Of a stretch of 64,000 nt of DNA, positions 1 to 64,000 are shown one piece after another. The stretch's first letter is position 1; every line of letters starts with the position of its first letter. The stretch covers positions 12,140,275 through 12,204,274 of the forward strand of contig NC_134032.1 in NCBI RefSeq assembly GCF_964204645.1, given 5' to 3'. The position numbers and the translations under genes are program-made. A model generated the notes under the pieces. The model was not told where the DNA came from and did not search any database. It worked only from the letters and a program-made list of their open reading frames with translations. This DNA is from Tubulanus polymorphus (lineage: Eukaryota > Animalia > Nemertea).

Positions 1-1098
1 AAAAAAACACCTTGGATTTACCATAAGACTTCAAGTAGGGGACGAATCTTTGTTGACAATTGAAAAATGAAATTTGTACGACAACACAAAACGATAGAAC
101 ATGCTTGTCAAAACCAGCAACACATTAGACGCGTCATAATCACCGATATACTATCGAGCCTGATATTACATTTGATGCACCAATATCTGGTTCAGCGAGT
201 AGAGACTGGTTGACGGCAAACTCCCGTCTTACGTAAGAAAGTAGCGGCGAGTTACTAGGGGGTGGGGAGGATTTTGAGAAAACACACCTACTAGCAAGTT
301 CTACGTTTAAGTCCTCCCGTCGCATCTATTGGAAGAACAGGTTACAAAGACGACGTAGAAATTGCAGAGGAACCTTGTTAACCTGGTGTCGTAGAGACTG
401 ATAGTACTTAACAAGCTTCATCTAAAGATACAAGCTTATGCTACAGTAATATGTAAAAGCATTACCAACTGTATTTTATTGTCTAAAACGTAGATAGGCA
501 AAAAGTACTTTAGGTTAACTAGTTTTATCAAAGATACAAGCTTTCGCTACTATTGTATATTAGTTTACAGGTAAATGAGAAATAGACGGCGGATAAACCG
601 AAAGACGAATCTTGCTCGGTGTCGGAGATATTAAGTGGAAGTTTTTTCTCTGAAGATATATCAATGATATGAAAAAATCGTGAAACTTTCATCGCTTATA
701 GTTGGATTGTTTAGCGAACATTTACAATGGTTTAGCCGTCGAACCGCCTGCAGTGGATGAGCATGTCATACGCGTGTAGTTTGTTTGCATATATTCAATT
801 GAATATTCACGGAATATTTTCCGTTTTCGTGTTGAAACCACGGTAATAATTTCTTTATAACTGCAACGACAATAAACACGATTGTGCTAATTGATTAGAT
901 ACTTTTTTCTAAATGATTTTATCTATTATTCTTAAGCTACACGTGATGAATTATTGATACCCGTGAAATGTCAGTCTGGCATAATGAGATTTGTCAAAAC
1001 AGTCTCTCTTCATATCATTCAGTCTCTGATTCAACTTATCAGATATAGTTGTTTCCGGTGTTGCGCAGATTCAAAAAAGTTTGGTTTTGGCGAAAAAT

Positions 1099-3444
1099 AT
1101 GAGACAGTTATATTTGTCGCCGTTTATTATTTGTGCGTTTTATTTTCGCTGGTTGACCGATATCGCCGCAGCTTTGAGTGTGACGAAAGTTTTTCAAAAT
1201 GGAGCTTCGCTGAGCATCGATTTGAAAAGTGAGTTTTTTGTCAATGACTGGGGTCCATTTCACTGCGCGACTTTTCCTCCATATCACATCGACATAACGC
1301 CGGATTCAATTGAAACACTCACCAAAAGTCGGAGGGTTATATCTTTTTTAGTTTAGTTTATTTCCGCAAGAAATTGTAACAAACTTCATATCTATAATGG
1401 ATGTTCCAATATATTCCATAGGCGTCGCCAGGATTTTTTTAGGGGGGAGGGGGTTCGAATATCGGCAACTTGGCGAATCTAGTAAGGCAGCGAAGTTGCC
1501 TTTGACGAGAACGGAAGGTCCGAAGTCCCCACGGGGGGTTTGGGGTCCAACACCAAGACAATTTTGAAAATTAGGAGCGATTTAAAGCGTTTTCCCGCCA
1601 CCTTGAGTTATTACCTTGTGGAAAAAACACGAGAACCACGAAGAGAAACAAATTACAACTACCATTGCATGTTTGTTTTATTAAATATGTATATCTTCAC
1701 AAATAGTATTAAGCTGTTTACAAAACTATGTAGTAAAAAATGAAGAAACCTAGCCGAAAAAGGGGGCTCGTTCGCACCCCCGAACCCCCCTGGCGACGCC
1801 TTTCCTCCCATTGCAGTATATGTTAACGGTCTGGTTGTGGTTAGTGTATTAGAATAGAAAATTACACCCGAAATATTTCAGTGTTTTAAAATCATTTCTT
1901 GTAGTTGTTGATCTTGTGTTTCCGTTTGTAGAAATTAATTCTGAAGTCGTAGTTTCGGAAAAAGGCGGATAATTTTTCTTGGTCCCATAACATTCGACTT
2001 ACACAATGTTTTCTGTAGCATAAATCGTCATAAAATAGCCTGATGATTATTTCTTGATTTCAAAAGCCCGGTCGATCATAACGACGGTCGATGATGTCAT
2101 AAGGGAATCATTCGTGGTGTTTCGTTCGATTTCATGAGTGACGTCATGGATCAATTCGACGGTCTGACTTATTCTTCGAAACTTGCATTTGAACAGGTTG
2201 GAATGTCATCGTTCATTATGGTGATATATCGGGACAAGCTGATGACTCTACCAGTTCTGTGAGCTGCCCGAATGGAACGGTGATGGTTAGCTGCAGGTGC
2301 GCGCCGAACAAGTGCGATGGAGCCATGTTCGCGAGCAACAACGCTTCGACTTGTACCGCCTACAGCGCTTTCATTCTGTTCGGCAAGCTAACTACACAGG
2401 TGCGTCACGCTTTCCAGACGATCTGTCAGCTGATCTGACGGATAACGCCCCCAACAGTCTGAATACCGGTTGACATGACGAACCCCAAACAGTCCGAATA
2501 CCAGCTGATCTGACGGGTTACCCCTAGAACAGTCCGAATGCCAGCTGATCTGACGGGTTACTCCTAGAACAGTCCGAATGCCAGCTGATCTGACGGGTTA
2601 CTCCTAGAACAGTCCGAATGCCAGCTGATCTGACGGGTTACTCCTAGAACAGTCCGAATGCCAGCTGATCTGACGGGTTACTCCTAGAACAGTCCGAATG
2701 CCAGCTGATTTGACGGGATACTCCCACCTGATTGGCCAAACTTTTAACTTTGCATAGACCCCCCTTTTTCCGATGGACCTTTACCAATCCCACTGTCTGA
2801 TAAAAGGGTTTATTATTTATTACAGGCGATTATTGAGTGTATAAATGAAAGTCCAGGACTAGAATTTTTGACGATGGGTGATGTCGGTGACTCGAACTCG
2901 AAAAACCCATCGATGCAGTGCCCGACGGGATGGACCGTGGTTTCTTGTTCAATAATGACTCCGTACGTAAACCAAATAATTTTGGTTTGAAGTTAATTAC
3001 TATTGGGTTATAATCGAAATGTCGAATCAATAAATTATAAGTTATTATTATTATTATGATTAGGAAATGTTTCGGACCTCATATTTCTCGTCTTGTTAGT
3101 TTGAGATTCTCTCTATATTGAAAGCAGATAACTTTATTGATATTAATAACTTTTGTCTTCCACATTTGATTTGTAATATCTTACACAATACGTGAAATGG
3201 TCACCGAACAAGCCTAAAGGGTGAGCTCTGGCGTCTGGTGAAAGGCTTCACGTGCACGTGGCTTTATTCAGTAAATTCAAAGGTACCACGTTTTTTTTTT
3301 ACTAGGCAGAGCAATAAGTACGAAAGCGCGTCTCTCGAACTGCAACCGGAAACTGACTATTGCCAGTCCTACAGTTGTGAAAAATGCAAACTGCAGGCTC
3401 GATGCACGAAACAAGTGGGTAGGTTTAAAATTGAAGTTGGTTGA
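1099..3444 (+). CDS. Cys-rich secreted protein, array copy A (two 6-Cys PCSK9-C/resistin-like modules)
   Basis: Exons 1099-1228 (MRQLYLSPFIICAFYFRWL..., hydrophobic leader), 2197-2399 (WNVIVHYG...SVSCPNGTVMVSCRCAPNKCDG...CTAY), 2826-2962 (AIIEC...CPTGWTVVSC), 3306-3418 (SASLELQ...CQSYSCEKCKLQARCTK). GT-AG introns have phases 1,0,2 and the frame is open. The end is either the donor after 3418 or the read-through stop at 3444. Confidence 0.85.
1420..1801. mobile_element. MITE-like element in copy A intron 1
   Basis: Terminal inverted repeats AGGCGTCGCCAGG...CCTGGCGACGCCT around a non-coding interior with G/C runs. Confidence 0.6.
2424..2725. repeat. Minisatellite, 40-bp unit, about 7 copies
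   Basis: cagctgatctgacgggttactcctagaacagtccgaatgc repeated in copy A intron 2. Confidence 0.9.
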
Positions 3445-4574
3445 ACGCATTTCAATAGCTACGTCAGTATACGTACGATCACTAATGGCTTCCGGTGCTA
3501 TGACTATGTGGTAAGTGGTGATAAAACGAATTTTTAGATTTCTATCGATGTTTTCAAGTGAATTAAAAACTCAAGATGAAGTTTTAAGTTTCGTCGAACC
3601 AATTGTGGTAGGTATAGCGAAGGTCGATATAGAGCGGGAGAAAATCGTCCTGCAGGTTTAGAGATCTGATACGAATTACATTCTAATCAAAAATGCCCAG
3701 CGCACACGGCAAGGAAAAAAAACGTTTTCGATGTGATCTGCTTTGCCACGTGCGTTGGTCATCCCATCGCGGCAGTCCACACTTCACATTTGTGTTCAGG
3801 ATGGAGATGTTTACGAGTTATTTTTTAATTCAAAATGAAGAACAGACATTGGAAATACTCAAATGATCGCCCAGACTTCACGAAACGAGGAAGAAGGGGC
3901 AGTATCGGGCTGCAGAATGTCTGGGAGGCGAAACTCTAGGCTGCATAATATTTGAGGGTGGGTCTAGGCATCAACGCAGAAAGAACACAACCACACGACA
4001 CTTCAACGTACTAATATCATTTCACCATCACACGAAAAAAAGAATATTAGTAGCCAATATTTATTTGTGGGATAGACGTCATACGAAAAATTCTAATCAA
4101 AGACAAACAGCAGACATTGGACATTTTCATCAGTAAACTTTCGAAAACCTTCAGAACTCCTTTCGAGACAATTATACCGAAAGTTCTTCACAAACTTCAT
4201 CCCCTTACAGCAGCTGTGGTGGGAGAGCAGGGAGTAGAGCAGTCACAGTGTGTTCATGGTGAACCCTCTGTGGAAGGGAGGGAGAGCAGCCAGTAGAACC
4301 ATGGACATATAAACTATAGTTTATACGTCCATGGTAGAACAGACTCAGTGTGTTCTTGGTGAGCCACCCATGGCTGTGGTGGGAGATGCAGTGTTCCAGT
4401 TGAAATTCAGTACTAAGCTTAGACTATGTCATAAGACTTGCAAAAAGGACAATGTAGAATAGCCACGCTGACGTGGAGAACTGACAATAAGTTTAAAACC
4501 CACTATATACAGAATTTAAGAGATTAGAAACGAATTATATTTGTCAAGAATTAAAATCTATGTATAGATAAGCT

Positions 4575-4980
4575 AATGGAACAGTCACGGTGTGTTCTTG
4601 GTGAACCCCTCACAGCTGAGGTGGAAGAGAAGTGAATAGAACAGTCACAGTGTGTTCTTGGTGAACCACCCAGAGCTGTGGTGGGAGAGCGGCGAATAGA
4701 ACAGCCACAGTGTGTTCTTGGTGAACCCCTCACAGCTGAGGTGGAAGAGAAGTGAATAGAACAGCCACAGTGTGTTCTTGGTGAACCCCTCACAGCTGAG
4801 GTGGAAGAGAAGTGAATAGAACAGTCACAGTGTGTTCTTGGTGAACCCCTCACAGCTGAGGTGGAAGAGAAGTGAATAGAACAGTCACAGTGTGTTCTTG
4901 GTGAACCACCCAGAGCTGTGGTGGGAGAGCGGCGAATAGAACAGCCACAGTGTGTTCTTGGTGAACCCCTCACAGCTGAA
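4575..4980. repeat. Minisatellite, 60-bp unit, about 7 copies (degenerate copies at 4200-4390)
   Basis: acagtcacagtgtgttcttggtgaacccctcacagctgaggtggaagagaagtgaataga, in two interspersed variants. Confidence 0.9.
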
Positions 4981-5240
4981 CTGACACAGTAGGTTTCATT
5001 TTTCAACCCGATGAAAATACCATTTGCTGCAAATAATCGAACAGTTTTCAAATGATGCAATCATATTATTCTAAAATGAATGCACTAACAATATATGTAT
5101 GTAAATTATTCAAACGTCAGGTCTGGAAACCGTCAGTTCGGAATATATTGCATTGAGCCGCTACTGCTGGTTCATTTACGCATCAGTAACTTTATCCCAC
5201 GTCATTGCGCCTCTTCCAGAATGTTTAGAGAAAAAAAAAT

Positions 5241-7063
5241 ATGAGACGGCTATGTTCGTCTGTATTTCTTATTTGCGCGTTTCATTTTCGCTGGTTGGTT
5301 TATTTCGCCTCAGCGTCGCGTGTGACGAACGTTTTTCGAAATGGAGCATCGCTTAGTGTCGATTTGACAGGTGAGGATTTTTTTTCTCATAAATACCGTT
5401 TCACGTAATAACGTATAGAACTCGGTGAAATGAAATAATGAAACTGTCGTAATGAAATGTGAAACGGGCCTCAGGGACCAGTTTAAGATCTTCGTCCCGT
5501 GTATCCACCCTCCTGCAATTTTTGGACATAAGTTGCAACTGGGCTCCGTGAAGCTGTTTCTGTGTGGCCCCGCGTCGCATGCATCGGGCTTAAGTTAAGT
5601 AAACAGGGGTTCCTGCGAGTTCCATAGAGTTGTGTCTCTAATCTAACGTTGAGAGGCTCAATCGAACATGAGCTAGTAATTACTGAGGATTCAAATTTTG
5701 ACAACCGAGGCTATCGTAGATCATAACAAAATCATTAGATTTGCAAGCGACAGACCAATCTCCAAGAAGGTTATTTTAGATTTAGATTTAGAATTAACGA
5801 TGATGTTAGTAGGGGAATACACGACAGGATCTACATAATATTTGATTACGTCATAGGGGAAAAATGGGGCAGCAACCATCGGGACGATCTATATTTGAAC
5901 TGATTGGGATTTTCAAATGTCTATTTGAACAGATTGGAATGTCAGTGTTCATTACGGTAATCACTCGCTCCCTGCAGACGACGCTCCGAGTTCTGTAAAC
6001 TGTCCAGATGGTACGGTGATGGTTAACTGCAGGTGCTTGAACAGGTGCGACGGCGCCAGGTTCACTTCGGCATGTACGGCCTATAACGGCCGAACCAATC
6101 CGCCGGGAACGACTCGGGTACGTCACGTAACACAAGCCGTCTATCCAAAATCCACGTTCACGCCGATATTAAAGGCAGTCTCATTATAGCCTGTCGACCT
6201 TGCGGGTAATCGAAGATTCGGTTAGCCGTGTGTGGACTGAAGTTTATACGTGTATCCACCCTCCTCCTGGTGGACTGTAACGAACCCCACCGTTTGTGTT
6301 CTTTTTTTCATTCAGGCAATCATTGAATGTATACCTAAAAGTCTGGAGCGAGACTTTTTAACTGTGGAAGCCACTGGAGAAGCAACGATAAATGAATTTT
6401 TGCAAGACCCGAAAGTTAGCTGTCAGCCTGGGTGGACCGTTGTCTCCTGTACACTTCACTCTCTGTAAGTGCCAGGGGCCGTATTCACGAAGTACCCGTA
6501 AGTTGCGTGTCACGTTGGATTTACGGGTGCTTCGTGAATACGGTCCCAATACAGCTCTCATTTCTGCCATTTGAATAAGAACTCTTAAAGTAAAACTCAC
6601 ATAATTAAAACAAACTCATTTGAACCGTATGATGTAACCCCGAGTAAACCCTGAATGATGCAACGGGTTCAATAAGTAAGCTTTATAAGTTCTTAGGTAT
6701 TAGTCTAAATGTGGTATATTGGCCGTTTAATAACAGTTTTAACTGTGATTTGCTTGCATCTTGACGGATGTGACGTCAAGTGCATAACACCTAGTGACTA
6801 GGGAACTAACAAGCCATCGTGGCAATAAATGTTGTAAGCTTTACATTTCTTTATTTGCTCTGATAGTCACTCTTCAAACATCAAATAATAATCGGATGAT
6901 ATCTTATAATCAATGATCACGTATTTCTAGATGGAGTGATATTTACCCAAGTGCGTCTCTTGAACCGCATCAGCAAACTCAAGGTTGCCAGTCCTACGAA
7001 TGTGGAAGATGCAAATTGCAAGCTCGGTGCGCGAAACCCTCGGGTAGGTTTAACGAAAGTTAG
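5241..7063 (+). CDS. Cys-rich secreted protein, array copy B
   Basis: Exons 5241-5370, 5933-6117, 6316-6464, 6931-7043 (donor GTAGGT; read-through stop 7061-7063). Same phases and 12 conserved Cys as the other copies. Confidence 0.85.
6475..6548. repeat. Near-perfect 27-bp inverted repeat (short MITE-like hairpin)
   Basis: ggggccgtattcacgaagtacccgtaa...ttacgggtgcttcgtgaatacggtccc, 25/27 complementary. Confidence 0.8.
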
Positions 7064-7789
7064 TAGGAGGTGTGACAAGAAGTAGTGAATATCTGTGCCT
7101 TTTTTATGCGGTAAGTATACCTCCCGATTTAACTAACCATTAAATTCGTGCATGCTAAAACTAAACGCGCATCATTTGCGGTAGGTAATCACCGATATCA
7201 ATGTTGGTTATAGCAGGCACCAATTTTGGCCTGCAAAGCCTAGATCTCGGGGCTATAGTCCAGTATAAGGCATTATAATTCGCGTGTTGAGTAACAGTGC
7301 GTTCTATGGCTAGTGTTAACAGCAAATGACCGTTGACAGTCGACACCTTGATTAAACGATGAGCTGACGTGTCGACCTGTCAACCTATCAACGATATCTG
7401 CCTTTAATTGCTATTCTTATTCATAATTTTCTTTGCTTCTCATAAATCCAGTATATAATCATTATTATACTCTTTATTTCACTATAAAAAAACTCTTACG
7501 CTACTAGATGTCTACTGTCAACCGTCCTTTACTGTCACCACCTAACTGGTTTGTAAAGTGTCTACTGTCGACATTCCTGTACAGTCATCACCAATCCGGG
7601 GTTCGTATGGTCCCTATCAACCGTCCTGTTGAGTCATCGCCCTGGTATGTAGGGTGTCGCTTGTCATCAGCTGTAGAATACGTTCTATCGAGAATCTATT
7701 TTCAACTTCCGAAAGGAATTCTACACATTGCGCTATAATGCCGCATATCACACTCGAGCCTAGATCTCTAACACAGGGTTTGGTTCACT

Positions 7790-8030
7790 CGACTTCAGAA
7801 TGTCTGAGGGATGCAGATACCGACTGTAGAATGCTGTCCTTAGAGGTGCAGGTCCACACTGTAGAATGTCTGAGGGTTGCAGAATTTCTAAGAGGTGCAG
7901 ATACCGACTGCAGAATGCTGTCCTTAGAGGTGCAGGTCCACACTGTAGAATGTCTGAGGGTTGCAGAATTTCTAAGAGGTGCAGATACCGATTGTAGAAT
8001 GCCTTAGAGGTGCAGGTCCAAACTGCTGTA
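7790..8030. repeat. Tandem repeat (~78-bp higher-order unit of a ~28-bp motif)
   Basis: actgtagaatg...gaggtgcaggtcca units, related to the 28.4-29.0 kb satellite. Confidence 0.8.
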
Positions 8031-8374
8031 GGCCTACTGACTCTTATTAGACACGGACCAATTTGGTACGGACATATTTGGCCCAGGCCAATTCATCTCC
8101 GCACGATCGCGGCTTACGTTAAGACTAAGGTATTATCCCGGTCCGTAATAATTTCACTTTTCGTACATACAATATGTTTTTCTGACAGCTAATGCGCGGA
8201 TGTATATAATCAATACCAATAGCATCGTTCTGACGCAAAGACTTTATCGAACATTCAGTTCTGTATAAAGGTTTGAATACTGCGCATTGGGTCGCAACAT
8301 AAAAACTCCTCCTGTTGTTTTTGCGCCAATCCGGAAAGTTTGGTAGTTTTGCTGAAGAATAATATGAGACGGTC

Positions 8375-10063
8375 ATGTCAGTGTTTTTAATTTACGCGTG
8401 TTATTTTCACTTGTTGGTTTATTTCGCTGCGGCGTCGCGTGATGTGGCGAACGTTTTTCGAAATGGAGCATTGCTTAGTGTCGATTTGACAGGTAAGGAT
8501 TCTTATCAAGAACTGTGAGGATTCACGACTCCCGATCTATAAATACAATACTGTTGTTGAAACGTTGACAAAAGTCGTTTTTATCTTGACAAGATAACCC
8601 TTGAAACAGACTCCTTGATTCTGTGAGTTTAATTCAACCAGTTCCACCGTGTTGTCGATTTGACTCTTTTGTGTGAAGAGCCCTGTGGAAATTAGGCAGT
8701 TCAAATCCACAGAGATTTTTTATTCTGGATGACCACTCAGCGAGTCCCATGATTTTTCACAATTCCTTCTCTCCGATAGGCCGACAAAGGTAAACGCAAT
8801 GGTTAAAAAGAAATTTAAGGGGGGTTTAACCATGACACTCGATCTTCTGGAAGGGTCTGTAAATAAAATCATCATATTTAGGGGAACCTTACCGTCAGGT
8901 CTACAGTTGAATGGGGTTCCCGAACTCTTAAATGAATCAATTATCGATGAAAACTATACCGATGCCTGAGAAGAAGAATGAATGTATTGTATATATTACA
9001 TTTGATGGGTACTGTGATAATATATGGATTCGGGAGTCTAAAAATCCAGTTTAGGTTCATTGAAAATTGACTAATTTTGACAACGCAAAAACCTATTGCT
9101 TGTCACGCCATCTGGTGGGATAGCTGGTGTTGCGGGTTGCCCGTTATCTATAAACGATTTGATGACTTAATTTGAAGAATAACGGAGCAGCAGTTCGGGA
9201 CGGTCAGAAATATTTCTCTTGAATGTCTATTCGAACAGGTTGGAATGTCAGTGTCTATTATGGTGATCGCTCGCCCCGAGGAGACGGCAAGTCCAGTTCA
9301 GTGAGCTGCCCGAATGGTACGGTGATGGTTAGCTGCAGGTGCTTGCACAGTTGCGACGGCACCAGGTTCGCGAATCGTTTTCAAACATGTGCCGCCAATA
9401 ATTATAGGGCGGCAACTACTCAGGTACGTCACTTGACACTAGCAGATTATCCGAAAGGCCGTTCACATAATTTTTCCGAGGGGGTACTCATGGGTTTCTT
9501 AAAGTCTTAATTTAAGTCTTAAATCTTAAACTTGCTTAAACTTAAAGTCTTAATCTTGCATGTAATCATAGTCTTAGAATTATCTGCATGGGTATAGTCT
9601 GATATTCAAACTTACATCCACCCTGTCTCCTGATGGATCGCGTGTAATGAACCCTATCATTTTGTGTTTCATTTCATTCAGGCAATTATTGGATGTGTAC
9701 CGGCAAGTCCGGAGCGAGACTTTATAACAGTGGAGGCCACAGGAGTTCCATTGAAATACGGCTATTTGAAAAACCCAAAAATTTGGTGTCAACCTGGATG
9801 GACCTTGGTTTCGTGTGCACTACATTCCCCGTAAGTGCCAGGGTACAGTTTCACTAGAGGAATTAACTCCTAATTCGATTGAAAATAAACTAAATTGATA
9901 TTGAGCCTTGAAATATAATTGATGATTACATATTTCTAGGTGGAGTCATGAGTACCCGAGTGCGTCGCTCGAACTTCAGCAGCAAATTCAAGGCTGTCAG
10001 ACCTACAATTGCGGGCGATGCAGACTGCAGGCTCGGTGCACAAAACTATCGGGTAGGTTGTAG
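8375..10063 (+). CDS. Cys-rich secreted protein, array copy C
   Basis: Exons 8375-8492, 9239-9423, 9682-9830, 9940-10052 (read-through stop 10061-10063). The ancestral ATG at 8364 is out of frame; an in-frame ATG at 8375 gives MSVFLIYACYFHLLVYFAAAS. Confidence 0.75.
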
Positions 10064-10394
10064 GTGAATTTTGCGGAGTAATATCGGCGAAATCAAGTAG
10101 TGAATTTCTGTGCCTTTTTCATGCTGTAAGTATACCTCAACATCTAACAAAGCTTTTATTGATGTTTCTAAAACTAAACCCCATATCATCATAGTGGTCA
10201 TCATCAAATTGCGGTAAGTAACACCCGGAAGGTGGGAGTTTGTGGGGAAGAGCTGTTAGTATCTATATGCGGGGTAACTATTGTGGTAAATGGAGGTACA
10301 ATTGTTGTAAACGGGAATGGACTATTGTAAAGGTTAGAGGACGAGGTAGCGTAAGTGTAGGAGATATCAGACTAGGCCCTTGCCAGATTTTAGG

Positions 10395-10775
10395 ACACAG
10401 GAGTTCCATTGAAATACGGCTATTTGAAAAACCCAAAAATTTGGTGTCAACCTGGATGGACCTTGGTTTCATGTACACTTAATTCCGCGTAAGTGCCAGG
10501 GTACAGTTTCACTAGTAACGCCTAATTCGATTGATACACTGAATTGACGAAGAAATTAGATCGATTTAGTAGACAATCTGGTAGATAATTAAACCTTTTG
10601 TGAAAATTTGGCCAAGGGCGGCTCAGTTAACATAGACACTCTATAGTGAAACAAGATAAAAAGTTAACTAGATAACTTGATCTCCTGTACACTACACTCT
10701 TGGTGAGTCGCAAGGCCATCATTCCGGCGGATTCGAACCTGATAACATTTCAAGAATGCCACGGTTCAAAATCCT
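10395..10775 (+). pseudogene. Orphan partial exon-3 duplicates of the array genes
   Basis: ~10395-10515 repeats the 3' half of copy C exon 3 with its donor and intron start. ~10681-10775 repeats the end of copy D exon 3 and the following intron (cf. 12812-12905). Confidence 0.7.
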
Positions 10776-11518
10776 GGACTTATAAGTTATAAGTCCAGTT
10801 ATTAAGATGATTTATTCGAATTAAACCCTGAACACAGAAACGCGCTGAATTAGTTAAATATGAAATCTGTCATTAAGAATTGAGGGGGGTGAATAGGTAA
10901 GTAACACCCGGAAACAATGGGAGTCAGCGTCGTTATCTAAATGCGGCCTCGACCACGTTCCGGGTGTTCGTTCACCCGATAACATTATAGCCATGATCAC
11001 ACCAGCGATTTTGGCTCGACCCAACCGTTCATTCGGATTCCAACTGGGCCCGTGTCTGATTGGCCGTATTTGGCCTGACCAAAAACCTCGGCCCAGACCC
11101 GTGCCTAATTTGCTAATTGGTTTGGAAACAGTCGCAACAAGGTTCGAGTTGGACACTCGCAATAAGGTTCCAGGTGCATCCTCGCGCAGCTGAGGCGTAG
11201 TTCACGTTGGCGGTTTTGGCAAGTTGAATATTCATGATATAGTTTTGTTTGCGAAGGTTTTCGGCTCTATGGTGATCATCGATGACGATTAAATTCCTCC
11301 CGATATTTTTTACCTTTTTTCAAACGATTTATCTTTTCCGATACACTGACAATAGCATAATGATGAATGATTAATACCAGTAGCAGCGGTTTGAAGCAAC
11401 AACTTTATTGGACAGGCAGTTCTGTCAAGTTACCTTAATTGCACTGAGTCCGTAAAACAAAAACTCCCGTTTAGGGTTTTTGTTGCACCGTCCAGAAAGT
11501 TTGGTTTCGTTGATGAAT

Positions 11519-13562
11519 ATGAGACAGTTATACTTGCCGGTGTTTTTGATTTGCGCGTGTTATTTTCACTGGTTGGTTTATTTCGCCGCCGCGTCGTGTT
11601 TGCGGAATGCTTTTCGAAAAGGAGCATCGCTAAGTGTCAATTTAACAGGTAAGGATTTTTATCATGAACTGCGTGTGACCAGTTACACAAGTTTCGTATA
11701 ATTACATAAGTACTCAATGAAACTGTAATGAAACGTTAAGCCGTTCTGTTAAGCAGGCCCCAGTGACCACTTGCACAGTAAAATGGCTTACTTTTTAAGC
11801 TCGGTTTTATAGCCAAATAAAGCCGATTGATAGATGGACCACACTTAAGACTGAAGACTGAAGGCTGAGTTAAGCTATGGAACTCAGGAATTCAGTTCTA
11901 TAGAGTTTTCAGTTAAAGCTGACTTGATAGAGGCATAATTGAAAATGAACCTGAGCCAAAAAGAAATCGAATTTAACTTTTATGCAACAAAAGGGTTCTG
12001 TAATTTTGAGAATATCGTACCCCTGTAGACCGAAAATTTAATGTAGACCATCGTGAATTATAGAATAGTCCCTAGTTACTTGGATGATGTCATAGGGAGA
12101 TCTAAAAGCGACAGTCCGATGTCTAGGTAGGGTCTTTTGGATGCCATAGGGGAATTTTTCAATCGTGAAAGTTCATCTTTTCCGGGTTCTGTAGATAAAA
12201 TCGTTAAACGTCGAGTTTATGACATCAAGTTTGTAAAAAGGTTTAAAAAGGATTCGGGACGGTCTGAAATCTATTTCTATTCAAGGTTGGAATGTCAGTG
12301 TTTATTACGGTAATCACTCGCTCCCAGATGACGACGCTCCCAGTTCTGTAAGCTGCCCGTATGGTACGGTGATGGTAAGCTGCAGGTGCTCGAACAGGTG
12401 CGACGGTGCCTTGTTTAAACGTCGTTTCCCGACATGTACCGTCAACAACGCGCGGAACTCGGGAACTACACGGGTACGTCACGTGACACCGTAGCAGACG
12501 AAACAAAAACTTCGTTTACGTCGATATTTCGAGGGTTGAACCAAAGTCCAGTGATTAACTTTTTGAAACGGGGGGGGGGGGGTTTACAGCGTGAATTCAG
12601 CTTACTCGACCCAGTTGCATAATTCTGAGGTACAATTTGACTCAAAGCCCTGATGGCCCGAACTCCACTTCTGTTCTTTTCATTCAGGCAATTATTGGAT
12701 GCATAACTAAAAGCCCGGAACGAGAATTTCTAACGGTTGCGGCCACAGGAAATGTGTCGGGGTACTATATGGAGGACCCAGAAGTCCGGTGTCAACCAGG
12801 ATGGACCTTGGTCTCCTGTACACTTCACTCTTGGTGAGTCGCAAAGCCATCATTCCGGCGGATTCGAACCTGATAACATTTCAAGAATGCCACGGTTCAA
12901 AATCTTTCAGCCTGATTTCACAGCTTGAGGCGCAGCTTATCGATGATGTCATTAACAGCCAATCATAAATCCCATTTTAGTTTAGCAAGGGCTTTTCCAT
13001 GTTATCCTTCTTTGCGACAGCGCCACAAGGCTGTGATCGTCGCCGCTGTATGTTTTTGTGCGGCAAACCTGCGCATGTACGGTACCTGCGTACTCGGACT
13101 AGTGTGGCAGGGTTTCGTGCTGTGGCTGCAAGTTGAGCGATGCCATCAGGATCGAATACCTACTGAGGGAGGATGGTCAAGGGAAGCTGCAATTCAAGAA
13201 TAAACTCTCCAATATAATTTGCAAAATAACACACTAGTTATCTACAAAATATTGAAATCAAGTACTAACTTTACTAACTTTTGCCTAAAAATTGGACTGC
13301 AGGGAAAATTGCAACTAACCTAACGATAAACATGGCTTTATATCCAGATTAAAAAGAAGCCATTTAACCTGGGAAATAAAAGATTTTGCAGGTAAAAATC
13401 TATAACGAATGCTCGCGTGTGTTTAGGTGGAGTAGTGGATATACGTCGTCTCTTGAGCTGCGGCAGCGAACTCAAGGCTGCAAGTCCTACAATTGCGGAA
13501 GATGCAGACTGCAGGCTCGATGCACAAAACTATCGGGTAGGTTGAAAGTAGTGTTCATTTAA
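11519..13562 (+). CDS. Cys-rich secreted protein, array copy D
   Basis: Exons 11519-11648, 12286-12473, 12688-12833, 13427-13536 (read-through stop 13560-13562). Frame open. Confidence 0.85.
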
Positions 13563-15589
13563 AGAGAATCATCAGTAAAACAACTCGATTGACCAGTGAT
13601 GAATTTCATTCATGCGGTAAGTATTATACCCGCAGATATAACTAAGCTTTTATAGATGTTTTCAAAAACTAGACGCGCTTGAAGCGGTCATCATCAAAAT
13701 GCGGTAAGTAACAACCGAAAACAATGTCGGTCGTTTTTATCGGGCGGCCGGCATGAACGTGGCCTTGATCTCTTACGATCGATGAACATTTGATCTTGAA
13801 TGAACTGGGTTCATCCATGGTTCATCTAATGGCAGGCAACACTACAAATGCCATGGTCCCGTCGTGAGGTTAAATGAATAATCCAATATGGTTAGTCTTG
13901 GTAATCTATGATATCCAAACGACGTAAAGCAAGAACAAACTAACAAACAAACCATCTATCAGACATTCGACATCTTTATCGAATAACTTTCAAAAATATT
14001 TGTCAAAAATATTCAATTTCCCGTGTGGTTAGACGGTCGTACGTTGTAACCGTGGCTATTCGATGCATTGAATACATATCAGTCGTGACCGAGTAAAATT
14101 GGCAATTGCCTCCACCATTTTCCACATCTAAATCTGAATTCTTAGCCTGCAGAAAAATCTAAATTCTTTCTAAGCGTATTTTTTGACGCCTTATAAAACG
14201 TAACCATTATGAAACCTAAACAATGATAACCATTCAGCGTCATTTTACAAACGACAACCGTAAATCGATGTGCAAAACGTCACAGGTTTATGTGTACACA
14301 TACAAGCTATTTGGCAAAATATTATTGATAAAGATGTAGGATGGCTTCCTGTGATTATATAATGACCTCTATTTGAACGTCGAAATGTTATATCGCATTG
14401 AATATCATGAGAAGACATTGTAATAGTAAAGGATGTATGATTATATCAGGAGCGGCAGGGATAAATAGAAATGATAAGTAAATCGGATTATTCGGTTAAA
14501 TGGCGGATGTATACACGATTTGGAAGTCTGATATAAAAGTCAGACCCTAACATGGGGATGCCGGTGGAATGACGAAGCTATCTACGATCTGAGTTGGGCC
14601 GGCGTGAATTTCATCGGCGGCTACAAGCGCTCTATATAAAAACGTGTAAAATAATTTCAATATTCAAATGTTTTAGAAAATATGTTCGATATTAGACGTA
14701 TGCAGAGACGTTTCATGAGATTAGCAATTTATAATAGTATAGCTGTCATATACGGCTCCGCGTCCACTGATGGCATGTGTATAAGGTGACAATTAAATTC
14801 AATACTTTATTGATCCTTATTACATTGAAATTCTGGGATAAAATTCAAAAAATCAATACATTTACAAATTTTAAAATAAGAAAATACAAGACACACGGGT
14901 AATTCATACAGAATAACATGAATAAGTTATTTAAATGACAATGTCTACTTCAACCCAGACTCAAGTCTAGGATATCAAGTGACAGCCAGACCGGGCCCCA
15001 GGACCGGGCTGGCTGGCTACACGATATGCTCAGTATGCTCGATATGCTAAGTCATGATGAAGCAGACATCAGAAGAGCTCTTTCTTCAACCATGGAGGCA
15101 ATGAAGTTGCAGACCAGCTTAGAGGCAAAAGTGAATCGAAGTCACAAGTAGACAATTTTTTTTAAAATTAGACCAGTCGAAGACTGTACCATCTACCCAA
15201 TCGCCAAATCTCATAATTCCCGAAATTTCTTAAAACTTCGATTTCAAATTTACAATTCCACATTAGCTTATACCAGAAATTCTACATTTTTTCGCAGGCG
15301 TCAAATAATTTATCAAAGTTAATTTTCTTGTTTTAGATTGGAAACAGAGTACAATACATGTAGTTATCAACATTGTCGACTATTTGTTTATCTACATTAA
15401 GCATCCCGCGAACAAAACAAATCAATAAGAGTACAACTGTTACCCGAGAATATTGAAAGATGAAAGTAAGACTATTATCCCCTTCCAAGGATCCAATATA
15501 GAAAGAGTTCTCTTGCCACAGATGGAATCATCTATTGCCACAATAGGATGGCCTGCAGCACGGCGCACGTGGGTCTTCATTTCCTCCGT

Positions 15590-15957
15590 TACAACGATAA
15601 CTGATATCCTACTGCACACTAGCGCCACCTGGTAGATCCCCAGATGCCACGAGTGGAATCCTCTATTGTCGCAGTAGTTGATATCCTTCTGCTCACTAGC
15701 ACACCTGGCGGATCCTCACTTCCCATAAACGGAATCCTCTATTGCTGAGTAGTTGATATCCTACTGCAGACTAGCGCACCTGGTGGATCCTCACTTGTCA
15801 CAAGTGGAGTCCTCTATTGTCGCAGTAGTTGATGTCCTACTGCTCACTATCACACCTGGCGGATCCTCACTTGCCATAAATTGAATCCTCTATTGCTACA
15901 GTAGTTGATGTCCTACTGCTCACTAGCACACCTGGTGGATCACTCACTTGCCACAAG
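15590..15957. repeat. Minisatellite, ~59-bp unit, about 6 copies
   Basis: gatatcctactgctcactagcacacctggcggatcctcacttgcca...ggaatcctctattg repeated. Confidence 0.85.
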
Positions 15958-16357
15958 TTATAATTTATACTGATTGTCGAACGCCCTCTCATCACAATTA
16001 TAATGAGAGAGCAGCGAGTAGACCTATAATCAGTTCACTCCCCTCACGGTTCTAATTGCCGAGACCGTAGGGTTTTCTTTTGTTATTATATATTGACGAA
16101 ATGGTTTGCGAGCTACTTTTGAGTACTTCCGTATTGAAATAAGAAATCTAATTGTTTTAATGACGATCCAATTAAGCTGGTTAATGATGTTCTTGACACG
16201 ATAAATCATTAACACCAGTAGCACCGGCCTGGCTTATGAACCGCCAGTTTTGTAGAGTTGGAATTAGTGTTCGGAATAACTGCATAACAGCTCCGTATAG
16301 ATTAGTCAAGTTGTTGTGGCACCCGTCCGGAAAGTTTGGTCGTTTTTGGTGAAAAAT

Positions 16358-18413
16358 ATGAGGCGGTTATCTTCGACGGTAATTTTGATTTGCGCGTTTT
16401 ATTTTCACTGGTTGGTTTATTTCGCCTTGGCGTTGCGTGCGACAAGGGCTTTTCGAAATGGAGCATCGCTTAGTGTCAAATTGACAGGTGAGGATTGTTG
16501 TTATGAACTGTGGCCCGTTTCACAAAAAAATGGCTATTACCGGTAGTTTTATAGGTTCTGATATATAAACATAAAACTGTTGGTGAAAGATTATAATGAA
16601 ACGTTAAGTCGTTCCACGAAATGGAGTCCTGGATTCTGTAAGTCGAATTTGAAGAGCCCTAATCGAAGCTATTACAAATCCATTTATATGGCGTGCTTAC
16701 TCTGTACAACTAGGCCAGGGTCTTATAAATTTTAAGAATTTCCAATCCGCTGTATGGGCCTACTTTGGTTTACACCTTGTTACACAAGATGTTTTAGGGG
16801 GATTCAAACGTGACAGCTCACAATCGTCGGGTAGGATCATATATAGAATTTAAAAAATTGATGTTAAGCCCGCCGCACATAACGCGGCAAAACGTTTGTT
16901 TCTCCAAAACAGAAAACACGTTTTTCACAAAACGTTTCTAGTAAAAGCTTGTGCGTACAATCAGAGTTGTCAACCCTGCTATTACCATTAAGTTGAACGA
17001 TTCAATTCCGTGAAAAAAAGTCGGAATTAGATTGGTACCGGTCGTAATGATTATAGAATTCGATAAACATGGATTTTTTATTTATTCTTGTGATTTTCCA
17101 ATCGGCGAAAATGAAAAGAAAAGAATTATGTCCCCGGAAGCTTGCGTACATCAGGGAACTACACGTGACAGCTCATTTCTTCCGATGAATCGTTAAACGA
17201 TTTGATGACATTGAAGGGGCTTAGGGGGTAGGGATAGAGCAGCAATCTTCGCGACGGTCTGTAATATCTTTCTGAAATGATACAGTTCGGAGTGTCAGTG
17301 TTTATCACGGTGATCATTCGTTCCCACGGGGAAACATGTAACAAGGCGTCCAAGGTCAACAGACGATTCGATTCCGTCATAGGGGTAAAATGGGGCAGTA
17401 ATCTTCTGGACGATGTGTAATGTATATTTGAACAGGTTGGAATGTCAGTGTTTATTACGGTAATTACTCGCTCCCAGATGACGACGCTCTCAGTTCAGCG
17501 AGCTGCCCAGATGGTACGGTGATGGTTAACTGCAGGTGCTCGAACAGGTGCGATGGCGCCAGGTTCACTTCGACGTGTACCGTCTATAACGTGGGGACCA
17601 ATCCACCGGGAATGACTCAAGTACGTCACTCTTCATACTTATCCGAAACACCGCCTTCACATCGATTTTTCGAGGGAGTTCAAAGTCTGGCTACAGTTTG
17701 ACGATCTTACGGGTAGTCTTGCTTAGCTGTGTATGGACTGAAATATTCAACCTTGGCGCGATCCTGCCTCCGGGTCGATTGTAACGATTGTTAGCATTTC
17801 TATTTTCATTTCGTTTAGGCAATTGTTGAATGCGTACGGAAAAGTCCGGAGCGAGACTTTGTAACAGAGGAGGCCACAGGAGTTCCAGTGAAATACGACT
17901 ATCTGAGAGACCCAAAAGTCCGGTGTCAAGCTGGATGGACTGTAGTCTCCTGTACACTATTTTCTCCGTAAGTGCCAAGACAACTCAGTTCCATTTCAAG
18001 TACAAAAACACTTGGAGTTAAAAACACCCAAAAAAATGAACTAATTTGAGTCTTCGGTCATATATAACTCGGAACAATGACATGGGCTCAATAAGTAAAC
18101 CTGATGTTATCCACTTGCGCTTGACGGCCATTATGACACGATATGACGTCACTTGCACGTGAATAAATGCGAACTAATCAAGAATGTGTGGCTTTATCCA
18201 GATTAAAAAGAAGCTTAATTTCTATATATTTGTCGAACTATTCAAGCTTTACACATTAGATATATTTCCGGGTGAATTATCATCAATGATCACGTATTTC
18301 TAGATGGAGTAATTCTTACTCAAGTGCATCTCTAGAACTGCATCAGAAAACTCAACGCTGCAACTCCTATTGTGGAAGATGCAAACTGCAAGTTCGGTGC
18401 ACAAAACTATCAA
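16358..18413 (+). CDS. Cys-rich secreted protein, array copy E
   Basis: Exons 16358-16487, 17436-17620, 17819-17967, 18304-18413 (donor A|GTAGGT; read-through would continue to a stop near 18508). Confidence 0.85.
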
Positions 18414-20452
18414 GTAGGTTTAAAGTAGGTTCCGTTTTCTTTAGGAGAATCAGTAAGAGAATTTCTAAATTCTATAAAATTTCTATCATTATACATTTGT
18501 ATATCTAGCTTTATTTCAAGGAAAATTTTACGATAAGTTGTTTTGCCATGAAAGGTCGGCATTGATATAAAAAAGCGAAGTTGATTATTACGGTAAGTCT
18601 ACCCTGCAGATCTAGCAGAGAGCTTTTATTGATGCTTCAAAACAAGACGCGCTTCAACTGCGGTAAGTAACGCCCGAAATCAATGTCGGTCATTTATATC
18701 GGCCTGCATGTACGTGACCTTGATCTCTCACACTCGACGGACATTTTCATCGAAAATGAAGTAACTTTATCGGACTCGAAACATCAGGCATATCAGATGT
18801 TATTATCGACTGAAAAATGATCGTTCGGACTACTGAGCAACGATTTCAAAGCTACATACAGAATGTCCGAGAATATCTGCAGGTCCAGGCCACAAAGCAG
18901 AAAGGACACAACTCGCCATTAACATTTTCATTTCATGCAAAATAAGAATATTAGTTGTTATTTCTATTATATGTATCGGGTGGTGACCCGGGCGTTCTTT
19001 GTAACTGTGGCAACGACGTATCAAATACGTACATATCATAGCAGACAGCTAATGAGAGAACTGCCGATTCGACGCCCCTCAGTTCTAAGACATTCTTTTG
19101 TTAATGAGTATTCACGAAATGTTTTGTGGGTTACTCGGGTGTATTTTCGTTTTCAAACAAGAAATTTAAGAGTTTTTATGACTGATACAAGGTCAGACGT
19201 TAGATTATTAATACCAGTAGCGATGGTGTGACGCAACCAGTTCCTCGAACTGTCGGTTGGAATAAGAGTGGTTGGAATCACTAAATGACAACGTCTGTTT
19301 TAAGCTGTCGTTGTTTGGTCGACAGTTCTGTCAAGTTGGGATATTGCAAAAACCTTTAAAAACCGAAATTGTTATCAACGAATTTTCAAAGAAATGATTC
19401 TCCGGGCTTAGCGCAACGATGAGCTGCATGACTGAGGGTGCAAATCCAGACTGCAGAATGCCTGCCGGGTGTGGGTCCACGCTACAGAAAGAATGCATCT
19501 AAAACTAGACAGAACTTCAACACTTGCCAATAATATCATGGCAGTTGGGAAAGAGAATGAGGATCGCGCGGACAGAATACATGAGTTGCCAATATCTATT
19601 ATTATGTTTTTTCGACAGCAAATGGGCAGATGTTATAAATTATCAATATCAGTTATAGCGCTGTTTAAGTATTGGATGTCCAAGTATGTAAAATTGGGAT
19701 CAAGTGAATTGAGCCACAACACAAAAACCCCTTCTGTTTTTAGTTGTTTTTGCACCAGTTCATGAAGTTTGGTTTTTCTGCTGGTCAGGCCTCTGGGTTT
19801 GCTTGTCAGGCAAACTCTGACGATACCCAGAACGTCGGGCTCAACCCAGAAACTTGCCACAACAATGCACACGCGGACACTCGGCCAACGTAAAAAGAAA
19901 CACGTCCTTCGGCTTAGAAAAACCAGGGAAGTGTCATCACACTTCCCTGGAAAAACCAAAGCGTCACTGAATAACTGCCGCATACTCGCCGCATAGCGAG
20001 AATAGTTGAATAAGTTAGAAGAGAGTGAGGGCATGGCTTAAGAATGTGAGGAATGTTCAAAATTAGTATATAAGTCGAAGGTTTTTGGCTCGAAGAGGAG
20101 AATGATATTTTGGCGACACATTGCCTATATCTGTTTGGTATCGGGCTGTTGTCGGACTCTTTTACCGTAACCATGGTTGCAATATTGGCCCTGAAACATG
20201 AAAACCTGTAATTGTTATTGGTTCCATTTTTCAGATACGAGTAAATGAATATTTCAATATCTGTCACTCGAAATTTGTCGTAAATGGATAAACTTTGTCG
20301 ACTATAAGTTTAGAGTGCTCGCGTTGTATATTACGATACACGTTCGTAGAATAGGAATAAATGCACGGAATCGCTACATAACAACTCCGCATGAATTTGT
20401 GTTTCAAGTTTTCGTTGCTACAGTCCTGAAACTTTGGTCGTTTTGTGAAAAT

Positions 20453-22334
20453 ATGAGACGGTTATCTTCGCCGGTATTCATTTTTTGCGTGTTTTATTTT
20501 CGTTGGTTGGTTTATTTCGCAGCGGCGTCGCGTGTGACGAGAGTTTTTCGAAATGGAGCATCGCTTAGTGCCAATTTGACAGGTGAGGATATTCTTATCA
20601 AGAACTGTAAAGATTCATGAGTCCAGATCTATAAAGTATGGTGGCTGATAAGGGCCATCACGTAAAATTCCTGGTATGCAATGAAGACGCCAGAACGTCA
20701 AAACGAAACAAAAACGTCGAACTTCCTTTAAAAAGTCATTCTTGGTCCGCCAAAACAAAGAATGTCCATTTAGGCACCCCTGCCAAAACAAACTTAGTAA
20801 TTTTTTAGAGAAAATTCGACGTTTCGAAATTTTTCGTGGTTTTTGCGGGGTCACCAAAATATCATTCTCCTCCCCGAGCCAAAACCTTAGACTTATATAC
20901 TAATTTTGTACATTCCTCACATTCTTAAGCCATGCCCTCACTCTCTTCTAACCTATACAACTATTCTCACGATGTTTTGGTTGTGGCGCCAAGATGAAAG
21001 TTTTTTGCTATCGGACTTTTTAGAGGAAATTCAGCATTTTTTTCGTTTTGGCGTTCTGGCTTGAATCAGCCACTTCCATGAATGCAATACCGCTGTTGGA
21101 ACGTGAATGAATTGTTAAGTCGTTTAATAAAACCTTAGAGTGATTATCTCGACAAGATGATAACACAAAGGAGAAACGGGAAAATGGATCCTGTGAGTTT
21201 TATTCAACCAGTTCCAGTGTTGTCAACTTGACTATCGCGTGAAGAACCCTGTGTAAATTAGGTATTTCAAATCCACATTCTTACATTCTAACTCTGGATG
21301 ACCGAAATTGACCGGTGATTTTTTGAAGATCACTTTCCCCCTGTAGGCCGAGCATGCATGATGAAAAGAATAATTAAAGGGGGCTTTAAATGTAACCGCC
21401 CGATCTTCGGGAAGGGCCAATAGATAAAATGATTATATCGATATCATCGGGAAATCCATATTCTTCTCCGCCAGGTCTAAAGTTCAATTATCTCAGTGAT
21501 CCGATGACGTCAGTAGGAGTAAAATGGAGCAGCAATCTTCGGGACGGTCTGAAATATTTTTCTTGAATGTCTTATTTGAACAGGTTGGAATGTCAGTGTC
21601 TATTATGGTGATCGCTCGCGCCGAGGAGACAGCGAGATCAGTTCTGTAAGTTGCCCGAATGGTACGGCGATGGTTAGCTGCAGGTGCTCGAACTGGTGCG
21701 ACGGCACCAGGTTCGCGGATCGTTTACAAAAATGTACCGCCAGTAATTATCGGTCGGGAACTAATCAGGTACGAAATGTGACACTAGACTTTCACATCTA
21801 GGAGCTATTCAGTGGTTTCTAATAAGTCTGAATTTAGCTTGACGATCTCGTACGTAAATATAGTCTTAGGATTAACTGTATTCGTATAGTCTGATATTCA
21901 AACTTAGATCATCCAAGATGGATCGCATCGCGTGTAACGAACCTTATCACGCCGTGTTTTATTTTATCCAGGCAATTATTCGATGTATACCGACAAGACC
22001 GGAGCGAGACTTTATAACAGGAGTTCCAGAAGGAAGCGGTTTTCTGAAAAACCCAAAAGTCTGGTGTCAAACTGGATGGACCTTGGTTTCGTGTACACTA
22101 TTTTCCCCGTAAGTGCCAGGGTACAGTTTCACTAGAAGTACTAACTCGATTAAAGATAAACTAAATTGATATTGAGCATTGAAATATAATTGATGATTAC
22201 ATATTTCTAGGTGGAGTCATGAGTACCCGCGTGCATCGCTCGAACTTCAGCCGCAAACTCAAGGCTGTCAGACCTACAATTGCTGGCGATGCAAACTGCA
22301 GGCTCGGTGCACAAAGCTATCGGGTAGGTTGTAG
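20453..22334 (+). CDS. Cys-rich secreted protein, array copy F (closest to copy C)
   Basis: Exons 20453-20582, 21584-21768, 21972-22108, 22211-22323 (read-through stop 22332-22334). Confidence 0.85.
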
Positions 22335-23332
22335 GTGAATTTTGCGGAGTAATATCGGCGAAATCAAGTAGTGAATTTCTGTGCCTTGTTCATGCTGTAA
22401 GTATACCTCAACATCTAACAAAGCTTTTATTGATGTTTCTAAAACTAAACCCCATAAGTGGTCATCATCAAATTGCGGTAAGAAACACCCGGAAGGTGGG
22501 AGTTTGTGGGGAAGAGCTGTTAGTATCGATATGCGGGGTAACTATTGTGGTAAATGGGGTTACAATTGTTGTAAACGGGAATGGACTATTGTAAAGGTTA
22601 GAGGACGAGGTAGCGTAAGTGTAGGAGATATCGGACAAGGCCCGCGCCAGATTTTAGGCACTGATCAAATAACTGTGTGAATGCTGACTTACTGCATGTG
22701 ACTCACTTCACTTTGTTTAAGCATTGTTTAGTATCGAGTGAGTGGTTTACGTGTGAACGCGCTCTCTAATTAGAAACGGGCCAAATCTAACTTTTGTCTG
22801 AACCTGACCAGTTAGATCCGGCCCAAGTCTCGGTGTGATCGCGGCTATTTAATCTGGAATGAAGAAACAAATAGACTACAAATACCTGACATTAGATTTT
22901 ATATCAGTACATAAGGGATAATCCACACGATACATGATATATTTATAATCTAAAACGAAGTACTTACATTGGAAATCGTCCAGACTTCTCGAAACGAGGA
23001 AAGGGCCTGCGACAGGTTTGATACATATTAAGAGAGTCACAAAACATTTGAGACTGCGTTGAAAACAAAAAAGAAAAATAACTTCGTTCTTCGTTCTTCC
23101 TCACCTCATGGTGACCATCGATGATGAAATCTCAGAAAATGTTGGCATTGATTTCTTTGCGAGTCAACCCTGATACAATTATGACTTTTAGCAATTCTTC
23201 GATTCATTAACTGTAATACGGCTTTGAAGTCGATGTTATCTGATCGTTCTAAAAGGGTATATATTCCCAAACCTAACTGAACAATGTCTAAAAACGCCCA
23301 GCATTCTTCGAAAAACCGACTCCAGTGAAAGT

Positions 23333-25682
23333 ATGAGGCACTTATATTCGCTGGTGTTTTTTATTGGTGCTTTTTATCTTTTAGACCGGTTGAATGATAT
23401 CACCGCGCCATTGAGTTTGGAGCGAGTATTTGAGAACGGAGCATCGGTAACTACTAATTTAACGGGTAAGTTTTGAAGCATATTTGAATAGTTAGATCAC
23501 GCATTCTGTTAAACGTTCAGATCGGGTCGAACTCGCAACTGCGACTCGGCCCAGGTTTCATATGCGCTAAACCACGAGTCAAAAATTAATCTACACAATT
23601 CGCAACCGCTTTCACAGGTGTGGGTTAAAACTGACTCAAAAATTTAACAGGATTTAATTGAATCCTAATGTAACTACGAGCTGATTCATACTGAGAACTG
23701 GGGAAATTGAGCGAATACTAATGGGTTTTGTACCTCGCTATTTATAGCGATACAAAATCACTATGTCGCCCTTCTAGCACCTTCTTCACACAGGGAAATT
23801 CAAAATTTTCATATTTACCGGCATTCATTTACCGTGTGTATAAAAAGGTTGTAACTACGCCACAAGACGATACACTAATATCTATGAAAAAAAACTGGAT
23901 TTATAAGATACCCAAGGGTTCAAACGAACTAACGCCGGACCTGATTTCGCCCAGTCCTGAAGTGTGGCTGTCTCCACAGAGATTTACGTAGCTCTACGAT
24001 CCTTGTGTAACCGATCTGTGGTAACATCAGCCACTAAGGTTCTTGGTGAAGACCTGGTGCGATTATACCCTTTTCTACCAATCTACTAAGTATGAATTTT
24101 ATATTTTACCCCGCTCAAGAATTAATTATGAAGCCAGATAGGCATATTCCCTATTTCTAAAGGGTGGAGTGGCAGAAGTTGAATACGAACTAGTGTCCAG
24201 GCCAAGTACCCCTTATTGAGGAGACGATGTGTCTTTGTCCGTACATTATTTGAGGCTTGAACCTATAAACCCCCTGAACCTCATTGTTATGATATGTCTT
24301 TAAAACAGGCTGGAACATCACTGCATATCAAAGTGAAAACTCAACAAGGACGGGTGCATCTAGCAGTTTTGTGAGCTGCCCGAATGATACGGTGATGGTA
24401 AGCTGCAGGTGCTCGAACAGGTGCAACGGTGTCAGATTCTGGAGCTCCAATATCTCGGCATGCGTGACCCCTTACGCCTGGATGTCACCGCGAACTTTTC
24501 GGGTACGTCATGTGACGCTAGCAGACGATCGGGCTTAACAACGGTTATGCCACCAGATGGCGTGACTAACTGTAGGTTTTCAATTTCAATGAACCGTGAC
24601 TCCTGGATCGACACCTCCAAGAACATTGGAAAACACGGAAACTGGAGAAAGAAACATGTTTTCGAGTGTTTCCCTGTGTCGTGTGCCTTCATGAGAAACG
24701 AGAAACGTGGTTTCGGGAAACAATGTTTCCAAGATCAAGCATGTTTGATTCCGTGTTTCCGTGTTTCCCTGTGTCACGCACACGGCACATTGAAACGGAT
24801 GGACATTTTCGTTTAACTATCGTTTCCGTGATGCCAAACGCGATGCGTCTGTTCCCGCGTGTGATCTGGGAAATGTTGTCGCTTCTATTAAACGTACGTG
24901 ATTTCCAGTGTCACGTGCGTTGAGCTTTTGGCTCTTGTTTCCATCATTAGAATCTAAAATTCAGCTGTAAGCATCTCATTTTGATAATGCCGAGATTACT
25001 TTTTAGATATCTAGTTATAAATACATGTTGTAAATATTCCATTTTTTTACGAAAAATTTCGCTTTTCAAAATGTTTTCAGTATATTTTTCTCTATGTGAC
25101 AGACAATCATCGAGTGTGCACAGATAACGCCGGGGCGAGAATTTTTGACGGTTTCACCAGCCGATTATCAGAGAGACCCATCAGTCCAGTGCCCATCTGA
25201 ATGGACCGTGGTTTCATGTACACTATTCTATTATTCACGGTAAGCCCTTCTGAGCCTCCATTACAATATAAATTCATAATCTATGTTCTGTACACCAGGA
25301 TAAAGTTCCACAATCGTGAGTTAGAGTTAACTCTGAACTCAGGATCCAGTTCCGCAGTTGTGAGTTAAGAGTTTAACTCTTGAGTTGAAAAATCAGTTCA
25401 TTCTCAATGTCAAGAGTCAAATCTAATTCAGAATTGTGGAACTTGATCCAGTCTCGAACCGGACCGAGTTTCACCAACTCTCAGATTTATTCATCGGTTC
25501 AATTTTGTGAAACAGAATGGTTCATAATGTATAAAGAGGTATCTTGAACATCATGAAATATTTTTAGGTTGCACAGTCACTACGGAAATGCTACGTTGAA
25601 TATTTTTACTCGTACCTGTACTTCCTCCAGTTGTGGATGGTGCAAAATACAAGCTCGTTGCGTCAAAATATCAGGTAAGTAA
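23333..25682 (+). CDS. Cys-rich secreted protein, array copy G (divergent G/H subgroup)
   Basis: Exons 23333-23465, 24309-24502, 25103-25239, 25568-25674 (donor G|GTAAGT; read-through gives GK-stop at 25680-25682). All Cys retained. Confidence 0.8.
25300..25452. mobile_element. Dispersed palindromic MITE family (CCAGTTCCACAGT...GAGTTAACTC...GGAACTGG)
   Basis: Related copies at ~25915-26020, 31800-32010, 56400-56510, 58780-58890 and 62865-62950. Confidence 0.6.
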
Positions 25683-27047
25683 CAATATCATATATTTCAC
25701 AGATTCTACCATCTAGACCTGATACTTTCTTGATAGAATAAAAACATACCCCGAAACTAACGAAGCTCGCTTTAGTATCCGTGGGGGGTCGAGGCTGGAA
25801 AAAGTTCAGATTTTCTAGATTTTTCCCTCTAGCCTTGGAAAGATAGATCCCGATCTTTAACTCGAAGCACTCTTCACCGGCAAATAGTAAACCTAATGCT
25901 GGTTGATAACTAGGGGCCAGTTCCACAGTCGTGGGTAAGTGTTAACTCAGAGTTAAAATCAGTTCATTCCCGATGAGTTAACACTGAGTCAAATCTTAAT
26001 TCGCGACTCTGGAACTGGGTCTAGGTGTTTACATTTTGAACCTCGTAATAACGAACCTAGAACAAACCTAGAATTTCGTTCGATTTAGATAATTTCATAA
26101 TTTCATACTGGATATAACGAATTCGGTTATAACGGATATTTTCTGGTCCCCTGAAGTTTGTTGTAGCGAGATTCCGCTGAGGTAAGTTAGAAAATCCCCC
26201 AAGAAGCGAATTGCACTAAACGGGATTCAACGTGGTAAGTCTATTAGCTACTTTAAAAGTTTCGAATTTCTGGCAACATGACGCGACTGGTTGCTAGACC
26301 AATCGAATTTGCGGCCACGGACCTACCGATGGTGAGGATGAATTCGATGTTGGGTTCGAATATTATGTTACTTTTCTTCTTCATTTTTTTCGAAAATTTG
26401 TAAAAACTTTCTTTTTTAAGAGTCGGGGAGGATTGGCGTGACCAGTGAAATATCAAGAAAACAGATTTTTCTGAAAACTCCTGAAGACTTTAAAAGATAA
26501 TAAAATTTGTGTCTACAAAAACGTTTCCGATACATCTAATGATCATTATTACAAGTTAATTTTAGATATTCATTTTTTTCTTTGGATGACAGAGAAACGT
26601 TTACATTTTACGTTTAGATAATCGCGTTGTTTATCTCGATTTTTAAACTGACGTAAACTGAAAGTTTCAATCTGCGGCCTTGACCCTGCATCCCTTACAA
26701 CATTCGTAGAACAACGACGTACTTGATCAGCAATTCAATTTACAAGTCCGTCAACGTAACTATATTCCCAACTATAATGCCGTAACCGAGTTTGACTTTG
26801 CTTGTAGAGAATCCTTTCTCAATACTAGTCAACTTAGTGGATCTCAAACGAATTTATTTCCCTGATTCTTAGAGAAATATCTAAACAGTCCAGATGCTAC
26901 CGAGTTCCTTGATTTTCAGGTCGGTGAAATGTTTACAGCCTTTACTGCAGTCCCAACGCCACAGTGTTTCCTGATTCGCGACGCTACCGAGTGAAGCCGA
27001 GTTTAACTGCATATCGAACAATTCAGAGGAATTTTAGATGAACTTAC

Positions 27048-27268
27048 CCAGCAGCTGAAAGCTTCTTAAAATCTTCAATTTACGACAACTGCAAGACAGA
27101 AAGAATGGCATGAAGACAAATGTATGAGACCAAATGACAGTTACAAAACTTCCTAACACAGGATCTATTTGAACTATTTCAGCTTTTATCGAAGGATTTA
27201 GATTTTCAGTTTTCGGTTGGTCTTGTTTTGTATTGTTCTCGGTGGCTGAATGGACTTCTTTATTATTC
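27048..27268 (-). pseudogene. Duplicated, degenerate NUP42 exons 4-5
   Basis: [29 protein letters not shown] and gaagctttcagctgctgg|gtaagt match NUP42 exons 34849-34941 and 34691-34731. The exon-4 acceptor is lost and the exon-5 copy has an in-frame stop. Confidence 0.8.
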
Positions 27269-27507
27269 ATAGAAATAAAACACTTTTAAAAATTTCCACA
27301 TTCCAATGGTTCATGCGCTGCTAAAACGAGATAGAGTTTGGTCTAAGATATTTGTTCATTATCAATACTTTCTAACTCTTAGTTAAATCCTGTCATCTTC
27401 TTAAGATAGTAACACCAGAGTTGCACAAAACGGTTTTGTGTTTATAAACGGGACTCGAGAAACTTTAACAGTTCTTGATTTAAATTCTCGCCTTTCAAAA
27501 TCCCCAC

Positions 27508-28398
27508 CTGTCAAATCCACACAAGCGATGCTCCATTTCGAAAAAAAAATATTCGTCATACGCAACACCGCGGCGAAATAAACCAACCTGTGAAAATAAA
27601 ACGCGCAAACATAACCGTCTCATATTCATTCTTTCTACCAAAACCAGGAACTTTCCGGACGGGTGCAACAGCAACAGGAGTTTTTGCGTCGCGACAAAAT
27701 GCAATATTCAAACATTTTACTGAACTGACATTCGATAATTTAAAACAGCGTTACTGGTATTGATTATATCACATCCGCCCATTAGCTGTCGGAAAACACT
27801 TACATTTTGTTGTATTGCAGAAATGAAAATTATCACCGTGATTTTAACATCTAAACACCCGCGAACGAATAGCTTTTAAATACCGGTGCATTTGAAAGTC
27901 ATTACGTAAGCCGCGATCTGGCGGAGACGATTTGGCCTGGGCTAAATTGGCCCGTGCCTAAGTGCCGAAATTGCCCAAATATAGGGCCTACTGCATTCAA
28001 CATTCAGCATTCATCACAGTCCGGTCCTCGTTGAGTATTGTCAAGTGAACCAACCCGGTGTTGGAGATCTAGGCTACGCCAACATGGGTACCGACCATAC
28101 CCAAAATTAGTTCCTACTTACCGCAAATGATGGTGACCACTTGCGCGTATTTTTAGAGTATGTCATCCATAAATGCTTGAGGGTATACTTACCGTGTAAA
28201 GAAAAATCACAGAAATTCACCGCTAGATTTCACCGATAATTACTACGCAAAATTCACCGACTTCAATTAAACCAACGGCCACTTGTTTCATGTATCGAGT
28301 TTCGTGTATCGCATTTTACATTTTACACAACTTTAGGACCGGCAATCGACAGTTTCCGGTCGCAGTTCGAGAGACACGCACTTCTGTGATTGCTCAAC
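27508..28398 (-). pseudogene. Inverted pseudogenic array fragment (degenerate exon 4, spacer, frameshifted exon 1)
   Basis: The reverse complement of ~28278-28398 resembles exon 4 (tctctcgaactgcgaccggaaact...) with disruptions. 27508-27623 is exon 1 with an internal deletion/frameshift. The spacer matches the region upstream of copy C exon 1. Confidence 0.75.
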
Positions 28399-28419
28399 CT
28401 TGAAATACGTAGATGGCAC

Positions 28420-29020
28420 TTAGTCTGAGAGGTGCAGGTCCAAACTGTTGAATATCTGACAGGTGCAGGTCAAGACTGTAGAATATCTGAGAGATGCATG
28501 TCAAGACTGTAGAATATCTGAGAGGAGCAGGTCTGAGAGGTGCAGGTCCAAACTGTAGAATATCTGAGAGGTGCAGGTCCAGACTGTAGAATATCTGAGA
28601 GATGCAGGTCCAGACTGTAGAATATCTGAGAGATGCAGGTCCAGACTGTAGAATATCTGAGAGATGCAGGTCCAAACTGTAGAATATCTGAGAGATGCAG
28701 GTCAAGACTGTAGAATATCTGAGAGATGCAGGTCAAGACTGTAGAATATCTGAGAGATGCAGTCAAGACTGTAGAATATCTGAGAGATGCAGGTCAAGGC
28801 TATAGAATATCTGAGAGATGCAGGTCAAGGCTATAGAATATCTGAGAGATGCAGGTCCAGACTGTAGAATATCTGAGAGGAGCAGGTCTGAGAGGTGCAG
28901 GTCCAGACTGTAGAATATCTGAGAGATGCAGGTCCAGACTGTAGAATATCTGAGAGATGCAGGTCCAAACTGATAAATGTCTGACAGGCGCAGGTCCATA
29001 ATGTTGAATGTCTGAGGGGT
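28420..29020. repeat. Minisatellite, 28-bp unit, about 20 copies
   Basis: agactgtagaatatctgagagatgcaggtc repeated. It produces the spurious repetitive ORFs at 28394-29080. Confidence 0.92.
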
Positions 29021-29933
29021 ACTAGACCAGGCTACAGCAGGATTTAGGGTAGAAGATACACATTTGATACCGGGCAGCACTTCGACTTACTTATAAAATT
29101 TTGGCAACACCGAAAAATATAAGTTGCCAATACCAGTTTGGTTTCGGACTGTTACCGGGTATTTCGTAACCATGGTTGCATTCCGCCCTGAAACATGAAA
29201 AACTGAACACGATTGGCTTAGTTTTCCAGACACACTTCATTACGCTTATAAAGCGGATGTTTTTGTCGACGAAAACTCGATAGTTGTCGAAAGTAATTCA
29301 CGTTGTCGTCGAATATTAGTTCAGCAGTGATCGTGTTCCATTATAGATGTACGATATTTGTTCGTGCTGCGTAAGAGCTGTTTCTATCTTATGATCTTTT
29401 TTGGTCATAACGGGGTCAATTTTGGAAGTAGCTTCGTGCGTGAAATAGGTCTTAAACTGATTGAAAAGGTGGTGTATCATAGCAAGCAGGATCTAATCAG
29501 TTTTGCGCTGTTTATATGGATTGCAAAATAGTGTAACGAGTGAGCACGGAATCCGGTGAAATGGATGAAAAGTGTCAACTTTTATCATCAGATTTATTTC
29601 GCTTCGAAAATGTTCGACATAACTGAGATGAACTGATTATTCGTTGAGGGAGGAAGGTTTTGAAGTTTTCCTTAAGAAAAAAACAACTTTGTTCTTCGTC
29701 CCTCTTGGTTCATCATCATTGGGGAATTGTTGCCACTTCTTTGCAAGTCGTCTATCTGGATTCAATATTGTCTTTTTGGCGATCCTTCAATGGACAGTGG
29801 CTTTGAATTCGACATGCCATTCCGTAGCAGGGCCCGACTTTCTGATCAGTTTAAAACCTATTTCGAGTATAAACTCCCAAAACTGACCGGGCTAATGTCC
29901 ATGTAACATCCAACAGTTAATAGACTCGAAAGT

Positions 29934-32221
29934 ATGAGGCAGTTCTATTCGCTGGCGTTTTTTATTGGAGCGTTTTATTTTCACTGGTTGAATGATATCA
30001 CTGCGGCATTGAGTTTGGAGCGAGCATTTGAGAACGGAGCATCGGTGACAGCTGATTTAACGGGTAAGTTTTTGAAGCATATTTGATCACGCGTTCAGAC
30101 ACCTTCAGTCGAACTCGCAACTGCGACTCGGTCCAGGTCTCAAGGTGGTGCTGAGTATGAAAAAAAAATCTAAATCGCCATAGAATATGTTTTCGGTAAA
30201 ACACGAATATTAACACAATTTCAAATCTAAACCACGAGTCGAAAATTAGTTTACGCAACTCGCGCTAAAATCTAAAATCGACTCGAGAGTCTAACAACAA
30301 TTCTATCAAAATGAATTAACTACGAGCTTATTCAAACTGTGAACGGAGGAAAACTGGACGAATACCTGTAAGTATTGTAGCTCAGATTCGTTATTGACAG
30401 CGATACAAAAAAGAACACCGATGAATAAAACTAGATATTCGCCCCCTAATTCTTACACCGCGAAATCTAACATTTCTATAGACCGGTTTTCATACTGTGT
30501 ATAAAGAAAAAAGTTGTAACTACGCCACAAGACGATACACGAATATCTACAGTAAAAACAAAAACTGGATTAGAAAATGCCCGGTGCGATTATACCCTTT
30601 TCTACCAATTATTACTAAATATGAATTTGATATTTCATCCTGGGCTCAAGAGTTATCTATCAAACCAGGCACCTATTTGCAATTGCTAAAATAGGTGGAG
30701 TGTGGCAGAAGTTCAATACGAACTCCAGTGTACTCAGAAGCTACCAGGCCAAGTCTACCCAATCGCAGAGATGATGGATCTTTGTTCATGCAGCAGCGTC
30801 GGAATCAGGATTTCAGGGAGGCGTGCACAAATTAGGAAGGGGGTCGGGGTCCTCCCCCAGAAAATTACTTAGAAACAAAACCAATAACAAAATAGCAAGG
30901 ACGTTAGGAGGGGGCACCCCCCCCTGGATCCGCCGCTGTGCAGTATGAGCCCATAACCCCCCCCCCCCCACCTCATTCGTATTGTCTTTCAAACAGCAGG
31001 CTGGAACATCACTGTTTATCAAGGTGAACCCTCAAGGACGCGTCGGCGCAGTCTAGTTAGCTGTCCGACTGATATGGTGATGGTTAGCTGCAGGTGCTCG
31101 AACAGGTGCGACGGTGCGAGATTCGCGCGCTCCAATATCACATGCGAGGCCTTTGTGCGGCCACCAGAAATTATTCGGGTACGTCATGTGACACCAGCAG
31201 ACGATTAACGCTTATTTTTATCACCAGATAGCCGTTAATAGACTAACAGCAGTTTTCAATGATTATTCTAATGAACCATTATTCCCTGTATCAAGTTTCG
31301 TCTATCAAACAATCACCTCTAAAATGATATGAGTGTATTTTCGTCACATGGTTTCGGGTAACAATTTTTCCAAGATCAAATGTTTTACTTTGAGTGTCTG
31401 CCTGTGCCAACGCACAAGGAAACAGGTATACGAGAAACAGCTTTTGGATTTCGTGTTTCTATGTTTCCGTTGTGCCAAACGCAAACGATGCGTCTACACC
31501 CGCAAACATGTTTTATTAGGGAAACATTGCTTGCAGACACGATGTTTCTGATTTCTCGTGAACATACGCGATACCGAGAAACGTCGAAGGTATTTTCACG
31601 TATTATATTCTTTGTTACAGGCAGTTGTCGAATGTACACCAATAGTCCCGCAGCGAAGATTTCTAACAGTGACGCAACCGGGCAGTTTTCTAAAAAACCC
31701 ATCAGTCGAGTGCCCGTCTGGATTGACTGTTGTTTCGTGTACACTTTTTTCTCCGTAAGCCCCTCTCGGCACAATATCAATAATCTATGTCCTTGTACAC
31801 CAGGTTCACCAGTTGTGAGTTAGAATTAACACTGAACTCAGGATCCAGTGCCACAGTTGTGAGTTAGAGCTTGGAGTAATCATTTGACAAATGATTACTC
31901 CATTAAGGGTAGAGTTAACTCTGAACTCATGACCCAGAGTTTTACTCTGAGTTGAAATCAATTCATTTTCAATGTTTTGACTCAACAGTCAAATGCCATT
32001 CAGAACTGTTGGAAAACTGTCAGATTTCTCTATCAATTCGAATTTCGTGAAACAGGGTGGTTTATAACGTAGAGTTATCTTGAACATGATCTTCTTGAAA
32101 TGTTTTTAGGTTGATTCGTTCACAGAAAAATGCTATTTTAAACATTTCTACTCGGAACTGTACTTCCTCCTGTGTAAAATGCGCTATACAAGCTCGGTGC
32201 GTCAAACTACGGGGTAAGTAA
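29934..32221 (+). CDS. Cys-rich secreted protein, array copy H (divergent G/H subgroup)
   Basis: Exons 29934-30063, 31000-31178 (NAGNAG acceptor), 31621-31754, 32110-32213 (donor G|GTAAGT; read-through gives GK-stop at 32219-32221). Confidence 0.8.
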
Positions 32222-33456
32222 CAATGATCATATAGTTTACAAAATCTACCATCTAGTCCAGCATTGGTCGAACATCGTTTGCCGAGGTCGTGGTGGGACT
32301 CACAAAGTCAGACAGCCGGGGCGGATCCACGAATTTGGCTAAGGGGCTCACGTAAAACTTTTCATAGAAATTGGCTTAATTTTTTTAGATTTTAACCCTC
32401 TAGCCCTAGAAAGGTAGATCCCGAATTTTTCTCGAAGCGTTTATGCTGGATCTGCCCAGGTCAGTAACTATTGGAACCCGTAGGCCAAATAATGAACCTA
32501 GAACCAACCTTGAATTTATTAGGACAATTTGAGTAATTTCAATCCTTGTTATAATGAACTATCGGTTACATGTATAACAAATATTTTTTCTGGAGCCCTT
32601 AAGTTCGTTGTAACGAGGTTCCGCTGTAGTAAGTTCGATACATCCCTCAAGAAGCACTTTCAAGTAGCGAGTGGTAAGTTTACGCGCAGCTAAGTTTTAA
32701 AATGCAACCGGAAGTGACGTCACTGGTAGATGGACTAATCGAATCTGCCGCCAGATATCACAACTCTAAGGAAGAGGAGGTTAAGCCCAACGTTGGGTTC
32801 CAATATTTTTTTCTTTCATTTTTTTGAAAATTTGTGGAAACTAATTTTGTGACTCACAGGGGGGAGAACCAATGGAAAAAACAACTATTCTGAAAACTCC
32901 AGAAAACTTAAGACATAGTAAAACGTATTTATATCTAAATCTGATTTATTTAATAATCATTAATACTTGTAGATCTTAGATTTTCATAATTTCAGTGAAA
33001 GAAAAATTTTGCATCAAAAGAAAAATTCTCACGTTGTTTTCCTTGAGACTTTAAACTGACATAAAATTAAAGTTTCAATCTGCAACCTTGACCCTACACC
33101 CCTAACGACATTTGAAACTTAATCAGCATTCTTCCAATTTCAAACTTATCAAGTGTTCAGGACTTTACCTGGGACGATTCTAATTGAAAATCAACTACTC
33201 ACGCTGGTCATTTGATAAACAAGCAGTAGGCTACATGTTCACATGATTTCAGCACTTGAAAATACAGGCAAAATACAAACACTGGACATAGATATTCTAA
33301 GAGTACAATTTCAATAAGAGATCATTCAGACTATCGCCTTCAATTAAAAATACATGTAGCGAATGTTCGCACATTTGACGAGGGTGGGCGGGTTAGTCCA
33401 AGGCTGCGGATTAACTTAATTGAACTTTTAACAGTTAAAACCCACCCGCAAACAGT

Positions 33457-36400
33457 CTAAACGAACTCTCTCGGGGGTGGTTTAACGGGTATACAACCGA
33501 TTGTAAATTTATCCGCCATGTATTGCTGTTTTTCCGCGTCAGTCAATTCCGAAAGCGGTGTATAAAAAGCCACGCGAGAGCATCCACCCGTCGCTGTAGC
33601 AACAGTTGTCGATGACGACGAAGCAGCAGACGCGTTTTGAGATGGAACGTTGCCGAATAAGTTTTTTTGAGCCGGCTGGACTTTTCCAAATAGCGACGTT
33701 TGTCCGGTCGTCTGCCCGCCGAATAGCTTATTATTAGAATTAATATTACTCGTAGAACTCGTCTGATTATTCAAATTGAAACCGAATGTCGACGGTTGTC
33801 CGAAGGTGTTACCGCTAGAGGTCGCCACCGAGGCGTTATTACTGTTCGTAGCGTTACCGCCGAAGACGTTCGTCGACGCGACTTTACCAAACAGTCCGCC
33901 CACGGTGACCGTCGTGCTTCTTCCAAATAAATTATCGCTATTGTTACCGCTGGCGGACCTATTCTTACCGAATAAACCGGCGGGAGTTTTCGTGAATAAA
34001 CCGGAACTAGACGAACTTCCGCCGAAAATGTTGTTATTAGTCTGCGCGGCGGATCCTCCGAACACGTTCGTTCCGTTGAATAAACTCGGTTTAGCGTTCG
34101 AGCCACCGAACGGATTATTATTCTGCGCATTGCTACCGGTCACGGCGGCGACGGGTTTGCCGAATAATCCTGTTTTGTTCGCAGCGACAGATGACGAACT
34201 GTTTCCGAAGAGATTAGTTTTAGCAGACGATCTGGAAAGAAATAAGGATGGAAATAAATACTTTCATTGACCTAGTGAAACATGATTATCCTCCCCAGAG
34301 TTTAATGCTCTCCTGCAATCTGCAATACTTGAGTCATCACTATTTTTAGTCCCAATCTGCGCGAAATTTTCAATTCAATTCGCTAAGAGTAAGTAATCAA
34401 CACAATGATTGTCCTAGCTCTAATGGCTGAACCAAATTTGACTGTATTTACAGTAGACAACAACTATAATTTCCTTTTGTATATAGCACAGACTCCGCCT
34501 TACTCGGTATTCGGTCAAGTCGGCAAATTTTGCCAAATTTAACTTAAGTTTCATTTCCCTCATTGTCAATTCAGAGAAATAGTCAGAGCAGACCGAATGC
34601 TACCGGGTTCCCGGATTCCCAACACTACCAAGTTAGGCCGAGTAAGGTATATATCGTAAAATGATTTACAGAAATTCTAGATAAACTTACCCAGCAGTTG
34701 AAAGCTTCTTGAAATCTTCAACAACCGACAACTGTAAAGACAGAAAGAAGGGCATGAAGACAGATGTTTAAGACGAAAATATTGTTACAAATATTCCTTC
34801 AACACTTCAGAGGATGAAGCGCCATCTGACGGAACATGGAACACTTACTAGTTTAGCTTTTATCGAAGGATTCAAATTTTCAGTTTTCAGTTGGTCTTGT
34901 TTGGCCTTGTTCTCTGCGGCTAAATGGGCTTCTTTGTTTTTCTTCAAAATAAGAACGAAAACTTAATAGAAATTTCTATGACTGAGCTCTTATTCGCTCG
35001 AGGCTAATTTGGAAATCCTGATTTTTTACAAGAAACTGATCCGTGATTTACATAATTGTTGAAACTGCGAGTCGCTTGGCCTTCGACGTAAGCTTCGTAT
35101 CTCATTTCCTCGGCGGAGACATCTTCGAATCCGGGAAAACTCGGCAACGAACCCGCGTACGCGTAACACGAAAACGGCCACATTTTACTCTGCTGCCAGA
35201 CTTCAACATCGCGGGATATTACACCGCTGAAAATATACACTCTCCGATAACAAATAGGGCTCCAGGAACGCTGTGCGCGCTTAGAAAGTGGTTTGAAATG
35301 CTCGACAATCTGACAGACGAGTCCCACAAAAATCGAAACATGCAATTTCACATTCTATGCCGGACAGTCTCCAACTCTTCCCATGAAAACTTCAAAAATG
35401 AGCAAAAATGCTGATTTTGCCGAACAAAAATGGCCACAAGTCACTTTGCTTCCCATGCGGCCAATTTTTGGGGTCAATAGATTCTTTTAAGTCTTTTGAT
35501 GAACGGGCAAGAAGACAGTTTAAACTTATGACCCCATCAGGGTGGCTCATTTCCGCGAAATTACAAATTTTTATTGATTATTATACACGTGGTCATTAAT
35601 ATTACCGGGGTATCCGAATTGCGTGTTGAGTTTTCTGCCAAATTTGTCAAAATCACGGGGTTTTCCGTTTTATTTTCAAGATTGTCTGAATCCCTGAGTT
35701 TATGGTCAGTGGCCACGATAGCTCAGTGACTCTAAACACCCCCAACTCTTTCATTTACCGAAAAATCATTCCTTAATATTGATTTAACCCGCAATTACGA
35801 AGTAACTAAACTGAGAACTAAAGAATAACATTCGGAATGGTGACATTTATCTGGTCGACAGATGTCAGAAAATCAGGCGGCATTTATTCAAATTCCTAAT
35901 AATCTACTTCCCAACACTTGTTTGACCTAATTTCGAAAGAAAACCAACATTACACGCATGAAACAGATTATGCAGATGACACTCACAATATTCAGAGGAG
36001 ATTACTACCCAGGTATTGTCTCTATTACAACTTACACCGGTTACAACTGAACTAACCCGCACAACCTACTGGTAAAACCAAGAGAAATGGAAATAAATTT
36101 CAACGGTAGAAGAGCGCTTGTAACCGGCGCCGGTAAGGGTAAGTATAGTTTATCGAAAAATACACCACTAGGGGGGCATTATTTCGCCGAATCAAATTGG
36201 TGATGACTTAGGAACTAGTTTATTTGAATTTAGGGTCGGGTCCTATGTTTAACCTGCGAACAAATTTTCAAACCTTCATTTAGACAGAGCCGATAGAATA
36301 TGCCCCACTTGTAATACTTTAGGTGACGAATCCCATTTTCTGTTTGACTGTACCTTACTTAACAAACCCCGCAAAAACTATTTGAATTTGAATACCTTAA

Positions 36401-37652
36401 ATACCCTTGATATTCTGAAAAACCCAACGGTCAAATAAGCTAAATTCATTAAGACCGGCTTAGATGTATATAGATCCCTCCAATAGTATATATAGTATTG
36501 TAAATAGTTGATGTATATATATATATTTTGTTACGTTTTCATTCTCTAAATTTTAATCATTTCAGTGTTGTTTTGTAAATATTTGTATATCCATGTGTAA
36601 TAGTTTTCCTCCATATACCATGGAAATGGTTGGAGTGTAAATAAAATCGTAATCGTAATCGTAATCCGCGATGTACATCACGGTATTGCATTTTGAATTG
36701 TACACGAAATACGAGTTAATGTTTCACTTAAATCTGTATGTTAAATAGGTATAGGCCGTTGTTGTGCGAAAACACTAGCGAAATGTGGAGCTAAAGTTGT
36801 GGCTTTGTCGCGTACGCAATCTGACCTTGACTCGCTGAAACAAGAGGTTCGGAGACTTAGGAGACTCGCTATGAACCCCCCAAAGTATAAATAATGTCCG
36901 GTGGTATTTTTCATATTTCGCAGTGTCCCGAAATCGAGACGATTTGTCTTGATCTGAGAGATTGGAAGACGACTCGCGACGCCGCAGAGGGCGCTTTGCC
37001 CATAGATCTATTGATTAATAACGCGGCATTGGTAGTACCGGACGGACCGCTGTTAACCCTCACGGAGGAGAGTTTCGACGAGTAAGGATCACAACAACCC
37101 TTTCAGCGCCGACTAATCAATACCCGCCTAAAGAATGGGAGATAATTTGAAAATTTACAAAATTCCATCCCAGGTTGTTGTATAATATGCATACCACTAT
37201 AGAGCAGTGTATTATTTAGTCACTTATATTTCACAATGTTTGACGAGCGCTGCCATCTTTCAAATGATATTGAATGTCTTAACTCACATGCTCCTTACTA
37301 TCTCCAATCACTTTTATCTATCAAACCTAGTGTTCGAGATCCACGATCATCTAGTCAGTTGCTTTTAACTCAGCCTAGAGCCAAACTTTTATCTGCTGGT
37401 CAGAAAGCGTTCTTTTACCATGCGCCATATCTTTGGAATAGGTTACCTACTCATTTACGTTTTAGCACTTCTTTAGATCGAGTTTTAAATCACGATTAAA
37501 AACTCACCTTTTTACTATTGCTTATTCTTAAACGCCTAATTCTGCCGTGTTTTACTTGTATCTATATCTACTTTTTATTTGCTAGTTCCGTATTCTTTTA
37601 AAAATATTATTCGTAAGCCAAAGAGCATATTCTAATATGGATTTGGAAATAA

Positions 37653-37699
<47 letters not shown>

Positions 37700-40475
37700 C
37701 AAATGAAGATTATAGCTAATCACGGTACTAATGACAGCGATACACTGCGATGCCGTGTACTTGCTAAGTCCATCACCAATTTATACACGGCCATGCGGCG
37801 TAGACGCTCTAAAATAATGGCGCAATAGACGTCTGCAGCCCTGTTCGAAGATATTGAATTCGAACTACGGTAATTATGTTTAAATTAAGTTTATCTGTTT
37901 TATAGCAAGATGAAGGTGAATTTAAAATCTGCCATCAACATCACTCAGGTATCAGTCCGATATTCCGAGATACGGTCTACATCTTTGTATCGAGAGTTTA
38001 CACGCTTGATTTTCCGTATTTAAAGGTTGTCGCTCGAAACTTGATCGAGCGTAAGGCTATCGGTTCAATGGTGAACGTTTCCAGTATTTTTTCAACTCGA
38101 AATCTGAACAACGATATGGATTCTTACTCGATGTGTAAAGCGGCCTTGGATGCGATGACGCGCAGCGCAGCCGTACAATTCGGACCCCACGGGGTATGTA
38201 AGGTATTGGTGTACGTTGAGTTGGCCAACAGGCCAGGGGCTGATTCTTGACCGCGCGTAAATACCCATGCTAAAACTGCCGGAAAGTAAGTTTGTCTTTG
38301 AGACAAAAAATGACTGAAGACTGAGTTTTGTAATAAGTCCCAACTATGGAACCAGGGTACAGTTGTAAAGTCATGGCTTAGATATCAGATAGGTTCAAGA
38401 CCATCTTAGTTGTTCTATAACTAACCTGAAAACTAAAGACAGACCAGTCTAAAGATTTTGAGACTAAGTCACGACTGTGCAGCATTTAAAGGTGGGTCTT
38501 TGGTCCCTTTCAACAAGTCTAATTACAGACTAAGTTATTTTTGTTATTCGTACAGATAAGAGTCAACTCCGTCAACCCGTGCGTGACTAAGACTAAGATA
38601 ATTATGGAATACATTCGTGGAGGCCCACCAGAATTTCAGAAAGCAATCGATGGTCAGATAGATAGAATCCCTCTAGGCAAACTGCCAGGTGGGTTTACAA
38701 CGCCACTAACCAAAATATAACTTCGAAGATTTTAGGGGGTTTGTTTTTACCCCTGAACCTAACCGAGTTGAGAACCAATTTCATAACCTCACTGGGTACA
38801 AAAGAGTCTCTATGGCAATTCTTTTTATCGAAGTATATTGATTTTTTTATTCAGAGGAACAGGACGTGGTTGATACGATTGTGTATTTGTTAAGCGACCG
38901 ATCTAAGATGGTTAACGGACAGTGTATCTACGTCGATGGAGGCTTGACAGTCAGTTAATAAAATACCAACAGATTCAGCAGAGGTTTTACTACGATGAAA
39001 TTCAAGCGAAACTTGTTTCTTAAGTCACTGTAGTTCTGATAATCATTATGTTGACAATTTTTCCAAATGACCTAAGTCAAATGAATTGAAAATACAAATT
39101 GAAACAAGGGGACTTAAGTGAGTTTGACTGAATTCATCTTCATGGTCAGAAGTAAACCTCCGATAAACCAACCATCTCGTGTTTTGCAGAATAGAAGTAA
39201 TGGTTGTTGAATCTACATTTGGGGTAAATATGGACTAATTCCGTTGATAGTAAGATATTGCATATTGGGGACTGTGCACGAAAACTATTTAATTGTTTCG
39301 TGTTCGTGGCTTATTTTGTAATCTATAATAAAGTAAAACTTCAGTCTTATTCCGGTGGTCATTTTCCAGTCGAAAAATGTAAAGTGCTCGCTCTGAGCAG
39401 CTTCACTGGATTTAGCGCTATATAAGACACATATTAACATTATCATTAATTATTACTATGGAAGTGATTTGAAATGCTCGACAATCTGAACTAATTTCAA
39501 ATATAAGCGCGAACAGTGGAACTGGGTTCGGTGCGTCAAATTTCATTCTCACGCCGGATTTAGTCAAACGCTTACATGATATCCTGTGGGCTGGCTGCTG
39601 ATTGGTCGTTGCTGTTTGATTTACCGGTGGACGACGTCGAATTCAACCAAACGTACGGATTTTTACCACCAGACGCCTGATTCCTGAACACATTTTGACT
39701 GCTCTGATTAAAACCTGTTCAATTCACGAATGAAAGGAAAAGAAAATTGAGAAATTTAAGCCGCAATAAAAGGACTGACTAATGACAGGGTCTAACTGCA
39801 GTTTAAGTCACCTTTCCAGTGTGTGGTGCTAGTGTCATTGATTTAAGGAAAGTGTCATGCTTATAGACACCAGTATATAACCATGGCATATAGGGGCACC
39901 TGTCGCACCCAGCATACCATTGGATCATTGATATTTTCAAACAGGTTTGGATGTTCAACCGTCTAAGTCGTAAGACTCATTGGGGCACATTTATCTATCA
40001 TCAACTTAACAGAAGCCATGCCCAAACCAAGGGAGTCACGAAAATCATAAATACCATCCAATGGCCAACTAAACGAACCAGAGTAACGTAACGAAATTTA
40101 ATTAACGCCGCGGCTACGGTTACAGGAATCCGTAAACCAGAGTGCAATAGCTGCGGATACGGGAGTCAGTTAGCACATGCGCAATATACAGTACAACAGT
40201 ATTCTGGCTTGGATTCGAACCCAAAGAAAAAATTGTCTATCGGTGAACCAGCGCTTTACCCACTGCGCCACAGCACACACCTAGAAGCCTTGACGTAACC
40301 GACTCCCGCGTAGACAGGTACTGGTACTGTCTGTACTGTAGATAGAGAGAGTAGAGAGAGTAGAGACAAGTTTGTTTAGGCCTAATTAACTACCTTTATT
40401 TTGAGAAGGATGCTCGTGCCAGCATTTATCACCGAATCGACATCTTCCTTGCGTCCAGAACTTACAAACGACCAT
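33457..40475 (-). CDS. NUP42: Nucleoporin NUP42 (NUPL2/hCG1) homologue
   Basis: Exons 40394-40475 ([27 protein letters not shown] zinc finger), 39576-39714, 35052-35226 (WPFSCY...[12 protein letters not shown]), 34849-34941, 34691-34731, 33457-34231 (FG repeats and C-terminal YTPLSELT...[15 protein letters not shown]1-binding-type motif). Intron phases are all consistent. Confidence 0.92.
36087..38958 (+). CDS. DCXR: L-xylulose reductase (DCXR)-like short-chain dehydrogenase/reductase
   Basis: Exons 36087-36138, 36749-36846, 36924-37081, 37906-37948, 38026-38193, 38556-38688, 38855-38958. Motifs: [29 protein letters not shown] (YxxxK), [12 protein letters not shown]. Confidence 0.85.
36230..36666 (+). 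mobile_element. 3' fragment of the LINE family also present at 40.9-44.0 kb
   Basis: tgccccacttgtaatactttaggtgacgaa...catggaaatggttggagtgtaaataaa followed by (AATCGT)n. It matches the reverse complement of ~40860-41290. Confidence 0.8.
37250..37699 (+). mobile_element. L2/CR1-group LINE 3' end with (ATT)n tail
   Basis: Translates to APYYLQSLL...RSSSQLLL...[17 protein letters not shown]...LKTHLF, typical of the C-terminus of L2/Crack-type ORF2. An (ATT)n microsatellite tail follows at 37653-37699. Confidence 0.75.
40050..40272 (-). mobile_element. tRNA-derived SINE-like element in NUP42 intron 1
   Basis: The minus strand reads TGTGGCGCAGTGGGTAAAGCGCTGG (A box)...GGGTTCGAATCC (B box) but does not fold into a full cloverleaf. 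The 3' boundary is approximate. Confidence 0.5.
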
Positions 40476-40857
40476 TTTCTCTCCAACTGTCACAGCTGAA
40501 AAATTGAAATAAATCGTGCGAAATGTTCTACCAATTAGGTTCGCATTCAAATCATCATGGGCGCGGCCATCTTCCCATTATAAGATCGCTTGCTGCAGTA
40601 GGAATACGGACCGGGTGTGAAATTCTAACCGTCAAGTGCTGCCTCTATACAAATCATTGGCGGTGCAAACGTGAACTAACTTATCTAGGAAAACTTTTCC
40701 TAATCCATGTTAGCACTATGAACTGAGAAAAATGCAAACGATTCGATAAAAATTTTACAAAATTACCACCAAACAAACATACTTAGGTTTTATTATGAAT
40801 AAACTTTATTGAATATTACTCGTTTGCCAGAGTAAGCATACATTTCTGTAACAAATT

Positions 40858-43800
40858 ATACGAATACGAATACGAATACGAATACGAATATTTATTACAC
40901 TCCAACCATTCCCATGGTACATGGAGGAAAAACAGTATTTACAATTATTTACAAAAACAGTTGATAAAAGCACTTTGGAACATAACAAACGTTATTTACA
41001 ACATACTATTTATACACACTACCGGAGGGATCTATATACATCCAGACCTAATTTGATAAATTTAGCAAGTTTAAAAGTTGGATTTTTTAAAACATCAAGA
41101 TTCCGAAAGGTATTTGAATTTAGGTAGCTTTCACGGAATACGGTAAGTAATTTACAGTCAAAAATGAAATGTAGTTCGTCGCCTAAAACGTTACAGGTGG
41201 GGCATAATCTATCGGTTCTCGGTAGATGGAGATTTGACAATTTATTTACAGGTATAGGAGATAAGACCCAATCCTGTACAGGAATAAACTGGTCACTAAG
41301 TCGTCATCAAGCCGATTTATATAGTTTTCAAATTTGATATCCTTCTTATATTGTCTAAAATTAATGTATAACGGATTATTATTTAGCCTAAATTCTGTCT
41401 CTTGCACATGCTGATCACGGAGTATACGGTGTAATTGTTATGGAGAAGTCCTAGAGTTTACCATAGATTGTTGTGTCCAGATATACGAAAGGCCACAGAC
41501 ATCAAAAGTCTTCTTAATAAATAACAGCCAGGGGCTCTTAAACCTATCATTCAGATATAAATTATAAGATATCTTATAGAGAATTGAACTAAGTTTACTT
41601 TGTTTGCACTGAATCGTTTTGACCCAAAAATTAATCATTCTACGCTTTACGCTTATATACATAGGATAACGTCCTAACTCCGCTAATACTTGAAGGTTAT
41701 GGGAATATTTTGTAACTTTCATGATAATTTTACAAAATAAACAGTGGAAGTTTTCTAATAAGTCAAGGTTTTCATATCCCCAGATTTCGCAACCGTACAA
41801 CGCGATAGGAGCGACACACATGTCAAATAGTTAAAACATTACATCTACTGGAAGTTTCAAACGTCTGCCCTTATGAATAATAGAATACATAGCTTTCATA
41901 GCTTTATCATAGAGAATCTTTTTTGCTTTAGCGAAACTACCGTTCCAATTGAATTTCACTCCGAGATACACATAATCCTCAACTATCTCTAACTCCTGAT
42001 TACCGAACATGAATTTCGAAATACGCTTAATCCTACTTTTACTTCGAGCGAAGACTAATATTTTAGTTTTATCAACATTCACCGTGAGGCCGTTGTCGGC
42101 GCAATATTCAAATAATGTATCTAAATGTGACTGGAGAGATTCCTCATCTTCAGCAAGAATGACTGTGTCATCCGCATAAAGGATAATGAATAAGCTAAGT
42201 AAAGTCCCTAGTTCTGGGTCACAATTCACATTAAGCTTTTCAATATACGACAAAGTTGGTTTACCGCGCGTAGCAAAAAAGTCTTCAATATCGTTTAAGA
42301 ATAAGGACAATAGGATAAGTGATAAATTTTCACCTTGTCTTAAACCTCTATCAGCAGCAAAATACTGTGATGTGTTTCCGTTAAATTTAACACATGATTT
42401 CACCGAATTATAGATATTTTTAACTACGTTCAAAAAATTCCCCGTAATGCTACTCTCTATCAATTTTCTCCATAATGTAACCCGGCAAACCGAGTCGAAA
42501 GCCTTCTTAAAATCTACAAAGGCGCAAAAAAGTCTTCTTCCTTGGTACAATTCGACGATTGTTTTCAACGCGTAAATATGGTCAGTAGTAGAATATTTTG
42601 GTCTAAATCCGGCCTGTGCTTCACTAATTATATTGTTTGAATCGAGAAAAGTTGACAGCCTTTGGTTAAGGATACTTGTGAATAATTTACCAAGACAGCT
42701 AACTAGTGTTATACCTCTATAATTATCAGGATTAGTGGGATCGCCTTTCTTTTTAAAAACAGGTTTAATTATCCCTATAGACCACGTCTCCGGAACATGT
42801 CCAGTCTTAAGAACTAAATCAAATAGGTTTCGTAATATATTAACTAAGCACGGATACCGACTAAATTTTAATAACTCATTAGTGATTCCATCTATACCAG
42901 GTGCCTTATTGTTCTTAAGCAATGAGATAGCTTTCATTACTTCATCAGCTGTTATGTCGCAGTTTAAAATATGGTTGTCATATACAGGAGGATCATCATT
43001 CTGTTGTTCAATATTATCGTTCCCTTCGTTTACACCATTTAAGTCATTTAATTGCATAAAGTGTTCAAGAAAAATATCAATATCAATATTAGCGTCCTTA
43101 GTTTTTGCATAAGTTGCAGAATTAAGCATAGCCCAATACTTTTTCGGGTTATTGACTTCACAATCTCGTAGTTCTTTAAAAGTTTCCTTCTGTTTCCTCT
43201 TACTTTCCCGGATGATTTTTTTATATTTCTTTGACGGGTTCTTGAAAGCTTCAAAGTTAGAAGGGGTGGGGCAACCTCTATATCTGTTTTTATAAAAATT
43301 ATAATCTTTACGTGCATCCCTACAGCTACGATTGAACCACTTGTTATGAACCGGGCTTCTACTTCTTCTATTTTTCCTATTGAGCACCAAGTTACATTCT
43401 TCGGCACTTAACAACAGGGAAGATACAAATCTATCAGTGAGTTCGTTTACTTTGTTTAGAGACTGACTACCTAGGTCCTGCAATCCATCCATAAGTGAAT
43501 CATTGAGGCCAATGTCATATAATCTTGATTCTACCGTCGCGAAAAACTGATCCGATCTACTATTGTCCCATCTAATTGATGGCTTTCCATTTACCTGCTC
43601 ATTGTTAGCATTATCAGCAATAATAGTGTCCCTAGAATTTCTGCTTAAACAAAGCCTAAGAGAGTTATGTCCATCAGACAATAGCGGTTCAAAAGGCATT
43701 ATCTGAAAATCGCAAACATATTCAAACTGGACAATATCGCATACAAAGTAATCAATAACACTAGTTCCCTTAAAAGTATAATCACCAGACTGGTCCCTGC

Positions 43801-43990
43801 CACATCTGCCATTGAGTATAATTAATGAATGATTCTTTACAGAAATCAATTAACTGATAGCCTGTGTTATTCGTTCTTTTGTCCTGATTATTTCTTACAG
43901 TCGGAATGTCTAAGCTAAATAAAAGCTGTGAATCAACAGTGGGGTGTAAATTATCGTCTATTATCTGATTATCAGGCTCTACAAATTTCA
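40858..43990 (-). mobile_element. 5'-truncated, inactivated non-LTR retrotransposon (LINE, CR1/L2-group-like)
   Basis: 672-aa ORF 41831-43849 carries the end of an APE endonuclease (SVIDYF, SDGH) and RT motifs (KAPGIDG, YRGITL, QAGFR, FVDFKKAFD, GLRQG, YADD, YLG). It continues past a stop/frameshifts (41438-41821, 41019-41240 with CPTC...HFIFDC) to an (ATTCGT)n tail at ~40858-40890. Confidence 0.93.
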
Positions 43991-44172
43991 ACCGTCAAGT
44001 GCTGCCCCTCTACAAATGATTGGCGGAGAATACGTGAACTAGAATAGTTCTATGGTAATACTTCTATGCTCGGAAGATGCGGGCCATTCACATAACGCAA
44101 GCATTTCACAACCATAACACGATACACAACCGAGCTCAAGATTCTGAATTGTCCCCGTAAACGTGTCTCAGA

Positions 44173-47100
44173 ATGGCTTTAAATCGTATTAAACACCCTG
44201 ATGATATGGAAATTTGCCCGTACGATCCTTCTCACCAAGAGATTCGAGTGAGGAGATTACCGTATCATTTAATGAAATGTCGACGGGTAAGTATTTTTTA
44301 TCACGAAGAATATTTCATTAGAATAGTTCAAATCATTTATTTATCGTGAAACATTTATCATAGTTATGAGATTGAGCTAAATTTGTAATCAATTGTTTAG
44401 GTCGTGAGACGGTGCATTTGTAATAATTCCTAAATCATCACTCTCATCGCTTTATTATTAGGCCTAACCTCATTCTTCTTTCTTTGTCTTTTCTATTCTC
44501 CACTTTTGAGGCCTATGCATAAAAATGCTCATATAGGCCTACTTGCTAAACCCAAGACAACCATCAATATAATTAGGCTGGGGGTAAATAAATGGTATAG
44601 GATCATCCAGTTGGCCGATTTCTTTTAAGTAGAGCTTCCTGGGATACTGGATGATTAACCTCAACCTCTAAGTACAAGTCCCTGTGTAAGATAGCCAAAT
44701 AATTGTCCTAATCCTGTGCTCAGCCTTTGCTTTTACATCTGATGGGCATGATTAGGCAATGAGGTTAATTAGCTTAGGATAGAGTTAACAAAAAACCTTG
44801 ATTTGAGCGAAGTATAGAATTTGTTGTTATTCCGAGATATGAAGTATTTTTTTAATGTTGTTTATGTATATAGAGCTACTGTATTTTGTTTATTTACAGA
44901 ATCATGCCGGCCTGGAGTACGAGACGTGTCCATTCAACGCTCGTCACGAGTTTCCGGCACCTGAGAAACGCTATCACATCGCTAACTGCCCGGATAAAGC
45001 GATTTTAGAACTGCAGATCGCTCATGAATGTTCCCGTGAAGGCGGTACTATGTATAAAGGATGTACCGATATGCCGGTATCTGATTGGGTGCCCCCGGAG
45101 CCGTTCGAGGATTGGGATGCTGGTTAGTATTTACATCGATTGAGTCTAGAATCGAACAAAATATGGTGTAAGCTTGTAATGTTGAAATGAAAACTTGTAA
45201 AATTAGTTCATTTTTCCAGGACGGCTGGATTCACTTAAATTATTGAGATATACTGAACTAATAGCGTACAAGCTTAAATGACCTCTCACATTAATTGCAC
45301 GTCATGACCAAAGGTAGCACAATGGATGATTACCAGTTCTTGTTATCCAAAGCACAATAAAATCTAGATGTTCTGCCTTGGTGTTCTCCATGCCTCATGA
45401 ATATCACAGTTTCATAGCATCCTCGCTTGCCAGGGTTTTGATTGCCTCCAGCCGAAGCCCGCACAAACTCAAACCCTGGAATTGAACCATAAGAATGTCA
45501 TGGATTGGAATTAGATAGGTCATGGAAGCTATGAACCGTCCATGCTATTGATTATTGTAGAGGCAGCCCCGATCTCTATGGTAACTGTTTTATTGATTAT
45601 TGTAGAGGCAGCCCCGATCTCTATGGTAACTGTTTTATTGATTATTGTAGAGGCAGCACTGATCACCATAGTAACTGTGTGTTATTGATTATTGTGAAGG
45701 CAGCACCGATCTCTATAGAAACTGTGTTTTATTGATTGTTGAAGAGGCAGCACTGATCACCATAGTAACTGAGTTATTGATTATTGTAGAGGCAGCACCG
45801 ATCTCTATGGTAACTGTGTGTTATTGATTATTGTAGAGGCAGCACCGATCGCCCGAATCGGAATCGACGAACGATTATTAGACATCGATCCAAATATGCC
45901 TCGATTCAAGGACACGACCGGAATGACGCCAGCCGAGAAAAAAGAGTTCAAGCGACGGTTGCTTTTGATCGCGGAAAGAAGGGGAAAAGGTTTTGAATTT
46001 GAATCATTCAGTCCCTCCTATCGTTTTATCATCGAGATTGATGTAATTTTGAAAAATGTTTTTCTTCAGGGGAATGCATCGACGATATCGATTTGGACGT
46101 CGTCAAGCACCCCATCGCCGTGACAACTGCTTCGCGTCTGCCTAAAACTAAACCTCGCGTTATCGCGGCTAAGGTAAATGTTTCGCCTTCCAAAATGCTT
46201 TCTTAGCCCCTTCTAATCTTTACGAAGTCGAATTTAGGCGACTGACTAAGTAATAGCTTGCTGCTTCAGGCTTGATGGAAGATTGTTTTCCCCTCGGGCC
46301 GGAACTGAAATCTATTTCCAATTGCTTCATTTATGTACAGTGTACTGAATTAACATGCCCCGCTTGTAAAGGACAAGAAAAGAAATCTATTGCATTTTTC
46401 GGTGAAAATTCAAACTACGAGAGTCGGTTATATATGCAGATGAATGATAGTGATTATGGTAATGTTTTTTAGGAGCAGTTGTATGAAGCTCGTAATGTTG
46501 CCGGTGTTGGACGTGGAATTCAACAAATAGGTTTGTACTTATTACAACCCCCCCCCCTCTATCTCTCAAATCCCCCACTCTCTCCATCGTGATCTATCTA
46601 TCAACAATCGGTTATTTGGGATATCCTCGTGCTTTCATTGTAGCCCAAAAATCGAGAAACGTCGCTAATTTCGACCTGGATGGTTTCGGCCGTGGGGGAG
46701 CGTCGACTCAGAAAATGAAGCCTCCGTCGTTCGCGATGATCGGAATCAATAATCTGACGTTGCTTAGTTTCGGTCGTGGGATCGGGCGTGGAATCTCATC
46801 TGCCAGACGTGAGTACTACGAATTCAAAATCTTATCCATTTTCTGCGCGTTGTGCCCATAATGCCTTGGATATACGTGTTTGCCTAATTGTTTCAGGTGA
46901 ACAGCAACCTCGAATAATCCCGCAACAGCCTGGGGTAATGTGGGCTCAAACTGGTCAACAGCCTGATGAACAGCTTGACAGTGATAGAGGCAATATAAGT
47001 GACCTTCAACAGGAGGTAAGTACCCATTCCGGGTGCCACTGACCTGGAAAGCTCAGGGAAGCAGAAAACTCTGGGAATTTGACAAATTTTGCAAAAGAAA

Positions 47101-47524
47101 AAATTACGAATTTGGATAATGCTGTTGACAAAGAGTTTCTTAGTCGATACGTGATTCAATGAAAAATGAATAAATTGTAACATTTTAAACTAAGAAATTT
47201 CTTGGGATTCACTCTGGTGTGCTATAATGCGGAAAAGGGGAATTTGTAAATTTTATTAAGTGGCCACCCTCTAACAGGTTTTGAAATTTTGGATTCTGTC
47301 TAACCATAGTGAAACTGTTTTCAATATTTCAGGTTTCACGCGACGATGATTCGATGAGTCGCGAAATCAGAAACATCAACGCTGAACTTCATTCAATCGC
47401 GAAACTAGAAGCGCAAGTCAAACGCGGTGAAATGTTGAATTCGGAAGAGTTGCGGAAACTGGAACTTCGAGTTGATTATGAGATGCGTCTCGAAGAGTTG
47501 AATATGAAACTCACCGAATCGTAA
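44173..47524 (+). CDS. GTSF1: Gametocyte-specific factor 1 (GTSF1/Asterix) homologue with extended C-terminus
   Basis: Exons 44173-44286 (CPYDPSH...HLMKC), 44900-45122 (CPFNARH...HIANCPDK), 45837-45989, 46070-46173, 46473-46530, 46644-46808, 46897-47015, 47333-47524. Two CHHC zinc fingers, EDWD acidic/Trp motif, GRG repeats; phases consistent. Confidence 0.85.
45545..45850. repeat. Tandem ~44-bp repeat, 7 copies, spanning the GTSF1 exon-3 acceptor
   Basis: ttattgattattgtagaggcagcaccgatctctatggtaactgt units; the last unit runs into the coding exon. Confidence 0.88.
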
Positions 47525-49462
47525 TCGCTTCAAACATTAGTATCATGAAACGGCGCACAGTTCATAAAACCTCAAATTACTTGGGTGGGGGAGGTTGAAA
47601 CCTTGAGATGCCAGGGTGGGTAGGGGGTTATACCTTGAAGCCGTGGGGTTGGGTTTTAACCTCTAAATAAAAGTTATTGCGATGGTAGGGAGCGAGGCTT
47701 ATGAACTGTGTGGTCAGAGTAATAGTAGTAGGATTTCAAAGTACACAATGTAATGTGTTCTTGTTGAGAATTGAGGTGAATGATAGATACCTCGTACAGT
47801 GTAAATATGACTCATTTTTAAAAAGCAATAAAATTTCAAATTTCTGTTCATTTTGACTTGTGAAGTTTTTATTTGAATGAAGGAAATTTATGTCGGTATT
47901 TGATAAAACACTGAGGATATGCAATGGAATTCGGTGAAAGGACTAAGTACGAGCATGTTCAGTTCAATTTAATTTCAAGACATTAACAACGTGACCTTTT
48001 GTCGTAAATGCCAGACTGGTTACTGGAAAATACCGAAATATTATCAACCGACCCCGCACGATGCTAGTCAAGGAAGACGTAATGTTCACAGCCCCGTTCT
48101 GTATTTCAAATATATTTGGCTTGTACAGGGGTAGGCTAATGTCGAGGACTTGTCACATCCTAAAAGAGCATTTTGATGTCAAAAAGGCAGAGGGTCTAAA
48201 GAATTTGTCACATTTCAAAAGGCTCTATCATGGGAATCCCGCACCCTGAAATGCAATAATTTGTTTGTTGTCGAAATAAAAAACGCATTCGATTTAATCG
48301 GTAACGGTACACAAGTCTTGCAACCCGGTTTGGTTTCCCCTGCAGGCCTTGATCTTTTGCTAAGTGAAGTATGAAAAAAACAGTTACGCAATTAGCGGGA
48401 ACCTTACGTAACCGTCATGGCGACCGCTGTGATATCTATTGCAGAGCACGCAATCTGATGATGTTACGCGATTACGTAACTGCATCAGATCAGGCTGTTC
48501 TGACGCAGTTACGTAATCTGATGGTGTGTGATCCAGCTACGAGCAATTAATTATTGCTCATAGGATCCAGCAACCCAATCGATGTCGGTCGGCTTCCTCT
48601 GGGTTACTGCGCTGTCGTCAACGTGAATGTCTGTTTTTCATTATCCCCATTCTAGTCATGCATAGCAATTCCACGTTTGTTCACCACCGCGCGGCGTCCT
48701 CACATAACTGAGGTTTTTGTTGAATTCAAAGACATCCCAGGATCCCTCCCGCTCTCTTGGCCAGCCCGTCAAAACACATTACAATGCGCTGTTATGTTTC
48801 AGCTTGCGCGTTAATACATTTATGAATTCCCCGGCCGATTTTAAGTCTCGAAAAGTTTACTCTAAATTACAAAAATTAGAGTAAAGTATTAGAGTAATTA
48901 GACTAAATGTGTCAGAATTAAGATAAACAGAACAAGCAGTAAATGAAAAACACAGTAGAAACCGTAGAAACCACAGAATTTTATAAACTGTTCAAAATGA
49001 AAATCAGAATCAGATGCCCCGATGTTAGATGCCCCTCCTTACCCTATCCCAAAAGAGCACAACAATAGCCGCGATCATACGAGCGTTTTTGGCCCAGAAC
49101 AACTGTTCACATGGATACCAATTGGGCCCGTGCTTGGCGGCCCAACCAAAAACATCGGACCAGGCGCGCTCCAAATTTTCATTTTTCTTGCCTTTTTCAA
49201 TTATGCATTATTCAATTTCTTGTCGAATTTCGCGAAAGCAGCGACAATTTCGATATTTGACATTTGAATTCCGATATTTGAAAATATGGGCCTGATCCTC
49301 CAGTGGCGAGACGCCATGTCATTATATACAACTTGCACATTTTTGATACTCATCCTTTCATAAACTGCGACTTAATGGATGTACGTAAATCTATGGCTAC
49401 TTTGTTTGAGGGTTTCTCTTTTTTCTTGGACCCCACCTTGCAATATTTCTGGATCCGGCCTT

Positions 49463-50548
49463 TCACTTTCCGGTTAAACCAATCCAATATGGCGGAAAAT
49501 AATCCTGATGACTGACCTTACGTGCCAGTGGCGAATTTTTACGCGGCCAATCCTTGTAATATATAGTCGTTCCATTGGCTAACCAGGCCGCCCACCAACC
49601 GAACGAACCAGTCGACATGATCACGTGATCGCAGGATGACAATATAGCCAGATCTAAAGCCGGGTCTTTCGCTTTAGAAAAAACTACATTCACATTTTTT
49701 CTGGGTACGTTTTTCTCACACCACGGAATATCATCTGACGCAACAATAAACAGTACGTTTTCACCGTATAATGACGACATACGGTCCATCGCATTTTTTA
49801 TGTAGCTGACCGGAACTATGACGTAACCGTGACGTAATGCGTTTTTTGACTTCATATCACCGCGTCTTATATGTATGCCGATTATAGTCGTAATATTGGC
49901 GCTAGTGAGCGATGAAAGATTGTACGCGCTACGCTGTACGAAATTTTCGGCGGTCCTTTTTATGTGTTTTCGGAACGTAAATTGTTTACGAATTTCAACG
50001 GTTTCGTATTGAAAATATTTCCACGATTGTAAAAAACCCCAGATACGGCTGGCGAACAAACCGGTGATGTTTAAATTGAGAAACCTCGGATCGAATTCAC
50101 CCGCGCCTTTTTCGCCAAGCACGGTCTTGACGCCGTTTTTCTTAAGCGTCATAGAGGGCGCTGTCAATTCGAACGCCGTCGCTAGTTTGAAATCGACAGG
50201 AATGACCGGCATGACGTCATAGTGTTTAGAAATAGCATACAGCCCCGCGTATTGAAACATCAAGTTACCAGTTCGACCGATAAATGAGCCGGTCATAACC
50301 GGATATGGATTCTGCGGGAATTGTATCACCTCTAGCGGTGGCGGATTTAGGGGGAATGGACCTTGTTGACGTTTAACATCCATCGGAAAGTCCGTAGATG
50401 TGCTGTTAATGAGAGTCGTGATGGATGGTAGGTCCGGCATCGATGTAGATCCTTGGCAGCGGCGACAGCGGGTTGCAGTGAGTCCAATCATCATCAACAC
50501 AACACCAGAACTAATCATGAAAACCATTAAAGTTATTTTCCTCCACAT
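49463..50548 (-). CDS. Galactoside alpha-1,2-fucosyltransferase (GT11, FUT1/FUT2-like)
   Basis: Single coding exon with an N-terminal TM anchor (ITLMVFMISSGVVLMMIGL). Motifs GRTGNLMFQYA, GFLQSWKYF, GIHIRRGD, SDDIPWC, DLAILSSCDHVIMSTGSFGWWAAWL. Confidence 0.92.
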   Translation of the reverse strand: MWRKITLMVFMISSGVVLMMIGLTATRCRRCQGSTSMPDLPSITTLINSTSTDFPMDVKRQQGPFPLNPPPLEVIQFPQNPYPVMTGSFIGRTGNLMFQYAGLYAISKHYDVMPVIPVDFKLATAFELTAPSMTLKKNGVKTVLGEKGAGEFDPRFLNLNITGLFASRIWGFLQSWKYFQYETVEIRKQFTFRKHIKRTAENFVQRSAYNLSSLTSANITTIIGIHIRRGDMKSKNALRHGYVIVPVSYIKNAMDRMSSLYGENVLFIVASDDIPWCEKNVPRKNVNVVFSKAKDPALDLAILSSCDHVIMSTGSFGWWAAWLANGTTIYYKDWPRKNSPLARKVSHQDYFPPYWIGLTGK

Positions 50549-52625
50549 TTTCAGAATCGAGCACTTGATTCGTGCTGCATTCAACAATCCAGCCGTAAGT
50601 ATAGAAATTTTTTTAGGACTGTCGTAAAAGATTCGAATTACAAACTCACCACCACGGATTATCCACAGACTATGTCATTCAGCAATGACGAGCGTGTATT
50701 CTGGTCGAAACGATCGCATCGAGAAATATTCCAGAATCGAGACATATTACATACTGAACGAAATCTGTCTAAAACGTACAGGGCTGCTGGCAAACATGAG
50801 TTGACGACCAACTATGTTGCAAATTCACATTGAATCCACCTCGATTGCCTTTCCACCTCAAACCACTACTCGTCCCTTACACTCTTTTTCATTCTTATTC
50901 AAATTTCTTCTCGCAAAATAAATACTTGGCAGTAAATATCCTATAATGAATAGACCTTTTTGCCGCCACAAACCTGTTTTTGTAGGATCGCCTTTCGTAG
51001 GTCATTCTGAATAAACATTTTAGTCGTTCATTCTGGCGGGAATTGATACTTATTTTCTTAGCACAAGCCTTTTGCTTGGCTGTATTTACTAGAAAGCTAT
51101 ACGGGGACTGTGCTAAATTCTCGTCTTTCGAAATGATTCAGTGTATCAAACTTGTATAAAATGCAGATAGAACTTCAAATGTTTTTAGAAAACAGCTTTT
51201 TAATACAAGAAATACGTTTTTTAACTAATTTTGGGTGTCTTGTAGAAAATTCGAATGTCTTAAGTTTCATTTATTTGGTAAAATGTCGGATGTCGATACC
51301 GATAGTGGGAACAACCGGGCCAATCTTCAACTTTTATTTTATTGCTCCGAATGATTACAAATCATGAGACACGTGCAATAGAATACTAACTACAGGACGA
51401 CATGCACATAAAACGAACATACAAGTATAATCTAACAGAGTAAGAACGGTTACATTATAAGATGAAGAGACAGACCCTATTGAATTTAAACGGCTTCACT
51501 GGATTTGACAAGAGACTTAACTGTTTCGCAGAATCCGAGCAATCCGAGGCGGACATGAAAAAACTAATTTATCTGTATTTGAAAAAGTAGAACATCGGGA
51601 CGGAACGTGGAGGCTGGAGGCAGCAGGTTCCTCGAATCGGGATAGTGGATGATCCAAAATAGTTCACGTCGAGCTTCACCTACGAGGCCGTGTGTTATTT
51701 GTTGTGGCCGTGTGTTATTTGTTGTGTGATGTGACATCTGCCGGTTTTTTTATTTGATAATTTTGTCTGATAGTCGTCTCTGCGACTTCCTGGTATGGGG
51801 GATTCCCAAGTAATACGTAATCGACGTCTGTTTGGTGAGTAGAAATGTACGTGTATATATCCTTTCAATTTTCATGTCTATGGGTTAAAAATTACGGGTC
51901 GGAGATCAATGCTAGGCGTAGGGTTTTTAACGCTCCCTAAACTGAAAAAAATCATGTAAGCTAGGCGGGTTATAGATGTGAGAGAAACATGTGAACATTA
52001 TGCATTATTCGGTTTGTCTAGAAACTACATTTTCATATTTTTTTATCATTTTGAATACATTTATCCAATGTTGTTTTTCCAGTACGGTACCCCAGTATTC
52101 AGAGTAGGATCGAGCCACTGCTAGTTGTGGTATGGTTTGGTTGTTAGTAGAGAAATACGTGTTAAGCAATCAATACATTTACAGTAGACTGTCAACTCGG
52201 GTAGCACGGTATAGCTAACCTTCTATTTGCTTGATTCAAAAGTAGGTGAAATCTACTGATTGAGAACGTTTTCACATGCTGTATCACTATTCATTTTTAA
52301 TGCAAGCAAATCTTGTTAGTCATAGTCAATAATGTCTAGGCCTTTACAAAATGAATACATGCTCAGGTCTGAGAGGACATTATCAGCGTGCAATAAAAAT
52401 AAAGGTTATGTCCTAGATGGATTTTCATTTTGTTAGCAATGAATATCACTGTATCAAATAATGGTTTGTCCTACCCGTAGCATTACATTAAACATAAACA
52501 AATGCCAACTTGTTTTCCTATTACATGTACGTGCACGCTACACGTTGAATGCCCGATCTAAAAAAATGGAAGCCTGCAATCAAAATTCACATGCCATTTA
52601 TTCTTCTTAATTATAGTAAGACAAA

Positions 52626-55166
52626 ATGTTTAAAAAGGGGAGAGAAGAAAAGCTGCGACGCCTTCCAAACCATTTCTCATACCGAGACAGCGAGCGTTCG
52701 TGTTTACAGTTTGAACTGATTAAAGATACCGATACTACGGAATACCTGGAAAACCGACTTGAAGCGCTACTGGAGGATTCCGACAAAAACCACGAAGACA
52801 GCAAAACGAATGACATTCGTGATGACTTTTACCTTACGGCTGCTGGGAATTTGAGAATATTTGTTGAGTATCGACTCGCCGCAGCGAGCAAACAAAACAA
52901 ATCAGATGTGGAAAAAATACTGCACGATTTCGGGAATCAAAGATACAACTCGCTTTCCGACTTGCAAAGCGTTGTGGCTCTGGCGGACTGCGCCTACGTT
53001 TGTTTTAAAGATAACCAGTACCAACAGTCGGAAAAACTTTTCGAAAAAGCGTCGCAATTATACAACGAAAATGCGCTCGCTAGAATATTAGCCTGGGGCG
53101 AAATAGCGTATTCGCATCGGCGACTAGGCCCGAAGCATTTACATAGAGGTAAAGTCATGTTTGCTGACATACTCGATTACATCGATGAACATATCGATGA
53201 GCTTGAGCCTCGGAATGCGGCGGAAATTCTAAAAGCAGTTTTTCAGGTGGAGTTTTGCATGATGGTCCACAGGCGATTGCACCCGTCTCTGATACTGGAG
53301 TGTCCAGAAGAATTCGATATTAATTCCGACGCCCACGATACCGACGTAAAAAAAGTGGCCGAGGTGATTGAAAATCTACTTGCCGCAAATGTCCACCCGA
53401 TTTCAACCGGTCGCGCCTGGGCTCACATTATTGAAATAGCCAGTCGTTATAAACATGCCCCAATCGCTTTGAAACGGTTGAAACCGACGCAGTTTGAATT
53501 GAAAGATTCTGATATACTACCGGGAGAACATCCGACCTTTAGCGGAGCTTTGAAGACGTTTTTCAACGATTATCGTCTGTCGAAAGACAAGAAAACGTTG
53601 ACGATTTTGGGTCGTTTGCTCAAACGCGATAGACAAATTAAAAAAGCCGTCGAAGTATTTGAACGCGCACTCGAAATCGGCAGAGAAAAGTCTTGCTATC
53701 ATCATTTGAGCATCATATACAAAAATAAGGCATTCGACAACTACGACTTCAAATTGCGTTCGAGATTTCAAAAGTTGACGCTGTCTACAGAACGTCCCCC
53801 TCCGCTGGAAGTCGACTGTCGCGGTCGAATAAAACACTTGGTCGTTCCGCCGATAGAAACTAGCAGTGATCCCCGAAAAACCAGCTATAAATACCGCAGA
53901 ATTCTATGCGTACCTGGTTAGTATAGAGTTTGGGTTCATGTTTATTAGAGTTATCAACGTTATTAATCTGTTCATCTTATTTTTTTACTTTAATCAGATG
54001 ATGAAAATATGAAGCGAGCTTTGGAATACATCAAACGAGCTCAGGAAATGGATGTCGACGCAACCATATTTCTGAAAGAAAAGGCGCACATTTTGTCGTG
54101 TCTTTCTCAAAATCTCGAGGAAGATTTCGACGATATCTACGATCTATTGGACGAGGCTTTGAAGTCGAATCGATTTCAAGGGAAGCGCGATACCGGCGAA
54201 GTGTACGAATTGATGGCTTTGCTTTGCAGAAAGACAAAGAAACGTCACGATGATTTCCGCGCCATGTATCACAAAGCCGTAGAGAATATGGGAGAAATAG
54301 GCATGCTTCCAGCCGTAGCGTTTCCAGATCTGAGCGAACTGCTTCGCAAGGCGGCGGAGGAGTCAAACAACCCGTCCGATGCTTTGCGCGCCTATGAGGA
54401 TTTGGTCGATTTGTACGACGCGACTGGTCAGATGCACGCAGCCCAGGCCGGATTCCTGGTTTTAGCCTTACTACAAACTGAACCGAAGTGTGATGATGAG
54501 AAAATGATTTTGGGAAGACTCGTAACGACGTTCGTTCAAATGTACGACTTTCGAAGGGCTTGGTTCTGTCTTAATCAACTGATCGAAAACTGCGGTGGAT
54601 TACGCAAAAGCGGCATTACCGCCGAGCTTTACTGGAAAGTTCGGAAAAACGGACCGCTTTGTGTGGTAATTAAGGAGGTCTATCCCGACGCGGCGCAAAT
54701 CCGGGTCTTGCTCGTCGTGTCGGCGAAGGATTGCAGACGAGAGATCGCGCAGAATGTCGGCGACTCGATCACAAAACTTGGCTTCAAAAACTTGTTGAAT
54801 CCACAGCTTGACGGGTTACCCGGTCATCCGAATATCAGCCAGTTCGGAGAACCGATGGAACAGTCGCAAATGATAGTAATTTTGTTCACGGAAGAAATGT
54901 TCGTGGACAACGAAATCGGTCTAATCATTCGAGAATGCGCGGCGATGAAAACACGCAGTCAAGTGATCACTCTTTTTACTCCGGGTGTCAAGGAGAAATC
55001 CACCGAACTCGACCACGACGCCGAGGATATTTTCATGATTTGTCGAAATTTTTCCAACGTGCAAGTTCCGCGCGACGCGCAGAAAAATGATGAATTCAAG
55101 AAGCGATTTGTGGAGGCGATTCTCGAGCGGGATCGGTCACTGGTGTACGCAATTTCTGATAACTGA
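52626..55166 (+). CDS. IFIT/TTC22-like TPR-repeat protein with C-terminal TIR-like domain (~819 aa)
   Basis: Exons 52626-53916 and 53998-55166 join in frame (G|GTTAGT...TCAG|AT). LPNHFSY N-terminus and TPR helices (LADCAYV...SEKLFEKA; LGRLLKRDRQIKKAVEVFERALEI). C-terminal VLLVVSAKD...DGLPG...MEQSQMIVILFTEEM...VITLF fits a TIR-like pattern. Confidence 0.7.
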
Positions 55167-55936
55167 AGCCGGGATGGAAACTTGATCTGATCAGGTGCGA
55201 CTTATCAGAGTAACCGCTTCGATCAGAGTTAATGTGCATGACATGTCGACTCGAAATTAGACAGTTGCACGGTGCAATTTGAAAATGTATTTTGTGAATT
55301 TATTCTACCTGACATGTATGTACGACTCTCCGTTATTTCCCTACATATTATGTAATGACATGAGTGATCAGCTTATCATTAGCGATCAGCTTAGATCGCT
55401 ATGGAAGATCCTAGTAGTTCATCGCTAATAAAAACAACAATGGTCTCTTTGCTTTTTCCGTTTTGATAATATAAATAGAGAATTCTAACGTATGTCTTTA
55501 TCAAAGTCACCCCCGACCACCGGCACATTGGGCGGTGCAGAACGACTTTCGGCAGTATAGAGAGTATGTTGTTGTGTTTTACTGTGTATTTGTGTAGAGG
55601 ATGTACATTGAGAAACCCTGGCGGTAAGCGGGGTGGTGGGTATATGGGAGGGCGGTGGGGTGTTTTACTATTAGACTGGTAGAAAACATGGGGGTGGCGG
55701 TATATGGGAGGGCGGTATGGGGGTGTTTTACTATATTTGTATGGAGATGTACTTTTGAAAATACCTGGCGGGGGTGGTGTTGACTCTATATACGAAGCTC
55801 AAACTTTGCCCGTGTCGAATGAACACCTCGGAGCTCTTCGCTATCTTGGAGCTACCCACTATCGAACGTCGACCAGAAGAGACCAAATCTGGCAAGCGAG
55901 GATAATTCAAGATCCAAGGTCGTGTGGTGTGTCAAA

Positions 55937-57422
55937 ATGGCGGACTGCGCCGCGGTTCAGAATTTGTTGGTTGTAATTATGGATACGAACCCATTCTGGT
56001 GGGGACAGAGATTGTATAAAAGCGATGAATCCTCGCAGCTGATACTGTCTACGTGTATCAGTAACGTGATGGCGTTCTGTAACGCACATCTCATTCTAAA
56101 TCAGAATAACAAGGTAAACAAGTGAAGAAATCAGCGCAATAAATTTTTGGATTTATTTTGATTTCGAAATGGAATTCGTATCGTTAGGTTACTAACTAGG
56201 AAAATGTGCACTGGGAATTGCGGATGATTCCTGGATCCGAAAGAATGATAGAAATCCACTAACATTTGCCCCTACCTCCATCATGCATACACCTACTTTA
56301 TCATGATGATCGACGATGATTAATAATGGCCTCTTCTTAAAATGAAGCCTTGTTTGCCCTCTTAATGAATGATGAGTTATCATACCATTACTGTCGGGAT
56401 CCAGTTCCACAGTTCCGAAATTGGACTGTAGAGGTAAAACATCGAAAATGTATTGATCTTAACTCTATTGAGTTAGGCGTTAATCTAACTTACAAATGTG
56501 GAACCGGACCCTTGTGGTGTTGTAGTTTAGTCATGATTTTAAAAAGAAAAAGAAGTGTGCCGGGTAGATAGGCAGCTAGCCGGGTCAACAGAAAGATCCT
56601 CCGATTTTCATTGATTTCTGTTTACAGTTGGCGGTCATCGCGGCTCATTTGAACGAAAGTCGATTTCTATATCCGAAGCCGGGTGTCGCGCTAACGAGAA
56701 CAGCAGAGTTGTCGGCGAACGATGCCAACGACCTACAGCACCAGTCGGAAAACGCGATCGCGCCGGGCGACGGGAAATACGAGGTATTGCGCAACATGAA
56801 CGACACCGTCGCCGAAAAACTGAAAGACATGATTCTACAAACGGAACTGAACGAATGTTTTTGCGATACGGTGACCGCCGGTAGTCTGACGATGGCGCTG
56901 TGTTACATCCACCGGTTGGAGCGCCAGTTGGCGTTCGGCGAGAAACTAAACGCGCGAATCCTCGTCGTGAAAGGCGCCGACGACAACCCGTCGCAGTATA
57001 TGAACTTCATGAACGCCGTATTCACCGCGCAGAAACAGAATATCTTAATAGACGCGTGCATCTTGGCAGACTCGGCGTCCGGCTTGCTTCAACAGGCTGC
57101 CGATATCACCGGCGCCATCTATCTACAGATACCGCAACTATCGGCGTTGTTGCAGTATATGCTGTGGGCGTTTCTACCGGACGCGGATGCGCGCGCCATG
57201 TTCGCGTTGCCGCCGCGTAAACAGGTCGATTATCGCGCGGCGTGTTTTTGTCATCGGAATCTGATCGATATCGGTTACGTCTGCTCGGTGTGTTTGTCGA
57301 TATTCTGCGCGTTCAGCCCTATTTGCTCGACGTGTCACACGACGTTTAAAATCGTCGGGCCGAAGAAGTTCGCGAAGAAGAAGAAACGATCGTCGGCCGC
57401 GGCGTCAGCGATTATCTCTTAA
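55937..57422 (+). CDS. GTF2H3: General transcription factor IIH subunit 3 (p34/Tfb4)
   Basis: Exons 55937-56113 (LLVVIMDTNPFWWG) and 56628-57422 (QYMNFMNAVFTAQK, LLQQAADITG, VDYRAACFCH...GYVCSVCLSIFC...CSTC). Confidence 0.95.
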
Positions 57423-59055
57423 ACATGGTTCCCACAGAAATTCCCAGTTTGGAAACATTTGAGAATTTGAGAAATTTTCCTCTAATCAAATCTAATCAAA
57501 TTTGGGAAATTCATTTACATTTCAGGTATTGTAATTCCCAAGGGCAACTTTCTTCAGCGATTTCCCTTTTGAGAATCACCTTTGTCAACCAGTGTCACCA
57601 CTAAAATGTTGACTGTTCTTTTTATGAAAGCCCCATTTTCCATTTTGGAAAATCTCCCATGAAATACTTGGAAAAAAACCTGGGAATTTTCATTCATGTT
57701 GTTTTGGGAACCTGCCATGCTTAGAACTGAGGAAATACCATATAATTTAGGGAGCGTTTTGAAAAATACAGCAGATTCAGATGAACCAGCCCTGTGTACT
57801 GAAACGCCACCCGGAGTCAAATGCCTCGGATTGTTTCAGTGTCTGATTCCAATTCATTGGCATGGTTTCCCTAGCGGAAGGATTAATTTTTTCACATATT
57901 GTTCTGTAGTCGAAAAAATCTGCTTTTGTTACTGCATTTATGGCCAGTAGAAATGAAAATATATTTTTATCTTTACTATAGTTATTTTCTCTAATTTCTT
58001 TCGCGCATTTTTCTTGTTAAAAAAATTAGTATTTGCGTACAGGGTCAGTTTCAGTCTAGGTGATGGTTGAACACAAATCATGGCCAACAGCTTCGATATC
58101 AAGCATGGGTACAATTCACTAAAAGTGCTATTTTTTCCGCACTAAAAGTGCTTACTACTGCTTAATAAGCCTTACTACAATAGATTGCCAAGTGACAGTC
58201 CAACCAAGAGAGTCCTCATTGAGTCCAAAAGAACAGACAGATAAAGATAAAACGATAATCTCAGTAAATAAAGTTATAATTTTTTATTCTTTGAGTATAA
58301 ACAAAGCAGACTATTACACATATCATAAATATTACCTATAAATCACACAAAGCGGGGCAAATAATTAATTGATAAGCACATTATTGTCAAAGAGTTATTT
58401 ACATAATTAACAAAAGGTCTAATTGTTTTTAAATCTATGATTCACAAGAAACCAAAACGAAACTCATTTGCTCGTAGCAAGAAAATAGTCGTACACCAAC
58501 ATTAAAAGTTGAAGTTTCAACTTACACCTAGATTCTCAAAACCAGTTACTTCAGAAATTCTTATATTTTCAACTGTCAATATCTTACCCTTAGTTTGTAT
58601 CAAATATTGAACTAGAAACTTATAAAGAGTAAAGAACTAGAAGGACTAAGGGTTGAAAGGCCCTAGACCTGTAAGATCCAAAAGTCTATAGGATCAGGGA
58701 TGTTAAGTTATCATCCAGTCTATGAAAACCCAATTTTATACCTTATTCAGACCAGTTCAAAATATTTGAAACCAAAGACCTTGTTCCAGAGTTGTGATTT
58801 TGAATTTGATTCTCGGAATAGAAATCATAGGATTCTAATTAATCCCGACTCGAGTAGAGTCAAACTGAACCCACAGCTGTGGAAATTGATCCGAGAAAGG
58901 GGGGCTTTGACTTCAACCCTGGGTTTAGTTGAATATAGTAGTATCAGAGTCTGTAAAACGAGTTTAGTGCCAGCTAATTATTGATAGTCACTCGAGTCGA
59001 CCTACCAGGCTGAAGTTAAAACCGGGTTTTAGATCTTATTAAGAAAAACCGGGTT

Positions 59056-60923
59056 TTAGACCTTATTGAGAATAGCCATGGACATGAAATCTTCGTAATT
59101 GATATTAATGACGCCCTGCATTTGAGGGTCGCGCGCTTTAAACGTATCGGTAATAGACTTCAACAGTACGCAGCTGTTAATGAAATTATCCAGCGTCAGA
59201 CTACGCGTACCTCGCGCGTCGAATTTACATAAAACGATATTAGTGAATTGCGGCGACACGCGGAAACCCATTTCGTGAAATGCTGAAAAAAAAAATGGAG
59301 AATATGAAATATTTACCGGCGGAATGATAGATTTTTCTACATAATCTAAGTCTAAGAGAGTGAAACCAGGCATAAGGTGCGGTCAAGATGTTCGATTTAC
59401 TACAGCGCCAATGTGGGCTAAATAAAACAGGTCATAGATATAAGCCTGGGGCCAGTTGCTCCAAAGTAGCAACAATGAACTACTCAAAAGTACCAGGTAG
59501 TAAAAATTAACTTTTGATTGTCACAATGTCAACTATCCACTTGTTAACCCTAACCAAATTTTGAGCTACTAAGAGGATTCTACTGCAATTTTAAACAAGC
59601 ATTTTTCTCGAATACTTACCACCCACTAATTCATTGCCATCGATTGTGCCAGATCTATCGCGGTCGTAACGGTCGAACGTAGCTTTCCATTGTTGGATGT
59701 AATTCCACAAAGCTTGGAATTCGTTTAAGTCGATCTGACCACTCTGATTCTTATCAAACATTCCTGAAACATTTCGAAAAATCGATTTGTCAGAGCTCTC
59801 AAAACTGTAGAAAAGAGCTATATCGCCGTTGGGATTCAAACTATCAATTGTCCGGGATGGAGAGCGCGGAGAAGAACAGCGGAAAGAGACTCTGTCGCTG
59901 ATAGGATTCAAACTACTGTAAAACTTGTGTAAGTCATATAAGTTGGGACGGGCAAAAATTATCCACCTTGGAAAAATTCAAAATACCCCTTTAGAAAAAC
60001 AAAACCTGCTTAAAAGATTTAAAACAGGAAAATTCCGGACCTATAAATTCCTTCTGGCTAGACAGCAATTTGACAGATGCAAGTTTTACTAGTATCATTG
60101 AATTGTCGGTTGACGGGGGGGGGGAGGGGGTTTTAGTTCACACTTACCTATCATGAGTCGAATGGTTTCCGGGTTGAAATGTGAGTAATTAGCGTTGGTG
60201 AGGGCTTGTTGAAGCTCATTCGCCGAAAGGTGCCCGGAACGATTGCTGTCGATGGTCATGAACCACTGATAAACCTGCGGGTCTATTCCCGGCGGAGGGC
60301 CACCCATACCTGAGAAATTTGAAAGAAAAAATTCCAAATCATGGGCCATTCTGTCTTATTAAAGTCAAAGAGCTTTACGACAGTGATGGAAAAGTCGAGA
60401 AGTTACAGTAAAGAATACGTGTTATCTACGAGATTTATTCATGAGAGGCTCAGCACTTTAACAAGTTAAGAACAGGTGATAATAAATTCAGACTACTCAC
60501 CAGGTGGGCCACCAGGGGGTGCTCCGTAGCCTGGTTGTGGAGGATACTGTCCATATTGCCCACCAGGGGGCGCACCATATTGCCCCGGCGGAGGGGCTCC
60601 GTACTGTCCTGGAGGTGGAGCGCCATACTGTCCCGGAGGCGGAGCCCCATACTGCCCTGGTGGCGGCGCACCATATTGTCCTGGGGGTGGGGCACCGTAG
60701 CCACCCTAAAAACAAAACAAACAAATCAAATTCAAATTAATTTTTAAGGCGGTGGTTTTAATGACAGTTTTAGGAGTAAATTTCGTTATTTTATCATGAA
60801 AAAGATATTCCAGAATATCGTCGGACCTCATCAGAAAACTATTCGATTGAAATTCGAAGAATTTACGAAGTGGAAACAGACCTGTTGAGGATATCCACCC
60901 GGATATTGACCGTACCCAGCCAT
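59056..60923 (-). CDS. PEF1: Peflin-like penta-EF-hand protein (PEF1/PDCD6 family)
   Basis: Exons 60882-60923, 60501-60705 ((YGAPPPGQ)n Pro/Gly-rich N-terminus), 60148-60309 (DSNRSGHLSANELQQAL), 59620-59763 (DKNQSGQIDLNEF; DRDRSGTIDGNEL), 59056-59282. Confidence 0.85.
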
Positions 60924-63900
60924 TATATTCACTGCTCTTGTGGGTTCGAATCCCGCGTTCTGCACGTATTCAATTATATTTAGATTTTTCTTCTCTTGTC
61001 CAACGTTTCTCTCTTTTATTTGTAACAGTGATGGAAATGCCGTAATTTGATCACTTTATTGTCGTGTATCTGATATTTTTATGTTTCGACAAGGATCAAT
61101 AAGTATGAATTGAATTTAATTTAATTGAATGCAGGCACTGGCAGTCGAGAATCATTTCGTTCAACGAGTTCGAATCCCGGATTTCTAAGAGCCCAAATCC
61201 TCTCTCCTTGAATTCGAATCCTACTGATATACATGTCATGATTGCTATGGAATAATGGAAAAGTTTCATTCGTAGTCAAGGAGGTCCTAAAATCTTATTC
61301 CATCTCTGGCAGTTGACCACAGTGCACGACTCCAGTTTCAAATCTTCTCACATGTCTCTTTCGTTTTGGAGAAAATGTTTCCAAATTTTTAAAAAGTGTC
61401 CGTGTGTAGAATTTGCTGTGATAATGAAGAGAGGAGATACTCAATATTTGAGCCAGTCAAGAGAGTGCTGTGTTCTGGCTTTTTTGTTGCATTAACCACA
61501 CGTGCCCTAGAACACTAACACTACTACTAAGAAGCTCTACAAAAAGGTAGACATGGATCGGATGGTCAGCCCCGTTTTCGGCGTTCTTCAAGCATGCGCT
61601 TCAATTTTAGAGTGGCGGATTAGGGTACCTCGCGTGAAGCACTCAAAATTTCTGAAATGCCCTTCTTGGAAAGACAGAAAAATTCGAAATAGGAACTTGA
61701 AAACTGTTCAAATGTGTTACCAATATCAGGCAAAATTTCTTTGAGGGTTTGCCTCCTTGAGATCTTGCCCTTGGGACCCTGAATGCTGTTTCTGAGTAGG
61801 CCTATATTCTGTATGAGTATGACCTTTTTTCTTTGGTGAGGCAGTAAAATGGACCCTGGATCCGCCCCTGAAGCCCTATTGGATCCTGTCCCTAGCCTGC
61901 CCAAATGGCATAGGGCCTATGGGCCAAAGCAGATTTAGTCCTTTAACTTTATACATTTATATAGCTAAAGCCTTATTGGGCAGATTGGCCTGACTTTAAT
62001 GTAGCCTGAAGGCCTATGCTTTTCAAATTTATCTTTATTAGGGCTATAATGATTTTACAGTTCTGTGGGTTTCAGTCACCATAAGTTCATATGCTGTGAA
62101 CTTAGGACAATAATTGTTATTCCTCATTTTGTAAAGGACTGTGTATTTATAACAGTGTTTGTTTGGTCAGTCAACCGGTGTTTTAGTAAGGTACCGTTAT
62201 TTTTCTGTTGGAATTTGAATCCAAATTCACGTGGAGTGACCATTGTTGAGATTCGGACGTGATTTTGAGGTAAAAATTATCCACTAATTAAAATCAAATC
62301 ATTGAAAAAAATTTACTTGTGGAATACCACTTTTAGATCAAAAACATCATAGGCCTATAGCCTAGGCCTAGCCTAAATGTTTTTGAAATATTTTCAAAAG
62401 AAGGAAATTGTTAAAATTTTTATGAGCCTATTTGATTTATTCTTTGTTAAGAGAATTTTCTAAAAATGAATATCTCAAAATGTTGGTACAATTGATTTAT
62501 CAAAACACCAGTCGACAAGACCAAGCATACAATATATAAATACCACTACTCAATTTGCAGTCTCACCAACGTGTGAGATTGAATAGGTTTCAATGTCAAA
62601 AATTAGCCACTAATCTGAATCCTGTAGAACAGGGTTCTGAGTTCGCCTTCAGATCTCGATATTTCAAATTAAGGATCGTCCAGACTTCAAAAATATCCAG
62701 GACTGCCTTTGGACATCAACTAAAATCACCCTTCATTTTATCAATCCACTTTCATCGAGGAATCATCCAGACTGCAGACTATATCGCGAATGAGTGATTC
62801 CAGTTAGCAGACTGATTTCTGCATGACCTATGAAACTGGTATTGTTTTAACTGACCACTCAAGTATTCAGTTCCACGGCTCTGCGAGTAAGAGTTGCCTC
62901 TTAGTTGAAATTCGTTTATTTTCAATTAGTTAACTCTGAGTCAAATCGCAAGTCAACTGTAGACTTGCCACTCAAGTATTGTTTTAATTGACCACTGTAG
63001 CATTGTTTTAACTGACCGCTGTATTATCATTTTAACTGACCACTTCAGTATTAATTTAACCGAACACCGCTGCTGCAATATTTTAAGACCATTAACTGAT
63101 CATCGCTTAGAACTGACCACTGCGGCAGCGTAATTGTTGTTACTGGTCACAGGTTGGTGTTAATTGTTCTGCGTATAATGAATATTGTATGCATATATTG
63201 TAGGTTGATACGACCACTGTCGATATGAAAGCTTCATCTCTCCGACTCCAACAACTCTCACAGCTCCGATGGCACTAGACAAACGGAGTAACATGGAACA
63301 GCGACAAAATTACAGTAACAAAGTTACGTCTTTTAAAAGGTGAGCTCGGGAATCAAACTGTAGACTCTGTCGTACTCGGGGTAGGGTTCGGTTGGGACCG
63401 TAGATATTTGGTTGAGAATCCAAGAAATGTCTTCGCAAAATCAATCTTCGAGGATCATGCAACGGTGAATGCCTCACCGAATTGAAGATAAGGGAACTTG
63501 AAAATTTTGCTAAAGAAAATCCAAGTAAAATCATGTTGAAATCCAACTGTTTTCAGTAAGTATCAATACTGAGTAAGGTAGAATTTGATGTATTATATTA
63601 GGCCCCTAATGTTATTTCTATAGGTTTTTTTTTCAAATCTGGGGTTGTATTGCACGTGACTTCACTCCAAAAATGGTCTTAAATCCGACGAATGGCCCTA
63701 AGACTTTTGATTGCATTTTTAAACCAAAATGAGCTTACAATTGTATTAATTTATTTGAGTAATATTATAAAACCAAATAATTCGGATGAATACGACTGGT
63801 CAATTCATTAACAATAATGGGCTTAAATCTAAGTCTTCAGTGTTCAACTTGTCGCTCTTGGCTTTTTCTTTGAAAAAAAAACCTGCTGAAGTTAAGCTTG

Positions 63901-64000
63901 AATTCTTGCCCAATTGAATTTGCCGGAGTTGTATAATTCTCGGCTATTTTAAGGCCAAGGTTGGTTTTATATAATAAAAGGCAAACGGTGCTAATCAGCT

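Follow-up and report, generated by a model that had tools for sequence, protein, structure and literature searches.

The window analysed here, a 64,000-nucleotide stretch of the Tubulanus polymorphus genome, carries eight neighbouring genes (units A to H), all on the forward strand and all predicted to encode small secreted proteins. Each unit has four exons coding for a leader and two PCSK9-C-terminal/resistin-like beta modules, with a product of about 190 aa and 12 cysteines. Unit A (1099..3418) consists of exons 1099-1228, 2197-2399, 2826-2962 and 3306-3418, with a phase-1 donor after 3418; unit B (5241..7043) consists of exons 5241-5370, 5933-6117, 6316-6464 and 6931-7043. In unit C (8364..10052) exon 1 runs to 8492 and is followed by 9239-9423, 9682-9830 and 9940-10052; the first ATG (8364) is out of frame and the in-frame ATG lies at 8375, a detail missed in the preliminary description of this locus. 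Unit D (11519..13536) has exons 11519-11648, 12286-12473, 12688-12833 and 13427-13536, and unit E (16358..18413), in which the donor splits a Ser codon, has exons 16358-16487, 17436-17620, 17819-17967 and 18304-18413. The remaining units are F (20453..22323; exons 20453-20582, 21584-21768, 21972-22108, 22211-22323), G (23333..25674; exons 23333-23465, 24309-24502, 25103-25239, 25568-25674), and H (29934..32213; exons 29934-30063, 31000-31178, 31621-31754, 32110-32213).

Intron phases in all eight units are 1-0-2, with a further phase-1 donor after exon 4. Exon lengths leave remainders of 1, 2, 2 and 2 on division by three, and exons 2 to 4 sum to a multiple of three with phase 1 at both ends—they do form a symmetric 1-1 cassette, as first proposed. 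Mean dS among the copies is 0.8. The leaders are open in every unit (dN/dS 0.64, against 0.48 for exons 2 to 4), and each unit has its own leader exon, with the 150-190 nt 5' of several ATGs conserved. The array also contains debris: partial duplicates of the exon-3 ends of C and D, donors included, lie in the C-D spacer (10393..10773, forward strand), and a broken copy in inverted orientation (27497..28392, reverse strand) spans an exon-4/spacer/exon-1 junction and most resembles the end of A to the start of B, with its exon-4 donor decayed. About 1.2 kb after H, the array is closed by a convergent FG-nucleoporin gene (33457..35351, reverse strand), which is NUPL2-like by motif.

The modules belong to a family that lacks a name. 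Pfam PCSK9_C1, PCSK9_C3 and resistin (PF06954) match weakly, at 13.6-22.2 bits against cut-offs of 25-26.7, in a comparison made on single exons. For a two-module model of a Lingula homolog (pLDDT 86.7), the 29 top-ranking Foldseek matches are all PCSK9 chains (highest TM 0.65, best E 8.6e-6); with this homolog as proxy for the window proteins, the Cys-bridged beta module is predicted to match the PCSK9 C-terminal domain. The Cys/His-rich domain of PCSK9 and resistin would thus share one beta module with the window units; however, the units have two modules rather than three (PCSK9) or one (resistin), and stand alone without a subtilase domain. Our literature search found no paper on a two-module PCSK9-C/resistin-like family. 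Database searches for annotated proteins of the A-H clade, single or fused (110-350 and 349-1110 aa, cluster representatives), returned none, a blank that does not amount to absence.

The most distinctive feature of the array is the donor that follows exon 4. It is present in all eight units, always in phase 1, as GTAGGT after 3418, 7043, 10052, 13536, 18413 and 22323 and as GTAAGT after 25674 and 32213; the preliminary description had placed it directly after the last Cys, and it does follow that residue, but at a distance of four codons plus one base. The read-through tails beyond it are unconserved and 2-31 aa long. The motif survives codon change, as in the intact donor that splits the Ser codon of E, and more widely is found in 12 of 12 intact copies although the codons differ (G-R, S-R, G-K, G-T, S-K). 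Exon-4 donors score at or above roughly the 95th percentile among all GT sites in the window. The broken copies are the one at 27497-28392, L021 and L022, and in both of those with a readable donor site the donor has decayed. Two neutral sites would stay unchanged over a synonymous tree length of 3.63 (11 copies) with P ~7e-4, a rough value built on Nei-Gojobori distances. Taken together, the alignments indicate that the exon-4 donor is under selection, and we infer from this that the spliceosome still recognises it.

Two simpler accounts of the motif can be set aside here. Survival of the donor as a relic without function, solely through recent duplication, would fit the lack of a visible partner exon; it is contradicted by the dS test, the neutral-retention estimate and the decay in broken copies, and is hardly credible on the sequences at hand. 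The other account takes G-R or G-K before a stop as a C-terminal amidation signal that would explain why the motif is retained, and G and H do end in G-K-stop and L004 in G-K-R-stop. However, G|GT A(A/G)G at phase 1 necessarily reads as G-K or G-R; E (S-R), L005 (S-K) and L002 (G-T) contradict the signal with their donors intact; 12 of 12 copies have T as the split codon's third base, although that position is free in Gly; and most tails extend past the pair. We therefore reject amidation as very improbable, the motif being best read as a donor consensus translated into codons.

Relatives of the array suggest where the donor came from. In the array on contig C11 six units each have a private PAN exon after this donor, as does one lone copy; the T. 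polymorphus RefSeq model LOC141913364 joins the exon-4 donor to a private PAN exon; and in Saccoglossus XP_006818615.2 has the same intron phases and a PAN partner after the donor. These two-module + PAN genes share with the window the unit, the phases 1-0-2-1 and the donor after the last Cys; they differ in the private PAN exon, which the window clade lacks, having two extra donors instead. No PAN exon was found in the spacers or around the array, against a genome-wide PAN list that is a lower bound. The two-module unit has phase-1 introns at either end and occurs in several multidomain architectures—with PAN and EGF (P0005), with FN2 (P0049), and as 2-8 tandem units (P0009, P0027). Class 1-1 symmetry is usual for extracellular modules (PMC8001218), and the unit resembles other class 1-1 exon-shuffling modules in being an extracellular, mainly-beta domain between phase-1 introns; it is unlike them in being a two-module unit without a Pfam family of its own, and in keeping its 3' intron without the ancestral partner. 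As judged from gene structure, these comparisons show the donor to be ancestral, the 3' boundary of an ancient class 1-1 module made of exons 2 to 4. Of the three readings first offered, a relic of a multidomain ancestor is thus the best supported as to origin, but the relic is not a dead one, because it is under selection.

Downstream of exon 4 lies a previously overlooked conserved block, some 110 nt long, that carries two more donors. It occupies 3490..3625 after A (donors near 3511 and 3608), 7079..7200 after B (7111 and 7181), 10092..10233 after C (10126 and 10214), 13589..13722 after D (13617 and 13704), 18568..18682 after E (18593 and 18663), and 22363..22496 after F (22397 and 22478), all on the forward strand. 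Nine of ten columns of the extra donors are invariant, against 15% elsewhere in the block. The G-type 3' block (26180..26510, forward strand) has two extra donors, a pyrimidine tract with an AG (candidate private acceptor 26421) and an AATAAA 77 nt later, and is homologous to sequence after H (about 32630-32950) and after two solitary copies. The pyrimidine-AG site common to G/H-type copies scores at the 93-99.7th percentile. For A-F we found no good private acceptor; the AG of the conserved block has a low score, and B lacks it.

Several identities for the conserved block were tried and dropped. A dispersed repeat was rejected, as the block is found solely 3' of exon 4 in the A-H clade; a structured RNA gained no Rfam match in 12900-36000 and z-scores of -1.85 to +1.44; and a 5'-UTR exon of the next unit is unlikely, the block being downstream in solitary L002 and absent upstream of A. 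A putative 16-22 nt mini-exon encoding a short hydrophobic tail would fit the frame in A, C-F and L002; its acceptors score poorly, and B has no AG.

Poly(A) signals are distributed unevenly. The spacers of A-F hold one sense AATAAA, with nine on the other strand and 9-12 expected (P ~1e-3 against local composition, a post hoc value from related sequences); in that of F the sense strand is devoid of both AATAAA and ATTAAA, ATTAAA is present in those of A-D, and E and F are without a usable canonical signal. Each of the four solitary copies carries an AATAAA in its flank, and unit G has one at 25737, 54 nt past the read-through stop. AATAAA is missing within 150 nt of the stop in 10 of 12 copies, compared with 2 of 16 terminal-type paralogs; its value as a marker of terminal exons is weakened by true PAN terminal exons that also lack a near AATAAA (85-1596 nt).

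The preliminary description had likened the array to clustered protocadherins and UGT1A. Like these loci and GCNT2, the array consists of tandem paralogous units, each with a putative promoter, a signal-peptide exon and a common-phase donor at its end; however, such loci splice single variable first exons to shared constant exons (PMC1885805), whereas here each unit has four exons, constant exons are absent and lone copies exist. We found no shared coding exon 5 in the spacers, as had been reported, and no constant exon after H: the ~1.2 kb before the convergent FG-nucleoporin gene shares homology with the sequence flanking G and solitary copies, has no PAN or shared coding exon, and leaves no room for a constant region. 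The comparison fails because solitary copies keep the donor, each unit keeps its leader and constant exons are absent.

Splicing from unit to unit deserves closer weighing. Transcripts of A-F would run past exon 4, with extra U1 sites and no poly(A) signal, and join exon 4 to a downstream exon 2; several promoters would give rise to 2n-module concatemers or chimeras, ending at G with its own AATAAA. All 56 exon-4-to-downstream-exon-2 and leader-to-downstream-exon-2 joins are stop-free and in frame, so the frame compatibility claimed for the cassettes stands. The AATAAA depletion and the near-invariant extra donors favour such joins, hard-wired concatemers exist (eight units in P0027, two in P0009), and read-through chimeras usually join the last-but-one exon to a second exon (PMC6862657). 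This last, the usual junction in cis-SAGe or transcription-induced chimeras, is the one first proposed here between same-strand neighbours; a frame-preserving main output of an eight-unit array would nonetheless exceed the sporadic two-gene cases. What combinatorial splicing does not provide is the reason for the donor's retention, because four solitary copies also keep it, none of them followed by another unit in the next 10 kb and all with an unrelated gene at a distance of 1.4-2.5 kb; L002, which nests with C/F, retains all three donors, and the other three the exon-4 donor. The leader is constrained in each unit, each donor is separated from the next exon 2 by stronger AG sites, terminal PAN exons and the ATTAAA of spacers A-D weaken the poly(A) argument, and the database search found no fused protein. 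We regard unit-to-unit splicing as unlikely to be the main route, yet it may occur inside the array, where sense AATAAA is nearly missing from spacers A-F; mix-and-match cassettes are a possibility, though not the likeliest reading. An extended version—in which A-F, after losing PAN, dispensed with poly(A) signals of their own, retained three U1 sites apiece, and now send transcripts of several promoters from exon 4 to the next exon 2, giving secreted chains of variable length and composition—is doubtful.

Alternatively, the donors may be kept because U1 binding there adjusts 3'-end formation or RNA stability, and may seldom be spliced, with the mRNA reading through to a local stop and 2-31 aa tails. 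U1 suppresses cleavage and polyadenylation independently of splicing (PMC10404622); three successive donors in A-F have no matching acceptor, G and L002 have AATAAA directly at the read-through stop, and in most terminal-type paralogs the last Cys is at most 10 residues from the end. Set against this, the exon-4 donor matches in phase and place the donor used in kin, and most copies lack the near-stop AATAAA typical of terminal-type paralogs. We hold this account to be tentative and rather improbable.

The reading we prefer, at a probability of about 0.55, is that A-H are genes independent of one another, whose 3' ends are short and private. Tandem duplication would have produced eight genes with their own promoters and signal-peptide exons, built on the ancient shuffling module whose 3' boundary is the exon-4 donor; kin join that donor to a private PAN exon, which the A-H clade lacks. 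Here its most likely target is a short private exon, terminal or 3'-UTR, within the spacer of the same unit, with a plausible acceptor in G/H-type copies and none identified in A-F; read-through to a local stop, or use of the two extra donors, may alternate with this exon, and splicing into the next unit would yield minor read-through chimeras. We favour independent genes because the donor is kept in solitary copies, of which L002, L003 and L005 fall within the A-H clade; because kin join it to a private PAN exon and RefSeq XP_074640007.1, another family member, has a short private exon spliced on at its end; because the leaders are open and sequence upstream of several ATGs is conserved; and because G/H-type copies share the pyrimidine-AG site while exon-2 acceptors are not the strongest AGs downstream of exon 4. 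Counting against it are the want of a good private acceptor in A-F, the depletion of sense AATAAA and the failure to find clade proteins in databases.

Whichever route the donor serves, the analysis helps to delimit an invertebrate family, as yet without a name, that is related to resistin and the PCSK9 tail. Were unit-to-unit splicing the main route, the array would, in contrast to protocadherins or UGT1A, generate secreted-protein diversity with no need of constant exons, and chained splicing would copy multi-unit proteins that other organisms encode outright. On the independent-genes reading, the array would be exon shuffling caught part-way: a nemertean and a hemichordate share the introns of an ancient extracellular module, and one genome shows that module with its PAN partner, without partner and donor, and with the donor but the partner gone.

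The array consists of eight independent-looking units (A–H) of four exons each, with exon lengths of 1, 2, 2 and 2 modulo 3, 12 cysteines per unit and no internal stops; in unit C the first ATG is out of frame, and an in-frame ATG at 8375 preserves the hydrophobic leader. Each unit retains its leader (leader dN/dS 0.64), and several share conserved upstream sequence. A phase-1 splice donor follows exon 4 in every unit (after 3418, 7043, 10052, 13536, 18413, 22323, 25674 and 32213), where the preliminary description had placed it—not right after the last cysteine, as stated there, but four codons and one base beyond it. Read-through tails measure 2–31 aa, in line with the first estimate of 2 to about 30. 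Exons 2–4 do form a symmetric 1-1 cassette, and 56/56 possible downstream joins of an exon 4 or leader to an exon 2 are stop-free, because intron phases alone dictate it. Since class 1-1 symmetry is the rule among extracellular modules (PMC8001218), phase compatibility is no evidence of cassette design. The exon-1 ends of B–F read pyrimidine-CAG then GT and double as modest acceptors (sites 1229–1230, 5371, 8493, 11649, 16488 and 20583); this is ordinary donor consensus, yet recursive leader skipping could be envisaged.

The exon-4 donor is under selection. It is intact in A–H and in four other intact copies (12/12), and the motif is kept, as first noted, despite codon changes across it (G-R, S-R, G-K, G-T and S-K). 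Mean dS among copies is 0.8, and neutral retention of two donor bases has P about 7e-4 at a tree length of 3.63 (a synonymous tree of 11 copies, from rough Nei–Gojobori distances). Where readable, the donor has decayed in both broken copies—an inverted duplicate of an exon-4/spacer/exon-1 junction (27497–28392, minus strand) and a fragment on contig C4. Together these results reject a dead relic. C-terminal amidation, the other simple alternative raised, fails because G-K or G-R is merely the donor consensus translated at phase 1, and the S-R, S-K and G-T codons over intact donors contradict it; we regard these two readings, taken jointly, as very improbable. Broken dispersed copies with a frameshift and stops lie on contigs C4 and C7.

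Paralogs point to the donor's origin. On contig C11, a six-unit array has a phase-1 donor 2–8 codons past the last cysteine, and each unit has its own following exon encoding a PAN domain; one lone copy likewise has a private PAN exon, and RefSeq model LOC141913364 contains the donor-to-PAN join. Saccoglossus XP_006818615.2 has identical phase 0 and phase 2 introns within the unit and a phase-1 intron leading to a PAN exon. The donor is ancestral, and a multidomain origin is the best supported of the readings first proposed, even though the relic is not a dead one. Most other paralogs (C1, C5, C6, C10 and C11) stop within 10 residues of the last cysteine, mostly with AATAAA nearby, and in one RefSeq model from this group the terminal exon is short and private. 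Continuation past exon 4 is probably the old state, as donor-bearing types occupy separate tree branches, the deep branches being poorly resolved. In C1 and C6 paralogs the first exon is apparently non-coding, and the C6 copy has two donors 20 nt apart.

Downstream of exon 4, neither a PAN exon nor any other shared coding exon was found in the A–H clade, and a renewed search of the spacers agreed with the first in finding no shared exon 5. In protocadherin and UGT1 clusters the defining feature is a set of variable first exons, each spliced to constant exons that all of them share (PMC1885805); the A–H array, in contrast, has no constant region, and the suggested parallel does not hold. Only 1.2 kb separates H from a convergent FG-nucleoporin gene, and this intervening sequence is homologous with the flanking DNA of G and of the solitary copies L003 and L005. 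The donor is also kept in four solitary copies (L002, L003, L004 and L005): the 10 kb downstream of each holds no further unit, and another gene is reached within 1.4–2.5 kb; L002 groups with C and F in the tree. As these copies show, donor retention is independent of a neighbouring unit.

We favour, at a probability of roughly 0.55, a donor that would either join a short 3' exon private to its unit or alternate with read-through. A good candidate acceptor is common to the G-type copies, 300–900 nt downstream. A–F and L002 have in common a block, about 110 nt long, carrying two more donors, in which 9/10 donor columns are invariant vs 15% of the remaining columns; a repeat was ruled out, and searches of the block for a conserved fold and for a good acceptor found neither. 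Splicing from unit to unit, the original proposal, is unlikely as the main route in A–F. In its favour, the proposed junction is the usual type in read-through chimeras (PMC6862657), genes of two or eight fused units are known elsewhere, and the extra U1 sites and scarce poly(A) signals of A–F resemble, in sequence, the continued elongation of U1 telescripting (PMC10404622). Sense AATAAA occurs once in spacers A–F, against 9 antisense and 9–12 expected; however, this count is post hoc and comes from sequences related to one another, spacers A–D contain ATTAAA, genuine PAN terminal exons are likewise without a near AATAAA, and in every spacer a small acceptor model scores other AG sites higher than the exon 2 that follows. 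AATAAA lies at the stop in G and L002 and in the own flank of 4/4 solitary copies. That the donors are U1 sites seldom spliced is about as unlikely as unit-to-unit splicing.

In G, H and L005 (26050–26180 and 32490–32630) the first of the extra donors adjoins a transposon-like end, which matches dispersed genome sites and is missing in L003. In H and L005, what we take to be an ETS-like and CRE-like motif lies 3' of the extra donors (32705–32745; L005 3330–3370, minus strand) and may be a candidate downstream promoter; a further donor-like site follows this position in G and L005.

The array bears marks of duplication. The inverted junction duplicate resembles the end of A and start of B; a gene with deleted exons was rejected there. 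G and H are products of one segmental duplication, because an FG-nucleoporin exon fragment travelled with G (26947–27278 and 34588–34952). A mosaic of the C (89%) and D (97%) exon-3 ends in the C–D spacer (10393–10773) looks like a trace of unequal crossing-over. Minisatellites occupy introns and spacers, with periods of 40 nt (2424–2724), 60 nt (4566–4979), about 84 nt (7791–8025), about 76 nt (15602–15959) and 31 nt (28423–29037). Neighbours are a DCXR-like short-chain dehydrogenase (36086–38960), a LINE reverse transcriptase fragment (41831–43849), presumably a GTSF1-like gene (44228–47524), a GT11 fucosyltransferase (49463–50587), a TPR protein (52626–55166), Tfb4/GTF2H3 (55934–57422) and what we assume is a peflin-like gene (59060–60710).

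Searched exon by exon, the units give weak single-exon matches to Resistin and PCSK9_C3. An exon-2 profile matched 77 proteins in a representative library, including two-module proteins from Lingula, Lineus, Watersipora, Ciona and Saccoglossus; RefSeq proteins of Tubulanus polymorphus match the paralogs on C1, C6, C10 and C11. An intronless gene on an ENA contig (L031, 1001–4756) encodes 1251 aa as eight fused two-module units, a natural concatemer. The predicted structure of the Lingula homolog, a proxy for the window proteins, resembles the PCSK9 C-terminal domain. Judging by this fold, by the partners PAN and FN2 and by how fast the sequence diverges (dN 0.38), our guess is that the window protein may be secreted and act as a binding protein in skin, mucus or innate defence.

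Follow-up and report, generated by a model that had tools for sequence, protein, structure and literature searches.

Gene models and relics of the array

Eight four-exon genes, all on the forward strand, fill positions 1099-32221 of the window (i.e., the entire 64,000-nucleotide stretch of Tubulanus polymorphus DNA analyzed here), 1099 being the ATG of gene 1 and 32221 the stop codon of gene 8. A six-frame profile scan of the window retrieved exactly eight full exon sets and four relics, as follows.

Gene 1, + strand, exons 1099-1228, 2197-2399, 2826-2962, 3306-3444; GT..AG gene model, 202 aa
Gene 2, + strand, exons 5241-5370, 5933-6117, 6316-6464, 6931-7063; gene model and profile, 198 aa
Gene 3, + strand, exons 8375-8492, 9239-9423, 9682-9830, 9940-10063; gene model, 191 aa
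Relic, + strand, 10397-10486; downstream of gene 3, a stray copy of the latter half of exon 3 (profile E 5.6e-15)
Gene 4, + strand, exons 11519-11648, 12286-12473, 12688-12833, 13427-13562; gene model and profile, 199 aa
Gene 5, + strand, exons 16358-16487, 17436-17620, 17819-17967, 18304-18508; gene model and profile, 222 aa
Relic, + strand, 17294-17332; short, stop-containing remnant resembling exon 2, immediately before exon 2 of gene 5 (weak, E 0.16)
Gene 6, + strand, exons 20453-20582, 21584-21768, 21972-22108, 22211-22334; gene model, 191 aa
Gene 7, + strand, exons 23333-23465, 24309-24502, 25103-25239, 25568-25682; gene model and profile, 192 aa
Relic, - strand, 27523-27610; in the interval separating genes 7 and 8, an exon-1 fragment that is inverted and frame-shifted (two frames matched, E 3.4e-9 and 0.041)
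Relic, - strand, 28300-28392; in the same interval, a broken exon-4 fragment, likewise inverted (two frames matched, E 0.0068 and 0.11)
Gene 8, + strand, exons 29934-30063, 31000-31178, 31621-31754, 32110-32221; gene model and profile, 184 aa

All 24 introns have GT..AG ends and lie at homologous positions, their phases being 1, 0 and 2. None of the conceptual proteins contains an internal stop, and exon 1 of every gene encodes a hydrophobic leader. Across the array, the exon profile matches had E-values of 1e-17 to 1e-34, which, together with the neutral simulation presented below, exclude a chance origin of the exon sets. The array of eight paralogous genes in 1099-32221 is confirmed as real, and the splice sites and open frames bear out the first-pass annotation, which had proposed eight four-exon genes with a leader exon in about 31 kb. 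Poly(A) and TATA motifs occurred at background frequency.

The genes had also been described as intact, which holds for the eight open frames but has to be qualified for two of them. In gene 3, a 4-nt deletion right behind the ancestral start codon (8364) has put this ATG out of frame, and it now opens an ORF of 8 codons; the protein must therefore begin at 8375, where a new ATG is in frame. In gene 5, loss of the ordinary stop codon adds a C-terminal tail of 31 amino acids, and a deletion has shortened the C-x4-C loop by one residue. Both genes may be decaying. Among the other members, gene 1 (exon profile matches at E 2e-32, 5e-26 and 6e-24) has diverged furthest among genes 1-6, and its product is acidic, with a pI of 4.9. 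Genes 3 and 6 are the closest paralogues (dS 0.13, dN/dS 1.0), and their proteins carry an RGD tripeptide in the first loop. Genes 7 and 8 form a divergent subgroup; five N-x-S/T sequons are found in gene 7, while no protein of the array is more basic than that of gene 8, with a pI of 9.8 and a charge of about +14 net.

As regards the relics, the piece at 10397-10486 was 93% identical to gene 3 exon 3 by tblastn and is unaccompanied by other exons. The fragment at 28300-28392 is adjoined by a 31-nt minisatellite, with tandem repeats at 28423-29020.

The cysteine scaffold and its evolution

Each conceptual protein comprises a leader, a conserved 18-aa spacer, module 1 and module 2. The leader was judged by eye to be a signal peptide, since it opens with basic residues, continues as a hydrophobic core and closes with an A-x-A-like motif; the hydrophobic stretch is long, about 18-20 residues, and contains Arg or His. 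Starting at the W-N motif, the alignment has 12 Cys columns, six per module, that are invariant in all eight proteins, and it also contains the two module motifs that had been quoted along with the invariant cysteines. Each module would hold three disulfides, the pairing being deduced solely by alignment to PCSK9 and resistin. Mean pairwise amino acid identity was 66% in the strand and Cys columns versus 44% in the loops. A W-N-[VI]-[ST] sequon is present in seven of the eight proteins, and the number of His residues is 0-4 per protein. Six proteins are strongly cationic (pI 8.9-9.8), whereas those of genes 1 and 2 are acidic, and charge is therefore not a family-wide trait.

The eight genes are under purifying selection, and their loops change faster than their strands. 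Specifically, 25 of the 28 gene pairs had a pN lower than their pS (p<0.01), and the median dN/dS was 0.32 in the core versus 0.57 in the loops. The earlier description of the family as diversifying on a fixed disulfide scaffold thus stands only in part: the loops are faster, but loop dN/dS exceeded 1 in only 6 of the 28 comparisons. The 12 cysteines are invariant across a dS range of 0.13-1.1, whereas neutral simulation retained a stop-free ORF with all 12 in fewer than 2% of trials when the divergence was set to the lowest one observed, and in none of 5000 at higher divergences.

Fold and relatives of the two-module proteins

In Pfam searches with exon peptides, Resistin was the top match, though a sub-threshold one, of five of the eight exon-2 peptides (E 2e-4 to 0.11), including those of gene 1 (E 0.11), gene 4 (E 0.019) and gene 7 (E 0.012), the best being gene 8 (E 2.3e-4; 22.1 bits, the cut-off being 25). 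Similarly, three of five exon-3 peptides matched PCSK9_C3 below threshold, among them gene 4 (E 0.015) and, as the best, gene 2 (E 0.0028; 18.3 bits against 26.7). When queried as single-exon peptides, none of the window exons reached the Pfam gathering score for Resistin or PCSK9_C1/C3, and full-length paralogues likewise remained below the thresholds. Searches of the PDB by sequence only gave no significant match, resistin appearing at E 0.6-0.8. The exon-2 profile, on the other hand, matched 46 proteins, of which 17 scored above threshold for PCSK9_C3 (best E 6e-27) and 11 for PCSK9_C1; one of the matches, P0001 (E 5.7e-18), scored 64 bits for PCSK9_C3 and 60 bits for PCSK9_C1.

The whole-protein fold rests on a same-genome paralogue, P0054 (LOC141898098), which is 26-38% identical to the window proteins; all 12 of their cysteines align with it, and hhalign placed exon 2 (97.8%) and exon 3 (97.4%) on it colinearly, with a weak match of exon 4 to its C-terminus. 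The P0054 model (pLDDT 87.7) has no helix besides the leader, and the first 29 rows of its Foldseek search were all PCSK9. By VIA, it matched PCSK9 residues 452-605 with a Z of 15.7 and an rmsd of 2.4 Å over 137 residues, followed by RELMβ (Z 6.7) and resistin (Z 6.6). Exon 2 of gene 3, folded alone (pLDDT 80), gave a VIA match to PCSK9 455-516 (Z 7.5, rmsd 1.9 Å, 57 residues), then to resistin (Z 5.3), PCSK9 (5.1) and RELMβ (5.0), before a drop to 3.4 for the match that followed; an Atlas structure search returned the PCSK9 cluster at a TM of 0.73. Considering the repeated, albeit sub-threshold, Pfam matches, the profile homology, and the two models, for which PCSK9 and resistin rather than an unlike fold were the best matches, the proposal of a PCSK9-C/resistin fold held up. 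These lines of evidence support the reading of the window proteins as predicted stand-alone, protease-free, two-module PCSK9-C/resistin-like members of an expanded family.

In the comparison with PCSK9, modules M1-M2 of its C-terminal Cys/His-rich domain (CHRD; Pfam PCSK9_C1/C2/C3), like the window family (as seen in the P0054 model), form a tandem β-sandwich with the same inter-module packing, and it is the module-2 motif C-x-x-G-W-T-x-V-S-C that yields the PCSK9_C3 matches. Sequence identity to the CHRD is only 12-18%, the terminal CC pair is absent while a local C-x-C-x3-C cluster is present, and the scarcity of His sets the window proteins apart from the Cys/His-rich PCSK9, which has a prodomain, a subtilase domain and three His-rich modules. 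PCSK9 proper was ruled out, since the conceptual proteins have two modules and few His, and lack the prodomain and catalytic domain. As for the broader superfamily of PCSK9 C-modules, profile homology and a superposable six-stranded sandwich were found, although the Pfam gathering score was not reached.

Resistin and the RELMs (Pfam PF06954; PDB 1rfx, 1rgx, 1rh7) resemble the window proteins in being small and Cys-rich and, as is predicted for the latter, secreted. Module 1 and resistin have in common the central pattern C-P-x-G-x5-C-x-C-x3-C-x10/11-C, with the spacing C-x8-C-x-C-x3-C-x10/11-C, and resistin matched the family models at Z 5-6.7, with an rmsd of 1.9 Å and 23-26% identity. The full resistin signature has ten cysteines, namely C-x11-C-x8-C-x-C-x3-C-x10-C-x-C-x-C-x9-CC, of which just the central part and one distal Cys are present in the window proteins; these have six Cys per module as against ten in resistin, and two modules per chain. 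The N-terminal trimeric coiled-coil helix of resistin is also absent, the 18-aa segment between leader and module 1 not being heptad-like. With the best score at 22.1 bits (less than 25), an incomplete ten-Cys signature and no coiled coil, membership in the resistin/RELM family was rejected. The Atlas resistin cluster, moreover, listed mostly Chordata, whereas the window family is found in a lophotrochozoan.

A close likeness is found in three proteins that are all annotated as uncharacterized: P0054 and P0033 (LOC141898093) of T. polymorphus, and P0023 (LOC106159076) of Lingula anatina. All three possess a leader, module 1 and a module 2 ending in C-x-x-x-A-R-C, are matched colinearly by the profiles and, like the window exons, score below the Pfam thresholds; for P0033, exon-wise matching points to breaks around residues 80 and 124, roughly where the window genes have their introns. 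Their identity to the window proteins is only 26-38%, and the window subfamily differs from the LOC141898098 type in its extra conserved N-terminal stretch of 18 amino acids, its W-N-[VI]-[ST] sequon and a shorter module-2 hairpin. By architecture, colinearity and intron positions, the window genes belong to an unnamed two-module family of the LOC141898098 type. PCSK9_C modules also occur, likewise in an extracellular setting, in multidomain proteins of invertebrates, protists and bacteria, such as a mollusc GH10 + CBM_4_9 + PCSK9_C1 protein and fusions with PAN, somatomedin-B or fn2; the extracellular partner domains in the relatives comprise PAN, somatomedin B, fn2, CBM_14 and WSC. In these carriers, the module is an accessory to enzyme or adhesive domains, whereas in the window proteins it makes up the whole protein.

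At least 43 module-1 exons, clustered on eight contigs, were found in the T. polymorphus genome, in agreement with the claim of an expanded family; the exons at 31.27 Mb of contig C1 in this genome (G000) are 100% identical to RefSeq LOC141898098. A collection of 15 billion proteins, including assemblies of public runs, contained no protein with 50% or greater identity to the exon-2 profile, and public collections yielded no protein model for the window subfamily. Our literature search found no publication on this two-module family.

Candidate functions

Overall, the locus is probably a tandem array of functional genes for two-module proteins of the PCSK9-C/resistin fold, constituting one cluster of a lineage-expanded family. 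Each gene would encode a leader serving as signal peptide, followed by a brief conserved N-terminal segment and a pair of three-disulfide β-sandwich modules, predicted to pack as M1-M2 of PCSK9, without a protease domain, a third module or a resistin-type coiled coil. The products may be N-glycosylated and secreted, and may act as extracellular binding proteins with target specificity residing in the variable loops. A tentative role is mucosal or epidermal host defense, in which the proteins would bind or permeabilize microbes by analogy with mammalian RELMβ; it is favored on account of the strong positive charge of six of the eight proteins. Recombinant RELMβ is described in a passage of PMC13647132 as permeabilizing bacterial membranes.

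A venom-type multigene family, i.e., offensive or defensive toxins that this predator would secrete from its proboscis or epidermal glands, appears unlikely. The proteins are indeed toxin-like in that they are small, Cys-rich and cationic, have expanded in tandem and evolve quickly in their loops, and passages in PMC6410017 and PMC7460313, which describe nemerteans as deploying protein toxins in mucus and proboscis, favor this possibility. Against it, the Pfam search of exon peptides gave no match to known toxin families, dN/dS is mostly below 1, and the literature search retrieved no paper linking resistin with nemerteans. Typical nemertean peptide toxins are also smaller than the mature window proteins of about 150 amino acids.

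Endogenous, cytokine- or hormone-like signaling ligands, acting like resistin on the worm's own receptors, are a decidedly doubtful alternative. Resistin and the RELMs fall within the same fold class, and module 1 has resistin's central Cys spacing, with 26% identity in the structural alignment. However, the proteins have no N-terminal coiled coil with which to assemble into trimers or hexamers, two modules lie in cis as in PCSK9 instead of the single head of resistin, and a set of dozens of paralogues that diverge rapidly is more in keeping with a recognition or defense repertoire than with a hormone.

It is improbable that the leader is an uncleaved signal anchor, which would make these type II membrane proteins displaying their modules on the cell surface for reception or adhesion. 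The hydrophobic stretch, interrupted by Arg or His and followed by the conserved spacer, would suit an anchor, but in most copies it ends in an A-x-A-like triplet (ASA, AAA, ALA) suited to signal peptidase, and P0054 and the Lingula homologue carry short, classical leaders.

It is very improbable that the eight copies only look intact and are in fact silent or in decay, as unexpressed remnants of a cluster that was active in the past. In favor of this reading, the three sequencing runs containing window DNA consist entirely of genomic contigs without splice joints, matching protein models are absent from public collections, genes 3 and 5 bear their start shift and stop loss, genes 3 and 6 have a dN/dS of 1.0, and true relics sit within the array; against it, all eight frames and all 24 splice sites are preserved together with the 12 cysteines, nearly all gene pairs have pN below pS, and neutral simulation rarely keeps both ORF and cysteines.

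Integrity and maintenance of the eight-gene array

Motif scans, together with tblastn searches using the exon peptides of one copy, recovered eight colinear four-exon sets on the + strand between positions 1099 and 32221; the first-pass annotation had placed the limits exactly, 1099 being the first ATG and 32221 the last stop. A profile scan in all six frames found exactly eight complete exon sets and four relics, listed here with the genes numbered in array order.

Genes and relics of the array
1099-3444, +, gene 1
5241-7063, +, gene 2
8375-10063, +, gene 3
10397-10486, relic, stray half of exon 3
11519-13562, +, gene 4
16358-18508, +, gene 5
17294-17332, relic, scrap of exon 2
20453-22334, +, gene 6
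23333-25682, +, gene 7
27523-27610, relic, inverted and broken piece of exon 1
28300-28392, relic, inverted and broken piece of exon 4
29934-32221, +, gene 8

By boundary reading, all 24 introns have a GT donor and an AG acceptor and lie at homologous positions in identical phases, namely phase 1 following the leader exon, phase 0 ahead of the final strand in module 1, and phase 2 within module 2. The conceptual proteins are 184-222 amino acids long with no internal stops, and the twelve cysteines earlier claimed to be invariant indeed occupy fixed columns in all eight, from the W-N motif onward. The description of the paralogues as intact holds in that every one is open-framed, but genes 3 and 5 are not pristine, having undergone a start shift and a stop loss, respectively. 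In gene 3, 4 nucleotides were deleted immediately 3' of the ancestral ATG (8364), which now opens an 8-codon out-of-frame ORF overlapping a new in-frame ATG at 8375; since the old ATG is out of frame, the protein must begin at 8375 and lacks the basic residues MRR. A 3-nucleotide insertion was also seen further along this leader (8364-8400). In gene 5 (18400-18508), loss of the usual stop has added a 31-residue Lys/Ile-rich tail, one residue is missing from the C-x4-C loop, and the LQARC motif has Val for Ala.

Pairwise whole-gene dN/dS values were 0.31-0.68, with genes 3 and 6, the youngest pair, at 1.02, and 25 of the 28 gene pairs had a pN below pS (p<0.01). In neutral simulations limited to substitutions, the frame stayed open in 12% of cases when divergence was 7% and in <1% once it reached 20%, while an open frame plus all 12 cysteines was almost never retained. 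On the strength of the pN deficit and of these simulations, the eight genes are maintained by selection. When alignment columns were divided by the secondary structure of a modeled paralogue (P0054, described below), strand and cysteine columns had a median dN/dS of 0.32 and 66% identity, whereas loop columns had 0.57 and 44%. The earlier proposal of diversification on a fixed disulfide scaffold is thus borne out as regards the fixed scaffold and the faster loops, but loop dN/dS exceeded 1 in only 6 of the 28 pairs (e.g., 1.9 for genes 3 and 6); the pattern agrees with rapidly changing loops on a constant scaffold, pairwise dN/dS being no test of positive selection.

Two local sequence features are to be noted. 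The first loop of module 1 contains an R-G-D tripeptide in genes 3 and 6 (9265-9300 and 21610-21645), at a site where a D-D-A-x-S motif is conserved in the family at large; this is a single shared event and could be due to chance. Genes 1-6, but not genes 7 and 8, have a conserved motif, CC(G/A)GAAAGTTTGGT, ~25-40 nucleotides 5' of the start codon (e.g., within 8300-8363), which may represent a core-promoter or 5'UTR element. The frequency of poly(A) and TATA motifs was that of the background and is uninformative.

Fold and relatives of the encoded proteins

Direct sequence matches of the window peptides to resistin and the C-terminal modules of PCSK9, the suggested kin, stayed below threshold. 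The Pfam Resistin model matched five of the eight exon-2 peptides (best E 2.3e-4) and PCSK9_C3 matched three of the five exon-3 peptides tested, but the best scores, 22.1 bits (cut-off 25) and 18.3 bits (cut-off 26.7), fell short, and no window exon peptide reached the threshold for formal Pfam membership. Against PDB sequences, profiles of exons 2 and 3 retrieved resistin at a non-significant E of 0.6-0.8, and scytovirin, MYCBP2 and schistosomin at an equally non-significant 0.06-0.9. Schistosomin was rejected as a relative; its structure paper announces a novel scaffold in the title and never mentions resistin or PCSK9.

In a HMMER search of 1.84 billion representative proteins, the exon-2 profile gave 46 matches at E <=1e-3, among which 17 had PCSK9_C3 above threshold (best 6e-27), 11 had PCSK9_C1, and 4 had a weak Resistin match. 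Among the matches were proteins from Lingula anatina and T. polymorphus that share this two-module architecture, a PAN-containing Saccoglossus protein, and bacterial and protist proteins; relatives join the module to extracellular binding domains such as PAN, somatomedin B, fn2, CBM_14 and WSC. A profile of the two-module family aligned colinearly with window exons 2 and 3 (hhalign probability 97.8% and 97.4%), and weakly with exon 4 (38%), at its C-terminal C-x-x-x-A-R-C end. Cysteines of P0054, a two-module paralogue (RefSeq LOC141898098) encoded elsewhere in the genome, aligned with all 12 of those in the window proteins.

P0054 was folded with an alignment containing the window exon peptides as separate rows, and its model had a pLDDT of 87.7 and a pTM of 0.78. 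Foldseek rows 1-29 were all PCSK9, and an exhaustive VIA-align comparison placed the PCSK9 C-terminal domain first, with a Z of 15.7 and an rmsd of 2.4 Å for 137 residues, along chain residues 452-605, which correspond to modules M1 and M2. RELMβ (Z 6.7) and resistin (Z 6.6, rmsd 1.9 Å) came next, all others scoring 5.6 or less. In the ESM Atlas, P0054 matched a PCSK9 cluster (TM 0.73) and mollusc GH10 enzymes with PCSK9_C1 (0.71). Exon 2 of gene 3, folded alone (pLDDT 80), was also best matched by PCSK9 in VIA-align (Z 7.5, rmsd 1.9 Å, 57 residues), followed by resistin (5.3), PCSK9 (5.1) and RELMβ (5.0), and then by a drop to 3.4; Foldseek ranked resistin first and PCSK9 third for this 61-residue exon-2 model, both at E>4. 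Overall, the predicted folds match the PCSK9 tail and resistin best, as the initial reading anticipated, and a fold of this type is well supported for the window proteins through the models of the paralogue and the lone exon. Unlike PCSK9, they have no protease, third module or histidine richness, and unlike resistin, they lack the coiled coil and the ten-cysteine pattern.

Family expansion and possible role

A profile built from the eight exon-2 peptides was searched against the 268-Mb T. polymorphus assembly (77 contigs; the window is 12140275-12204274 of contig C8) and revealed at least 43 exons of this type, with clusters on contigs C1, C6, C10 and C11 and additional copies on C5, C7, C8 and C9. 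Three dispersed genes on C8 (L009, L010 and L011) share the exon 2-3-4 set of the array genes. P0054 is 100% identical to exons at 31.27 Mb on C1, and P0033 (LOC141898093), a second RefSeq paralogue, matched the gene neighboring that of P0054 at 89-96% over three coding-exon matches. These matches identify the genome as that of T. polymorphus, a palaeonemertean ribbon worm. The last 29 residues of P0033 (C1:31263528-31263608) extend past the usual C-terminus of the family and have 83-93% matches at several C8 sites (15.1-15.9 Mb); this tail may be a repeat wrongly included in the gene model. An exon-2 tree of 62 columns, mostly unresolved and with support for only the gene 3-6 pair and a few other clusters, placed L009 and L011 with genes 7 and 8, and L010 with genes 2-6, genes 3 and 6 being supported sisters.

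No protein at least 50% identical to the window subfamily was found in large protein collections, and thus the eight genes appear to be unannotated, though RefSeq models cover other clusters. Word-index protein searches, limited by the index and the length window, yielded no more than their own queries plus two other models from T. polymorphus, and the one at 61-194 amino acids found nothing. In full-text literature searches on PCSK9 and resistin in invertebrate phyla, no description of such a family was found. The fold and superfamily are known, and what is new is the undescribed stand-alone two-module architecture with its large lineage-specific expansion. The PCSK9 C-terminal domain and resistin are medically prominent, and the module they share constitutes the entire protein in this array; in a lophotrochozoan it has been multiplied into dozens of genes that lie below Pfam detection and are hence invisible to routine annotation.

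The leader begins with basic residues, continues into a hydrophobic core and closes with an A-x-A-like sequence, and an N-glycosylation sequon stands at the very start of module 1 in seven of the eight proteins, features from which entry into the secretory pathway may be expected. Six of the eight proteins in mature form are highly cationic (pI 8.9-9.8, net charge +7 to +14), and those of genes 1 and 2 are acidic. Mammalian RELMβ is reported to permeabilize bacterial membranes at mucosal surfaces (PMC13647132). Because of the leader and sequon, the basic charge, the extracellular domains of the relatives and the RELMβ precedent, we tentatively favor the possibility that the array encodes secreted binding proteins that would act in defense in the mucus or epithelia of the worm. 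If they are such secreted binding or antimicrobial proteins, the fold would probably have served innate defense ancestrally, as it does in RELMβ, and the family would offer a simple model for what the PCSK9 tail binds. It is more doubtful, though conceivable, that the array belongs to a large, fast-diversifying repertoire of free-standing proteins with the PCSK9-tail/resistin fold, serving as a germline-encoded recognition or antimicrobial mucus arsenal, and that it also preserves the ancestral stand-alone module, which vertebrates later fused to a protease (PCSK9) or, in resistin and RELMs, reduced to one head borne by a coiled coil.

We consider toxins unlikely and endogenous ligands slightly less likely still; a membrane-anchored display variant is improbable. 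That the genes are silent is very improbable. The three sequencing runs that contain this DNA, all of one study and none recorded as RNA, gave genomic contigs, which span introns and spacers across 5200-10100 with no splice joints.

Repeats and neighboring genes

Minisatellites with units of 40, 60, 84, 76 and 31 nucleotides occur at 2488-2724, 4575-4979, 7796-8025, 15602-15958 and 28423-29020, respectively, within gene 1 (intron 2) and the intergenic spacers; the 84- and 31-nucleotide units share the core GGTGCAG...GACTGTAGAAT. Unequal crossing-over between array members might be favored by these minisatellites. The stretch 8972-9137 in intron 1 of gene 3 has a contig depth of ~2300, against ~45 elsewhere, with many loose ends, and is a high-copy dispersed repeat. 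The following features lie downstream of the array.

Features downstream of the array
33457-34143, -, FG-nucleoporin-like exon
41438-43849, -, reverse-transcriptase retroelement ORF
44855-45127, +, U11-48K-type CHHC zinc finger
49463-50587, -, single-exon GT11 fucosyltransferase
52626-55166, +, TPR protein and adjoining unassigned 385-residue ORF
56628-57422, +, TFIIH subunit Tfb4
59056-60700, -, EF-hand gene (Pro/Gly/Tyr-rich repeat, 60565-60699)
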